From: Lytechinus pictus | Lineage: Eukaryota | NCBI RefSeq assembly: GCF_037042905.1 | Contig: NC_087250.1 | Location: 7,070,001 to 7,134,000 of the forward strand | Reading direction: 5' to 3' | Length of the DNA stretch: 64,000 bases | In this document: positions 1 to 64,000 of the stretch, in pieces | Layout: each line of letters starts with the position of its first letter | Numbering within the stretch: position 1 is the first letter of the stretch | Program-made: the position numbers and the translations under genes | Notes under the pieces: model-generated | What the model saw: only the letters and a program-made list of their open reading frames with translations | The model's database searches: none | What the model was told of the DNA's origin: nothing

Positions 1-158
1 TCATCATCACCATTGTCATTATCATCATCATCCTCCTCATTATCACCAATATCATCATCATCATCAAAACCATCAATAACACCATCTTTCTCTTCCCCCA
101 TCACCATCACAGTGCATACCTCATAATCCCAATAGATGGTCTATATGTTAGATCATAC

Positions 159-331
159 CTCATAATCCCAATAGAAGGCCTATACGTAAGTCTCCATAGA
201 TATGCTGTCCTGTGCTGCCACCCCTGCATCAGGGGGTCATGCCACATCAGTTCTACTTCATTTGATGTGGTGTACGAGTGCCACAGAGCGTTGGCTAACG
301 TGGTCCCTGGGCCTGTTGTAGAGTGCACCTT
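159..331 (-). CDS. Exon 35 (most 3' found): TSP C-terminal domain
   Basis: [19 protein letters not shown]...LMWHDP...GW...[16 protein letters not shown]; no stop, continues past window. Confidence 0.9.
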
Positions 332-1703
332 CTGCATATCAATGAACACATTTCACAATAGGTGGTTTCAGACCGCCTCGAAGTTCGTCAGTTCCAGGTA
401 TTCTCCGATCGGGAAATTTACCCCGATCAGAAAATACCAGGTATTTTGGTAATGTGAAAGCAAACTACGCGTAATTTCCCCGAAAGAAAATACCCGCTAA
501 ATAGTAGGTACTTGGCGAAATTACGAGAACTTTCGCGGGGATTTTTCCAAGGTCGTAGGTATTTTGGCGATGTGAAAGCAAATTACGGGAACTTTTAGCC
601 CAGCGTGTCGTTGTGTGCGGCGCCGTGGGTGGCTGCTGGGATAGGGATTTTGAATCTCGCGCCTTGCCTGCTTATCAGACCATACTGCGCATGCTCGTAA
701 CTTCAGGAACTTATCCCGAAGGGTCTGTTTCAGGGCGGTGTGAATGCAGGAATAATTAATGGGTATTTTTTCAGCCTAAAAAAGTTCTCGTAATTTAACG
801 GGGATTCTTGTGATCGAGGCGGTTTGAAACCACCTAATGAGTGATTTCAAGCTCAGTGAAATATGAACCAGTAATCTTGCATATCACCAAGTTGCTGCAA
901 GCCCTCAACCATTCATATTTGGTTTTTATTTATTTATTGTATTTATTCATTCAGTATAAAACAAAAATACAGGATAGAAAGGTCCAAGGACCAAAATGAA
1001 CACGTTTACAGAAATTGCAACACAATAGTAAACAAAATGAACAGTAACAACCAATATAATTACATCCATACAAAAATATTCAAGGTTTATAATGATAATC
1101 ATATCATTTCAAATACTAATTCCATTTATGTGATTTTCTTCATAATTCTATTTCAGGTAGATATATGTTTGTTGCATAACAATACTATAAAAATATAGGA
1201 AATTGCAATCAGTTCCTTCAGACGATTTCAATTCCTACATTACCATCAGATTAAATAAAAGTGTGAACACGACTTGCCTTGATCTGTAATCCCTTTAATC
1301 CAGCATATTGGGTATCCTTGTTCAAGTTGGTGTGTTTCCACATCGCTACATAGAACTTCCTATTGCTCTGATAGCCATAGACGAAGCCCATGTAGTTGCC
1401 CCCGTCGTCACCATTCACGTACATGGTGCAGCGGAAGTCTACCGGTCCTAAGGTATCATAGCCGATCAACATCACAGGGGAAGAGATGAAGGAGGAGTTG
1501 AAGAGGTGAACTTCTTTACCCTGAAGAAAAAAGGGGGGAGGGGTGTTAATAAAAATTTAAAAAAATTATATAATTTTTTCGTTTTTGTCTGAAAGAAAAG
1601 GTGGGAGCAGTACAAACAAAGAGTTTAATGCATCTCATACAAAATCCAGTGCTTAGAAACATTTATATCATCACCACCATCATCACCCTTAGTAGTACTA
1701 TTT

Positions 1704-1743
<40 letters not shown>

Positions 1744-4700
1744 TGTTATTATAGTCATTATTATTATGACTATTGATACTATTATTGTTATTATAGTCAT
1801 TATTATCATCATTATTTTATCAGTATCATTATTGCTATTACTGTTATCATCATCATCATCATCATAATCATCTTTATGATTATTATTATTATCATTACCA
1901 TCATAACTACTATCATTTTTTTAATCATTATCATTATGAATACCATTTATTCACAGTAAAGATAGCCCCTATACAAACAGTATGATTTCTGCTGTCTATA
2001 CACTAACATCCATATATGGGTTCATACATGGGCGGAAATCCCAGGGGGGACAGGGGGGACGTGTCCCCCCTACTCAAAATAGTAGGGGGACACAATATCA
2101 AATGTCCCCCCTACTATTTGTGGTCTTTTATGATGGTAAGAAATACATCATTCAAAATCGAAATAAAACATGTATTTTAAAGACGAGATGACATTAATTA
2201 TGGGATGATAACCTTTTTTTTCTGCTTGTCAAATTTTCCAGCCCCTTGTCCCCCCTACATGTACATTTTTGGAGAAATTTCCGCCCCTGGGTTCATATGT
2301 AAAAAAAAAAAGGTTGATCATATTACAGAATTTTCCAAAAGCGTTGATCTAGAATAACTTACTGAATCTGTCAAATACCATGATGGCGGATCGTCCACCG
2401 TCTCGAGATTCACCGACATAAATGGGTCAAAGTTCGTCACATGGTAGCGGTTACTCTTCGGACAATTATCATCATCGTCTGTCACACCGTCTCCATCGTA
2501 ATCTGTCTCGCAAACATCTCCTATGAGGTTACCTAGAGCATGACATAAAAATAAACACATGGGACTGGTAAGGGGTCAAAGGTCATAGGAACATTAATTT
2601 TCAAGTTAGATAAAGGTGGCAAAGATTGTCACATGGTATCTGTTATTCCTAGGACAGTTTGGCACCTATCGCACTGTCTCCATCGTAGCTGTCTCTCCTT
2701 TGACATTATACCCAGAGCATTACATGATAATAAATACATTGGACTAGCAAGGGGTCAAAGGTCATAGGAACACTAATTTCAGGTAACTAATAGGGTGACA
2801 TATCCCTCATTTCTCTCAAAGCATTATGAAACATAAGATTCGAAAACAGTGAAGTAGATTGGAGAAAGTGTGTTGGGCCTACATGTATATGCTAACTAGA
2901 TAAAGAAGTGTAAAAATAGAAAGTGATGTAATACCATTGTCATCTGTCTGTCCAGCGTTAGGATATAGAGGGCAGTTGTCAGAGCTGTTTGGGACCCCAT
3001 CACCGTCTTTATCATCATCACATTCATCACCTGAAAAAAAAATGTCGAAAAGAAAGGACTTACATTGGGTGACAAATTCATGAAAGTTATCCGCACTGAC
3101 AAGTTGTAATTATCAAAGTTACTGTAGAAACAGTCAGCAACTAAAAACCAAGGAAAGTTGTCAGGGTGGTGGCGTTTCATAAAGCTGTTTGTAAATTAAT
3201 GGACGACTTTAGGCACGACTGGAACATGATCTCAGGTCTTAAGTCAGCTACTTAGGGATATATCTTTTAGCACAAGACAGGGTCTCCAGTCGTGCGCAAG
3301 TCATTCGTGACTTCTATGAAACAGCCTCCTAGGGCCCGTTTCATAAAGGACTTGCAACTGTTGTAACTTTGTTATAATGGCAACTACCATGGTAACAGGG
3401 CTCAGCAACCAATCAGAATCAAGGTTTCCATGGTAGTTGCCATAATGGCAAAGTTATGATGGTGGTCCCAAGTCTGCGCATCTAACAATTTGAGTTAAGA
3501 TTTAACATGAATTTCTTTTTATTTCACAAAATCTTTCAGTTAATAATGTTCCTTATATTACTATTATGAGTAAGTGTACCAAATATCTCCCAAAATTTGA
3601 AAGAAATTATAGTAATTTCTTCAAATAGTGATTAAATGCCCTACTGGTGAGTCCATAAATTTGATGTGTAGAAATATTTCAAGGAAAAGCCATATGCAAC
3701 AGGGTCAATAAGGGGAAAACAGGAAGTACTCTGCGAAATTATGAATGAATTCAATATTAAATTTAAAACAACATCCTCTAACATGTGGACAAATTTTCAA
3801 TTACGACTTTATATACTATTTTCATATCTAATGAAGATTTATGAGAACCTGTGTAAGAGGGCACTATCAATATTATAACATGGTTTTAATAGTGGCAGCG
3901 GTGGGATGTGCAATATGTCATAATATTAGTCAGCAAAATCCATTCTCATGTTCTTCCTAATACCCTATCAAAGCATTGTTTGTTTATTTATTTATTAATT
4001 TATCTAATTTCATTTGTTTATTTATTATTACTTAGACCAAATCGACAGTTTCTATCTATTTGGCCTCCTAACAGGCCAATTAGATAGAAACCTAATATGC
4101 AGCACTCTAATCTGAGATTAAGTATGACATTGGTTTTTAGTTTAACACATATATATAAGCCAGTTCACGGTTAGTTCATGGTCAACTTTTCTCAAATGAC
4201 CTTTGTGATTTTTCATTAGGATAAGCACTATCATTTTCAAATGTAGATGTTGCGTAAGCTTTACCAGTAGAGTATTCAAATTCTAAGAACAAAAGGCATT
4301 GTATAGACCAGTGACTAGAATAGTACATCAGGGATAAAGTTTGGAAATCTGTTTTATTTTCTGCCTTTGGCACATTTGACTATTGTTTAGGCTACTGTCA
4401 AATACCAGTGATTATGAAGGCTCTATTTATTACTCTTCAGCTTGGATGTGATAAAATGAATATTTTGAAAGGAATACATGAATAATCATCAAATCACAAA
4501 TGCCTTTGTCAGTGAATTTGAAAGCCACCTTCATGGTTTATCTCAAATGACCCTTTTCTGCTCGTGCGCAGTTTACAACCGTGAACAGGCTTATTCTAGC
4601 AGTATTTGAAGTATCTTTTTTTTTCTTTCCTTGATGGGATACATGTATTCATGTATGTAGAATTGATGATGAAAACAGTAATAAGTAAAAAAAGACAAGT

Positions 4701-7700
4701 CTACTGATCATTAAAAAACCTTTTAAAGAATGACAATTATCAAACACAACTCACCAACTCCATCACTATCCGTGTCTGTTTGATCAGCATTTGGTATAAC
4801 CAAGCAGTTGTCAGCGATATCAATAATACCATCACCATCACTGTAAGATAAACATTACATTAAGAGAACATTCCAAAGTAGAGAATGAGAACAAAAAATC
4901 AGAACATCCTAGGGTACTGTAGCATCAAGATATGCCTGATTTTCATGATAGATTGTACATTATTGTCATGCAATAAATTGTAAAAAAAATGTTCTACGCT
5001 GAGTGCTAGGCTTTTTTGTACGGGGCCCCAGGATACAAGAACTGCGTCATTATCATTTTTATTATTATCTACCCATCTGAAGCAGATCTACAAGGGTGTT
5101 GAGCATTTGTTAAGAATTTGAAAAAGCATCTTACCGATCTATATTGGTGCCATCATAATCATCGCAAGTATCGCCATAGCCGTTTTGATCAGTATCGGTC
5201 TGCGCAGAGTTCGAGTTGTCAGGACAGTTGTCACACACATCACCTATCCCATCGCCATCCGTATCCGTCTGGTCTGTGCTATTGAACAGCGGACAGTTAT
5301 CAGAGCTGTCAGCGATTCCTGGAGGTCAAAGGTCAAAGAATTAATAGGGTTAGATCTGTTGTATCAATCATCTACCATCTACTCTACTCTCGTGGTCTGA
5401 TGGTTACGACTCAGTGACACGTCTTTCAATCAGATGGACGTGGGTTCGAATCCCAGCCATGGTGTGTTTTCCTTCAGCAAGAAATTTACCCACATTGTGC
5501 TGCACTCGACCCAGGTGAGGTGAATGGGTACCCGGTAGGATTTATTCCTTGAATGCTTTAGAGCCTATATGGCGGCTCAGCTACAGCTGGGGTAATAACA
5601 AGATACCAAGTATCAAGCGCAGTAGAGTATATGCAATTATAGTAGCTGCGCTATATAAATGGAACATATTATTATAATAATTATATTCAGTCTGGTTTGT
5701 GATATTGAACAGGTAATCATTATCGACACTGTCAGTTATTCCTGGGGAAAGGTCAAAGGTTATAGAATTAATATGGTTGTATCCATAATCATCAATCATC
5801 ACAACTACTCTTTAACCCTTTGCGTGCGGGCCCGCGAAACCGGATACCTCTCCCTGCGGCAGAGCCCTTTTTGTACATTGCTGGTATTTGGATCTGTGGC
5901 AGTGTTTTCCTATATTACTAATTGCGCCAAACTGAAGTATTTTCTGGATTTTTAGTAAATGTAAAGATGAAAGATCAGACATTTTTCTTTCGAGAACTAA
6001 AGGTCTCGCTTCTCAAATCAACAGAATAGTTCAGAAATTTACGAGGAAAAAGTCCTGTTATTTTGTCAAATCTTTGCTTTTTCCCCAAGTCAATAGGCAC
6101 TGTGTACAAAAATGCGTAAGGGCAATCAGCACGCGCGGACAAGTCGGGTTCGATCGATACCGCTGTGTTGTCTGCTCTGGTGCTTTTTTTAATTGCCTAT
6201 TGTCACGCTACTCATGAATGGTCTCTTTACCCCCTTGTATACAGATCATTTGCAAAGTGTATAATTACGACGATAATCCGTTTTGGGTGAAATCACAGCA
6301 TACCAAATACCTTTATTTTCCAGAATGAATAAAAAAGGGTGAATATTCCCTTGCAAGTACAATGATGATGCTGCGCAACGAAAGTCCGAAACTATTTTTG
6401 GCTTCTGGGCTTTAAGACGGTGGCCTCAATGTTTCACTAAAAATCGCTTTTGGTTTCTTCTTTTCATGAATTATAGTTTGTAATAAAAAAATTATTTTGT
6501 TCCTGAAGATTGCATACCAGTCTTCGATTTGTTTTCCTGTTGCAATTTCAAAGAGCGAAGGGGGTAAATTTGACTCAAATAGTGGATCTGAAATCATACC
6601 TCCCAACGCTCTCCTCGTCTTGTTCTACGTTTCATTTTTCTATCTCCCTTTTCCCTCCAAAATAACCATGCTACCGATTACTGTTCGTCACAATGAGAGA
6701 AAGTAAATTATTTTTATCTATTGAAATTGTAGCATCTAAATTAAATTTAATCTTTTTCAAATATTTGGGTGTTGATTCTCACCAGGGTTAGCGCTCCCCC
6801 CCCCCCCCAAAAAAAAAAAAGTCAACCTGTCTTTTTTTTTCTTTAAATGGATCCTTTTCTGCTACGCTGTTGACCAGAAAAACAAAAGAAAAAAAAGAAG
6901 AAAGAAACTGGCGAAAAAAATTAATAACATTTTTAGGGGGAGGGTTAGGTGTAAGATTGAGAGAGGTTTGTCGGGACACGTCAAACAAAACATGTTTTTT
7001 TTTTTAGGTGGATGCCTCAACGTAAATTCTTATTTTATTTCCTCAATTTCCGGCGAGGAAACTTTTAGTTCATTGTTAGTTTTAGCGTTTGAACTGATTA
7101 TGCTTTTGTCGAATTTTCAATGCAAAAAAATTCACCTGGGAGAGAAAGAGAGAATGAGATGTAGAGCTTCCAAAACCTATCATGACAAATTCAATCTATA
7201 AAATGGCATGAGTTACAAAATTGAGGTGAGGGACTAGTATTCTATAATTCTTTATAAGTAAATATTCATGCAATAGCAAAAGCGCACATTATGGTTTACA
7301 TTATACCTTTTTGGTCCATTTCCTCTTTTTTCCCTTCCATCCTTTCTGTCGTTTTATCATTCTCCTATACATGTATCTCGATTTGCATTTTCTATTCTTT
7401 TTTAAAATCTCACTTGCATCTTCTTCCATCCCTCTATGTATCATCACCCAGGGGAAATTGTATTTTTTTGTGAAGAAAGCACTGTCATGCTCAAGAAGAA
7501 AATGTTCTTGCCATGTCTTAAGCGCCTGCCATGTTTTGTCAATAAATGAGTAAACATTTACTTTTTTGAATGTTACTGTCCTAATATGAATAGCAGTAAG
7601 AGCTTTTTGTATTGCTAAATACGAGAAGCATTCAGTAGGTCATCCTGACGAAATATACTAATCTTCCTTTTATTCAGGGCGTTGGCTATTTGTCCCCTGC

Positions 7701-10700
7701 TCTTTTTATAAGGAATTTGTTGAGCGTCCGCCATGACTTTCTTTTTGTTTGGGGAGTGCCGAGACCAAGAACTGCATGGACGTTTTCATTTTCAAAAGAG
7801 CAGAGGATAAACGGTGTTCTAAATTCCTTTATTTTCTGTTTGTTTCCTTTGAAATAGAAGACAAAAATAAGAGCAATATCGGATGAGAGAACGAGAGAAA
7901 GTGGAGGGGGGGGGTTCAAAAATTAACCAGGGGCCCGTTTTATATAAAATTTGTTTACACATTTTCAATAACACTTGAAAGCTACTGAAATCCTTCTATT
8001 TGACTGGCGGATGGTAAATTTGTTTAAATTATTGCGCATTTGTCAATATAAAATGTACATGTATAATGTATTTATAAAACGGTGCCAATTAGGGATTTCC
8101 TCGTTTTCCCTTTCTCTGGTTTCTAACCTGTAACCGAATGTATTATCTACAGCTTTAATTCCCTTATATCTATCTTCTTTCTATATCCCCTCCCTTCTAC
8201 ACCTTTTTTTCTCTGAGTTCTTCTCATTTAAATTATATCTGTATCGTCTTCCTTCTTCCCGATTTGGATTACGAGGTATATACCCGCCCCCATCCCCCTC
8301 AATCCTTTCTGATTTTTTCTTCTCAGTACCTGTCATTTTACATTACATCTAACGTCTCCCCCCTCTCTTTCTCTCTTCATCGGAAAAGGTTCCGAGAGAA
8401 TGCCTCGTTTTTGCCAACTTGTATCGGAGATGGTTGGATTTGTAGGCCTCTCGTTCTATTGCATCGTGGTTATCATGTCGAAAATTTATCATGTCATAAA
8501 TTATATGTCTCATTTAATTTGATTTTCCACGCAGCTACTAGTATTATAATGATAAAATCATTTTGTTCCTGAAGTTTGCGCACCGGTATTCGATTTGTAA
8601 TATCCTGAAATTATTTCAAATTGTTAAACGAATAAAAGTGACTAAAATTGTAAGTCTGAAATCATACCTCCCAACTCTCTTCTTGTCACTTTCTACGTTT
8701 CTTTCTTTATCTTACTATTCCCTCAAAAAGAGCCATGATAGCAATTACTGAAAGTAAGAGAAAGTAATTTTTTCTTGAATAAATTATAGCATCCGTAATC
8801 ATGTTCTTTCGTTTTGTTCGATTATCTCCTTCGTTTTGTTATATTGTCTCCTTGATTTCACAGCCGAAAAAACAAAGTAATAAATAAATCATTAAAAAAC
8901 ATTCACAATAGTTAGAATTCATTTTTGTCTCTATCGTTTTAATCGTTCAATCTCATAGTACAGAGGCAACGGAGTTGGTAGGAAGTTTCAGTCCTCACCC
9001 CTTTCAGCAAACATGTACAAAAAATCCGAAGTCTATATAAATTTATGATTTTTTGGGCCGGTCCACTCCCTCCCACATTCAGCTCAACCCCTCCATTATC
9101 AAAAAACGCTCAGTGGCCCTTGTTTTATATTTTAAAAAATCAGATATTTTGGTTTTGATGCTAACCAGGGTAAGCGCCCCAAATGTTTTTTTGCAGTAAC
9201 AGAAACAATTTGTTTTCCTCTATGAATCTTTTCTACCACGCTATTCGCCGGTAAAAAAAAAAAGAAGCAAGAAATTGGCGAAAAAGTAGGAAAATCAATA
9301 AAATTTGGGTCGGTATCAACATTTTTTTTTTTGGGGGGGGGGGTGTAGGTCACACATGAATAAAAGTTTGTAGGATTGAGAGGGTTCTATCGGGTGACAC
9401 GCCAGACAAACAAATTATCATCCTGTATCATTCTATTTCCTCCATTTCGCGCGAGGAAACTTTTAGTTCATTATTGGTTTTATCATTTGAAGTGATTATA
9501 TGTTTCCGGCAACTTTTCAATGCAAAAGTTTTCATCTGGGAGAGAAAAGGAAACAAGATGAAGAGCTTCTAAAACCTAACCTATTATAAATTCATTCTGT
9601 AAAATGACATGAATTAACAAATTGTGATTTTTTTTAGCCGCTTCACCCCCGTCCCACAGCTCAACCCCTGCACCATAAAAAACATTGCTGTCCCTGTATA
9701 ACATCTTTTTCCAAATATTTTGGTTTAGATGCTAACCATGGTAAGCGCCCAAATGCAATTTTTTTTTTTGGTCGTGACGGGGAAAAAAAGTGGCCAGGAC
9801 GGTCTTTATTCTTATCTTTTCTACCGCGTTACTCGCAATTAAAAACAGAAAATCGGAGAGAGGAGACAAGCAAGCAATTTTAGAGTGTAGGTCAGAACAT
9901 TTCCATCTTGGGAGGGGGCAAGGTCAAACAAGAATAATGATAAAAAGTCATCAGTATGGCAAGGGTCTGGGGACCGAGTTGTGAAAAAAACAAACGTTGT
10001 GGGATTTTTTAAAAGTAATCTAACCAAAAAATAAAGTCATGTTGTTATTCGTTTAAGTAGATATTCACGGAATTTTAGCAAAAGCGCACTTGTCTATTCC
10101 CCCTTTTATCTCTGTCTCTCATTCTCTCTCGTTCTCCGTGACATCTGAACATATTTTTTCTATAAATTCCCTAAATGATTCTTCTTTCATCCTTATATGC
10201 ATCATCACCCAGGGGTAGCCCTTATATGCAATATGAATCACTGACGGATGTCATAAGCATCTGCGTTGTCGGTAAATGAGACAATTTTTTTCTTTTTAGA
10301 TACGGTTTGTTGGTCGAAAAAAAAGTATTCATAAAAGTTTTTGTATTGCTAAGTACGAAAAGCATTTAATGGGTCATCCTGCCGATAAATACTAATCTTC
10401 CTTTTGTTCGGGGCGTTGACCATCTGTATCCTGCTCTTTTCGGAAGGAATTTGATTGAGTGGCCGCCCAGACATTCTTTTGTTCGGGTAGTGCCGATATC
10501 ATAACTACATGGACGTTTCCCTTTTGAAAAGAGCAGAAGATGAATGGTGTGCTTAACTGCTTTCTTTTCTTTTTTTTTCAGAATAGTAGACAAAAATAAT
10601 AAGAAGGGGGATAATGGGGAGGGAAAAAGTTCAAAAGTGCACCGAGATCAGCTCAAAGTACTAAGACATTACAAGCTTTTTGTTTTTTTCTGAAAATACA

Positions 10701-13700
10701 ATCGATCGATGAAACCAAGGAGATATCATTCTATCTAGAGTGATATCTCCTTGATGAAACAAATAAGACGAAAATGGTGAATCAACGCGTAGCTTATTAC
10801 GTGACGATCTTGCAGAAAAGATAGCGTGTATCTATCAGAACAACGATATAGATCAAATCACGTGATCAGGCCTTGTGCGCGCGCGTACGTGCTCGTCACA
10901 AAATTTATCCTCCCCGTCAGACTCCAACGAGAAAATCGGGTAAAGTTGAAATGATTTCCTATTTTCGGGATTTTTCCCCACGTAGCTGTATATTTTTGTC
11001 AATCTATTATCGAAATAGGTTTATAAAGGAAATAGTGGCAGAGGTTTTAGTACATAACAATTACGAAAAAGCTGAAAAACTTCATTGAATTAAACCAAAC
11101 ATATCTCGGCTTCTGTAGAAGCCCGTCGTAGCTAAGTGAACGACTCGCTGGGCTTCTGTGGAAGCCCGTCGCACGCAAAGGGTTAATCATTATATTCAGT
11201 CTCGTGTGTGCTGTTAAACAGAGAATAGTTAGTAGCACTGTCAGAGATTCCTAGGGATAAAAAGTCAAAGGTCATAGAATTAATTGGGTTCCATCCATAA
11301 TCATCAATCATCACACCTACTGTATAATGATAACAATAATAATGATATGTGAAGCTTTATATAGTGCTTATATTAAAACAAATCTCTAAGCACTTTACAT
11401 AAATCAGGTAAGTATACTAATTATAATGACATAACGTTGAACAGGTAATCAGCATTGTCAGCAATTCCCGGAGGTCAAAGGTCAAAGAATTAATAGGGGG
11501 AAATCCATTGTATCAATCATCTACCATCTACTCTATAATCGTTGGATTCAGTCTGGATTGTGATATTGAACAGGTAATGGTTATAAGCACTGTCAGAGAT
11601 TCCTAGGGATAAAAGGCCAAAGGTCATAGAATTAATTGGGTTACATCCATAATCATCAATTGTCACACCTATTGTATAATCATTAGATCCGCTTTGGTTT
11701 GTGATATTAAACAGGGAATAGTATTCAGCACTATCAGCGATTCCTGTGTGTCAAGGGTCAGGGATGAATTAATTACTAAAGGTCAGAGGTTAGGAGTTCT
11801 ACTTATTTATCACCTATCAAAGCAATATCACAAATATTCTGTTCTGTGCTTTTAATCAGATGACGGTTATTGACAATGTCATAGATCCTTTATGTTTGGA
11901 TTTGAAATCAATAAAAATAAACTTGAAACTTAGATTCTTGAAGTGAGATGAGAGCTCGAAAAGCTAATTAGGTTCATATAGTGGCGGATCCAGTGAGGAC
12001 ATCCTGCCTGTGCCCCCACCCCCTTTTGAGAGCCATAATAAAAAAAATTATTTAAATATGCCGTTCTTACACAAGAGTGTCCCCTTTGGGAAGTCACAGC
12101 ATATATTCAAATGGGAAAATGTTGTTCACTAACAAGTGAGGACCTTCAATTTTAGGTTCATAGGTCACTTGTTTCAAACATCTCTCTATCAACATGCCAT
12201 CTTATTCCGTTTGGTCTGTGCTATCGAATAACAAATGGATAATTTGAAATTCAGCTCATATAGTTAGCTAATTTTGTCATCCCACATATAAACCCAACAT
12301 GTATTCTCTACCCCTCTAAAAAGAGATTCAGTCTTGTAAGAGCTATTGGAGAGAAAATAGAACATCAGAGTTAAGATATGTAAGAAACATGAAAATCAAA
12401 GGATTACTATAAAAAACTTACAGCCAAGGATTTGTTCTTGTACTAAAAATGATAATAATAATAATAATAGTGATATCTTATTGAGCGCACACACTGTCCA
12501 GAGACGCTCATGGCGCTAGCGCAGTAACAGTTCCTTTGGATACAAATATTTTATACACATATACATTATAAACAACTACAAATATATATATAAATAGAAA
12601 TCTTAAATCACTATTAGTACCATCCTGCATCATCACCACTGAAATTCCCAGCTACATCCTGGTAAGAACGTAGAACATTCAGGGGTCCAACAAGCACTGC
12701 ACACACTTATTATCCTTTAGACATGTATAAGCTGATTACACTGTGTAGCTTACAATCCTGGAAAGTGCATTGCACTGTGGACTATCTGGTATGAAAGTTC
12801 ACTACACCGTGTACTATCGTGAGCATACAACTATTCCTCTTACCATCTCCATCGTCATCGTTATCACACTCATCTCCAACCCCGTCACCATCGGTATCAA
12901 ACTGGTTGGGGTCAAAGGTCGAAGGGCAGACATCACAGGCATCACCATAACCATCTCCATCAGTATCGGCTTGATCTCGATTGGCTACGTACTGGCAATT
13001 ATCCTGAAAAATGAAAATAAATCATCATTACAATCTTCATGCTCATACAGAGACTCTTGAAAAGGACAATAAATCATCATCACAAACTGTGTGTAAATAC
13101 AGTGGAGCGTTGTGCCCAGTGGATTAGTATCCGGACTTTGAAACAGAGGGTCATGGGTTCAAAACCCAGCCATGGCGTAGTTTCCTTCATCAAGAAATTA
13201 ATCCACATTGTGCTGCAATCAACCCAGGTCAGGTGAATGGGTACCTGGCAGGAATTTATTCCTTGAAATGCCAAGCGCGTAAAAGCTGCTTGAGCTACAG
13301 CCAGGGTAATAATATCCAAGTCCTTTGGAAGCGCATAGAGACATTATTCATAATGTTATATGCACTATACAAGAACTGACAATTATTATTACAGAGGCTC
13401 CTGAAAATTACAAATCAGCACAAGCTTCATGTTCATAACAGAGAATCCAAATTCAATCCAGCTGATTCAAGAGGATGCGAGGGAATTTCTTTAATTTTTC
13501 CCTTATGTGTGAACACAGCATACTTTGTTGGCTATTATGTATAAACAGGTTTAGCGTAATTTGCACTTCGGTTGGTGACAAAAATGCATGCTTATTCATG
13601 CTGATTACAGAGGATCCTATATAAACATGCTGAATGACAGCAAGGATTAATAGCACTGCACGATATCACATATTTGAATGTTCAGTTGTCACAAGCTGTA

Positions 13701-16700
13701 ATGACCATGATATGGTAATATGTCATCCTAAATGAACAATTGTCAACCATGTCAGGGAATATCGCCTGGGAGTCACACCAAAGACATCTCAAATTAGACC
13801 TTCAGTCTTCTTGTCAGGCACTCAACATTTTAGAATGAAGAAAGGAGGCGCAATAGCTCAGTGGGTAGAGCGGGGGTTTCAGATTCCGGTGACCCACTTG
13901 GTACGGAAGTGCCATTTGGTAAGGTATTTAAATCCTCATAACCAGGTCCCTCGAAGAGCCATTGGTCCTCTGGTTGCTTGCTTACAAGCAGTCATGCTTT
14001 CTTAGCAATCAGGTAAAAAAAATCACCACCAATACCATAATGAGATTATAGTTCACAAGGCACACTGGGAGGAGGGTTTACACAAAATCCAGTCATTACC
14101 CTAGCAAATCAGAATTATTGTATAAATATTATCATACATAGTTTTTCAGCTGGAACAAATAAAGGAACCCCCCTCCTCTTGGAGCATATTGACCTTACTC
14201 CTAGGCTCCACACTAACTTTTTTTCTTGGTGGCCCGAACAGTCTACCAAAATCATAAATTTCATATTTTTGGTGGCCCTAAAACAATAGAAAACATTACA
14301 ATTTATCACAACTTTGGTAGCCCAACCGGGCCACCAAGTGTTGGCTTCTACAAAATGTTGATGGCCCGACTCTCATTTTTGGTTGCCCCGGGCCACCAGG
14401 CCCCTGCTAGTGTCGAGCCCTGCCTCACCCACCTGGTCATCATAGATGCTATCATTATCGTCATCTCGGTCGCATTCGTCTCCGATCTGATCATTGTCGG
14501 CGTCCTCTTGTCCGCTGTTTGCCGCAACCTCACAGTTGTCTGCCTTGCATTCATTGCTAGAGCCATCGTTGCATTCCAGGGATGCTACCGGTCGGCCGTC
14601 CATGTCAATATCCAAGCCGCAGAATTCCCCGTTGCCAGCGTAGCCATCGTTGCACTGAAAAGAGAAATCAATGACACAAAAAATAGTAAAAATACTACTA
14701 ATAATAACAACAATAATAATATTCCACAGCAATGATTACATTGAAACAATGTCTCTTAGTGCATATTACAGGTTACCCCGGACATCGGATCCTGGCTTGC
14801 CCGCAAACAGTGCATGCACTTCCTCTACTCCCTGTGGAGCATTCCAACATGTGTTTCAAAATAGATTGCAAGGCATACAACTCATGCTTTAACATCCTAC
14901 TGGCTACCCATTTAACACCTGGGTGGAGAGTGGCAAAGTGTGGATTGATGACTTGCCAAATGATGCTAGGCCACAGTGGGGTTCAAACACACGACCCTCG
15001 TTACAATACAAGAGTCAGAACTGCTACACCACGGCACTGCCACAATGCATAATTACTCAGGTGATGGTAAGTTACTTCATAATTATGATTCATAATGAAT
15101 ACTGCCCAACTTTGGCAAAAGGAAGCAAGTGACAAATTAGTCAAATTTGAGATATTGTTGTTTCACTCTTTGTATGTTGCACGTTTAGGCAAAATTTGGG
15201 GAAGAAACCATCATTCTTTGGAAAGATATTGAAGAAAATATGCTGTACAATTGCATTGACGCCTATGTAAATGACGAACACACATTGCGCATTTACAACA
15301 AATGATACTTTTGTAACTTGCTTCCTTTTGCCAAAGTACGGCAGAATACTTTGTTGGGTTTGTTTTAATTGGTAGATTTATCCTGACTTATTTCCAGCTG
15401 ATTGTAATTATGATCTCAATATTTTATATATCATTTGAACTATTAAGTCAACTTTTTCTGTTTCTGGCATATATTGGATGCACTATTAGATTTATCCTTC
15501 ATGCTTTCAATTCATTTGCCAAAGAATAATCACAATAATAATAAAAATACTGACATCAGTAACAATAATAATGATAACAATAATGATAATCATAATATTT
15601 TTAGAATATAATAAAGATGTTGATAATACAAATATTAACAATAGTAATAATAATAATTACTGTTGGTGAACTGATTGAACAAAATATCCTTTCCAAGCAG
15701 ATCTGGATGTAGACATCTTTTCAAATCATATGGCGGAATTCGCGCAGAAAGTTTCAGGACAAAAACAGAGTTTTTCGCAATCACTACCCAGGGGAGCGTT
15801 TCATGAAGGGACTTTGTCCGACAAGTTCTCTTTTATCCGACAATTACCATAGTAACAGTACCTCTCAGCCAATCAGAATCAAGGAAAGATGTCAGATCTG
15901 ACAACTTGTCGGACAAAAATGTTGATGAAACGCTCCCCAGAAGCTTTCTGGAACATTGAGAATCTATTTTAAGCTCTGAAGTCATAACAAAGCAGCCTTT
16001 GTCGAATATAGGTGAATGAAAACAGCAGTGTAATCCTGAACTCTTGACAAACAACATAGTTGTCATTTTTCGTCACCTCTGAATCTTAGGACGATCTGCT
16101 GTCTCGGTTCACCAATATTCGACCTCTAATAAGGAGTTCATTAAGATTTGACAAGCATTTCAATAGATTCTCGACGTTCCAGAAAGTGTCTGCGTAGAGG
16201 TTTGTGAAAACTCACTATTATCTTCAAGATGATTTGGTGGCTATCTTTCAAAATCATATGACCAAGTTAGAGCAGAGCAAGGAAATTTGATTTCTCCTGG
16301 GTGCGCACTTAGTTGCTTGTAGCGTACACATGTGTGTGCTTTAATCACACAAAAGTGGGTGATGCACACTTGTTTCCCATCATTTCAGAGAATAATTGAG
16401 AATAGTGTAAAAACAATTTACCTCGCAAGTAAAAGTCCCCGCTCCTGTTGACGTGCATGTTGCGTTGTCATGGCAATTATCGAGATTCAGTGCGCAGTAG
16501 TCTCCTGGGGTACACCCGACTATAGTGTTACCAAGGTAGCCAGGAGGGCACGTACCACAGGAGTAGCTTCCCTGTAAAGATAGTCAGGAGATAACATCAG
16601 CTGAAACATTGGTTATGGAAACCAGTGGATGTAACTTCTGAAGGTTTCCATGAAAAAGAAGAAGGGTGTAGCTTTCAAGGTAAACCATGTATCTTTATTT

Positions 16701-16744
16701 GGCAGGTGTAGTTGAAACATAAGAAATAACTTTGAGGGATGATG

Positions 16745-16780
<36 letters not shown>

Positions 16781-19700
16781 GTAATAATAATAATAATGAT
16801 AATTATAGTAGTTATTTTACCTGCTTACATTTACTTTATCAGACGTCTCAAAGCACACTAAAGTAATACAACATTATTACTCTGGTTTTCAGCCCACTCC
16901 ACGCTTCGGAATAGGTTTAATATCTAAAAGATAAAAATGTGCAAATATTTTATTTTGAATGGGCACCCACAATTTGCAGTGATTTACCAAAGAGCTTAAA
17001 AAGCTAAGGCTTTTAGAAAGAGATCAGTGATGTATGTACAAATTTTGGCAAGAGAAGGGCCAAAGAATAGACCAAAGGATAATTAATCATATTTGGATTA
17101 AACCAATCAGAAAGAAGGATTCTTAACAAATTTAATATGACAATCTATATTTCTAAAGCACCTTTTCCGCGAGATTCAAAGTGCATTAAGATGCGATGCC
17201 CTGGTCAGCACAGGGATAAAATGTATACGTATGACCAGGCAGTGACAGTATTGTTCTCTGCTTGCATGCGGGACCAGGATATTAGAAATGTAACAAAGAA
17301 TAACTTACCACTGAATTAATGCATTCTACATCAGGGTCACACCCGCCATTGTCTACATCGCATTCATTGACGTCAGAACACACCTATAAGATCAAGAAAG
17401 AAAAATCAAGAAAACGCCATCTGATCAGATCAGGATGAATTAATGCTAAGAAAATCCTGGAAAGAAAATCATGAAGACACCACAATTAAGGTATGAGATA
17501 ATCACACTTCTTCAGACAGTTATTTTTTTCATTTTGGCTTTTGTGCTATTATCAAATTTACTGAGGTAATTGTATACAGTATCTCATTTCCACCCGGGGG
17601 GGCCACTTACATTGACGAGTGGATACCATGCGCGACCCCAAAAACATGTAAAAAGGATGTCTTTTTCAAGACAGGGCACGTTACATACGTAACGTGATAA
17701 GGGTGTCATAAACACAAACATAATGAAAAAAGGGTATCTATTTCGCTATGAAAGGTACGTGTTTAGGGTCAAATTTTCGGGGATGATAAAACAAAATTAA
17801 AATGTTTTATAAAGGATGTCCTTTTTTCCCCAACACTACATGTTTAGGGTGGAGCCGTAGGCCTACTTAAACCAAATGGTGCATGTGTAAAGGTAATTAA
17901 AACCGACGACCGACAGACCCATGACAAAACAATAAAATATCGCTGTACTTGCTTAGGGGTTCATTTCAGGGAATACTTGTCATCAGTATTGTTTTGCTTC
18001 CAATACTTGATAAGGGTAGGGTTTCAGACGCCAATACTTGTTAAGGGGTGCATTTTCAGAATATGAAAAATACGTGTTTAGGGTGCTTTTCGAGACCCCA
18101 TGGTCGCGCATGGTATCCACTTGTCAATGGAAGTGGCCCCCCCCGGTCATTTCCAATATGTTTTGGATGCACATCAGGCTTATTATAAGTGTACATTTTC
18201 TACATTTTTTTTGTATTTTCCTCGTGATCGGGGATTTATTAATGAAAAAAACTCAAATCATTCAGCGATACAAAATATACAAATCAAAGCAGCATCCTCG
18301 ACGGATCATAATAGCTTATACAATGTTATATCAGATGACTGATTGTTTACATTCAGTAATAAGTTCTCTTGACAATCCATGTATTATATAAAAATACTTC
18401 AAATGTAGTAAAATAGTCTTCTTGGTAGCATATTGTCTACTTTTTGCATCTTTTCATTAAATAAAATTTTTCCTGTTATCTCTCTTTTAAACACATATAA
18501 GACCACTTTCTCTTCTATTATATTATTGAATTTCTTTCCAGAATAAATTTATAAACACACCATAGCGCTACTACTAAAACGATGTATAAATCCTCATGTT
18601 CTAGAATGAATAAACAACTTATGTCGATTTCTATTTCCTAACATTTTTTTTATATAATCTATATTCATGTACAGAAGCATACAAAATTCTAGTACACTTC
18701 AGGTTCAGTATAATACATTAAGTTCAGGATAATTACTTTCACCCTAATTATCTTTTTCTTAATGCACTAACATGTAATGAATTTTAAAATGAATAGTCAT
18801 GCAGTCATTCTTCATTAGAAAACAAACTACAAGATTATCTCTTTGAAGATACCATACCTGTGGATTGGCGTTAGCATAAGCTAGTCCGATACCATGAGGT
18901 GTATCTCCCTCGTAACCTAGAGGGCAGGCTCCGCATTCAAATCCGGGTTCAAAGTTCACGCAGGCGCTGGTGTTAAAACATGGATTCGCTTCTACACACT
19001 GGGAAAGAGAATAGAAATAAAACAAACAAGTTTTGGGCATGAATATCATAAAAACCTTACTTGATTTTCTTACTTACAAGATAACTGGATGTATCTGCCT
19101 GAGTCCCTTCTATAGGGTTCCCAGCTTTTCAAGAAAACAAAATTCCCTGATTTTTCCCTATGGAGAGATTTTTCCCTGATGAAGTTTGAAAATTCCCTGA
19201 TTCCCAGTTTCGCATGTTTATCAAGTTGTTGCAGTGAATTACATGTATTTTCAGTATAAAAACAATAATGTAAAACTTATTAGTAAACACTACAAAACCA
19301 CCATAATCAGTCATTCAATGGATGTTGTTTTGATATGCAACAAAATATAATAGAGTCTGACTATCGTGCTTTAGACTTTTGGGCCGATCAAAATTCCCTG
19401 ATTTTTTTTTCCTCATTTGAGGCATTTTCCCCTGATTTAAGGGGGGTTTTTTAATCAAATTCCCGGATTTTTCAGACTGGAAAAAAGTAAATAATTTCCC
19501 CTAATTTCCCTGATGGGTTGGAACCCTGCTTCTTTCCGACCCTTGCCTTGAGTTGCACCATGATTCAGCACTGTGACAAATTGAGGAATAGAAATGGTGC
19601 CCACCTTGTGCATAGGTTCTTGGTAGAAACTGCATATGTGTCACCAGGAGATGGCGCTATTGGGCAAGAATTTGTATTCTATTTTTCGCCAGCGCAAGTT

Positions 19701-22700
19701 ACTAAAGTTAACCAGCATTTCATGAAGGCAGATGCATCTAATTATCATTGACCCTGATGCCAAAATTTTGTCTAATCATTTTGTTGTCTAATTCCCTCCC
19801 CTTCAACTACTTTTTCCCATTTCCCAAAACGCTGTCCTTGCCCTCTACCCCTTTGTATCAATATCTGTCCTCTCCTCTCCACTCAATTTATATATTTTCT
19901 CTTTATCCAAAATATTTTAAGTCTCTATTTGGACAAGGACTGATGCATAAATCTAAAGCATCTGTACATCTGTAGGCCTATATATCTTTTGGCATTGATA
20001 CATGTCACACCTTTCATCAATATCTAAAAACATTGGTTTCCTCCCTCTCTGACCACACTATCTAACTACCCCATTCCTATCCTTCCATAACATACCCCTT
20101 TCCTCCCTTTCTTTTCTTTCTAACCACACCTCTTTGCTCCCTTTCAAAGCACACCCATTCCCCCATTTCAAAGTAGCCCCCTCTATTTATAACCATACCC
20201 TATTCTCCATTTTTAACCACACTCCTTTCCTCTCTTTCTAACCATAACCTTCACTACCATTCTGACCACATGCCTTCCCTCTCTTTTTGACAAACCCCTT
20301 CACTCTCTTTCAAACCATATCTCTCTCTCCCCTTTCTTACCACACCACTTCCATCCCTTTTTAACCACATCCTTACCTCCCATTCTTACCACTCCCCTTC
20401 CATCCTTTTTACCACACCCCTTAAATCCCTTTCAAGCCACACTAAATCCCTCCCTTTCTAACCACACCCCTTACCTCCATTTCTAAGTTCACGCCTTCTA
20501 TCCCTTTCAAACCACACCCCTTACCTCCCTTTCAAACCACACCACATCCCTACCTTTCAAACCACACCCCTTACATCCCTTTCAAACCACACCCCTTAAC
20601 TCCCTTTCAAACCACATCACATCCCTACCTTTCAAACCACACCCCTTACCTCCCTTTCAAACCACACCCCTTACCTCCCTTTCAAACCACACCACATCCC
20701 TCCCTTCTAACCACAACCATTCTCACGCATACTACACACCTTTCCTTCATTTTTAATTGCATTATCCCTCCTCTTCTTACCAAACCTCTTTATACTCCCT
20801 TTCCAACAAAATCCTCCCTTCCTTTCTAACTACACCTTTTGTTCCCTATCAAACCACACCATTCCTTCCCTTCCTTCCTAACCAAATCTATTCCCTCCCT
20901 TTCTAACCAGAATCCTTCCTTCTCCCCTAAATATTCTAGCTCCTTTCCTAACAACAAACCTTCCCCCTAACTACACTCCCTCCCACCCTAACGACGCCCC
21001 TCCCTTGTGACTCATTTAATTACTAATTTTTGTTATTATTTCATGGGCATCCAAACAATTGTCACCAGTGCTAGTAATATCCCTTAGGGAAATAAAGACA
21101 GTGGTATATCCCATCTCTGCAGGTATACACACAAAGCACACCCTCCCTCCTTCTCTAACTGCCCCCCCCTCCTCTCTAGTAAACCCATGTCTTACCTCAT
21201 TTATATCCACACAATTATCACCAGTACCGGTATATCCCTTTGGGCAATCAAGACAACGGAATGTCCCATCTCCACCGGTATTCACACACACCACACCCTC
21301 AGTGCACGGTCCTGTACTGGAAAAGCATGGACCTAGATCCAAAAAGAGAATATCAATCATTCCAATTTTCTTTAAAAACAAATAACATACAAGTTAAATA
21401 GGAAGAATCAAATTACACTTCATACAAGTAAAGGAAATACATAAACAAGATGAGAATCAGCATAAGTGGGGGGAGGAGGCAGCATAAGGCAATGGCCTTT
21501 CAAAGACTAGGCTCCAAGGATCATTACATAACAAGAATAATTATTGTAGGAGAGAGACTGAAGGTGGTAAAAAACAGTTTTGGTGGGTCAGTTAGCTCAG
21601 TCGGTAAAGTGTCTGCCTGTCAAACCAAAAGATCGTAGGTTCAAGTCCGACCCAAGCGGATGACTGAAGCCAGTGCATTGTGTGTAAAGGTCTCTCCCCT
21701 GTTCCATAGATGAAGGCCATGTTACAGTGGAAAACACTCCATCCCTCGGATAGGACATTAAATGGAGGCCCCATGTCGAGGAGAGTCACCACCTTTGCAC
21801 GTTAGGAACCCACAGCACTATTTGTATAAGAATACGGGAAAAACCCTGTGTAGTGGTCCACCTGCACTCCCCCCAATCAGTTATATCTGGAGACCTGTGG
21901 GTCAGTAATTCAGTTCCCTTTTTGCCTCCTAGGCACAGGTGACGCCAAACAAATAATAATATTAATGATAATACTTATAATATATGTGAAACAACATATC
22001 CAGTACTCCTGTGACATTTGCCCCTGGGGAACGTTACATGAAAGGACTTGTCAAACATTTTATCTGACAAGTACTGTTTCATCCAACAGTTACTATGGTA
22101 ACTCTCCGCCAATCATAATCAAGGAAAGTTGTCAGATCTAATACATGTTGGATGGAAATTTTAATGAAACCCTCCCCTGGTTTGAATATCTCAGAGGGCA
22201 CGTGGTTTGAGTTAGGATTATAATGGGAGTTATTGGTTCAAAATAATGTAAAGATTAGGATTTGGGTTTATTTACTTGGGGGTTAGGTTTCATGTTTTGC
22301 TTAAAGGGATCATTTAACTTTGTGAGCAGTTGATTTAAAAAATTCTCAAACTGAGACGAAACATGTGTATGAGTGCCTGTATTTGTCCTCAAAAACCCTG
22401 AAACAGACTTCAATATAGGATGAAAAACTGTAATTTAGATACAAGTAGCAATTTATTAGCTTGATTTTGAGAACCGTCTAGTAGACAGGCTCAGCTTGTT
22501 ACCAGTTTTCTCCAATTCAAAAAGCCCGTTGGCTATGTTGACTGCCTTCTGCTGTGTGTATCTCCTATACACACGCTATTAGCTGCACTGTACATTCAGT
22601 GTATACCTTGTACACACTGTATGTAGGTCATGTTGTGTTCATATAGAGTTAATGTGTTGTGTTGCACAGATTCGCTCTATACACATAGTCATTGAAACCA

Positions 22701-24562
22701 ACTCCCAATTATTTTCAAACTTTGGTTTACATCTCCAATGTTTTAAATTGATCCTGTAGATATAATACTTTGAAACTTTTGAGATGGTATTTTTACACTA
22801 TAAGCCTAATGTTTAGCCCATTTTCAAGAACCAAAATGAGAATTTTTTAAATCAGAACAAAGTGAAATGATCACTTTAACATGCAGATTTTCCATCGAAT
22901 TGTCGCCAGAGCAAATGTCATGGAACTGATAAGACATATTCCTCATAATATTTCAGAGTTTATGGGCATAAATAAGATATTTCAAAACTTTTTTACAATC
23001 ATTATTATTTACATCAATCATAATTCACAACTGTATTGACATTAATATCATAATTGCTAATAACATTTTCAATACTTTTATTATTATTATTATTATATTT
23101 TTACTTATATTTTCAAATATCATATAACTTAGGTATTAGGTTTGTGTATCATTTTGAAAATGCTAAGATATTCTGTACGAAGTCTTTATATGTAAGTTGC
23201 ATGTTTGTAGAAATGATCAAATTTCAGCCTTTGGCTGTGATTATCTTTTCATAAACCATTTTATCTATCAATCAATCTATCTAGTTAGCTACATGTAGTT
23301 AGCTATTTATCTACCTATCTATCTATCAACCCATCCAACCTCCCATCTACCTTCATATCTATCTGTCTAAATCAAAATCTATCTAGTTAGCTATCTATCT
23401 ACCTATCTATCTACCTATCTATCTAGTTAGCTATCTACCCGTCTATCTGTCTACATCTAAATCTATCTACCTATCTATCTATCGATCTATCTATCTAGCT
23501 AGTTAGCTATCTACCTACCTCTATCTATCTAGCAAGCTAGCTAGTTAGCTATCTATCTACCTATCTATCTAGCTAGTTAACTATCTACCCATCTATCTAT
23601 CTAGCTATCTATCTATCAATCCATCCAACCTCCCATCTACCTTCATATCTATCTGTCTAAATCAAAATCTAGCTAGTTAGCTAGCTAGTTAGCTATCTAT
23701 CTACCTATCTATCTATCTATCTTTCTATCTATCTACCTCTACCTATCTATCTAGCTAGCTAGCTAGTTAGCTATCTATCTACCTATCTATCTATCTAGCT
23801 AGTTAGCTATCTACCCATCTATCTATCTATCTATATATCTATGTCGCTAGTTAGATATCTATCTACCTATTTATCTATCTTTCTATCTATCTACCTCTAT
23901 CTATCTATCTAGCTAGCTAGCTAGTTAGCTATCTATGTACCTATCTGTCTATCTAGCTAGCTAGCTATCTACCCATCTATCTGTCTAGCTAGCTAGTTAG
24001 CTATCTATCTACCTATTGATCTACCTCTATCTATCTTGCTAGCTAGCTAGTTAGCTAGTTACCCTACCTATCTACCTATCTATCTAGCTAGTTAGCTATC
24101 TACCCGTCTATCTATCTATCTGTCTATCTAGCTAGCTAGCTAGCTATCTACCTATCTATCTATCCATCCAACCTCCCATCTACCTTTATATCTATCTGTC
24201 TACATCAAAATCTATCTATCTACCTCTATCTATCTCAGCTAGCTAGCTAGTTAGTTATCTATTTACCTATCTATCTAGCTTGTTAGCTATCTACCCATCT
24301 ATCTATCTAGCTAGCTAGTTAGCTATCTATCTAGCTAGCTAGCTAGTTAGCTATCTATCCATCTATCTAGCTAGCTATCTATCTATCTATATATCTATGT
24401 AGCTAGTTAGCTATCTACCCATCTGTCTATCTAGCTAGCTAGCTATCTACCCATCTATCTGTCTAGCTAGTTAGCTATCTATCTACATATCGATCTACCT
24501 CTATCTATCTTGCTAGCTGGTGAGCTACCTATCTACATATCTAGCTAGTTAGCTTTCTTCCC

Positions 24563-24594
<32 letters not shown>

Positions 24595-26272
24595 GTCTAT
24601 CTATCTAGCTAGTTAGCTATCTATCTACCTACCTATCTATCCATCCAACCTCCCATCTACCTTCATATCTATCTGTCTACATCTAATCTATCTATCTACC
24701 TCTATCTATCAATCTATCTATCTAGCTAGTTAGCTATCTACCTATCTATCTATCGAACTACCTCTATCTATCTAGCTAGCTAGTTAGCTACCTATCTACC
24801 TATAAATCTATCGATCTTTCTAGCTAGTTAGCTATCTACCCATCTATCTATCTATCGATATATCTGTCTATCTATCAATCTAGCTATTAGCTATCTACCT
24901 TTCTATCTATCTATCTATCTATCTACCTCTATCTATCTATCTAGCTAGCTAGCTAGTTAGCTATATATCTACTTATCTATCTATATATCCATCTATCTAT
25001 CTATCTACCTACCCATCCATCCATCCATCCATCTATCTATCTATCTATCAAGTTATCTATATCAATCATCAGTATTGCAATGACACCAAAAACATTAGTT
25101 ATACTTGGAACACTGCTTGGCGGTTCTGAGGACTATACTCACAGTCAGTCTCCGACAGACACGTCTTGCAGAGGTCGCAGCTTCCTTCTGAGTATTCGCT
25201 AATCTGGCAGGGGGCGCACTCCGTCTTGCCCTCGGTGCTACTGAACCCACTATCACAGCATGTGCATTCAGACTGCTCGGTCTGGTTGTTGTATGAGCCC
25301 GGGGCACACGCTTTGCAGAACTCTGCATATTACACAAATAAATCACACAATAATTACTTTCTTGAACAAGAAAAACGTTCTTTATTATACAATCACAGAA
25401 ATGGCTGTTAAATTAACCAGGTAAATTGTGTAATAAAGAACGTACGTAACCTCATGTCTTTACACCAAGATGAACCGCTTCATTAATAAGTTCTTAAACA
25501 TAAATATTTTTACTAACAAAACCTAATTTCATAATTTTCTCATGTCTACACACCAATCAGATGAACCATTTTAGTGATACTTTCTTAAACTTATATATTT
25601 TCACTAACAGAATCTAATTTCATAATGTTCTCTCTTCTCATACGTAGATATTTCCCTTTTTGTCCTTATCCAACACCCATCTCTCTCTCTCTCTCTCCCA
25701 CTCTCTCTCCCACTTTCTCTTGCTTCAGTTTAACGGCTGGCATTCTTAGACTTAAATGCCCAGGCGCTCCTGGAATTTTGTGTTTTCTTTTCATATTTGT
25801 TGAATTTTTAAAGTTTATTGTAAGATTATATGCTGTTTTAAGAGCACTTAGGTGGGTTTGAGTACTAATGGTCCCCAAGTTATATCTGAATCACACTTAC
25901 AGATGTTTGAAGATGCCTCATTGATCAACAAATTACATTTAAAATTCACTTTTGTTCAATTTTTCTTGGTAAATTCATGTTTATTGTTGAACTCTGCTTT
26001 TGATGTAAACTGGATTTTTCAGTCTTCATACTGTTATTCTCTTTTTATTTCTTGTCCAATAAATACCTCGCTCCCACTTTTTACTACTACTACTACTACT
26101 ACTAGAACTGTTGCTGCCACTACTACTGCTACAGCTACGACTACTACTGCTACAGCTACGACTACTACTGCTGCTACTATTACTGCTTCTTCTACTACTA
26201 CTACTACTACTACTACCATAACTACTACTACTATTAATACAACTGCTACTACTACTACTACTACTCCTCGTA

Positions 26273-26304
<32 letters not shown>

Positions 26305-26359
26305 CCTCCTACTACTATTACTACTACTACTACTACTACTACGTCTACTATTACTACTT

Positions 26360-26427
<68 letters not shown>

Positions 26428-26488
26428 GCTGCTACTACTAATACATGTATTGCTTCTACTACCACTTCTTCTACTACTTATACTACTA

Positions 26489-26533
<45 letters not shown>

Positions 26534-26535
26534 TG

Positions 26536-26567
<32 letters not shown>

Positions 26568-29500
26568 GCAATTACTACTCTCCCTCATTCCCACTCTTTT
26601 TTTTATTTCCCTAACTCACAATTTTCTATTTTTCAGGCATAATTATATTCACCTGTATCATAACCCAATGAGAATGTTCCAGTTCCACATATTGACTTAA
26701 TCCCATCGAAGCATGCTGATCCAGACTCACAGGTTGTACATTCACTGGGGCAATACTACAAAAAAGGTAGGGGAGAAAACACACAAATATAAGTATTATT
26801 TCTAACCTCTCAATACTAATGTTCAGGAATAAAACTTTGGGGGGTTTTATTGATTGATTGATTCAAACAGTGTATTACAGAATACAGTACAATATATGCA
26901 TATGAATATTCCAATGCATAAATGAAATATAGACTACACGAAACAATAAACCAAAATCTAAACAATACTTAAATCAGACAAGAAGAGAAACAGTATATGT
27001 AAATGTGGGGGTCATTTAAAAAGTTAAAAACTTATAACATCATCCCAATTTTGTCAATAAAAGTTTGAGTTTTGCAGAGAAAGACTAGGGGGGAAATGTA
27101 ATTAAGGTAATTAGTCTAAGGAATTTCACAGGACAATGCGGAGAAAATTAAAATGAGTCATATTTCATGTAATGAAATACAAAAGAAATAGTGAGTGAAT
27201 GATGTCATCATTACCCTCATTTGCATACAACCAGGATGTCAGGATGTGCATTAAAGTGATTGGTTAACATTGGTTTGACTTTTAAAAAATCTGAGCTAGA
27301 AGGTCACACTTGTCACCTGTGTCTGTGATATGTTACAAAAATGAAGCCCAGAAAAAATTGCGTTCAAAAATAATTATTTAGTGCTTCAAATATTGAAATA
27401 TAAAGTGACCGAAAACACCATCTTAATTTCATCCCATACACTTACGTGTACTATTTAGGCGTCTATAAGACGCCTATTTACAAAATCGGGGTTTGCCTTG
27501 TAGTTTTAGCTTTTCATTCTCAATAATGGTTGTTTTCAGGGTTTATTAGTTCTAATACATGCACTTGTACACATGTTTCATCTTGGTTTGAGAATTTTTT
27601 TAATCAGCTGCTCACAAAGTTAAACAATAATAATAATAATAATAATAGCGGTATATCTACCCAGGGTAGTCGCTTCAGTTCCGAAAACTGTTCTCCCAGC
27701 GGGCCCTGCTATTATTACCCCGGCTTAAACAATACCTTTAAACTGTTTTTTTTACTAAACAAAACTTTAAAAATGTCCAACTTTCTCATTTACATCTGAT
27801 TTTGATGAAATTTTCAGCATTAGACTCATATGATTTGTCTCTATTGAGTCAAATCAATATTTTTCTTGGGTGGACTTGACCTTTAACAAACAAACTAATT
27901 TGTGCCCCTATGTCATCACTGTTAAATAAAATGTACTCACCGTTGTATTACATGTTGCATATCTATAAGTTGGACAATGGGTTGCATAGCCGTCTTCACA
28001 GAGCTGTCAAAATAAAAAATATATATATATTTTTATAGGTAAATGTGATTGCGATTGCCTTCTGTTTTTTTCACAATATACATTGAGTAAAAAATAATTG
28101 CTAACATTCTATATTGGCTATTGAAATATGTATTAAACACATCTTCTGTCTTTGAAATCTAGAATACAGTTTTGGTGTTTTTAATCAGATTATTCTGCTA
28201 CAGTTTCCCATTAGACGTACAAAAATTATCAAGAAAAATGTGAAACTCATACTAAACGAGACCAAGGGATAATCAATAGTCATACACATTTCTTAAAATT
28301 CTGAATAGATGAATGATTTATGATTGATCTAATAGAGTTACAATTAATCAAATTAATCTAAAGAGAAATTCCAGTAGTTGCAGTAAACACTGATTTCATG
28401 AGAAAGTCTGTAAAACCAGGCTTAATTGTCAGTATATCATCGAGGATCTAGATCTGGTACAGTTACATAAACTGAACTTTGTGAAATCTTGAAATCTACG
28501 CTGAAAAATTTTCAGACTGAACTTCCCCAACACAGATAAGCGCACGTGGGACTGTGTATAATTATTGCTTTCAGCGTCGGGCCCGACGCTCTACCCGAAT
28601 CCTGTGCTTATTTGCTGATTTCTCAGCAATTACACAATTTCTTCCAGAATCCTTTGGCACATGCGTTTTATTTATACAAACAGACACTTTGGTGGTCATT
28701 TCATTGGATTCTGTACGAACTCATTTTGATATCGTTACCAAAACTAGAATTTACCTTTAATCTAAACTAAGGAGAACAAGCAATGCCAGCATTTAGAATG
28801 CATTATATCAGTTCACTTTGATTTGTAACGACGATATACAGTGGTGCTCAAAAGATAGTGAACCCCACCTGAATATGAACATATTTCAAGTGTTCTGCCA
28901 TGTCATATTTATTTCATTGTGAAGATAGGTGATAAAACATAATGTTCATTAGAGTTTGTTTCTCTGGGCATGCAGAACATTGTAGAGTTACTGTCTGCAT
29001 TCAACACCCGGCTTGAATTATTTTATGGTGGGGTTCACTCACTTCCGAGCACAACTGTATACTCGAGTGTGCATCATAATTCTTGACAAATCTGTGTTCT
29101 CCTGTGTCCAAAAAGGCTCTTGCATTTATAACGAAAGACACTGGTGAATTTCCATAGTTACAATTGATTGGATCTATCACAATCCTTTGTGAACCTCACC
29201 CATCCTACAGGACATGTAGTGCACTCTGAAGCATGACCGAAGGAATGTTCAGTGGGAGATCGATCGCAATCATCAGAAGGAGGATCACACCGACCACAAG
29301 GACGCTGGAGACCGTCTCCTATACAATAATTGGTCGTCTCACATCGCTCACATTGAGATAAATCTACAAGCATGAAAAACAACAGTAATAATTATAATAC
29401 CTTGAATTATATAGCACTTTTTGCCTGAGGATATTAAGTGCTATTATTTACCCCCGGCTTTAGCTCCAGATACCAATTTTTCAACGGCACTCAGTGCATT

Positions 29501-32500
29501 CATAGAATTCATCCTGCAATAAGGTACCCATTCACCTCACCTGGGTCGAGTGCAGCAAAGTGGGGATAAATTTCTTTCTGAAGGAAAATAGGCCTAGGAT
29601 GCGAACCCATGTATTGCTTAGGTTACCCTACCAAAGAACAGATATCTCATGATATTTTGTTACATGGTCTTTAAAAGGTCCTGGTTTATTACATTCTTTA
29701 GTTCTTCAGTGATTTTATTCATCAATTTAAAGTAAATATAACATGCATATATCTTCAAGAAACCCCCCATCTCAAACTTCATTTTTGTAGCAGATCCTAC
29801 GGTGACACTGCATTTGCTCCTGTGAAATTTTCGCCTGTCTTAATATCTAGACTAAGAACTAAGATGCATTGCAAAAAGTCCTTCTCCTACAGTGCCCCCA
29901 TTCTTTGAAATTCCCTCCCCAGTACTCTCCGATCACAAAATAATCCTGGACTTTTCAAATCCCAACTTAAAACATTTCTCTTTAATGAAGCATTCAATTG
30001 GATCATTCCTTATACTTACGCCATATGTAATTGATATTGATGCTGTGCTATTGTAAGTAATTTATTATATTGTATAATTATATTTCTGAAAAGCGCATTG
30101 AGAGTCCTAACAAGTCTGAAATGCACTATATAAGAACTTCGTTATTATTATCATTATCTCAGAGGGCATAGGGTTAGAATTAGGATTGCAACACTTTTTG
30201 GTTTAGAATTATGCAAAGATAAGGATCAGGGTTTATTTAGTTAAGGATGTTAAGTTTTATGTTTGCCTTAACGTGCCCATTTTCAATCAGAGCAACTGAA
30301 GCCAGAGAAAATTTCATGGAACCGATCCTACTAACTCTCATCTAAAAGTAGCCATACTCACGTCTAAACCTTCTTTCCGGAGTACAGCCAAGCAGCTCTA
30401 GTCTGAGAGCAATCTCATCATTCCACGACTGAGGATATATTCTGATATAACGAGCATAGACCTCATCAAAGATGTTCCTTTTCACTGTGTCCTGGTCAGA
30501 GTTCCCTGTAAAAGTCTGGAGGAGATAGATGTTAATTATTCAATAAAATAATCTTTGTTACATATATCTTGTAGTATGGTTCTAGGCTTCTGACTGGTTA
30601 GAGTTGCAGTCATGGAATGCACTACTGACTACCAGGTGATATAGCAAAAACTATTGACTTGATATAATTATAGTACCTGCATCTACAATAGGTGTGACAG
30701 TCACTATGACAAATGCTGCATGTAGCAAGTAGATCTAGTCAGACGAGTTATAGCTAGTTTAGCTAGTTGTTGGTACCTCTTGTGAGTGCATCTAAATCTA
30801 AGCATAGTCAAAAAAAGTTATAGCCATTCTTCAAATGAGATTTTTCAGACTTTTATTACATTCAATGCCATAATCAAGTCCAAAATTGACCATTCGATGT
30901 TGTGTCAGCACAGCACCAACAGCACCATACATGAAATGAATCAGGTCCTGGGGCAAACCTGTCTATACAGTGCATCCCACAAAAAACGAAACCGAGATTT
31001 ATCGATGATTTATCATAACTTAATCACAAATACAATAGACAAATGACCTACCATTGTAAAGCTTAGAATCTCCTCTTTCATCTGAAATTACTAAGATTAT
31101 TTCTCATTCACGCATGAGTGAGCAAAAACAATTTGAAGAGGGGATACCAAAATGTCATTTGGCGGGCTGTATCTGGGTTTCATAAAGAAAACCACATTTT
31201 TAGAAAGTTCAATATCTGCTCTTTAATTTGATACCTCAATTACAGAAAATGGTCAAGAAATAACAAAGTTCTGGTTATTTGAAATAAGGCTTGAATTTCA
31301 ATAATTTCATAAAATTAAGAGATTCTACAGGCTAGCGTTCAAACTCACTCGACACTCCGTTTTTTGACGATCAGCCATGCATTAAGTCTTTTGTTAACCA
31401 TGCGAAAGTTTCTGTGGGAAACCGGTGAAAACACGTTTATTTAATGAAATTATGGAAATACAAGCATTGTTTCGAGGGAACATAACTTTTTTACTTCCTG
31501 ACCATTTTTGTGATTAAGGTATCAAATAAAAGAGCAGATATTGAACTTTTTAGGCATGTGATTTTTTTTTTTTTATTCAGATACCCCCGCCAAATGAGTT
31601 TTTGGTATCCTTTCTTCAAATTGTTTTTGCTCACTCATGCGTGAATGGGGAATAATCTAAGTAATATCAGATGAAAGAGGAGATTCTAAGCTTTACATTG
31701 GTAGGTCATTTGTCTATTGTATTTGTGATTAAGTTATGATAAATCATCGCTTCATCTCTGTTTAGTGAGCTATAAATTATATGATTTGGCTAATCTTTGT
31801 AATCTTAGATCAATTATGAAGCTAAGGAAGGTAATCTTAATCGTATATCCAACACAAACACCATAATCAGCACATACCTTGACATCCCCCTATGTATCAA
31901 CAGACAAACCAAGGAAAAGATGAAAAGTAAGAGAGGGGACACATAATAACCCTGCTAGACCTCCACAATTAATAACCGGCGGCCAAACGTTGTTTGTAAG
32001 TTATGAATGACTACACACGACTGGAGATCCTTCCTTGTGCTGATTGATATATCACTATGCCTTTTCACCTAAGAACATGTTCCAGTTGTGTGGAAAGTCA
32101 TGCATATCCTTACATACATCTTCATAAAATACCATCCAGGACTGAATGTCTATCTCTAAGACTTTTGATAACATACCTTTGCAAAAAAAAAAAAAAAAAA
32201 AAAAAACATACCTTTGCACTGAGGAATAAAAGAGGGGACATACAATAACCCTGCTAGACCCCCACAATTACCGCCCGGCCCGACTGGCACTCTCTAAACC
32301 TTTTAATATCATACCTTTGTACTGCCATCCTCCATGATGTAAGACCAGCTGGAGGTATCGTTGCTAACGGCAACCTCAAATGTCTCCACCCAGTATTCTA
32401 AGTCATTGCTTCCTTGGGTTAATATGCCTGAGAAGATTGTTATTTCTTCCATATCAATCTGAATCCATTGATTTGTATCTGATGATGCAGGTACCCAACC

Positions 32501-35500
32501 TAAGGAATGAATAATAAAGCATATTTTGTTGCGCGGCTGGCAGAAGGGCGTTAATGCGCACGAGCCCTGGAAAGTACCCTTTTACAACACGTGATTATGT
32601 CATTGTAGGCAATTACAGCTATACTACATGTAAATGAAAGAACTATCAAAACTATGTCACACAGCACTGAAAATCAAAAATCAATTTTTCTGTAAAAAAA
32701 TCGCGCTAACGCCCTTCTGCCAGCCATGCGACGATTTATTACCAGTGGTGTAATGAAGAAAGTAATGATATTACTTGCATGCGTGGATTTATGTGGGGGG
32801 CGTCTTGGTCTAGTGGTTAAGACTCATCTTTCAATCTGAAGGACATGGGTTCGATTCCAAGCCATGGCGGTTTTCCTTCAGCAAGGAATTTACCCACATT
32901 GTGCTGCACTCAACCCAGGTGAGGTAAATGGGTACTGGCAGGAAGTAATTCCTGAAAAAGCTGTGAGCACTAGAATCGGTAGACTAGCTTAGCCGGGGTA
33001 ATACAGGAGCGCCTTGAGCACCTAGCAAGGAGTATAAGGGTGCTATACAAATCCTATATTATATATTCATTAATTTATTTGGTTTTAAAGTTGTGCCTTG
33101 CTTTATCAGGATTAAACCACTCATCGACAGGTAAACTTTCATGATTGTGGAAAAAGGTTTTATCGATATCACCCCTATGACATCATCTTTCTGCAGCTAC
33201 TGTATCAATTCTAAACACCACCATCACCACCACAAACAATCATTAGAGTATCACCTGATAAAAGGGGTATACATGTACCATGACTTGGACTTGAACCTTG
33301 CATTATCAGGATAAAATCTATTATCGTCATTATCATCATAACCGTCCAATGCCCAGCAATCTTCAACATCACCATCCTCACCACCAAACAATCGCAATTA
33401 CCTGATCAAAATGGTATATCAGGATTTGATCATCACTTGAGCCTCATCCAATCTGGATGGTAATAATGATCATTAGGCCCTACAAGCTATTCACTATACC
33501 AATCACCAACATAACTGTCATTTACATCACTATCATTAACATCACCACAAACTCCGCTAAAATCAATGTTACACTGAACCTTAATGGTGACATACCTGAT
33601 CCAGCTGGGATATCAGAATCTGGTTTGAGGTCGAGCCTTGCCCTGTCAGGATCGTATTTGTTATTGGTGTTGCTCGAAGAGGAGAGCTGAGCTTCTTGAA
33701 TCACACCGTTGGCCATACCTCGGGCGTCCCGACAATCTAGGAGACAGAAAAATATTGAAACATTTACACAGGGAGAATGGGTGGGTGTTTCATAAGGCTG
33801 TTCATAAGTGACTAATGACTTGATGCACAACTGGGGACACCTTCTTATTCCTGGGTAGCCATCCTAGCCCCAGAAAAAACCCAACATGGAGGATAGAAGA
33901 GAGGGAAGAGGATCAGTGATAAATCCCTGAAAGCACTTTCAATAAAGTTGTTCATAAGTTAAGCATGACTTTAAGAAAGGACTGGTATTTGTTCTTGAGC
34001 TTTACCATCTGACCAAGCATCACAGCCACATCTTTCCCACAGAAATCCTGCACGTTTTAATCCCTTAACATCACTGTTTCATCATAGACAAGACTATTGG
34101 GAATGTGGAAAACTGCTGTAAAAGATGCTGTGTCTTTATGAGAGTTAACTTCACCAACATTTACAGTTTTGCCTCAGATCAACAGATCAATATTGCCCTC
34201 ATCCTTAGCTCGAGCGATATGAGACAAATTAAAACAACAATCAGATACTTCTCCCTCAAGTCTTGTCAATATGACTTACCACATTCAATTAGGTAATACT
34301 TGGAAACCCCTAGGAAGTCACCAGTATAGGTAGATATTTTCAGCTATTTAACACTCATGATGCCTTACCATATTCAAAGAGGTAATACTTGGGCACCCTT
34401 AGGAAGAGACCACCTGTGGTTTCATTGGTGTAGATGATAGTTTCTATCGGTGCTCCTAATACATCATAGAGGCAGGTCTCACTGATAGTCAGGTTGACAT
34501 TAGCAACGTCCCCTCGGACAGGGACACCACCATCTACTACTGCGACGATCATCTCAACTTGGTAGAAAGAGGAGTTCCCAATGCGTCTAGGAAGAGGAAA
34601 AAATACATTCATTAGGGTAAATGCACTATGAATATGCATGCAACAATATAAGTTTATTGTACATGGATCAAGATGTAGAAGGATCTTGATGGATCGAGGC
34701 ACATCAAGTAATATTACATGCATTTTGCATTTGATTATATAATTTTGGAGAAATATTGAATAGAGAAGTACTTTTCAAATAAGACATGTAGACATGTAGA
34801 ACACTCAAGCATCTAAATTTCAAATTATCTATGTCTTTCCCTTTATTGTCAAAGTATCAGATATAATTATAAGCTATTAAGATGACAATACAAGAATAAA
34901 AGTAGGTCACAGAATACAAATAAATGGAGTGCCTCTGGCAGTCTCGTCTGCATTACGGTACTCAACATAGCAATGCTGACTTTGAAATAAGTACGATGAA
35001 TGGTTATTTACAAAAAGCCATTCACAAGATAATGAAATTTTTAGTTTATTGACCTTAAATGACCTTTGACATTGATCATGTGACCTGAAACTCGCTGTTA
35101 GGAAAGCATCTCGCATAGCTATGCAGGCAAGAGAAAAAAAATGGTACCTTCTGCTTTGTCAGGCGCTCTATGAGAATTAGAACATGTTATGTTGTGCAGG
35201 GCCCACTGGAAGAACAGCTGATAGCTGAAGTGGCTTTCCAGGGAAATACAAGTTATCATTATTATTATCACTGGGTCACGCTCGACTCTATACTCACTCT
35301 TCTGATAGTGTATTGGAGAGATATGTAAGTTCCGCATTAATCCCAGAGTCTTGATCGGTGGCATTAACGACAGCTAACTCAGCGTTGTTCAGGACAGGGA
35401 GAGGGAAGAACTCAAAGCTGTCATTGCCATTGAAGATTGGACAGTTATCATTGATATCATCGACATAGATCTGAAAGAAAGAAGATTTGCATACAACAAA

Positions 35501-38500
35501 GGATTGAAAGTACATTTGTGTGTCATTCATAAATTAGCACATTCATGATTCATTGAAATTATTATTTTTGTTTGTAAATGACTATACAGTTTTGTTGATT
35601 ATGTAATATGTGACTTTCAGGGTTTGACTTCTTCGCCAGACTTGATTGATGGCTAGTCTGCTGTGCAAACCCTTCACTCGAGTTCAGAGTCTGAATGAGC
35701 AACCTAATCATGTCTTGTGTACTGAAGGCCCTCTCACTCATGCCATCGAGTTTTGTGCTAGTCTTTGCGTGGAGACACACTTGTTGATCAAAGTTTCAAT
35801 CAGGGTCTGTGCCTGCAGATAAGTTCATGGCCAGGATGAATTCTAGCTTACCCCCCCCCCCCATCCCCGGCTGTGAGATGGGTCTACATGACCCAGTCTC
35901 TATTCCACTACAAGCAGATTACAGTGAATTCTGCCCCTCCCTATCCCTGGCTGTTCGATGGGGGTCCAAATAACCCAGCTCCATTCAACTATAAGTGGAT
36001 TAGAGTGGATTCTGTCCCACGTACCTAGCTTTGAGATGGCACCAAATAACCCAGGTGGGTATTTTATGGAGCTTTTCGAAAGTTACCACCACCTTTAAGA
36101 ATGACTGGTGATCCCATCTGGCGGTAAATGATACACAGTAGATTTCCAATGGTGCTGATGTATTTCCAAAGAAAGGATCACCAGCCAATGTAAAGTCGCT
36201 CATAACTAACAAATAGCTTTATGAAACACACACCTCCTCTATTAGATTCAATACACTTAATAATCCTCACTGAGTTTCAGCATCCACCCTCTTCATGTTC
36301 CACATTCACTCTCACTGGCTATGGGGTTGAATGAAGCATAGTGAAATCGATATCATGATAGACTGGGAGATCATTTGCGTAAGCGATTCCAATCCATACC
36401 CTACATGTAGATATTCAACATTTTTCTTAAGTTGTGCTTATTTTGTCTACAACTGGTGAACGTATGATTTTAAGTAAACTAAAATCTTTGTGAAACACCT
36501 CTCCCCAGCTGAAAGCTTACCTGAACGGCTATTTCTCCTGATCGAGGCGGAGATGAGTTATTATCTTCCACGCTGATGATGAGGAGGTAATCGTAGGCGA
36601 CCTCGTAGTCGACTTCATTCTCAATGGTGAGGAGAACCTGATCGGTGTAGATGTCGTACTCCTGGATGCCAGCTTCATCAGGCTCAGGAACTAGGTGAGA
36701 ATAAATATGGATTTTATTCAACTTTGTGAAAAGATGTATTTGAGTGGGCTCTCAATGATGTCACCATGAGCTTTGTAACTATTATTTTTCTAAAGACATC
36801 TCTACTCCAATATCATGATCACCATCATCACAGTCACCCTTATTCCCATGATCATCGAGAGCATTATCTCCTTCATCACTATCACCATCATTATCATCAT
36901 CACTATCATCATCATCACCATCATCACCACCATCACCACCATCATCATCATCACACTCATCACCATCAACATCACCCTCATCAATATCATTACCATCATT
37001 ATCACAACCATAATCAAAATCTTTAATGTCACAATCATTGCAATTATCGCCATCATCATCAACATTACCATCAATATTTCTATCGCAATCAACATCACCA
37101 CTACCACCATTATGGACACTATAAGCATCATCATAATAATTGCATCCACAGAAATCATTGTGATCTATTTGGATCATAATCGTTATGATCCAAATGATTC
37201 AAATGAAAAAAAGGAGTCCTGGGCCCCGTCTTACAAAGAGTAACGATTGATCTGATCAACCTCATGTATATGGAAATCCATCAACGTCATATTTTTTTCT
37301 TCAGAAAATTAGCACAACATCCTTTGTAAACAAAGAGGAACACGCTGAATTGTCAATAAAACTATGAATGTATGAATATACATCATATGTAGAAAATATT
37401 TTTAACAACCAAGCGTTCTAGATGTTTACGTTGCTGGCTTTCCATAGTTGTGGTCGATTGGATCAATCGCAACTCTTTGTAAGACAGGGCCCTGATCACG
37501 TGGTGCAAATTTTTCGTCTCGATGTCAGGTGTGTCTCCCTCACTTTTCTTTTTTTTTAAATCAAGACATGTTTAGCATTCTTATATTTAAACATTGAGAA
37601 ACTACATGATTTGAAAAACTATATTACTCTTACACCTATACCCCACCTCACAAATACACATGGGCTATTTTTTTAATCTTAACTCCTGGAAAAAAAAGGA
37701 GTAGTTGATAGGCCTGCAAGAGGTTGATAATAAAAATGTGACATTGAAAATAATAGTATGATCGTGTTTTCCAACAATTCTTACTTTCGCTGATGTGGTT
37801 TACGGTACACCATGTGAAGTGTTATAGAAACAGTGGATAGAAGAAGAGAAGAAATGGATAGGCGAGAAAGTGGAGATTTGAGAGTAGAGTATTCTTTCTT
37901 GAAAGTAGTCCTGAAAAGGACTGTAAACCAGGAAAGATTCACACTCCTGAAGACGGACAGTCAACCTGCCCGAAACGTCGAGTCTCTCTACTACTCATCA
38001 TCTCTACTCGCCGACTCAAGCCAGCATCTCCTCATTAGCTCTACTACTCAAGCTGTTCTCAACTCATCAATCTTTCCTGGTTTACAGTCCTTTTCAGGAC
38101 TACTTTCAAGAAAGAATACTCTACTTTCTCGCCTATCCATTTCTTCTCTTCTTCTATCCACTGTTTCTATAACACTTCACAAGGTGTACCGTAAACCACA
38201 TCAGCCATTGTACATACCACCATGCAAACCTTCAAACAAATTCTTACTTTGTACAGGTGTGAATGCACAGGTGACAAAGGATGTTCCATTAATGGTGTAG
38301 GTAGGGGTAGGTTCCACCGTGGAGGGGATGATCCCAGCATTAATATTCTCTGTTGTGTAGTTCTTAATCGTGAAATGCCTCGCCTCATTACCTGCAGTTC
38401 AAATGAATACATGACTCAATTTAATATCCGCATCCTGCAAAATTCACCAGTGGGGGGGGGGGTGTTTCACAAAGATTTCAGTATGGATTCAGTCACACTT

Positions 38501-39949
38501 AAATGCCGACGCGTACACCAAATGCAACGCTCCATCTTGTTGATCAATACGCAGTAGTGCGCATCCTCTTGGCATGATCTGACCAATGCGGTTATGCTTT
38601 TTATACTGTGCGCAACTAGTTATTTAAGTGCGACTCTGAGTAATACTTAAATCTTTGTGAAACACCCCCAAGATAGTTCTCAGTAATAGCCAAAATAGTA
38701 AATTGGTCTTCAAAAAGCCCAAAATGAATAATTAGCTTATCTGAAGTAGTATTTCTCCTTTATGCTGTACAAAATTCCAAATAGTAAAGTTGATTAGAAG
38801 ACAAGATACAAGCCTTTGCTTGACACAAGTTTTTTGTGGACTGCTTGGAAGTTTCTATAAAATTGCAGTGTGCACATCTCATGCTTGAGTGAACATAATC
38901 TTCAAACATTGTTTCTCCGTATTTTCTGAAGCTCTCACTTCGAGTCCTCTGCATTCAATCAAGTATTTCAGTTGGTAATTGTTGATCAATTTCGACAATT
39001 TATATATCATTTCAAAGCTACGGCTGTGCGTTTTCAAAATAAATTAAAATCTTAAAATTCATTTTGGGCGACTTATTGTTGGTCTGGATTGGCTGGTCAC
39101 ATTTAGACCTAGGGCCCAATGCAACTGAAAAAAAATCAAGAGCAAGTCCTGAATACCTGCATATGATTGGCTCAAAATCATGTCACAACTTATTTTTAGA
39201 GTTGAGTTTGATTGCATACTTTTCAATGCACAGGGTCCCATTTCACACGAAAGATCAAAACGGAAATATTATAGTGCGAACCAGGGAAGTAGAGAAAAAG
39301 TCGGCTCCCGAAAAAGTCAACAATGTTGTTAACTCTTTGTGCGCTGGACCATGAACCCATCTGTACTGAATTATTTTCAGGGAGGGAAACAATGCATTGT
39401 TTGTTGAGTGTGAAATGTGAAGTTCGCACGGCACCGAGTGTGCATTGGTGCGAAGTACGCGTGGAAAGGGTTAATACCCAATTTAATGTAATTATCCAAA
39501 AGATCACTATTAATATGAGTATATTTAGTGGCAGTTTGTCCCATGAAAACAATATAAATATCTCACCACTGACAATGGAAACATTATAATTTGGACCAGT
39601 AGAGAAATAGTCGGCTACCGAGAGAGTCTGGACGATGCCGTCTACACTCAAACCTTCGTTGATATGAACGGAATGATCGATGATTCTCTCATCCTCTTCC
39701 ATGACATTAAAACGCTTGAGCTCTAAGAAGAAATCTGATTTGCACATCTGCCTTTCGGTGTGGAAGATATCAAACCTATAGGCATCGCCAACCTATGGAT
39801 AATAAAACAATATATAGATAAAAATATATATACATATGAAATAAGAACAGATGATAAAGTAGTCTGAAGCACATATCCACCTTTCAGTGTGAAAGATATC
39901 AAATCTATAGCCATCGACAACCTATGGATAAATAAATAAATTAATAAAT

Positions 39950-39987
<38 letters not shown>

Positions 39988-40007
39988 AAATAAATAAATT
40001 AATAAAT

Positions 40008-40056
<49 letters not shown>

Positions 40057-43000
40057 CATCACCAACTTCTGGATATTCAAAAGAAGTAATATGAACGAAG
40101 ATGATACCGATGTATGCAAGGAAAGGCATAAACGTACAGAAACTTTAAAATGCCATCAACTTAATGAGATGGCGATAAATTTTATCTTTCCATGTTGACT
40201 TATTTGCAACAGGGGGTGTAAACTGATTTACTACAGCTAGAAATGATCCAACACTTGTAAAATTACAACATATATTTTTGGCTGAATGCATAATTTTTGC
40301 AATTCATTTGCAATAAATTTGAAATCGATTACAAATATTTGCCGGCAATATTCTCCCTGTTTAGTCAAAGCTATGAAATATTTCTTACCACAAGATCAAG
40401 TGTCACAGCCTCTGCAGGAACACTCCCGGTAATAACACATTCTCCATCTACAATACTGCCCTCTTCTGGTGTGATTGTACCACCTCCTAAATTAAAAAAC
40501 AAACAACCTTTCTGTTATGTTTACATTAATCAAATACAATTTAGATGCAAAAAACCTTTTCTCGTTCATGATCATACTCTATTCAAGGTAAGATGGGAGA
40601 CTAGTCCTACTTGAGTAAGATTCACATCGTTTGATACTGGTTATAACCTCTTTTTCTGACTGAAAAATGTGTAAAAATAAAGATGCACAGTGTACTCCAG
40701 TAGGAGCTAAAATGCACACTATAAGGATGTACAGTTGACTCAAGGAGTTATTTGAACTCAATAAATATTAATGTTCACTCTACAAGAAGTTATAATGCAC
40801 TCTATAGCAGTCAGTTGGCAAGCCCCTGTGTTAATGAGCAAGATTTATCCAAGTCCTCTCGTGGCTGAATTCATGTCCCTGCAAAATCTCGTGAATTGTG
40901 AGACTTTCTTTCTCAAAGAATTTAACCACTTTCTCCTTGAGTAATATTGATTATTTTGTACCATGGGCAAGAGTAAATGATACTCTTTTATATTGGTCAT
41001 TTCTTTTGAATGAAATATTTTGATAAATAAGTGAAATTTTTAACCTGAAAAGATGCATCACACAGAATTTTCTTCCTCTGTTTTCACTTGCAAATTGTGC
41101 AACATTTTGTGTTGTAGGCACCAACATTATTTATATCATCAGAAAGCTCAAACTCTATACTTTCTTACAATGTCACTCTTGATATGTGGCATCTTTTAGA
41201 TGGGTCAGCAGCCAGCTTTTTCCATCAAGATGCAAGACAAGATTTCTGAAATTTCTGAGTAACATAAAATCCAGAGTTCTGATTGGCTGAATAATGTTTT
41301 CAACACAACAGGCGCGAGTAATTTGAAGAGATTACCACATGGTGAGTGTGACCTTGCAGAGGCCCAGTGAGGGGAACATTGGAATTTGCGTGGGTATGTG
41401 GTCTCTATGACCAATCAGAGCGCAGTATTCTTGTTTTTTAGCTGCTAAATGTACTTGGCCTATGAAAAGCTTGCTGCTGACCCATCTAAAATACATCTTC
41501 TTATAAAAATTATATGATATTAAAGCTTAGATATTCAGCTTTATCATGATTAAAAAATCATTTGTGCTCAAACAGAAATTAAGTGTGAAAACAACAACTT
41601 TTGTTGCATGAAAAAATTATTTTGTTTCATGTTTTAGATCAAAAGTTTTTCCTATATTACAACATCCTTTTAAAAATCCAAACACATGACCTGAAAGAAT
41701 GATTCTCCTTCTTTACAAAGATACCAAAAACATGAAATTTGGTCAATATTTAGAGCAGCAATGGCCGAATAAAAAGAGGTGTTTTGGTTCGCACTAAGCT
41801 CATTAACTATGCAAAAACCCTCTAGTCATGAATATCACTTGGATAAAAGAAGCTACTTTTTCAGGGCTTGCCAACTGACTGATAGGCATTACAGTCCACT
41901 CCAGAGTGTTATAATGCACTCTATAAGTATTACAGCTCACTCAAAAAGGGGTTAAAATGCACTGTATGGGTGTACAGGAATTCATTCTGAGAGGAGTGTG
42001 ATTAGGAAGTAGAAGAGCTCTTTTGCTTTTAAAGAGTAGTAGGGCAATCCCTCAAACAATCAAACTTCATTCATGAAACCCAATTTTTCTCCATTCTTAC
42101 TTCTTTCCATGAACTTACTACTTATCCTGCTTAATCCAAGATAATTTAAGAGCATTAAGACCTTGTTGTATGCGACAGCAACTTACAAGAAAATTGTGTT
42201 TAACCCTCAAAATACCCTCTAATTTTGCATTTAAGACAGAAGGGTAATTGAAGCCAAAGTATACGCATACTGCACACAGTTTGTGGAATAGCGTGCCCAA
42301 CATGCGTAAAGATCGCTTCTCGGAGGACCATTGTGTCCTCAGATATGCTTAAACTAGTTTGATAATGAGGCAAAGCAGTGACTCTTGAAAACAACATCGC
42401 AAGGTGGTTTTCCAAACACGTTTGGAAGGTTTGGAAGATCGATTCCATGACCGCTTTGAGCATTCCAATTACGCGTTAAACTGTCTACTTTCCACTAAAC
42501 TACGTGTAGTTGTAGGACTTTAATGAGAATGGGGTCTCCATCACTTTCTTAACTCTTAATGTGACATTCACTGTAACCAGCGAGTGCCACTTTTTTCAAA
42601 GATTCTATATTTAAATGTTTTATTTACCAAAAAAAGAAAATCACTCATGAGACAATAATGTTAAACCTCTTGACCATAAGCTGAACTGAACAATGGAATC
42701 ACTCATGCATGCAATGCACTCCTCAAAATGCAATAGGCATAACAATAGCCGTGTGACCATTGCCCAAAAATGTGTTCGTGGCAGTCCAGTGGATGCACAG
42801 ATATGTGTTCATGGCACGTTAAGGGTTAATGTCACTTCCTCAGCAGATGAACTACACTGCCTTGGACTTTTTCTTTACTCTGGCTGAACATTAGGCTCTG
42901 GTGTTTAGTAGTGAAAGTCAAATCAAGGTTTTTTTTTGTTTACAAAACATCCTTAAATTGAAAGTCAGTGGGGCATTGGCTCTCATAGGGAATGGATAAT

Positions 43001-46000
43001 CATTTGCTGACCCCAGACTTAGTGAAATGCATTGGAAATACCTGTTACAGTACATCTCTGCAGGAAAGCAAACTCGGTAGACTAAGCCTAATAAACCTCA
43101 GGTAACAGTCAGGCCACAGAAAGTGGTATATTGACTTAACCGGATTGTATTTTCCAAGGAGGCGCGATAGCTCAGTCGGTAGAGCGGGGGACTCGTATTC
43201 CGGTGACCCGGGTTCGATTCCCACTTGGTGCGCTGGTGCCCTTTGGTAAGGCATTAATCCTCAGTACCAGGTCCTTCGGAGAGGACCTTAAGCCGTCGGT
43301 CCTCTGGTTGCTTGCTTACAAGCATTCATGCTTTCTTAGCAATCATGTAAAAAATCACCACCAATACCAATGGCATTACATAACGTCTGCCAGTAATAAA
43401 TCTAACCATGGTTTGTCCATATGTGATTGATATCCGAATGGTGTCACATTAACAATGACAGCTGACGGACCACTGACTCTAAAACTTGATGGCAGAGTAG
43501 GAAGAGGCAACTTACCATCAGCATTTGCTAAACTAACTTTCTTGCATTTAGTGACTGATTGGTATTCTCTCTGAGATTGTAGAACAAGTATCTTATTGAC
43601 GTAAACAAAAATCTCTTCGCCTCCTCCCACCGTAATCTCCTCACTGCCATTAAAATGTATCCCGGTTCGGACTGCACTTGTAAATCTGAAAGGAGAGGGC
43701 AGAATAAATATTATAACTTTCATTTTAAAACAGGTATTACTCTTAACCCTAACTAGGCCGGGCTTTTTTGGCTGTTCTGTGGCCGGGGGGGGGGGGGGTT
43801 GATTCAACCCCCGCCTGAGATCTCGGCCGCCGAATATTGAGATTTTATTTTATATGAATTAATTATGCTCATTTATGCATAAATCATACTTTTTGCTAAA
43901 ATTCACCAAAATTTCCTAGAATGCTAATTTTTGGCAAAAATATTCTTTGTAGCATTCTTAACAATCGCAATTGAAAAAAAAATCGATTTGGAAATCAATT
44001 TCTAATGTATTTTATTGTTTTATGAATTTCTTATGTATTTTCTTTGTTTTTCAACCTTTTGTTTTTCTTAGTTTTTTTCACCAGATTTATTGCACAACCT
44101 TTTTGAAGCATAATTATGCTAAAATCAATTGATTTCAGCAGTTTAAAGCAAAAATAATCATATCTTTATGAATAAGATGAGAAAACTCAATTTGCATTGA
44201 CTTTGTACACAAAATCACGTTTTGGAACAATTTTTGGTCTGACATGCACTTATGAAATGTTGCGTAATTTCGGAACCGCGTACCCAGGCGTCACAAATTT
44301 GGTCTCAAAAGATGCGCGAGACTTGAAAGTATAAACTCTGTGAGTGGCGCGGTAAAAAAAATGTGCACCGCGAAATGATCGCAGAAAATGTTGAGGGGGG
44401 GTTGATTCAACCCCCCCCCCCCCCGGTCAGTTTAGGGTTAAGATTATTGACAATACAACAAAACTAAGTATCCATTTATGTGTTCTTCTTCCATTTCCCT
44501 CTGTCTTTCCCTTTTACTTTTCCTTTTCTTTTTTCTTTTTCCTAATCTCTCTCTCCTCCTTCTTTTATTTCTTCTTCCAGTAGTAAGAAAAAAATTTGAA
44601 GGAGCACCATTTGAGTAGAGTTCGTTATTGGGATCCTCTATTCCTCTGAACGCCAGGGTAGTAGCAATTCCAATTTTTTAATATCTTTTGATCTGATGTG
44701 GCCAGGGCTTGAACTCCCGACCTCCAAGTTGGGAGACAGATGCTCTACCAACTCTACTTACAACCGTGATAGTTACCAAATCGTTTCTATTGTACTCAAC
44801 CATCTCGTTTAAAGTCATTACCCCCTCTGTTGTTATTTTTGGTTTTCTTACTGTAATCCTTCTGTTCTGTACTCTTTGTTACCCGTTATTTACTTTGTTG
44901 TTATTACGATTTTATTTGTATGGTTTTGTTCTATTTTGTTTGTTTTAATACATAAAAGCCTGATGAAGGCCCTACTGGCCCAAAGCTAGCATTAAATGAG
45001 ATACCTTGACAGCTACAGTACGTCTAGCGTCAATGCCTGGATTATTTTATGCCTATATACATATTTGGGGGGTACTTTTCACGAAGGACTGCCTAAAGCT
45101 GCAATATTTGATAAGCTTTACATTGCAATGAACTGGGATTTTCCAGGGATAAACTGAGCATTTCGGGGGCGAAACCACCTTGAGCCCCCATGTTTCTGCA
45201 ATACAAACTTACCCAAAGTTATGAAGAACATATGAACAATCTCTCTGGTCTTCAGCTGTATACCCAAGTCCATCCAAAGGAAAATAAGAAGGGGACCAGT
45301 ATCTGGAGAAAGAATATCAGTGGATTAGTCTTCAGACTTTGAAACAGAGGGTCATGGGTTCAAATCCCAGCCATGGCATAATTTCCTTCAGCGAGAAATT
45401 GATCCACATTATGCTGCACTCAACCCAGGTGAGGAAAAAGGGTAGGCCTACCCGATAGGAATTAATTCCTTGAAATGCATATGCATTGCAATTACACCTG
45501 CCAAGCTAAAGCCGGGGAAATGATATTCAAGTCCTTTGTTTGGATCATAAATTTATCACAGAATAATAATAATAATAGTAATATGGGCATATTTACCCAG
45601 GGAAGCCACTTCAGTTCTGAAAACTGTTCTACCAGCGGGCCCTGCTATTGTTATATCAACAAATCAACAATATCAACAAAAAGAGCTAATTGACCACCCA
45701 ATCAAATAAATACAGTCCGTCCTACAAAAAAGAAACCCATCTTGAGAGATTCAAATTCCTTGCTATTGACCAATTTACTGTGGTCTAAGTCTCATGAAAG
45801 CCACTGAATATAGCAATAATTCTCATAATTCACATAAAGTCCTACAGTAATGGCATCAATGTGCAATAATAGACAACCGGTATAACCTAGCATATTTCAC
45901 AGTTTTCGTGATGTAATATTGATTCGACATGATGAACTCCAACAAGCAGTTCATCATCTTAAACAAGACACAGTGTAGGAATATATTGTGAATTAGTAAC

Positions 46001-49000
46001 TTTGCCAAGTAAAGGGTACTCTGCATAAGTGATTTTTCTTAGGACAGACATCTATTTGACTAAGGCAAAATTTGACTAATAGAGGATGAAAATATTGCAT
46101 GTTTGACATATTCTGGGCTCCGTAACACAAAGGTTTGCAATCAATCGCTAAATATCAATGACCAATCAAGATCATTGTTGTATGCGCGCTCTGTTTAAAA
46201 TACTGACCGGGAACCAATCAGTGTGGTTCTTTCATATTTGAAATTAATGACAAACCTTTGTGTTACAGAGCCATGGTCTCAAATAATGCTTTGAGTTGGG
46301 CGATTATTCATCGTGAGAAAGGCTGACATACACAGAGTTTACTGTATAATACCAAAAACTGTACCTATTTATAGGGTCATATATAGACGAGGTATTCAAC
46401 CAAGGGATAACAATGTTGGTCTCAAAGACATAATTGTTATCAACATTCCTGAACCAATCAGAGAATGTATCGCTGGTCGGGTCATCTGATTCCCTCAACC
46501 AGGCAGGAAAGGGACTATCAACATAGGTGGGTGATATCTTCAAAGTCTTGGTGGATGAATCAAAATCATCCTCAGTGGCACTGTAGATAGAATGAAAAAT
46601 AAAGTTGGTGAGATGATGTATCCCTGAGGGACACCGCATGTAATTCCTTTTAACCCAGACTATCATTATAGATTTGTGATGTCTTCAACATCTTGTTAAA
46701 AGAATTGAAATAATCTTCAGTGGCAGTTTACACTGCATGATACACGTCATGTTTAGATTGATCAAAAAAGAGAGGTCCTAAAAAGGAGCCTTGAGGGATA
46801 CTTCATGTTACTGCAAGTGTTAAATTCAGATTAGCAAGATAGGTAGGTGATCCCTTCAATGTCTAGGTAGATAAATGAAAATCATCTTCCGCCCTTCCTT
46901 AGAAAAATAATGAGAGTGAACAAGGCATTATACAAACCTGAAATCATAATACAGGATCTGAAGTGAAATGTCCAATCCCCCAGACTCTGTCAGGTTTGTG
47001 GATGCTGGGGAGGAAATAAAATATCATCAAGAAAATCAGATACAAATTTCAAAAGGGTTCTCAAAGTCCAAGGAGCTCTTACAAACAGTAGATCTTTTGC
47101 CTTATTAGGACCATGTGCTTCAGGTCAAATGCCAGTTGTGGTTTCCCATGACAGTAGTGTTTACTGCAACTACTTCCATTAATCTTTAATGATACACATA
47201 CCCAATCATAAGAAATATAATGTGAATTTTGATTTAAATGAAGATGTTGATTTTATCTTAGAAAGAGTTACAATTGATCAGATCAACCTCAACTATTATA
47301 GAAATCCATCAATGTCATAATTTCTTCTACAGGAAATTCACACAATGTACTTTGTGAACAAAGATAAGCACAATGATTTGTTCAGAAAACAATGAATGTG
47401 TGAGTTCATCATATATAGAAAGTATTTTGAATAAACATGCATTTTCGATGTTGATGTTGCTGGCTTTCCATAAATGTGGTTGATTGAATCCATTGCAATT
47501 TTTTGTAAAACGAGGCCCAGTACTCCAACATATTGTGACATGAAAAAAATTGAACTTTATCATTCATTTTGCTGACACTGAACCATTTGCAAGAAACTTC
47601 CAATCAATAGCAAGGAGATTGGGTTCTTCAAATTTATCATACATCTTACAAGTAAAAGACCTTTAAATATGACAACATAATCCCACAGCGCCCTCCTTCA
47701 GAGGATATAGGAATACATGTAAACAGAGTTGTCAGAGATGCGCTAGCTGCAGATAACCAACACATGCAAGGCAATGGCTTCAGCCTCTAAGATGGCGGCG
47801 CAATGACATCACTGTATAAGGTCTAATGCCAATTTGTGATTGAATGCTGATATGCTTTCTGCACCGAGGAGGAATAGATTACCTGCTAAAATTGATCTTA
47901 TCAATACAGTTATTGTTAAATTGCAATTAAAATTTCACATGAAATTGCAACTACCAGAATGTTTTTTGCAACACCTCCTTAGACTATACCAATATGGAAG
48001 GATTAACTTACCAACATTTTCCAGTGTTGTTATAGGAATACTCTGCCCCTCCACACTCGTATTACCCCCGTATGTGAGTCTGAGTGTACACGTGTAGTCT
48101 GTCCCATACTGCACCCCATCACCAGATTTAAATAGGATACTAAGATCGGTGGTGTTACCGACCAATCCAGTCACAGCAGGTGCATTATCACTGGTGCAGT
48201 TGATCACATAAAACCTGGGATAGGAAAATAAACATTTTGTGAGTCTAGTAGTCTGTCCTATAGGATTTAAATAGGATACTAAGGACAGTGACAGTAGGGC
48301 CATTGACACTGGTGCAGTTGATCACATAAGACCTGGGGTAGGAAAATAAGATTATATGATGCTATTAGTCTGTCCTACACTGAACCCAATTATTTGATTT
48401 ACATAGGAAACTAAGATCAGTGACAGTGGATGCATTGGCACATAAGACTTACAATATGTAAGTAACATTGTGTGAGTCTAGTAGTCTGTCCTATACTGAA
48501 CTCCATTATTATTAGATTTTATAGAGGATACTAAGATCAGTGACAGTGGATGTATTAACACATACATGTAAGACCAATGGTATATAAGTATCATTGTGTG
48601 AGTCTAGTCGTCTGTCCTATACCGAAACCCATTATCAGATTTAAATAGGGTACTAAGAACAGTGACAGTGGATGCATTAACACATAAGACCTATGGTATA
48701 TACAGTGTAAGTAACATTGTGTGAGTCGAGTAGTCTGTCCTATACTGAACCCCATTATCATATTTAAATAGGATACCTAGATCAGTGATAGTGGATGTAT
48801 TATGGGGTCGTCGTGGTCTAGTGGTTCTGACTCTCGCCTTTCAAACAGAGGGTCGTGAGTTCGAATCTTAGCCATGGTGTGTTTTCCTTCAGGAAGAAAT
48901 TTATCCACACCGTGCTGCACTCTACCCAGGTGAGGTAAATGGATACCGGCAGGAAGTAATTCCTCCAAAAGCTGTGCGCATCAGAATCGGAAGACTAGCT

Positions 49001-52000
49001 TAGCCGGGTAATATAGGAGCACCTTGAGCACCTAGCAAGGTGGATACGTGCGCTATACAGATCTTATATTATTATTTATTTATTTATTTAACACATAAGA
49101 CCTATGGTATAAATAACAATGCGTGAGTCTATTAGTCCATCCTAAACTGAAACCCATTACCAGATTTAAATAGGATACTAAGATCAGTGTTAGTGGATGC
49201 ACTGACACATAAGACCTACAGTATCTAAGCGACATTGCGTGAGTCTAGTAGTATGTCTTATACTGAGCCCCATTATCAGATTTTAATAAGAAAGATCAGT
49301 AACAGTGGATATATTGCCAGTGTAATTGATCACATAACACTTAGGGTATGAAAATAAGATTTTGTGAGTCTAGTAGTATGTCTTATACTGATTTTAATAA
49401 GAAAGATCAGTAACAGTGGATATATTGCCAGTGTAATTGATCACATAACACTTAGGGTATGAAAATAAGATTTTGTGAGTCTAGTAGTATGTCTTATACT
49501 GAGCCCCATTATCAGATTTAAATAAGAAAGATCAGTAACAGTGGATATTTTGCCAGTGTAATTGATCACATAACACTTAGGGTATGAAAATAAGATTTTG
49601 TGAGTCTAGTAGTATGTCTTATACTGAGCCCCATTATCAGATTTAAATAAGAAAGATCAGTAACAGTGGATATATTGCCAGTGTAATTGATCACATAACA
49701 CTTAGGGTATGAAAATAAGATTTTGTGAGTCCAGTAGTCTGTCCAAAACTGAACCTCATTATCAGATTTAAATAGGATACTAAGATAAGTGACAGTGGAT
49801 GCATTGCCGGTGTAAAAGATCACAGAAGACCTAAGAAAATAAGATTTGGTGAGTTTTGCAGTCTGACCTATATTGAACCCCATTATCAGATTTACATAAG
49901 ACATGAAAATCAGTGACAATGGATGAATTGCAGGTAACAGATCACAGAGGGTAAGAAAACAAGATTTGGTGAGTCCTATATTAAAATGTAGTGGGTGCAT
50001 TGTCATTGTAATTGATTGCAAAAGACCAAAGGTACGAAAATAAGATGTGAGTCTAGCAATTTGTTTGAAACTGCAACCCATTATCAGATTAAAATAGGAT
50101 ACTCCGATTAGTGACAGTGCATAAGTGCATTATCAATACGTGCACTGATGGGAACATAAGTTTCAAATTTGTAAGTTGGGGAAAGAGGTCTGGATCCAAT
50201 AATCATTTCAAAATTTCCAATGACCTTTGTATTACATGACCTTCATGATAACTGAAGGTCATTGTCAATAATGATAAACAATTAGCACTGATGGGTGAAG
50301 GTCATTGTCAATGGCACTCACCAATATATGCTATCGGGGTACACTGTGTGTACCCCGATGTGTACTGATGGGAACACAAGTTTCATATTTGTACGTTGGG
50401 AGAGAGGTCTGGATCCAACAATCTTTTTTTTTCAAATTTCATATGACCTTTGTATTGCATGACCTTCATGATAACTGAAGGTCATTGTCAATGATGATAA
50501 ACAATTTGCACCGCTGGGATCATCAGTTCCCACGGGTAAGTAGGGAAAATATGTCTTGTTCCATCAATTTAACGATCATTTCGAATTTCCTGCGACCTTG
50601 GTATTAGATGACCTTCATGATAACTGAAGGTCATTGTCAATGACAATCAACAATTTGCACTGATGAGTGAAGGTCAATTGTCAATGGCACTTACCAATAT
50701 GTGCTATTGGGGTACATTGTCTCATTTGTGTAAGGAGGGTATAAGACATCTGGTTCAAACCATTCGACCAAGATCTGCTCAAACGCTGGTGCCGTCACAT
50801 TGATATCAGTCGGTGCTGCAAGAAAAACATAGCAAGAAGTGTAGGGAAGGTCATCATGGTTAATACACATAATCTACAAGGAATTTTAGAGTAAAGTATC
50901 ATGTATGTGTTCCCTTCAATATTTAGATGCTTATTTGCATAATATGTTAATTACACTTCAGATATTAAGCTGATTTATTAATGTATTGGCCATTCTTAGT
51001 GATCACATCATATTGATCTAGACTGAAATGTTGTCATAACTGTTTTTATGAGAAAAATCAAAATTTCTGGATTTTTTCCAAATAAGGATGCTCATTTATA
51101 TGCAAATGAGGTAGATTCATTTACGATTTTTCATTTTAAAAATAAATAAATTTGTAAAACTTATGCTTTCTGCACTTGATTTCCAATATTTGGATTGTTT
51201 TCCTTATTTGTAACTTATTATTGCTAATATGCATAAAATGCAAATTTCATGATTTTCATATATGCTTGTATATTTAAGGACTTTTAATATGGTGTTTAGG
51301 AAACCTTCCTGTAAGGTATTGCCATATTCCAATTTCAATAGATACATGTAATCTACTTACAATTTTTGAGGGATATATCACCAGTGTGTTTTCTTGAATA
51401 TTTACAACGTGTAAAGGCGACCGCACACCTTACGATTGGTCTGCGACCCGATTTCAGAATAAAATGTAGTAGAATTTTATGCTTATATTGAGACTTGGAA
51501 TATCTTACTGTGTAGTGTTCTAAATCATCATACGAATACCTATGTTCAAATCTGTGACTATGCTATCTTCCTTCTTAGAATAAAAGCAAATTTAATATCT
51601 AGTCGTAATGACGTCATAGCAGTCATACAATCGGCTACGATTTGAAACTAATTTGGCCTTTACTCCAAAATAAAGGCTTGCAATCTTTCAAAATGCTATA
51701 TGTGTATTCTTTCGATTGATTTTAACCTCAAATAAAATTATATGTTCCAGTCACATTTTCAGAAAATGAGCAAAATGTGATTTGTTCCAAAATCGGATCG
51801 CCAACAGTCGTAAGGTGTGCGGTGGCCTTAAGAGATATGGTATTACAAGATCATCAGGACCCTGCACCAGAAATGTTATCAATCGCTAAATGAAGTGGCC
51901 TATCACGACCATCGTTGCATGCCCATTTTGCTCAGTAGACTGACTAGGAACCAATCAAATTTGTGTCATGGGGCAATGGACTTGCAAAAGCATTCTTAAA

Positions 52001-55000
52001 TTTTATTAACAACCCATCAAAGTTGGAAACCAATCAGCTGCATAATGCATAAAAAGGAAATCGAATAAGAGGTGATGCATTCGCAGGAGACATTTTTTTT
52101 TTCTTACATGTAAAAAGCAATAAAACTTTTAAAAGCTTTCTTGAGTTACACTCAAATACATTCAGCTCTGTAATCTAAACTCGGATCGATTTTAAACACT
52201 GGTCAAAAGTTTTGGTTTGACTATGGATAGCAAAACGTGACACAAATATCTTACAGAAGGCCTATAAGTTCAATTGATCAGCTCTATTGACCATCAAATC
52301 ACCAAAAACTGTCTGGATGTCAACTAAAATAGTTTTCTTGACCAATAAACGCTAAGTGGAAACAGCAAAGTAAACATAATATTAACAAAATTCTGACATG
52401 TACATGTATAGCTTATACCAGTGTGTTGGTAAAGCGTCCATCTCACAACTGGGAGGTCGGGAGTTCAAACCCCGGCAGCGTTAAACCAAAAGACGTTAAA
52501 AGATGAGAGTTGCTGCTATCCTAGTAGTTGGCATTCAACGATGAAAGGGACAGAGCCTCATCGATCTGGCGCTGCACAGCAGCTGCCGGGCTCACAATCA
52601 ATTGGGTAAAGCAAATTTTCAGAGTGTTTCATTTCATGTCTATTTCAAGCAACAATGGATTTTCACTTTCACATAATTTCAGAACAGAGCTAGACCATGG
52701 CTAAAGTTTGCTTGTTAGTTTTCATTACTACATTCATCATTCATACATATGTGTTTACATATGCAATATACAAAAATAATCCTTGATATAAGCAATATAG
52801 TCATAATGCATAATAAACACAAACTAAAAAAGTAGCAGCGACTTCAGAATAAAGGCTTCAGAGTTTAACTGTATGAATTGAGATAAATGGAGTGATTTGT
52901 TGCACATGTACCTAAAACACAACTTAGATGATCCTGAGGAATTCAAAATAGATATACTTACTGCAGTAGAAGAGGTAGTTTTCTTGATTAAGGAAGTAGT
53001 TGAGAGACGAAGACTGCGACGATGCAAAGAGAGTACCAGTCAAACTATCAGGTGAAGAACATTCTCCTCCCGTCACCTGGGATAGGACGTCGTAGACCGA
53101 GAACCAGATGTTACAGCTGCAAGCAAGGTTGTTATTTGCAAGGTTCCTGTATAAAGGTGATGTTCAAAGATAGTACCAAGTGCAATGATCTTTCATCTAT
53201 ATAATTACATATTGCATCAATCTGGATGTTATAGACTCAGAACCATATATTACAGCTGCAAGCAAGGTTGTTACTTGCTAGATTCCGGTACAAAGGAAAT
53301 ATTCAAGTACACAGTTCAATGAACTTTGAGCAATAATAGTGCTCAGTGCAATGCACTTTCATCCATAATAGTATGCATTGCATCAAACTGGATGTCATAT
53401 ACTGAGGACCGGATGTTACAGCTGCAAGCAAGAATGTTAGTTGCTACTAAGATTCCTGTGTAAGAGATTTTCAAAAATAGAACACAGTGCCATGCACATT
53501 CACCCATGATAGTACGAAGTGCACGTTTTCTTCTACAGTTAGTATGATCAAAAATACAATCAGGTGATCAGGTTTTAACAAATCGATATTTATGGTCAGT
53601 CAGATTCATATTTTCTGGAATAGAAAGAAGGTGGCTTTTCAAGTATGTACATGTAGTGATAGTGAATAGGTTGATTAGTTGGTGCGCTAGCAAAAGATCA
53701 AAGGGGAATCATCTTTACAGTCATGAAAGTAGAGGGAAATTCCCCTCTGCAATTCATCAACTATCATCAGTTTCATCACCTTCATCAAAACTACCTCCAT
53801 CACCATCACCACCATCGTCTTCATCACTATCATCATCACCATCACCACTATCATCGCCACCACCATCATCATCCTCACCGGCACCATCATCATCTTCATC
53901 TTCATCATCACCACTATCATCATCATCATCCCCATCACGACTATTGCCACCATTATCATCATCATTATCCACATCCTAAGTCATACTTACACCGATGATA
54001 CACTCTCGAGCAGACTGAAAGCATTCTCCCCAAGTGTCCTGATCTGATTATTGGATAAGTCTCTGTGAAATAAAAACATAATATGAAACATGAAATATAA
54101 TATTAAACTCACATGAAAAGATGCACAAGTCCTCATAATTTCATCACAATAAGTTCATTTGTGATTCCTATCCTTGCTTTTACTATGCAAGCTCTCATCC
54201 TGATGCTCCCTCAGGCACACAAGCAGTAGACATACACATGTGCAGAGACAAACCAAGTGGGTGTTTCATAAAGCTTTTCCTATGCACGACTTTACGCACA
54301 AATGGAATCTGTTCTTAGGTGCTGACTGACTTGCTGACTAAGGTACATAGGACAGTGTGTCCCTTCGCTCTCATACTGATAATCCTATTCCATTCAGTTC
54401 TACCCTGGGCTAGGTCTACAGCAGCATCCAGTAGAGGGAGTCCCACATCACTTCTGGAAGGGGGACGTCCTGGCGGTCTCCTCATTTCAAAATCATTTCT
54501 GTATGCCTGGACAGGAAAGCTATTTTGTGGCATATGACAAATGTGCCCAAAACACCTCAGGTGTATTTTGTAGCTTCCTCACCTATCGTATTTTTATATG
54601 TACCGGTAATCTCCTGCTAATGTCTGCATCTCATCCTAATCTCCTTCTAATGTCCGCGGACTTAAGTACCAGTTCAGGGATATATCATTGAGCACAAGAA
54701 AGGGTCGCCAGTTATGCATGTAGTCATTGTGAACAGGTTTATGAAACACCCAACAGTACCTATCAAAATATCCTCATTTATCAATGACTCACCTTAGATA
54801 TCAAGCTGGTACAATTACAAGATTATTCTATATGATTTAAATGATTTCAAAATATGATTGAAGAACAAAAGAAAAATTCCAACTTACATCGTTGTAAGGT
54901 CTTCTAAAGCAGTGAAGGCAGGAAAGTGTTCGATGCGATTGTTGCTCAGATAGCTGCAATGTAGAAGATAGAAATGAGGGAAGGAGAACATATACGTTAT

Positions 55001-56882
55001 CAAATCTCTCAGTTAAAAAAGGAATACTTTCAATGTAAAATTACAGTGCAGAACAGAGCACTATTATAATCAATTGGAAAATGAAGCATTCATTATTACT
55101 GAAAATTAATTTTTCAGAAAGGAAAACCTCTCTAGTTAAAAGTGTACCCCTTAATACTTTGTAGGACACAAGATTCATAAACAATCCCTTCTTGTAATGA
55201 TAATATTAATACATTCAAATAGTATACAAATGATGCATGCACATGAGTTCATTAGGCGATCTGTCCTCACGCGAGTTGAGGCTCTGTTCAATCCATTGCA
55301 CGAAGCCGTTAGGCTGAGTGCAATGGGGTGAACACAGCCTCAACGAGAGTGGATAGGTCGCATAATGGACGAATGAAGGCATGCATCATTTGGTTTATAC
55401 GACAAATTTTCTAGATTTTGTAATTTGACAATAGATAAGAAAAAAAAAAAAAAAGCAAATGGAATTAAGACATATTTTGCCTTTGTCTGACACTTCCTTT
55501 TCTCTGAAAATATTTTTGTTTTCCTGTTTTATAAAAGCAGTTAATTGTTTGTGTTCTTTTGTGACGCACTTTGATTCATGAATCTCAGTGCGCACAGTAG
55601 GCCAGCCTTGTTGATGCGCTTGCTTCAATGCGCGCAGACACACACATACAAAATGTACGTATACACACATGCTTAGTGGTACGCACTCAAGGAGAAAGCT
55701 CAACCGTGCAATGGAAAAATAAAAAATACACGGTCGCCGTGCAATGGAAAATAAAATTTGCATGCAGCACAAAATGTATCAAATATTGAATGGCTTTCAA
55801 CCAATCAAATTACAAGAAACTTTGTAGGAGTTGTATAATGCTTAATGGTTTGCATTTTTAGTACTTTACATGTACTTATTATTACCTCAGTAAACAAACA
55901 AGAAAGGCTATGAATAGTCTGCTGTGCAAAACCTTAAGTTCACTTGAGTTTATAAGGGTCTGAATGTGGAGCCTAATAATGCATTGTGTACTGAAGGCCC
56001 TCTCACTCAGGATTGAAACAGCAAGTTTTTTATGTGCTAGCTAGTTTTTGCGCAGAGACACACTTCTTGATCACAGTTTCAATCAGGGTCTGTGCCTGCA
56101 GACCCTGCTGTGAAGGGATCCTGTGTATTTCCTTTCTCCACTCCTTGGGAAACAGAGTCAGAACTGCTACACCACAACGCGTCCACACAAATTAATAAGT
56201 TTCAGAAAATTATTTCTTTATTTTCCATCTCTCTACTTTTTTCTCTCTTTCTCTTTCTTTCACTTGTTCTTACCGTTTCTCTTTCTTTATATCTCTCTGT
56301 CTCAATATCATTCTCTCCCTATCTATCGATCTGTGTATAGCTCTATTTCTTTCAATCTCAGAATAAGATTTTCAATATCTATCAATATCTACCGTTTTAT
56401 ATATATTCCCTCCCCACCCCCCCCCCCCCCCTTGTCCCTCTCTCTCTTTTACTCTGTCATAGATTCTTTTTCTCTCAACCTCTTTCTCTCTCTGTCTTTT
56501 TTTCTATATCTCACCTCTCCCCTCATCTTTCCAAAACACAGCTCATTTTTACAGAGATGCATCACCAAATGGAACAACCTTGTCCCTTAAGATGTGGTCG
56601 AGAGCCCAAATGTTAGCAGCTTCAAATCCAGTTTCTTAAAATATAGGAACTCCAGAAAAGAGAGATTTGACCCAATTGAAAATTTTGTTTGTCCATGTTC
56701 AAATGTTGCACAGCGCCATTAAAATAGTGTTCCGGAATTTTTCAAGTGAAGTCAACAAGTGAGAAACAAGTTTTTTAACTTTAAATGCCACAGTATAACA
56801 CTGTACTTACATTTTAATAAGGTTATCCAGCCCATCAAAGGCACCATCTCCAACTGATGTTATGTTGTTGTTACACATGTGC
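159..56882 (-). CDS. Multi-exon gene (35 exons found, partial at both ends) encoding a giant thrombospondin-superfamily ECM protein, mega-TSP-like: LRR-LRRCT-FN3-fibro-slime/PA14-cadherin x2-F5/8C-Cys-rich-EGF-TSP3-TSP_C
   Basis: Exons were read manually with AG acceptors and GT donors (one GC). All 34 junction phases join into one open frame of 5118 nt, and each domain shows diagnostic motifs (see exon entries). Confidence 0.9.
360..835. mobile_element. MITE (Harbinger-like or TA-targeting)
   Basis: 22-bp TIR aggtggtttcagaccgcctcga / tcgaggcggtttgaaaccacct (1 mismatch); AAT (or TA) on both flanks. Confidence 0.75.
1278..1520 (-). CDS. Exon 34: TSP C-terminal L-lectin domain (GC donor)
   Basis: [10 protein letters not shown]...[20 protein letters not shown]...GLQIK; donor AAG|GCAAGT. 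Confidence 0.88.
2027..2289. mobile_element. hAT-like MITE
   Basis: TIR catgggcggaaa / tttccgcccctg; perfect 8-bp TSD GGTTCATA. Confidence 0.8.
2363..2532 (-). CDS. Exon 33: last TSP3 repeat and start of TSP C-terminal domain
   Basis: [21 protein letters not shown]...[11 protein letters not shown]...PSW. Confidence 0.92.
2935..3030 (-). CDS. Exon 32: TSP type-3 repeat
   Basis: [31 protein letters not shown]. Confidence 0.9.
4755..4840 (-). CDS. Exon 31: TSP type-3 repeat
   Basis: [28 protein letters not shown]. Confidence 0.92.
5135..5318 (-). CDS. Exon 30: TSP type-3 repeats
   Basis: [27 protein letters not shown]... Confidence 0.93.
5391..5680 (+). mobile_element. tRNA-derived SINE family B
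   Basis: A-box/B-box head (tggtctgatgg..ggttcgaatcc), body ccttcagcaagaaatttacccacattgtgctgcactc..aatgggtacc, (ATT)n tail. Confidence 0.75.
5816..11182. mobile_element. Non-autonomous piggyBac-like DNA transposon (5.37 kb)
   Basis: TTAA on both sides; perfect 13-bp TIR CCCTTTGCGTGCG; interrupts one exon-echo unit that resumes after it; no transposase ORF seen. Confidence 0.85.
12844..13003 (-). CDS. Exon 29: TSP type-3 repeats
   Basis: [24 protein letters not shown]... Confidence 0.93.
13103..13390 (+). mobile_element. SINE family B
   Basis: Same head, body and tail as the copy at 5391. Confidence 0.75.
13845..14030 (+). mobile_element. tRNA-derived SINE family A
   Basis: Shares head and body with the copies at 43158 and 60833. 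Confidence 0.7.
14201..14422. mobile_element. hAT-like MITE 10 nt from exon 28 donor
   Basis: TIR ctaggctccacacta / tagtgtcgagccctg; degenerate 8-bp TSD ccttactc/cctcaccc; internal ggtggccc repeats. Confidence 0.55.
14433..14654 (-). CDS. Exon 28: EGF end plus first TSP type-3 repeats
   Basis: [20 protein letters not shown]...[24 protein letters not shown]. Confidence 0.93.
14750..15040 (-). mobile_element. SINE related to family B
   Basis: Reverse strand shows a tRNA-like head and ccacccaggtgttaaatgggtagc. Confidence 0.6.
15099..15348. mobile_element. MITE
   Basis: About 35-bp inverted repeats actttggcaaaaggaagcaagt / acttgcttccttttgccaaagt. Confidence 0.6.
16422..16571 (-). CDS. Exon 27: EGF
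   Basis: [15 protein letters not shown]...[18 protein letters not shown]. Confidence 0.9.
17309..17383 (-). CDS. Exon 26: Ca-binding EGF, first part
   Basis: [25 protein letters not shown]. Confidence 0.9.
17593..18146. mobile_element. MITE with 9-bp TSD (Mutator-like TSD length)
   Basis: About 45-bp TIR ccgggggggccactt..agtggataccatgcgcgacc; perfect TSD TCATTTCCA. Confidence 0.82.
18858..18998 (-). CDS. Exon 25: Ca-binding EGF, thrombospondin subgroup-B type
   Basis: CVEANPCF...[19 protein letters not shown]...[12 protein letters not shown]. Confidence 0.92.
19113..19528. mobile_element. hAT-like MITE, degenerate
   Basis: tagggttcc / ggaaccctg ends; many internal aaattccctga repeats; TSD not clean. 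Confidence 0.5.
20040..20990. repeat. Pyrimidine-rich minisatellite, unit about 25 bp
   Basis: Unit aaaccacaccccttacctccctttc, cleanest at 20510-20700. Confidence 0.9.
21196..21332 (-). CDS. Exon 24: EGF-like
   Basis: [38 protein letters not shown]. Confidence 0.92.
21585..21960 (+). mobile_element. tRNA-derived SINE with Deu/Nin-like central domain
   Basis: tRNA head; cctcggataggacattaaatggaggcccc..gcacgttaggaaccc resembles the Deu/Nin core (from memory). Confidence 0.6.
22305..22875. mobile_element. TTAA-flanked MITE (Kolobok-like AG..CT ends)
   Basis: TTAA|agggatcatttaactttgt ... acaaagtgaaatgatcact|TTAA; a related inverted fragment lies at about 27250-27625. Confidence 0.7.
23265..25060. 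repeat. Compound (TCTA)n/(TAGC)n microsatellite, 1.8 kb
   Basis: Direct reading; embedded ccatccaacctcccatctaccttcatatc recurs 4 times. Confidence 0.95.
25143..25322 (-). CDS. Exon 23: ephrin-receptor-like/TNFR-like Cys-rich repeat
   Basis: [37 protein letters not shown]. Confidence 0.88.
26082..26580. repeat. (ACT)n microsatellite
   Basis: Direct reading. Confidence 0.95.
26653..26755 (-). CDS. Exon 22: Cys-rich repeat
   Basis: [29 protein letters not shown]. Confidence 0.82.
27941..28003 (-). CDS. Exon 21: Cys-rich repeat
   Basis: [21 protein letters not shown]; cag/gtgagt. Confidence 0.8.
28362..28756. mobile_element. Kolobok-like MITE
   Basis: agagaaattccagt / actagaatttacct|TTAA, imperfect TIR. 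Confidence 0.5.
28839..29057. mobile_element. Tc1/mariner-like MITE
   Basis: TA|cagtggtgctc..agtgaaccccacc / ggtggggttcact..gagcacaactg|TA. Confidence 0.75.
29200..29363 (-). CDS. Exon 20: Cys-rich repeat
   Basis: [14 protein letters not shown]...ECTTCPVGW. Confidence 0.85.
29400..29610 (-). mobile_element. SINE family B (5' truncated)
   Basis: Reverse complement of the family B body. Confidence 0.65.
30362..30515 (-). CDS. Exon 19: discoidin/F5-8C, end
   Basis: FTGNSDQDT...[25 protein letters not shown]. Confidence 0.92.
30968..31750. mobile_element. Tc1-like foldback element with about 290-bp inverted arms, right terminus truncated
   Basis: TA|cagtg start; about 31002-31290 is the reverse complement of about 31480-31749. 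Confidence 0.75.
32315..32499 (-). CDS. Exon 18: discoidin/F5-8C, middle
   Basis: [16 protein letters not shown]...GILTQG...[12 protein letters not shown]...W. Confidence 0.9.
32797..33065 (+). mobile_element. SINE family B
   Basis: Near-collinear with 48803-49075. Confidence 0.78.
33596..33736 (-). CDS. Exon 17: discoidin/F5-8 type C, start
   Basis: [21 protein letters not shown]...PDRARL. Confidence 0.9.
34369..34586 (-). CDS. Exon 16: end of cadherin repeat 2 plus linker
   Basis: [27 protein letters not shown]...[16 protein letters not shown]. Confidence 0.85.
35298..35470 (-). CDS. Exon 15: cadherin linker and repeat 2
   Basis: [13 protein letters not shown] (DxNDN) and [16 protein letters not shown] (AxDxD). 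Confidence 0.9.
35860..36060. repeat. About 3 degenerate copies of a roughly 75-bp tandem unit
   Basis: ggctgtgagatggg..acccag..attccacta..gattacagtgaattctg recurs. Confidence 0.6.
36521..36690 (-). CDS. Exon 14: cadherin repeat 1
   Basis: [27 protein letters not shown] (DYE motif). Confidence 0.88.
36815..37145. repeat. (CAT)n degenerate microsatellite; similar tracts at 1-110, 1670-1940 and 53760-53970
   Basis: Direct reading. Confidence 0.9.
37789..38205. mobile_element. Penelope-like element remnant: about 150-bp near-perfect inverted repeat around a hammerhead motif
   Basis: gctgatgtggtttacggtacac...ggaaagatt mirrored at about 38068-38205; the centre has CTGAAGA..GAAACGTC. Confidence 0.65.
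37943..37983 (+). ncRNA. Minimal type-I hammerhead ribozyme motif (PLE type)
   Basis: actc-CTGAAGA-c-ggacag/tcaac/ctgccc-GAAA-cg-TC-gagt: stem I actc/gagt, imperfect stem II, palindromic minimal stem III. Confidence 0.55.
38248..38391 (-). CDS. Exon 13: cadherin repeat 1 with Thr/Pro-rich insert
   Basis: [14 protein letters not shown]...[14 protein letters not shown]; cag/gtaaga. Confidence 0.8.
39567..39792 (-). CDS. Exon 12: end of fibro-slime domain, start of cadherin repeat 1
   Basis: [24 protein letters not shown], then [21 protein letters not shown]...YNVSIVSG. Confidence 0.87.
40389..40486 (-). CDS. Exon 11: insert within PA14-like domain
   Basis: [32 protein letters not shown]; tag/gtaaga; phase 1-0. 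Confidence 0.8.
40808..41881. mobile_element. Non-autonomous DNA transposon with 4-bp TSD and a nested IR element
   Basis: TIR cagtcagttggcaagccc / gggcttgccaactgactg; ATAG on both flanks; inner IR at about 41195-41220 and 41465-41491. Confidence 0.78.
43158..43362 (+). mobile_element. tRNA-derived SINE family A
   Basis: gaggcgcgatagctcagtcggtagagc..gggttcgattccc followed by the shared body. Confidence 0.78.
43516..43685 (-). CDS. Exon 10: fibro-slime/PA14-like core
   Basis: [35 protein letters not shown]. Confidence 0.87.
43747..44437. mobile_element. piggyBac-like MITE
   Basis: TTAA|ccctaa ... ttaggg|TTAA; subterminal palindromes ggggttgattcaacccc at both ends. Confidence 0.72.
45213..45302 (-). 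CDS. Exon 9: fibro-slime/PA14-like
   Basis: [30 protein letters not shown], with the FPLDG.G...HNF signature. Confidence 0.87.
45317..45540 (+). mobile_element. SINE family B
   Basis: Matches the copy at 13103; sits just upstream of the exon 9 acceptor. Confidence 0.7.
46365..46580 (-). CDS. Exon 8: fibro-slime/PA14-like
   Basis: ATEDDFD...[23 protein letters not shown]. Confidence 0.82.
46938..47004 (-). CDS. Exon 7: linker and start of fibro-slime/PA14 domain
   Basis: [21 protein letters not shown]; needed to bridge phase 1 to phase 2. Confidence 0.75.
48012..48214 (-). CDS. Exon 6: FN3-like, C-terminal half
   Basis: FYVINCTSD...[18 protein letters not shown]...PITTLENV; cag/gtaagt. Confidence 0.82.
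48215..50120. repeat. Tandem array (unit about 125 bp) derived from the exon 6 5' half plus acceptor
   Basis: Units contain ccattatcagatttaaataggatactaagatcagtgacagtggat..gatcacataa, matching 48100-48240. Confidence 0.9.
48803..49075 (+). mobile_element. SINE family B inserted in the exon-6 echo array
   Basis: Head ggggtcgtcgtggtctagtggtt..gttcgaatc, full body, (TTTA) tail. Confidence 0.8.
50695..50815 (-). CDS. Exon 5: FN3-like, N-terminal half
   Basis: [21 protein letters not shown]; phases match neighbours. Confidence 0.82.
51415..51828. mobile_element. PIF/Harbinger-like MITE
   Basis: TIR aggcgaccgcacaccttacga / tcgtaaggtgtgcggtggcct; TAA TSD. Confidence 0.8.
52415..52670 (+). mobile_element. 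tRNA-derived SINE family D
   Basis: ttggtaaagcgtc..ggaggtcgggagttcaaacccc; a related minus-strand head lies at about 44655-44757. Confidence 0.62.
52962..53146 (-). CDS. Exon 4: last LRR plus LRRCT cap
   Basis: [15 protein letters not shown]...[12 protein letters not shown]...LFYC, with the CxC...C..P...C pattern. Confidence 0.88.
53991..54062 (-). CDS. Exon 3: LRR
   Basis: 72 nt, [23 protein letters not shown]; cag/gtaagt. Confidence 0.88.
54888..54953 (-). CDS. Exon 2: LRR
   Basis: 66 nt, [21 protein letters not shown]; cag/gtaagt. Confidence 0.85.
56811..56882 (-). CDS. Exon 1 (most 5' found): leucine-rich repeat
   Basis: 72-nt phase 2-2 exon, [23 protein letters not shown]; cag/gtaagt. 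Confidence 0.85.
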
Positions 56883-57569
56883 CTGTTCAAAAAACACATA
56901 AAAGGTCATCAATATACAGTCCCCGAAACTCATCAATAGTGATTTCAACAGCATAAATATGAAAAGACTTCTAAAACATGTGTTACATCACTACAAAGTT
57001 GCCATTTAGTCCTTGAGCTGTTTTACGCACATTTAAGTGTGACTTACTGTTACAATTCACTTACTAGTTGGGTGTGGTATTAAGTGCATTACCACACTGG
57101 TTAGGCGAGGCGTCAAAACCCCAAATGCGTTCCAACGCGTGCATAGCCATTGTTCCATAATGAGAGTGTGCAAAGGAGTTCCAAGAGATTAGTACGAAGT
57201 ACCGTTATATTCTACATTAAAGCTAATTTGCATAATCCGTACACGCTGGGGAACGGGGCAATTATTATCTCGATCGCTATTGGCTAATCCGCCGGAGCGT
57301 CGCACGAGAATACACTGAATAGTGCAGGTTCACATACACACACACACACACACACACAGCGCGCCAGCGTACACTTCACGTAAAATGAGGTCAGTGTTCG
57401 GCGTGCACGTCGGATCAACATTTGCAGCGAAGCTTTGCAGCGAATGCAGCGCGTGAGGTGCGGGCGGATCTACGAGAGGGGGGAATAGGGGTTGCCTGGG
57501 GCTAGCTTCCTGTACAAAGTACCAATTTAAAAAAAAAAATCCGTGTTTACGAGAGTCGCGCAACCAAAA

Positions 57570-60330
57570 CGGTGGCGGATTAGGACATGCTTTTAAATTG
57601 TTTTGAGGGGCGAACGAGTGAAAATATACTTTGTATACCTTTCGTTATGAACTCCCGTTCTCCATGACGAAATATAATTGACGAAAGGAAAGTAAAACAG
57701 AAAAGAAGTCACAAACATCTCAGAATAGTTTGCAATCTATCAGGACATGCTTTATAATTGATTTTAGGTGTCAACAAGTTAAAATATATTTGATATACCT
57801 TTCGTTGTGATCCCTTGTTCTCCGTTAAGAAATATTAAATACGTCTTTTATCGACGATGTTGGAAACGTAAATAAAACAGAATAGAAGTCACAAACATCT
57901 CAGATGGGTGTGCGATCTATCACAACATGTTTTAAAGCTGTTTTTAGGGGTTAACAAGTTAAAATAGATTTGATATACCTTCCGTTATGATCCCCTGTTC
58001 TCCGTAAAGAAATATTAAAGACGCATTTTCTCGACGATGTTGGAAACGTAAATAAAACAGAATAGAAGTCACAAACATCTCAAATGGGTGTGCGATCTAT
58101 CAGGACATGTTTTAAAATTGTTTTTAGGGGTCAACAAGTTAAAATAGATTTGATATACCTTTCGTTATGATCCCCTGTTATCCGTTAAGAAATATTAAAG
58201 ATGCATTTTCTCGACAAAGTTGGAAACGTCAATAAAACAAAATAGAAGTTGGTAGCATCTCATATTTATTGGTGATACATATTTTTCGAGGGGTCAACAA
58301 GTTAAAATATATTTGATATACCTTTCGTTTTGATCCCTTGTTGTCCGTTAAGAAATATTAAATACGTCTTTTCTCGACGATGTTGGAAACGTAAATAAAA
58401 CAGAATAGAAGTCACAAACATCTCAGATGGGTGTGCGATCTATCAGGACATGTTTTAAAATTGTTTTTAGGTGTCAACAAGTTAAATCATATTTGATATA
58501 CCTTTCGTTGTGATCCCTTGTTCTCCGTTAAGAGATATTAAATGCGTATTTTGTCGACGATGTTGGAAACGTAGATAAAACAAAATAGAAGTCACAAACA
58601 TCTCAGATGGGTGTGCGATCTATCAGGACATGTTTTAAAATTGTTTTTATGTGTCAACAAGTTAAATAGATTTGATATACCTTTCGTTATGATCCCTTGT
58701 TCTCCGTTAAGAAATATTAAATACGTCTTTTCTCGACGATGTTGGAAACGTAAATAAAACAGAATAGAAGTCACAAACATCTCAAATTGGTGTGCGATCT
58801 ATCAGGACATGTTTTAAAATTGTTTTTAGGTGTCAACAAGTTAAAATAGATTTGATATACCTTTCGTTATGATCCCTTGTTCTCCGTTAAGAAATATTAA
58901 ATACGTCTTTTCTCGACGATGTTGGAAACGTAAATAAAACAGAATAGAAGTCACAAACATCACAGATGGGTGTGCGATCTATCAGGACATGTTTTAAAAT
59001 TGTTTTTATGTGTCAACAAGTTAAAATAGATTTGATATACCTTTCGTTATGATCCCTTGTTCTCCGTTAAGAAATATTAAATACGTCTTTTCTCGACGAT
59101 GTTGGAAACGTAAATAAAACAGAATAGAAGTCACAAACATCTCAAATTGGTGTGCGATCTATCAGGACATGTTTTAAAATTGTTTTTAGGTGTCAACAAG
59201 TTAAAATAGATTTGATATACCTTTCGTTATGATCCCTTGTTCTCCGTTAAGAAATATTAAATACGTCTTTTCTCGACGATGTTGGAAACGTAAATAAAAC
59301 AGAATAGAAGTCACAAACATCTCAAATTGGTGTGCGATCTATCAGGACATGTTTTAAAATTGTTTTTAGGTGTCAACAAGTTAAAATAGATTTGATATAC
59401 CTTTCGTTGTGATCCCTTGTTCTCCGTTAAGAGATATTAAATGCGTATTTTGTCGACGATGTTGGAAACGTAGATAAAACAAAATAGAAGTCACAAACAT
59501 CTCAGATGGGTGTGCGATCTATCAGGACATGTTTTAAAATTGTTTTTAGGTGTCAACAAGTTAAAATAGATTTGATATACCTTTCGTTATGATCCCTTGT
59601 TCTCCGTTAAGAAATATTAAATACGTCTTTTCTCGACGATGTTGGAAACGTAAATAAAACAAAATAAGTCACAAACATCTCAGATGGGTGTGCGATCTAT
59701 CAGGGCATGATTGAACAATTTTCGAGGGGTCAACGAGTTAAAATAGATTTGATATACCTTTCGTTATGATCCCTTGTTCTCCGTTAAGAAATATTAAAGA
59801 TGCATTTTCTCGACGATGTTGGAAACGTAGATAAAACAAAATAGAAGTCACAAACATCTCAGATGGGTGTGCGATCTATCAAGACATGTTTTAAAATTGT
59901 TTTTAGGTGTCAACAAGTTAAAATAGATTTGATATACCTTTCGTTATGATCCCTTGTTCTCCGTTAAGAAATATTAAATACGTCTTTTCTTGACGATGTT
60001 GGAAACGTAGATAAAACAAAATAGAAGTCACAACATCTCAGATGGGTGTGCGATCTATCAGGACATGTTTAAAAAATTGTTTTTAGGGGTCAACAAGACA
60101 AAATAGATTTGATATGCCTTTCGTTATGATCCCTTAATTGTTCTCCGTTAAGAAATATTAAAGATGCATTTTCTCGACAAGTTGGAAACGTAAATAAGAC
60201 AAAATAGAAGTCAGTTGGTAGCCTTTCATATTTGCGATCTATCAGGACATCTTTTAAGATTGTTTGAAGGTGTCAACAGGTTAAAATATATTCTATATGC
60301 ATTTCGTTATGATACCTTGTTTTCCGTAAA
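57570..60330. repeat. 180-bp tandem satellite, about 15 units
   Basis: Identical text recurs every 3 lines of 60 nt (for example 58801, 58981, 59161, 59341); edges degenerate. Confidence 0.95.
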
Positions 60331-60832
60331 GCATAGGCGGTTCGGGGCGCGAGTGACTCCCCCCCCCCCCTTGGACGAGCAAAAAAAGATAGAAAAAAGG
60401 GAAAAGAGGAGGGAAAAGAGAGGAGAAAAAAGAAGAGGAAGACGAGTGAATAAAATAAGATGAGGGAAAGACTTGGGGAAAAAAATCTTTCATGTCACTC
60501 TATACAATTTTCGCTCGCGCTTCGCCCTCGCATTGCCTGTTAGGTGATTTTCATATCTTGTTTAATGAGTTTAGATATCAAGTTTGAAAGTTAATTTACA
60601 AAACACATTTCACCTCGGAAATTCAACTTCATTATTTTGTGTGATTTACAAATTGATTTTTGAAAAGTGCTCTGTAAACATGTCAGTTTTATGGTCTGAA
60701 TATTAATATTTTCTGTTCGTGCTGCGCACTCGCGAATTTTGATTGGTACCTATTATTCTCGTGCATTCCATAAATTTTCAAAATATCCCTTTTTGGGTCT
60801 GATTGTCAAATCGTATCAAGGTTATACCGAGG

Positions 60833-61030
60833 TTGTTTTACCTGACTGCTAAGAAAGCACGAATGCCTGTGAGCAAGCAACCAGGGGACGAACGGCTTAA
60901 GGTCCTCCCCGAGGGACCTGGTAATGAGGATAAATGCCTTACCAAAGGGCACTAGCGCACCACTTGGGAATCGAACCCGGTTCACCGGAATCCGAAACCC
61001 CCGCTCTACCGACTGAGCTATCGCGCCTCA
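60833..61030 (-). mobile_element. tRNA-derived SINE family A
   Basis: Reverse-complement match to 43158-43362. Confidence 0.78.
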
Positions 61031-64000
61031 GCTAGCGCTGCACGCTTGCATTTTGATTGGCGAGTTATGTATGTCTCAATATTGATTATACAACAAACTA
61101 CTTGAAATCCCCTTTTCATGACGGTTTATCAAAAAAATTGGCTCACGGTTTGCGTTCGCATTAATGGTTAAATATATTAACTTGATGCATCATATTTATA
61201 GTTACAAAGGTGCTTGAAATGTCCACATTTCAGGCCATAATATCATCAGATTTCGCGCCCTCATTATGCATTCATGAATATTTAAGATATTTCGGGTGAT
61301 TTCATGCAACGGTCTAGAGTGGGCCATAATGTGCCTGCACTGTACATCTATAGGTCCTTGGTTGAAGCAGATCCTATATAGCTATAACGACCCCTTGAAC
61401 CTGAATTGGGTCAATTACGCCGTCTAGCACGTTTTGAGAACAATGGATGAAGGTGTGAAAATCACAAAGCAGCTAACAATAGGAAAAATCCGTTTCAATT
61501 GAAGTTATGCTATAGATTGCGTATAGCGGTTTGAATTTGAAACCCTGAACATGCTGAATGCCTCATTGTCTGTATGTTACTACTGTGTACTAGTAGGTCC
61601 ATGGTTATAGACTCTATTATAGTTGCGTGCATGTCTTCTCCAAGCCGATTCATAGCTTGTCGGTGGCTTTAATGCACGTAAAATACAAATATACATGTAA
61701 CTCTAGGTCCCATTATAGGGCATTTTTAACGGAATCGCCGATGAGATAATTTTGACAAAACAAAAATGAATCACACTAATTATGCAGCAGCTATGTTTCT
61801 AAACATTAAATGATCAAAGAAAAGACACAGGATGATATTTATTAAATTTGTTAATGGCGGCTGGTCTTTATGATAAAAACATAGGTCTATTTTATCTTTA
61901 AGACATGAGAAAACAAATAAATCAATTATATAATTAATGTGTGTGTTTTACTTTTTACAAACGTGTATCAATCGAACATGCTGACTACATGAAGAGTGCT
62001 GAGGTCCATTACATGATTTATTGGTATTTACACCGAGTTCTCAAATAATGGTACAAGATTTTAGAAAAGAAGTTTTGAGTGTCATCTCGTGTACATCAAA
62101 TCTTAGCAAATGTTAAAAAGTTTCTGAAATGTCAATACTGTGAAAGTGTATGCACTTCATTAAACGTGGACATCCCGGAGATTTCTTCCAAAAGAGCGAC
62201 CCATTTCAGCGGCACATCCCCGTATACCTTATTTCGTAAGGCCCCCCCCCCCTTTCCTGGCTCTAATTGTATTCAAAATTTTCTGAACTCTAAGATATTT
62301 GACTTGCACGTAATTAATTTCCTCGTAATTTTTCTCTTATGGCTCGACCGTATTGATCTTTTATTTTCACTTTGCCGATACCATAATAAGACTCGTGACG
62401 TGAAACGAAAATGTGTAGATTACCGTTGACCTATTATCTAAAAGTCAGATCCGACTTGAAGAGAAGCGATTATCACATAAAGGGTCGTAATCAGTCATGC
62501 ATTAAAGTTTTATATCTACCGGTATTAGAAATATGTATTTGTACCCGACTTTGTTACATTTCTCTTAATGCTGGCTTCCAATCGTAAAATTGTGAGTGGA
62601 ATTGTTTTGCACCAAGTCCGGCTGCCTCCGACTGCACAAGCTTTGACCCCCGTTGACTACCGGTAGATCCACGGCCAACCGTCGCGACGCGTCGTCTCGA
62701 CTCTACTGGGTATTGGAGAAGTACCAGGCCAGGGTCGAGTCACTTGTACAAGAGCAAGTTCTGCATTTGCCGGACTTTTGAAGAGCCTCTATTTTGAGGC
62801 TCGGGTTGTGGAGTATGAATTTTTCGTTTGTTTGGTTCTCTGGTTATTTTATAATTTTTTTCTTTTACGGGCATTATCCCTTCTACTACCACAGTGCGCC
62901 CCCACAAAAAAACTATACACTTTTGAAATGGCTGCCAAATAAAAAATATATCACTTTGGGGGGGAATACTTACATGTTATGGAAGCCATTAAAATCAACT
63001 TTCATATGACACCAAAAAGTTGAAATACTATCACGATTGAGCGAACACTGCCTACTGAAACAAACGGTATGATAATTATGCTGGGCTGGAATTAGCCTTC
63101 CATTTTTTGTCAGTTTTTGAGGGGCAAATCATTTGGCTTTGGAACTTGCAATGTTAAGGGCGTTGTGATAAATTATTGATCAACCAGTTATGAATGTTTA
63201 AGCAAGTTTCATGAATTATTAAATTGAACAAAAATTACACATAAATTACACAAAATTACACATCTTGGGCAACATTTCAACATTATCATGTGGCTCTCAG
63301 CAATGTGTTCATTGGAGTCAGGAAAATAGGGGGTGAGATTTGACGTAAGTGGGAGAAGTAGGTTGATGGAAAAAGGGTCAACAGAACATTTTAGCCCCCT
63401 CCCTGTCTCTCGCCCTCCCCTTCTGTTGAGTGACTGATTTTTATTGTCATGTACGCGTGAAGTCCAGAGCAGAATGTTAATTTAATTATAATGATAATTG
63501 GGGCATCAACTTTTCCTATCAATCAACAATTTATCAATAAATCAACTATTTCAATGGGCAATGTAATCAATCAAACATTCAGTTTTTCAATAAAGTATTT
63601 CATAAATTATAATCAAGTCAATTTCTTGGTAATCATTCAATAAAAAGGAAAAAAAATGACTATCAGCCACTGGTCACTTCAGTGGCAAATAAGTTTTGAA
63701 TAGGCTTCCATCCAGGAAGTGAGAGGGGTCTGGGAAATTGAGGGGGGGGTGGAGATACATACGAATTTTATTTGTAAAATGACAAAAAGATGATGAATGC
63801 CATTTCAACCAAGTCTTACCATATCTCGCCCTCTCGCTTGTAACAGGTACCATCACATTACTCCGACTCACAAAACACACTGCTTAGGTCTACAAGATGA
63901 ATAGGCTACACTAAATTTACAATTCCTGTTCACTCAACCATCATTCTTACAAGATTAAAAAATCATATTTGTTGGGGAAAATCCAGCATAAGTGTTACCT

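Follow-up and report, generated by a model that had tools for sequence, protein, structure and literature searches.

Partial tandem copies of exon–intron junctions in a thrombospondin-like gene of the sea urchin Lytechinus pictus

Introduction

Tandem exon duplication reportedly gives rise to mutually exclusive exons, as is said of the work of Kondrashov & Koonin in 2001 and of Letunic et al. in 2002. Young internal gene duplicates were reportedly surveyed genome-wide by Gao & Lynch in 2009 (PNAS 106:20818), with stress on intron creation, and Hellsten et al. 2011 is said to be also concerned with intron gain by tandem duplication. In intron gain via tandem duplication of an exonic AGGT segment, as described in the available part of PMC2891723, both splice sites of the new intron derive from the duplicated exon segment. 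Among the closest described systems is the IVS7 minisatellite of human F7, the first unit of which spans the exon border and the intronic pseudo-sites of which are normally silent, as shown experimentally (PMC1557585, available part).

Here we analyse copies of exon ends within the introns of a single gene in a 64,000-nucleotide stretch of L. pictus DNA (NC_087250.1, positions 7,070,001 to 7,134,000), hereafter the window. A preliminary description knew of no account of this phenomenon at such density in one gene. As a claim that the phenomenon is undescribed, this was too strong: judging from the available part of PMC1557585, the F7 minisatellite has the same construction at one junction, and the copies in the sea urchin gene are a known kind of event, found here at unusual density.

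Results

The host, a thrombospondin-like mosaic gene, is encoded by the minus strand. Exons 2–35 were placed (159–54953), no location for exon 1 was found in the window, and the 3′ end of the gene lies beyond the window edge. When joined, the 34 exons form a single open reading frame of 1680 aa, with AG...GT at all exon borders, the sole exception being a GC donor after exon 34. The S. purpuratus models P0002 and P0003 concur on the exon borders (tblastn), and exons 8–18 are joined with 0 mismatches in a 2135-nt RNA contig, which sets exon 11 at 40389–40486. Pfam analysis of the S. purpuratus ortholog P0002 identified TSP_C, TSP_3, F5_F8_type_C, EGF, Cadherin and Laminin_G_3 domains; by the same analysis, the repeated-module exons among those affected are exons 30 and 33 (TSP3) and exon 24 (EGF).

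We refer to an intronic copy of an exon end or splice junction as an echo (outer copy), as opposed to the functional (inner) copy, and give coordinates for both; all features lie on the minus strand. Alignments confirmed the echoes claimed previously at all 10 exons, nine of them clearly and that of exon 17 weakly, and revealed two more, at the acceptor of exon 8 and on the donor side of exon 12. About one-sixth of the exon ends in this gene are copied head-to-tail into the adjoining intron.

On the donor side, the shortest unit is that of exon 35, where 39 nt occur twice (115–192), the inner copy (154–192) comprising the exon end and GT and the outer one occupying 115–153. Positions 154–187 and 115–148 are identical at 31 of 34 sites (anchor score 28), the GT of the echo is intact, and the unit is in frame (13 codons), with an open reading frame spanning both copies. 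The ~155-nt unit of exon 24 (20973–21300; functional copy 21140–21300, echo 20973–21145) is identical at 85/105 positions in its exon part and 38/56 in its intron part, and the echo has lost the GT. At exon 16 (34266–34412), the functional copy (34355–34412) and the echo (34266–34323) are spaced by 89 nt and share 47 of 58 positions (83% by blastn), with the echo GT intact. Exon 5 displays three copies of a 150–220-nt unit (50141–50720): an inner one (50507–50720) that includes 26 nt of exon and the GT, an outer one (50141–50347) with an intact GT, and a middle one; the inner and outer copies are identical at 172/214 positions and the three 93-nt cores at 84–88%. The weak echo of exon 17 (33399–33656; functional copy 33593–33656, echo 33399–33462) retains 43 of 64 positions and scores 22 against a reversed-target maximum of ~14. 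On the donor side of exon 12 (39259–39628), the exon end (39574–39628) is copied into intron 12 at 39259–39318 (45/55 identical, score 28); the junction itself is outside the alignment, and this family was scored as non-straddling in the event tests below.

On the acceptor side, the functional copy of exon 33 (2418–2600) is followed by an echo at 2610–2779 (whole feature 2418–2779), in which AG has become GG; identity is 77/115 in the exon part and 59/68 in the intron part (73.5% over 185 nt by blastn). At exon 30 (5264–5811), a SINE-like insert (5390–5598) separates the functional unit (5264–5385) from the echo (5687–5811), the AG of which is intact. At least three far copies of the exon 30 unit lie in the same intron 6 kb upstream (11184–11775), one of which (11445–11542) matches 5296–5393 at 18/23 exon and 66/75 intron positions; further duplications are found within the 5.4 kb between exon 30 and these far copies. 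The motif GGTCAAAGGTCA recurs in the exon 30 and exon 33 echoes and in the intron upstream of each of these exons. The exon 12 acceptor (39728–39967; functional copy 39728–39837, echo 39857–39967) is matched at 51/65 exon and 36/45 intron positions by an echo with an intact AG and 22 codons still open. A ~145-nt unit is present about three times at the exon 8 acceptor (46513–46889), with echoes at 46658–46740 and 46829–46889 that are 61/83 and 49/61 identical and also match at the protein level, and these echoes take up most of intron 7 (357 nt). The most extensive array, at exon 6 (48084–50129), consists of 118–125-nt units containing the acceptor and the exon start, and forms a minisatellite (48215–48802 and 49086–50129) broken by a SINE-like insert at 48791–49089; its 77-nt core occurs 11 times, once in exon 6 and 10 times in the intron. 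Finally, a ~139-nt unit occurs three times at the exon 4 acceptor (53085–53523), the AG being lost in the first echo (53232–53350) and intact in the second (53390–53523); the functional copy lies at 53085–53216 and the blastn offsets are 139 and 305.

The geometry of these copies bears out the proposal that they arose by local tandem duplication. At 10 of 67 junctions (11 of 67 when two anchor designs are combined), the anchor had a direct copy scoring at least 25 in the adjacent intron, compared with 0/67 in inverted orientation and 0/67 in the intron on the opposite side of the same exon, and reversed-target controls reached a maximum of 14, or 22 at one low-complexity site. Spacing approximates unit length at the donors of exons 35, 24, 16 and 5 and at the acceptors of exons 33, 12, 8, 6 and 4; at the exon 30 acceptor it departs from unit length because of the SINE-like insert. 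The echoes are direct, head-to-tail neighbours, with units that extend from the end of an exon across the splice site into the intron, as in junction-spanning tandem duplication. In 10 families, six of them on the acceptor side, the alignment crosses the border, with exon parts of 26–115 nt and intron parts of 5–188 nt; unit sizes range from 39 to ~210 bp, and there are from one to more than 10 extra copies. The view that no one mobile element is responsible likewise stands, as the units match nothing else in the window. An origin as interspersed SINE or MITE elements was rejected on the same ground, the separate SINE-like inserts inside two of the echo arrays aside, and because, in a DNA run, depth is at the single-copy level for the 600-nt bin that contains the exon 8 echoes (19.6, as against 10^3–10^5 in repeat bins).

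The echoes have decayed relative to the exons. Identity between echo and functional copy is 61–88%, with many indels, and stops and loss of frame are found. Of 25 CpGs in the functional exon parts, four are retained in the echo, whereas six are present only in the echo. The asymmetry of this CpG loss, together with conservation of the exon 6 start in S. purpuratus (P0005), identifies the exon as the source of the copies; the functional copy is ancestral, the S. purpuratus models running contiguously through the inner copies. Two of the echoes are common to other sea-urchin sequences: the open reading frame P0004 of a separate public contig reads through an echo unit upstream of exon 6, and a DNA contig covering 46374–46716, assigned to another organism by its run label, contains exon 8 together with 59 nt of its first echo. 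These observations bear on the assembly. Sea-urchin genomes are very polymorphic, and in such a highly heterozygous genome falsely duplicated haplotypes might mimic tandem copies; however, the copies are not near-identical, their divergence and indels being far past the allelic range, the exon 6 and exon 8 echo sites occur in independent sequences, and two arrays contain SINE-like insertions. False haplotypic duplication was therefore rejected, and an assembly artefact is hardly credible.

Could the echoes have been kept for splicing regulation, as decoy or recursive sites, or as alternative exon ends? The dinucleotide (GT or AG) is retained in about 8 of 13 aligned copies, the 39-nt unit of exon 35 is in frame with an intact donor, the open exon 12 echo has an intact acceptor, and the exon 6 and exon 8 echoes are common to other sea-urchin sequences. 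Against this stand the loss of the dinucleotide in five copies, the stops, frame shifts and CpG decay in most of them, and the S. purpuratus protein models, which match inner copies only. Furthermore, the RNA contig uses authentic sites only and carries no echo sequence over exons 8–18. Retention for a function in splicing thus appears quite improbable.

The modular nature of the protein raises the question of whether the echoes are relics of whole-exon duplications, lost repeat-module exons of the TSP3 or EGF type, or patches of gene conversion. Exons 30, 33 and 24 do encode such repeated modules, and the occurrence of GGTCAAAGGTCA at both TSP3 exons, in the upstream intron as well as in the echo, would fit this origin. 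Yet exons 4, 5, 6, 8, 12, 16 and 35, which encode no repeats, are affected too, each echo matches the end of its own neighbouring exon together with its own intron flank, no match of an echo unit to any other exon of the gene was found in the window, and every copy includes only one of the two exon borders. We consider an origin from whole exons or modules very improbable.

The suggested enrichment of duplications at junctions depends on the measure. By sequence fraction there is none, local copies being found for 16.2% of intron anchors (564 of 3492 trials) and for 10 of 67 junctions. By event count, in tests confined to one gene and 17 events and set against a crude null, 10 of 17 families of duplications span a junction, compared with 2.06 expected under uniform placement on the present-day gene (p = 4e-6). 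The blind pipeline alone, which excludes the exon 24 and exon 35 donor families (two of the ten straddling ones, added from junction-directed alignments), gives 8 of 15 against 1.84 (p = 1.2e-4). A combined bias of about 4–6 fold in odds would be required to erase the event excess on uniform placement. Closer to exons the signal is weaker: 10 of 15 families straddle against 4.84 expected when placements are limited to 300 nt from exons (p = 0.004), and the excess is gone at the 200-nt limit (10 of 15 against 7.32, p = 0.10).

The event excess, down to the 300-nt limit, is what would be expected if tandem duplications in this genome arose or were kept preferentially at exon–intron borders. Breaks or stalled polymerases associated with nucleosomes positioned on exons, with transcription or with splicing could be the cause, as could selection favouring additional sequence near splice sites. 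For anchors in non-echo intron up to 600 nt from an exon, a local copy was found in 34 of 1788 one-sided trials, against the 10 of 67 junctions, and many units (118–210 nt) are close to nucleosome size, which might point to nucleosomes. Echoes of the same junctions elsewhere, namely of exon 6 in P0004 and of exon 8 in the second-organism contig, may reflect recurrence or mere old age. Two further considerations count against the reading favoured below: the exon 33 and exon 30 echoes resemble their functional copies more closely in the intron part than in the exon part, so that constraint on the exon is not the reason for their detection, and a duplication on the acceptor side places a second 3′ splice site ahead of the authentic acceptor and would often be harmful at birth, predicting a deficit rather than an excess. 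However, intron anchors match junctions by sequence fraction, the excess is that of 17 events in one gene under a crude null and vanishes at 200 nt, and the position of the junction within the unit varies (exon share ~12–80%), implying no fixed breakpoint. A junction-linked process is rather unlikely. As to where duplications are found at all, 15 of 17 families lie near exons, and in the 18 kb examined summed depth is at least 1000 in 23 of 30 bins.

Discussion

We favour, as reasonably probable, the explanation that the echoes are the decaying remains of local tandem duplications of small size that happened to reach from an exon end across the splice site into the intron, and that they are neutral and concentrated in old exon-proximal sequence. 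Such duplications may have been generated by slippage, unequal exchange or break repair. The spliceosome would keep to the copy continuous with the rest of the exon, and the outer copies would thereby be turned into ordinary intron sequence, free to lose reading frame, CpGs and sometimes GT or AG, and might later be multiplied, or interrupted by SINE-like insertions. The seeming clustering at junctions would then reflect mainly where old, duplication-bearing sequence survives: nearly all duplications lie within ~300 nt of an exon, deep intron appears to consist mostly of younger interspersed repeats, and the constraint under which the exon copy evolves may make echoes somewhat easier to detect.

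The net outcome is intron growth. In line with the earlier suggestion that echoes supply raw material for it, introns 5 and 7 are made up of little other than echo units, apparently copies of their own borders, and the gene shows introns enlarging via small local duplications. It is unlikely that exon–intron borders are, in echinoderm genes at large, preferred places for short tandem duplications to originate or to survive, and that introns enlarge mainly by budding their own junctions. If this were nevertheless true, genes would acquire a reserve of pseudo-splice sites, and intron growth would have a junction-linked route distinct from transposon insertion.

Comparison with known systems places the echoes among intragenic tandem duplications. 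As in mutually exclusive tandem exons, such duplication leaves exon-like copies in introns; those exons, however, are reportedly whole, with both splice sites and the frame kept, whereas the echoes are partial and decaying, and this class was rejected given the single border per copy and the stops or indels in most copies. The internal gene duplications attributed to Gao & Lynch are reportedly also small and tandem, comprise both exonic and intronic sequence and give rise to additional or latent splice sites, but the urchin introns pre-existed and the outcome is their enlargement. Intron gain from AGGT segments, as covered by the available part of PMC2891723, likewise involves a short tandem duplication touching coding sequence, one copy of which ends in an intron. 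In contrast, the urchin units include pre-existing intron sequence and create no new intron; this origin was rejected on that ground and because the exon borders match contiguous segments of the S. purpuratus models.

The likeness to F7 IVS7, as far as it is described in the available part of PMC1557585, is closest for the donor-side echoes at exons 35, 16 and 5, where a first unit with the exon end and donor site is followed by pseudo-sites. Silence of pseudo-sites in F7 was established by experiment, whereas in the urchin gene it may be suggested by a single RNA contig, over exons 8–18. The F7 array concerns one junction and consists of near-identical units that are polymorphic in copy number; the urchin units are longer (39 to ~210 nt), diverged (61–88% identity) and mostly present once or twice. 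F7 is a donor-side case, whereas six of the urchin cases are on the acceptor side, and among these the 125-nt array of exon 6 is the mirror image of F7 IVS7. What is confined to one junction in F7 extends to 10–11 junctions in the urchin gene.

Gene model and sequence content

The duplications lie in a thrombospondin-like mosaic gene on the minus strand of a window that has a G+C content of 37% and is rich in micro- and minisatellites. Stop-to-stop frames of the minus strand encode thrombospondin type-3 repeat, EGF-like, cadherin-like, and discoidin-like pieces. The S. purpuratus 1497-aa protein named "thrombospondin-1" (P0002) is 87% identical over the part matched by a single-exon query, and additional searches found the S. 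purpuratus models P0003 and P0005 for the upstream exons. Using tblastn of S. purpuratus proteins and AG/GT scanning, we defined 34 exons (exons 2-35, 159..54953), which, when joined, encode 1680 aa in a single open frame. A 2135-nt public contig of RNA type has no mismatches to the window, is spliced exactly at the model borders of exons 8-18, and sets the borders of exon 11 at 40389-40486; the exon 6 acceptor is the end point of a second public contig. The sole non-GT donor of the model is that of exon 34, a GC at 1276-1277 in the context AAG/GCAAGT. The Pfam domains detected on the ortholog P0002 are TSP_C, TSP_3, F5/8 type C, EGF, cadherin, and Laminin_G_3. Pfam returned no match for P0003 or for five single-exon peptides from the N-terminal part, the exons of which are, by our own reading, putatively LRR/LRRCT-, FN3-, and PA14-like.

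Copies of exon ends in the adjoining introns

Self-comparison of the window, together with directed local alignments on the minus strand, recovered all exon-end echoes of the preliminary description, that of the exon 17 donor being weak, and slightly enlarged the set by the exon 8 acceptor and the 3′ end of exon 12. Each echo unit takes in the end of an exon together with its splice site and neighbouring intron sequence, copied in direct orientation within that very intron; the spacing approximates the unit length, and most copies lie immediately beside their source. On the donor side, exon 35 has an in-frame 39-nt unit (31/34 identical), exon 24 a unit of ~155 nt (85/105 in the exon part, 38/56 in the intron part), exon 16 a copy with 47/58 identities, and exon 5 three copies (172/214), in addition to the weak case of exon 17 (43/64, score 22). 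On the acceptor side, the exon 33 echo matches at 77/115 positions of its exon part and 59/68 of its intron part, exon 12 has a copy with 87/110 identities, the exon 8 acceptor region has two further copies (61/83 and 49/61), and exon 4 has two extra copies. The exon 6 acceptor unit of 118-125 nt passes into a minisatellite with a 77-nt core repeated 11 times, once inside the exon, and exon 30 has, besides a copy close by, at least three more distant ones at 11.2-11.8 kb. In intron 12, the copied 3′ end of exon 12 (45/55) aligns up to 7 nt before the donor. Across the exon 12 acceptor echo, a contig from a DNA run labelled as another organism (organism B) has 55 nt vs 185 nt in the window (39880-40064).

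Local tandem duplication as the source of the copies

Junction anchors joining 60 nt of exon to 40 (or 10) nt of intron, searched against up to 2.5 kb of adjacent intron, scored at least 25 at 10 of 67 junctions (11 of 67 over both anchor designs), compared with a maximum of 14 for reversed targets, or 22 at one low-complexity site. Among the same 67 junctions, no match was obtained in inverted orientation, and none in the intron at the opposite side of the same exon. The echo units have no further copies in the window, apart from a separate SINE-like element of ~300 nt, which is inserted inside the exon 6 array and also at exon 30, where it separates the unit from its near copy and accounts for the 423-nt spacing. 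In the DNA run, the 600-nt bin holding the exon 8 echoes has a single-copy depth of 19.6, vs 10^3-10^5 in repeat-bearing bins. Thus, because the copies are exclusively direct, restricted to the adjacent intron, composed of unique units, and, at exon 8, of single-copy depth, we conclude that they are local tandem duplications of unique sequence and not one mobile element, in agreement with what had been proposed from the sequence.

Two candidate traces of mobile elements were considered and rejected. The exon 30 pair might have been a long target-site duplication of the SINE-like insert, but at least three other copies in the intron are free of it. The motif GGTCAAAGGTCA has nine matches at no more than one mismatch vs 0.36 expected (2574, 2753, 5324, 5751, 11263, 11473, 11615, 12910, and 35060); however, seven of the nine lie in the echoes of the TSP3 exons 30 and 33 or just upstream of these exons, and the remaining two are in exon 29 and at 35060. 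The motif may be a branch-site region that has been conserved, or may be left over from homology between repeat modules.

Two of the echoes are also present in independent sequences. The ORF of a public contig of S. purpuratus-like source (P0004) runs through an echo unit upstream of exon 6, colinear with 48327-48215 of the window, and an organism B DNA contig, 5-9% diverged from the window, covers exon 8 together with 59 nt of the first of its echoes. An assembly artefact is thereby excluded for at least these two echoes, which are probably older than the split of the respective lineages, the alternative being recurrence at the same junction.

Direction of copying and decay of the outer copies

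The S. purpuratus proteins and the RNA contig match the inner copies contiguously. P0005 is 85% identical over the beginning of exon 6, from which the 125-nt array was seeded, so that the exon is ancestral and the array derived. Of the 25 CpG dinucleotides in the functional exon parts, the echoes keep 4, carry TG or CA at 10, and are otherwise changed at 11, whereas 6 CpG are confined to echoes. This fits the decay of an unconstrained copy, and CpG decay may also account for the two cases in which the part derived from the exon is less similar than the intron part. The C-terminal tail of P0005 (XP_011665783; residues ~142-189, past exon 7) resembles, by eye, a frame-shifted exon-8-like sequence. 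This segment, which was left out of the evidence, could stem from a sequencing error, from a haplotig, or from an S. purpuratus echo that the gene finder took in.

Intron growth and splice-site use

The suggestion that echoes provide material for intron growth is supported by the unit maps, in which introns 5 and 7 consist almost wholly of echo units. Intron 5 (48215-50694, 2480 nt) is made up of the array from the exon 6 acceptor, the three donor units of exon 5, and a single SINE-like insert, with almost no other sequence; intron 7 (357 nt) corresponds to about 2.5 units of 145 nt, and introns 3, 11, and 32 are largely echo plus simple repeats. If the pattern is as it appears, intron 5, now 2.5 kb, would have started out at roughly 200 nt and intron 7, now 357 nt, at roughly 70 nt, as estimated from the unit maps, providing a clear worked example of introns growing without transposons.

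The same copies had been proposed to create decoy splice sites. GT or AG is kept in about 8 of 13 aligned echo copies, among them an in-frame second donor at exon 35, 39 nt downstream of the authentic one, and intact acceptors upstream of exons 12, 6, 30, and 4; however, the spliced contig contains no echo sequence across exons 8-18. Echo sequence is likewise absent from the S. purpuratus protein models. The RNA contig evidence covers exons 8-18 and the exon 6 border, and the read-junction table, being dominated by high-copy repeats, is blind to rare isoforms. On the same reading, the locus would illustrate the build-up of silent pseudo-splice sites next to real ones, which is relevant for studies of splice-site choice and for annotation, since gene finders can take up echo copies.

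Distribution of local duplications relative to exon borders

Whether local duplications are enriched at junctions, as the preliminary description implied, depends on the measure. By sequence fraction they are not: among 3492 one-sided trials with 100-nt intron anchors, 564 (16.2%) found a local direct copy with a score of at least 25 (5.0% with reversed targets), so that the intron rate is no less than that of the junctions (10/67, 15%). Most of these intron matches come from microsatellites (270 of 409 simple-repeat trials) and from the echo arrays themselves (196 of 365); in the remaining intron, 98 of 2718 anchors (3.6%) have a local copy, with 34 of 1788 within 600 nt of an exon. Counting events yields an excess over random placement. 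Blind self-comparison produced 14 clusters, one of which merges the exon 6 and exon 5 arrays, and addition of the exon 24 and exon 35 cases from the directed alignments brings the set to 17 families. Junctions are straddled by 10 of the 17, vs 2.0-2.1 expected if units of the same length are placed at random on the present-day gene (p about 3-4e-6), and by 8 of 15 in the blind set only (1.84 expected, p 1.2e-4); for the excess to vanish, the odds would have to be biased about 4-6 fold. Restricting the placement to 300 nt from exons raises the expectation to 4.84 of 15 (p 0.004), and restricting it to 200 nt raises it to 7.32 (p 0.10). Local duplications in this gene cluster near exons (15 of 17 families), and, given this clustering, about as many of them cross the border as geometry permits.

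Deep inside the long introns, most of the sequence is interspersed repeat: summed depth reaches at least 1000 in 23 of the 30 bins of the 18 kb examined, and distant or inverted copies within the window exist for at least 17.9% of intron bases, a figure that sets a minimum for the repeat content. Between exon 30 and its far copies lie 5.4 kb, including a further large duplication. The repeat-rich deep intron and the inserts inside echo arrays lead us to read the exon-proximal sequence as older. It would constitute the core of formerly short introns, and much of the deep intron would be too young to hold duplications as old as these; a modest contribution might come from constraint on the exon copy and from shielding of exon-adjacent sequence from large deletions. 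We favour this neutral reading as reasonably probable. One point against it is that duplications on the acceptor side (6 of the 10) would often be expected to do harm when they arise. A mutational or selective process linked to the junctions themselves is possible but less likely. Should the junction excess prove general after proper controls, it would suggest that small duplications are tied to exon borders by mutation or by selection, which would bear on the long-standing question of what determines intron size.

Other repeats in the window

The SINE-like element occurs at 5390-5598, 13136-13312, 29496-29612 (inverted), 32783-33080, 45337-45478, and 48791-49089, the copies being 76-89% alike; a tRNA-like GGTTCGATTCC motif is present in the consensus of read loose ends near 32870. 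ARAGORN predicts a tRNA-Thr(CGT)-like sequence at 43162-43233 (plus strand) and a tRNA-Arg(TCG)-like one at 60955-61026 (minus strand). Since their flanking frames are alike, both calls probably represent the heads of a tRNA-derived repeat rather than tRNA genes. The stretch 57579-60331, upstream of the located exons, is occupied by a 180-bp satellite (~15 copies, 89-92% identity) unrelated in sequence to the echoes, and a C-rich 25-bp minisatellite of ~25 copies (20116-20922) lies directly downstream, in the gene sense, of the exon 24 echo. Introns 23 and 22 carry microsatellites, (TATC)n of ~1.8 kb (23262-25060) and (TAC)n of ~0.5 kb (26082-26579), which dominate the count of intron anchors with local copies. 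The 7.5-kb intron 29 contains a large diverged duplication in pieces (6474-7870 vs 8539-10599; 73-81% identical, offset 2.1-2.7 kb). It may have arisen by segmental duplication, or else a long repeat may be present there twice. At 35043-35095 in intron 15, thousands of RNA reads from two organisms terminate with loose ends, indicating a highly expressed repeat or small RNA-like element.

Comparison with known systems

The echoes described here are a dense example of a kind of event that is already known. Tandem duplication of whole exons does not fit them, because each echo copy has one border only. Small internal gene duplications with exon and intron parts are reported to have been surveyed by Gao and Lynch in 2009. 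A genome-wide report of tandem repeats concentrated at exon-intron borders was not found in the open-access literature searched, which hints weakly that none has been published. Tandem duplication is also accepted as a way for new introns to arise or for intron positions to shift (PMC3443670, PMC2891723), but the defining features of intron gain are absent here, as the introns pre-exist. The closest case found is intron 7 of human F7, where the first element of a 37-bp minisatellite spans the exon 7 border, and the pseudo-sites that follow the authentic donor are silent because the most upstream site is chosen (PMC1557585). The donor-side echoes of the Lytechinus gene are built alike, and the F7 study offers a reason for their being tolerated.

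Follow-up and report, generated by a model that had tools for sequence, protein, structure and literature searches.

Does a sea urchin gene encode a fibro-slime domain of the PA14 type as part of an extracellular matrix protein and, if so, has this domain been retained since ancient times or acquired by horizontal transfer? The question is raised by a stretch of 64,000 nucleotides of the Lytechinus pictus genome (contig NC_087250.1, positions 7,070,001 to 7,134,000; hereafter the window), in which a sequence-only reading had noticed motifs in the order of fibro-slime proteins and had left their origin undecided. Very probably, the locus as a whole is best explained by six exons that code for a divergent PA14 domain of the fibro-slime branch within a mega-thrombospondin (mega-TSP; the former TSP-DD). 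Proteins of this family count among the most ancient in the animal matrix, and little is understood of their central part.

Exon structure and host gene

All motifs quoted in that reading are present on the minus strand in open reading frames (ORFs) within 39700..47004, i.e., ILYYDF in ORF 46928-47023, FSDWFR in ORF 46304-46684, YFPLDGLG and HNFG in ORF 45209-45316, FTS with a further 11-residue motif in ORF 43376-43849, and a 16-residue motif in ORF 39223-39792. They belong to six motif-bearing minus-strand exons (47004-39567), the first of which, exon a (46938..47004), carries ILYYDF where the domain begins, a counterpart of the RDF with which fibro-slime modules start, and aligns with the mega-TSP domain alignment. 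Exon b (46365..46580) encodes FSDWFR as part of an N-terminal extension of the fibro-slime module and is 90% identical to Strongylocentrotus purpuratus XP_011663473.1. It is followed by exon c (45213..45302) with a characteristic 12-residue stretch and exon d (43516..43685), which runs from FTS through a 16-residue stretch and contributes core PA14 strands including a changed GDDD position. Exon e (40389..40486), located between exons d and f, is an additional exon absent from the previously quoted motifs; it encodes a Cys-containing insertion specific to the mega-TSP form and aligns to an insertion without counterpart in bona fide fibro-slime proteins. Exon f (39567..39792) carries a 21-residue stretch up to the end of the domain at ~39714, followed by a linker to the next domain. 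All six exons have AG acceptors and GT donors, as read from the sequence and checked by script, and together form a single open frame of 867 nt encoding 288 aa without a stop, so that the assignment of six exons and five introns, the number of introns proposed before, is correct.

Directly next to exon f, its acceptor and first ~65 nt are partially duplicated in tandem (pseudo-exon f', 39796..39921, minus strand, recognized from the ORF and by alignment), and this copy hits a stop at the exon f acceptor. A 2135-nt contig of the public run X1 (minus strand; RNA origin presumed), compared over the region of exons b to f, passes from exon e to exon f without the pseudo-exon. The contig matches exon b (46365-46580), exon d (43515-43685), and exon f (39565-39790) with 0 differences each, while its gaps of 90 nt between exons b and d and of 98 nt between exons d and f equal the lengths of exons c and e, respectively. 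In addition, five reads of run X22 connect 43684 with 45213 across a single intervening letter. Bins with exons a, b, e, and f in the stranded RNA runs X21 and X22 have no reads outside the first_mate_on+ column (5.98/0, 2.68/0, and 4.83/0 relative to the opposite column in X21), which fits minus-strand RNA. Read depth across the domain exons is low at about 1-6. Contamination, which had already been dismissed in view of the introns, is rejected by the canonical splice borders and by the spliced contig in a public run.

The degenerate duplicate and the low read depth could also be expected if the exons were a decaying or separately transcribed remnant outside the working mega-TSP protein, and the S. 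purpuratus RefSeq fragment is indeed a model of its own, 281 aa long, in which the exon d donor is read through. We nevertheless consider a remnant very improbable: the joined frame is free of stops and 55-60% identical to the domain of Acanthaster planci, the spliced contig has the exons in order without the duplicate, orthologs hold the domain inside one polypeptide of 2500-2950 aa, and the flanking exons on either side in the window encode the adjoining parts of the same protein in sequence. The six-exon structure puts right incomplete gene models, among them the S. purpuratus fragment with its read-through intron.

The host gene can be identified by its sequence as a mega-thrombospondin, which bears out the earlier assignment to an animal matrix protein. 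By tblastn, residues 936-2578 of the A. planci member of this family (Shoemark et al. 2019, PMC6526912) align collinearly along the whole window on the minus strand. Based on tblastn, ORF translations, and the Pfam architecture of orthologs, the rest of the host gene in the window extends over 158..53154 (minus strand). The C-terminal part of an LRR region and an Ig/FN3-like exon precede the fibro-slime domain, and cadherin-like exons, a discoidin domain, Cys-rich ephrin-receptor-like exons, EGF exons, TSP type 3 repeats, and the TSP C-terminal domain follow it. ORFs for features of a mega-TSP gene (LRRCT, discoidin, EGF, type 3 repeats, and TSP_C) are found within the window, while the gene start, the N-terminal LRR region, and the last ConA-like domain are beyond its borders. 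In the orthologs, Pfam recognizes LRR, cadherin, discoidin, ephrin-receptor-like Cys-rich, EGF, TSP type 3, TSP_C, and ConA-like domains.

Fibro-slime homology and predicted fold

The domain shares its order of blocks over about 200 residues with fibro-slime proteins (TIGR02148) of Fibrobacter, of the myxobacterial type, and of Amoebozoa (Dictyostelium Psi-type and Difflugia). These blocks comprise an RDF..HpDFe-like start, F.qWYRd, FFPlDG.GfG, HNF.FT, a G...WVFIN strand, and Y.lD.F.AERh..SnF, in agreement with the motif order proposed by the sequence-only reading. Homology extends over the whole module: in hhalign, an alignment of mega-TSP domains matches one of 32 bona fide fibro-slime proteins, of which five (P0051, P0067, P0073, P0096, and P0120-type rows) had been scanned with TIGR02148 at no less than 63.9 bits, with 99.95% probability and an E-value of 1.3e-37 over 194 columns. 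With our own profile, built from 69 copies of the domain in fibro-slime proteins of the non-animal type, the joined domain obtains 114.8 bits (residues 46-241). Since the proteins behind this profile were retrieved by similarity to an urchin fragment, that score is not a fully independent test. Chance similarity is rejected by a shuffle control in which the best of 1000 shuffled sequences reached 5.9 bits and 725 scored at all, so that by sequence the match lies far beyond chance.

Curated profiles recognize the animal domain to different extents. The Fibro_Slime profile TIGR02148 (NCBIfam) matches 19/19 scanned mega-TSP-type relatives with 22.8-58.7 bits (E 5.7e-16 to 9.6e-5), though these matches mostly cover only positions 2-42 of its 90 positions and 17/19 stay below the curated cut-off of 45 bits, which is passed only by P0008 (58.7 bits) and P0163 (49.7 bits). 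The S. purpuratus fragment likewise scores under this cut-off (21.7 bits, E 2.1e-4). Pfam PA14 (PF07691) has no match in the six exons or the S. purpuratus fragment at E<=10 and none in seven mega-TSPs at E<=1e-3, where the gathering score of 24 bits is not reached; at E<=0.1, one of eight mega-TSP-type proteins is matched below threshold with 16.4 bits. Scans of single exons are nearly empty (0/7 with Pfam, one weak match with NCBIfam) because the exons are too short alone, e.g., TIGR02148 scores 14.1 bits (E 0.048) with exon d by itself rather than with the joined domain. Of the two profiles that had been suggested as a check, Fibro_Slime therefore supports the proposed identity via the relatives and PA14 does not reach its threshold, and the curated thresholds of both miss the animal subfamily.

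A word-indexed search found no longer relatives of the S. purpuratus fragment, but an exhaustive one did: phmmer retrieved 256 proteins at E<=1e-3, with matches to TIGR02148-positive proteins reaching E 5.2e-24. Among the matches other than mega-TSPs, Pfam PA14 is found at E<=1e-3 in 32 of 34 scanned proteins (31 of them above the gathering score) and TIGR02148 in 18 of 18 at 63.9-423 bits.

For the fold, we relied on a structure model of the A. planci domain (pLDDT 79.4, pTM 0.83) as the ortholog 55-60% identical to the domain of the window. In a VIA alignment to known structures, the best matches include Cea1A (Z 9.5; 151 aligned residues, rmsd 4.2), the PA14 domain of an RTX adhesin (Z 8.8), and RsgI (Z 8.8). 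By title, 34 of the 50 listed rows are PA14 or Flo/Epa/Cea adhesin domains with Z between 9.5 and 7.0, a range that the tool itself calls middling. The model thus aligns over 115-151 residues with PA14 lectins as different as yeast Cea1/Flo/Epa, Marinomonas MpPA14, clostridial RsgI, and the inserts of GH3/GH31 enzymes, where the 115-134 aligned residues fall within about 120-200 residues of chains of 791-949 residues. Foldseek also places PA14-type families on top, at marginal scores (best E 4.8e-4, TM-scores 0.26-0.43), and the ESM Atlas leads to bacterial PA14 clusters at 0.85, below the level trusted by the tool. By way of the ortholog, the domain is predicted to adopt a PA14-type beta-sandwich fold, and the structural comparison that had been proposed as a check finds PA14 lectin domains as nearest neighbors despite weak Foldseek scores.

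An alternative view is that the domain merely has a generic beta-sandwich lectin fold, e.g., of the L-type lectin or galactose-binding-like kind, and is not homologous to PA14/fibro-slime domains. The Foldseek list also contains ERGIC-53, VIP36, and legume lectins (E about 2e-3), the sugar-binding domains of beta-glucuronidases align at Z 6.0-6.5, and Pfam PA14 stays under threshold. We regard this view as very improbable, because the hhalign match with its motif blocks in order is decisive on its own, the phmmer matches point the same way, and the best 45 rows of the VIA list consist of PA14, Flo/Epa/Cea adhesin domains, RsgI, or GH3/GH31 enzymes with the beta-glucuronidases only beneath them. 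Fibro-slime homology does not carry over into sequence matches with solved structures, for which the mega-TSP alignment gave only chance matches (DNA polymerase zeta, E 0.36) and the bona fide fibro-slime profile gave nothing even at E 10. Consequently, the Asp-cis-Asp site, i.e., the DcisD-N calcium site through which PA14 lectins bind sugars as described in passages of PMC6852018, is not mappable by sequence.

Distribution and age of the domain

We found the domain in mega-TSP-type proteins of echinoderms, a hemichordate, lancelets, Ciona, molluscs, an annelid, an orthonectid, and cnidarians (Acropora, Stylophora, Porites, and Exaiptasia). Its carriers include the Ciona TSP-DD cluster as well as the published ApMT, SkMT, and BfMT2, which are entries in table 1 of the mega-TSP paper (PMC6526912). 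P0111 is a protein fragment of the mega-TSP type that consists of LRRs plus the fibro-slime domain. In a tree with one copy per non-mega-TSP protein and with P0027 left out, a branch with SH-aLRT 96 separates 19 mega-TSP rows from 55 other rows, so that the animal mega-TSP copies form one group in the phylogeny that the sequence-only reading had called for. Within this group, echinoderms stand next to the hemichordate. The nearest non-animal relatives include Cys-rich repeat proteins of myxobacterial type, a protein from a Myxococcales MAG, and proteins of the testate amoeba Difflugia and of Dictyostelium.

With relatives of this kind and a sister group of the animal clade that the tree does not settle, one could imagine that a bacterium or amoeba recently passed the domain horizontally to the sea urchin lineage. 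This scenario is hardly credible given that the domain sits at the same place in proteins of Cnidaria, Mollusca, Annelida, Orthonectida, Hemichordata, Cephalochordata, Urochordata, and other echinoderms, that the 19 rows group together with echinoderms beside the hemichordate, and that five spliceosomal introns split the domain. Because cnidarians and many bilaterian phyla carry the domain in the same protein, with copies that form one tree group, the domain is old in animals, and its distribution across sequences dates it at least to the cnidarian-bilaterian common ancestor. The earlier choice between retention and horizontal acquisition is hence narrowed: recent transfer is contradicted, and presence by the time of this ancestor is supported. 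Taken jointly, we hold the identity of the domain and its ancient vertical descent with high confidence.

These observations extend a known family and reveal neither a new kind of system nor a gene transfer. Database names such as "protein psiD-like" or "PA14 domain-containing" are already in use for such proteins. Among the matches listed in a full-text literature search on fibro-slime, none is by title and abstract about an animal protein, and those listed deal with Fibrobacter, with other microbes that degrade fibre or biopolymers, and with gut microbiomes; a search joining PA14 domain, Dictyostelium, and metazoa gave only one unrelated match. In the text of the mega-TSP paper that was available (PMC6526912), a PA14 domain is named only for the Hydra protein, for which the abstract mentions siRNA experiments, and the bilaterian members are described with FNIII, discoidin, and Cys-rich domains. 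In contrast to that account, the fibro-slime PA14 module was found here in 19/19 scanned proteins from corals to Ciona and is a regular part of the mega-TSP central region across many phyla.

The animal form and its possible ligand

The animal form is one domain of a giant matrix protein and does not belong to a surface protein of bacteria or to a Cys-rich protein secreted by amoebae, and compared to fibro-slime proteins it has gained an insertion of ~29 residues (exon e) and four conserved cysteines. GDDD is present in 58/69 typical fibro-slime copies but in 0/16 mega-TSP-type sequences, which have GG(D/E)x at this position (GGEE in the window). Columns of the DlGGvH stretch are not conserved in the mega-TSP form, and the insertion follows them. 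In our own alignment of the strand after this site with the Epa1/Flo5 and Pfam consensus sequences, the first Asp of the Asp-cis-Asp site would correspond to Gly in all 16 mega-TSP forms and the second to Glu in this urchin.

On balance we favor, with some reservation, a broader reading in which the fibro-slime PA14 module is an ancestral constant part of mega-TSPs since the cnidarian-bilaterian ancestor that published domain maps have missed outside Hydra. It would form an animal subfamily of its own with an altered calcium-binding GDDD block, an added disulfide-bonded hairpin, and probably another ligand than the microbial fibro-slime proteins. If true, the module would be one of a small number of matrix domains specifically common to animals, Amoebozoa, and a few bacterial groups, and where this portion of the animal matrix came from could be tested in sponges, ctenophores, and unicellular relatives of animals.

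The domain is extracellular, about 235 aa long, and mostly of beta-strands, and it sits between the Ig/FN3-like exon and the cadherin-like and discoidin domains. There it may act as a ligand-binding module, with a glycan or another component of the matrix as its most likely partner, in line with other PA14 and fibro-slime proteins; by analogy, we see about an even chance that binding of a glycan or matrix ligand is indeed its role. Fibro-slime proteins take part in the adhesion of Fibrobacter to cellulose (passages of PMC4668043), while the absence of GDDD from all 16 mega-TSP-type sequences weakens a simple transfer of sugar-binding function. Given the replacement of GDDD by GG(D/E)x, the loss of DlGGvH, the insertion, and the four cysteines, any ligand would be expected to bind without the classical Asp-cis-Asp calcium site. 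The exons described here provide a concrete candidate binding domain for expression and testing.

Host gene and exon structure of the domain

The domain is encoded by six minus-strand exons, i.e., exon a (47004-46938), b (46580-46365), c (45302-45213), d (43685-43516), e (40486-40389) and f (39792-39567), all bordered by AG on the acceptor and GT on the donor side. These borders were read off the sequence and then verified by script, and the joined exons give 867 nt in a single open frame (288 aa). The five introns counted in the sequence-only reading are therefore correct, and the motifs quoted there are all present in minus-strand stop-to-stop frames between 39223 and 47023 (a 24-residue motif followed by FTS in the next exon, one of 11 residues and one of 16). 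Exon e, which had not been quoted, bridges an 11-residue motif and GDAYRF. Next to exon f, the minus strand of 39796-39921 carries a partial tandem duplicate of its acceptor and first ca. 65 nt that is mostly identical there, has an open frame (including a 15-residue peptide) up to a stop at the exon f acceptor, and adjoins a TA-rich 58-bp repeat at 39929-40041.

In the window's minus-strand frames, an LRR/LRRCT region and an Ig/FN3-like exon precede the domain, which is followed by cadherin-like exons, a discoidin domain, Cys-rich ephrin-receptor-like exons, EGF domains, thrombospondin type 3 repeats and a TSP C-terminal domain. Residues 936-2578 of the A. planci mega-thrombospondin (P0002) match collinearly from 53154 down to 158 in a tblastn search, which places the whole window inside one gene, and Pfam finds LRR, Cadherin, F5_F8_type_C, Ephrin_rec_like, EGF, TSP_3, TSP_C and Laminin_G_3 on orthologs. 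The animal extracellular matrix protein recognized earlier thus belongs to the mega-thrombospondins (mega-TSP, formerly TSP-DD) described by Shoemark et al. 2019 (PMC6526912). The proteins matched here include several entries of their table 1, namely Saccoglossus XP_006823110, B. floridae XP_002595072 and ApMT of A. planci (2889 aa), as well as the Ciona thrombospondin-DD cluster.

Relationship to fibro-slime and PA14 domains

Single-exon family scans were nearly empty because the exons are too short, with no Pfam match for any domain exon and E 0.048 for TIGR02148 (NCBIfam Fibro_Slime) against exon d alone. Exon b matches a 281-aa S. purpuratus RefSeq fragment (XP_011663473.1, here P0001) at 90% identity, and this fragment in turn matches positions 2-50 of the 90 in the TIGR02148 profile with E 2.1e-4. 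The P0001 model tracks exons a-d and turns to unrelated sequence ca. 8 residues short of the exon d donor (43516); it seems to be an incomplete prediction for the S. purpuratus mega-TSP, whose composite in PMC6526912 was assembled from two other accessions.

An exhaustive phmmer search with P0001 found 256 proteins at E<=1e-3 (39 at E<=1e-10), of which the long best matches are mega-thrombospondins and the rest PA14/fibro-slime proteins. Among the non-mega-TSP matches scanned, 32/34 have Pfam PA14 at E<=1e-3 (31 passing the gathering score; no match in P0086 and P0096) and 18/18 have TIGR02148 at 63.9-423 bits. TIGR02148 is also found in all 19 mega-TSP-type proteins, at 22.8-58.7 bits, with only Argopecten and Acropora passing the curated 45-bit cut-off, while Pfam PA14 stays below threshold in every mega-TSP-type protein scanned. 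In the Argopecten irradians protein (P0008), a full domain copy (698-961) is followed by a second match to the C-terminal third only (992-1071), which could be a partial duplication or a gene-model error.

Comparing an alignment of the mega-TSP domain with one of 32 bona fide fibro-slime proteins gave 99.95% probability (E 1.3e-37, 194 columns, 28% identity). Our own profile of 69 domain copies from non-mega-TSP proteins scored 114.8 bits against the window's joined domain (residues 46-241), whereas 1000 shuffles reached at most 5.9 bits. Because the copies had been found via similarity to the urchin fragment, full independence cannot be claimed for this test; the TIGR02148 scores of their source proteins are independent. 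Judged from these sequence comparisons, we regard the proposed homology to fibro-slime/PA14 proteins as real.

An AlphaFold2 run on the mega-TSP alignment, headed by the A. planci domain, predicted a nearly all-beta-strand structure (pLDDT 79.4, pTM 0.83). Its best Foldseek matches in the PDB are Epa1A, Marinomonas MpPA14, Flo5 and Flo1, all weak (E 4.8e-4 to 2e-3, TM 0.26-0.43), with L-type lectins close by in the same list. VIA-align favored Cea1A (Z 9.5, 151 residues, rmsd 4.2), followed by an RTX-adhesin PA14 domain (8.8), RsgI (8.8) and KpFlo2 (8.5); the 50 rows listed comprise 34 PA14 or Flo/Epa/Cea adhesin domains by title, 2 RsgI, 9 GH3/GH31 enzymes and, at the bottom, 5 beta-glucuronidases. 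Since Z values below 8 are common, the predicted fold corroborates the domain identity without being decisive, and the claim is carried by the sequence evidence. Sequence searches of solved chains with the mega-TSP and fibro-slime profiles matched neither.

Distribution, origin and the animal form

The mega-TSP form is carried by sea urchins (S. purpuratus, Lytechinus pictus, Diadema antillarum), the sea star A. planci (two genes), Saccoglossus, three Branchiostoma species, Ciona, Pecten, Argopecten, Sinanodonta, Owenia (two genes), Intoshia and the cnidarians Acropora, Stylophora, Porites and Exaiptasia. An unrooted maximum likelihood tree (quick search, 217 columns) places all 19 mega-TSP rows on one side of a branch (SH-aLRT 96) and 55 rows from other proteins on the other; it leaves out P0027, a fragmentary gene model, and keeps a single copy for each non-mega-TSP protein. 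Echinoderms adjoin the hemichordate and corals group together, while Intoshia and P0111, a mega-TSP-type LRR and fibro-slime fragment, form very long branches. This single group, with carriers from cnidarians to bilaterians, indicates that the domain was in mega-TSP before the cnidarian-bilaterian split, which excludes a recent transfer. The earlier question of ancient retention or horizontal acquisition is thereby narrowed to its deeper part: the domain may descend from an ancestor shared with Amoebozoa (Difflugia, Dictyostelium) or from a very early gain from bacteria (e.g., a Myxococcales MAG). In the unrooted tree, whose mega-TSP rows come from cnidarians and bilaterians, the animal group has no clear sister group.

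Fibro-slime proteins of Fibrobacter are implicated in cellulose adhesion (PMC4668043). In PA14 lectins, sugar is bound via a calcium ion that an Asp-cis-Asp plus Asn signature coordinates, and one clostridial module no longer bound calcium or pectin once both aspartates were lost (PMC6852018). The animal form retains the core strands and most signature blocks of fibro-slime domains but differs in lacking the DlGGvH block, in a ca. 29-residue insertion encoded by exon e, in four conserved cysteines and in GG(D/E)x instead of the typical GDDD (58/69 typical copies compared to 0/16 animal sequences; GGEE in the window). In our alignment of the strand that follows, all animal sequences presumably have a Gly where the Epa1/Flo5 and Pfam consensus places the calcium motif's first Asp. 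The domain would act as an extracellular ligand-binding module of this matrix protein; by analogy, we see about even chances that it binds a glycan or matrix partner without using the classical calcium site.

The homology is no new kind of thing. A Lytechinus fragment is already called "protein psiD-like" in RefSeq, and one from Exaiptasia is called "protein psiC" there and "PA14 domain-containing protein" in UniRef. Main-text passages of PMC6526912 mention a PA14 domain only for the Hydra mega-TSP and list bilaterians with FNIII, discoidin and Cys-rich domains. The papers listed for "fibro-slime" deal, by title and abstract, with Fibrobacter, with other microbes that degrade fibre or biopolymers and with gut microbiomes. 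What is new is modest: mega-thrombospondins have the fibro-slime module as a constant and conserved component, in the form of a distinct animal subfamily missed by the curated thresholds.

Transcripts and repeats in the window

Four public runs were aligned to 39500-47100, including contigs whose RNA origin is only a guess (X1) and stranded raw RNA (X21, X22). One 2135-nt minus-strand X1 record matches exons b (record 78-293), d (384-554) and f (654-879) with 0 differences, and the gaps between these pieces (90 and 98 nt) equal the lengths of exons c and e, which identifies a spliced form from the window's own species; it omits the exon f duplicate at 39796-39921. In X21 and X22, depth is low (0.6-6) in the bins with exons a, b, e and f, and all of it falls in the first_mate_on+ column with 0 in the other, as expected for minus-strand RNA, and five X22 reads link 43684 to 45213 with one letter between (the c/d junction).

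High intron depth in the RNA runs comes mostly from repeats and from both strands. The stretches at 40770-42039, 43056-44579, 45088-45849 and 46104-46357 reach depths of tens to thousands with many loose ends and strand-switch joints, and are probably dispersed repeats. Alike peptide frames (28 residues) lie at 43140-43430 (+) and 61027-60809 (-).

In the intron upstream of the Ig/FN3-like exon (48213-48007), tandem repeats of 123-125 bp (ca. 3.6 and ca. 4 copies) at 48362-49901 have minus-strand translations, e.g., of 16 and 17 residues, that resemble the neighboring exon's peptide; the array seems to consist of degenerate partial copies of this exon. A mega-TSP intron also contains a 180-bp satellite at 57693-60331 (ca. 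14 copies, 89-92% matches). Between Cys-rich exons, 26029-26535 (-) is a long trinucleotide-type low-complexity stretch, poly-Ser or poly-Val depending on the frame, which coincides with a strong GC skew at 20-28 kb.
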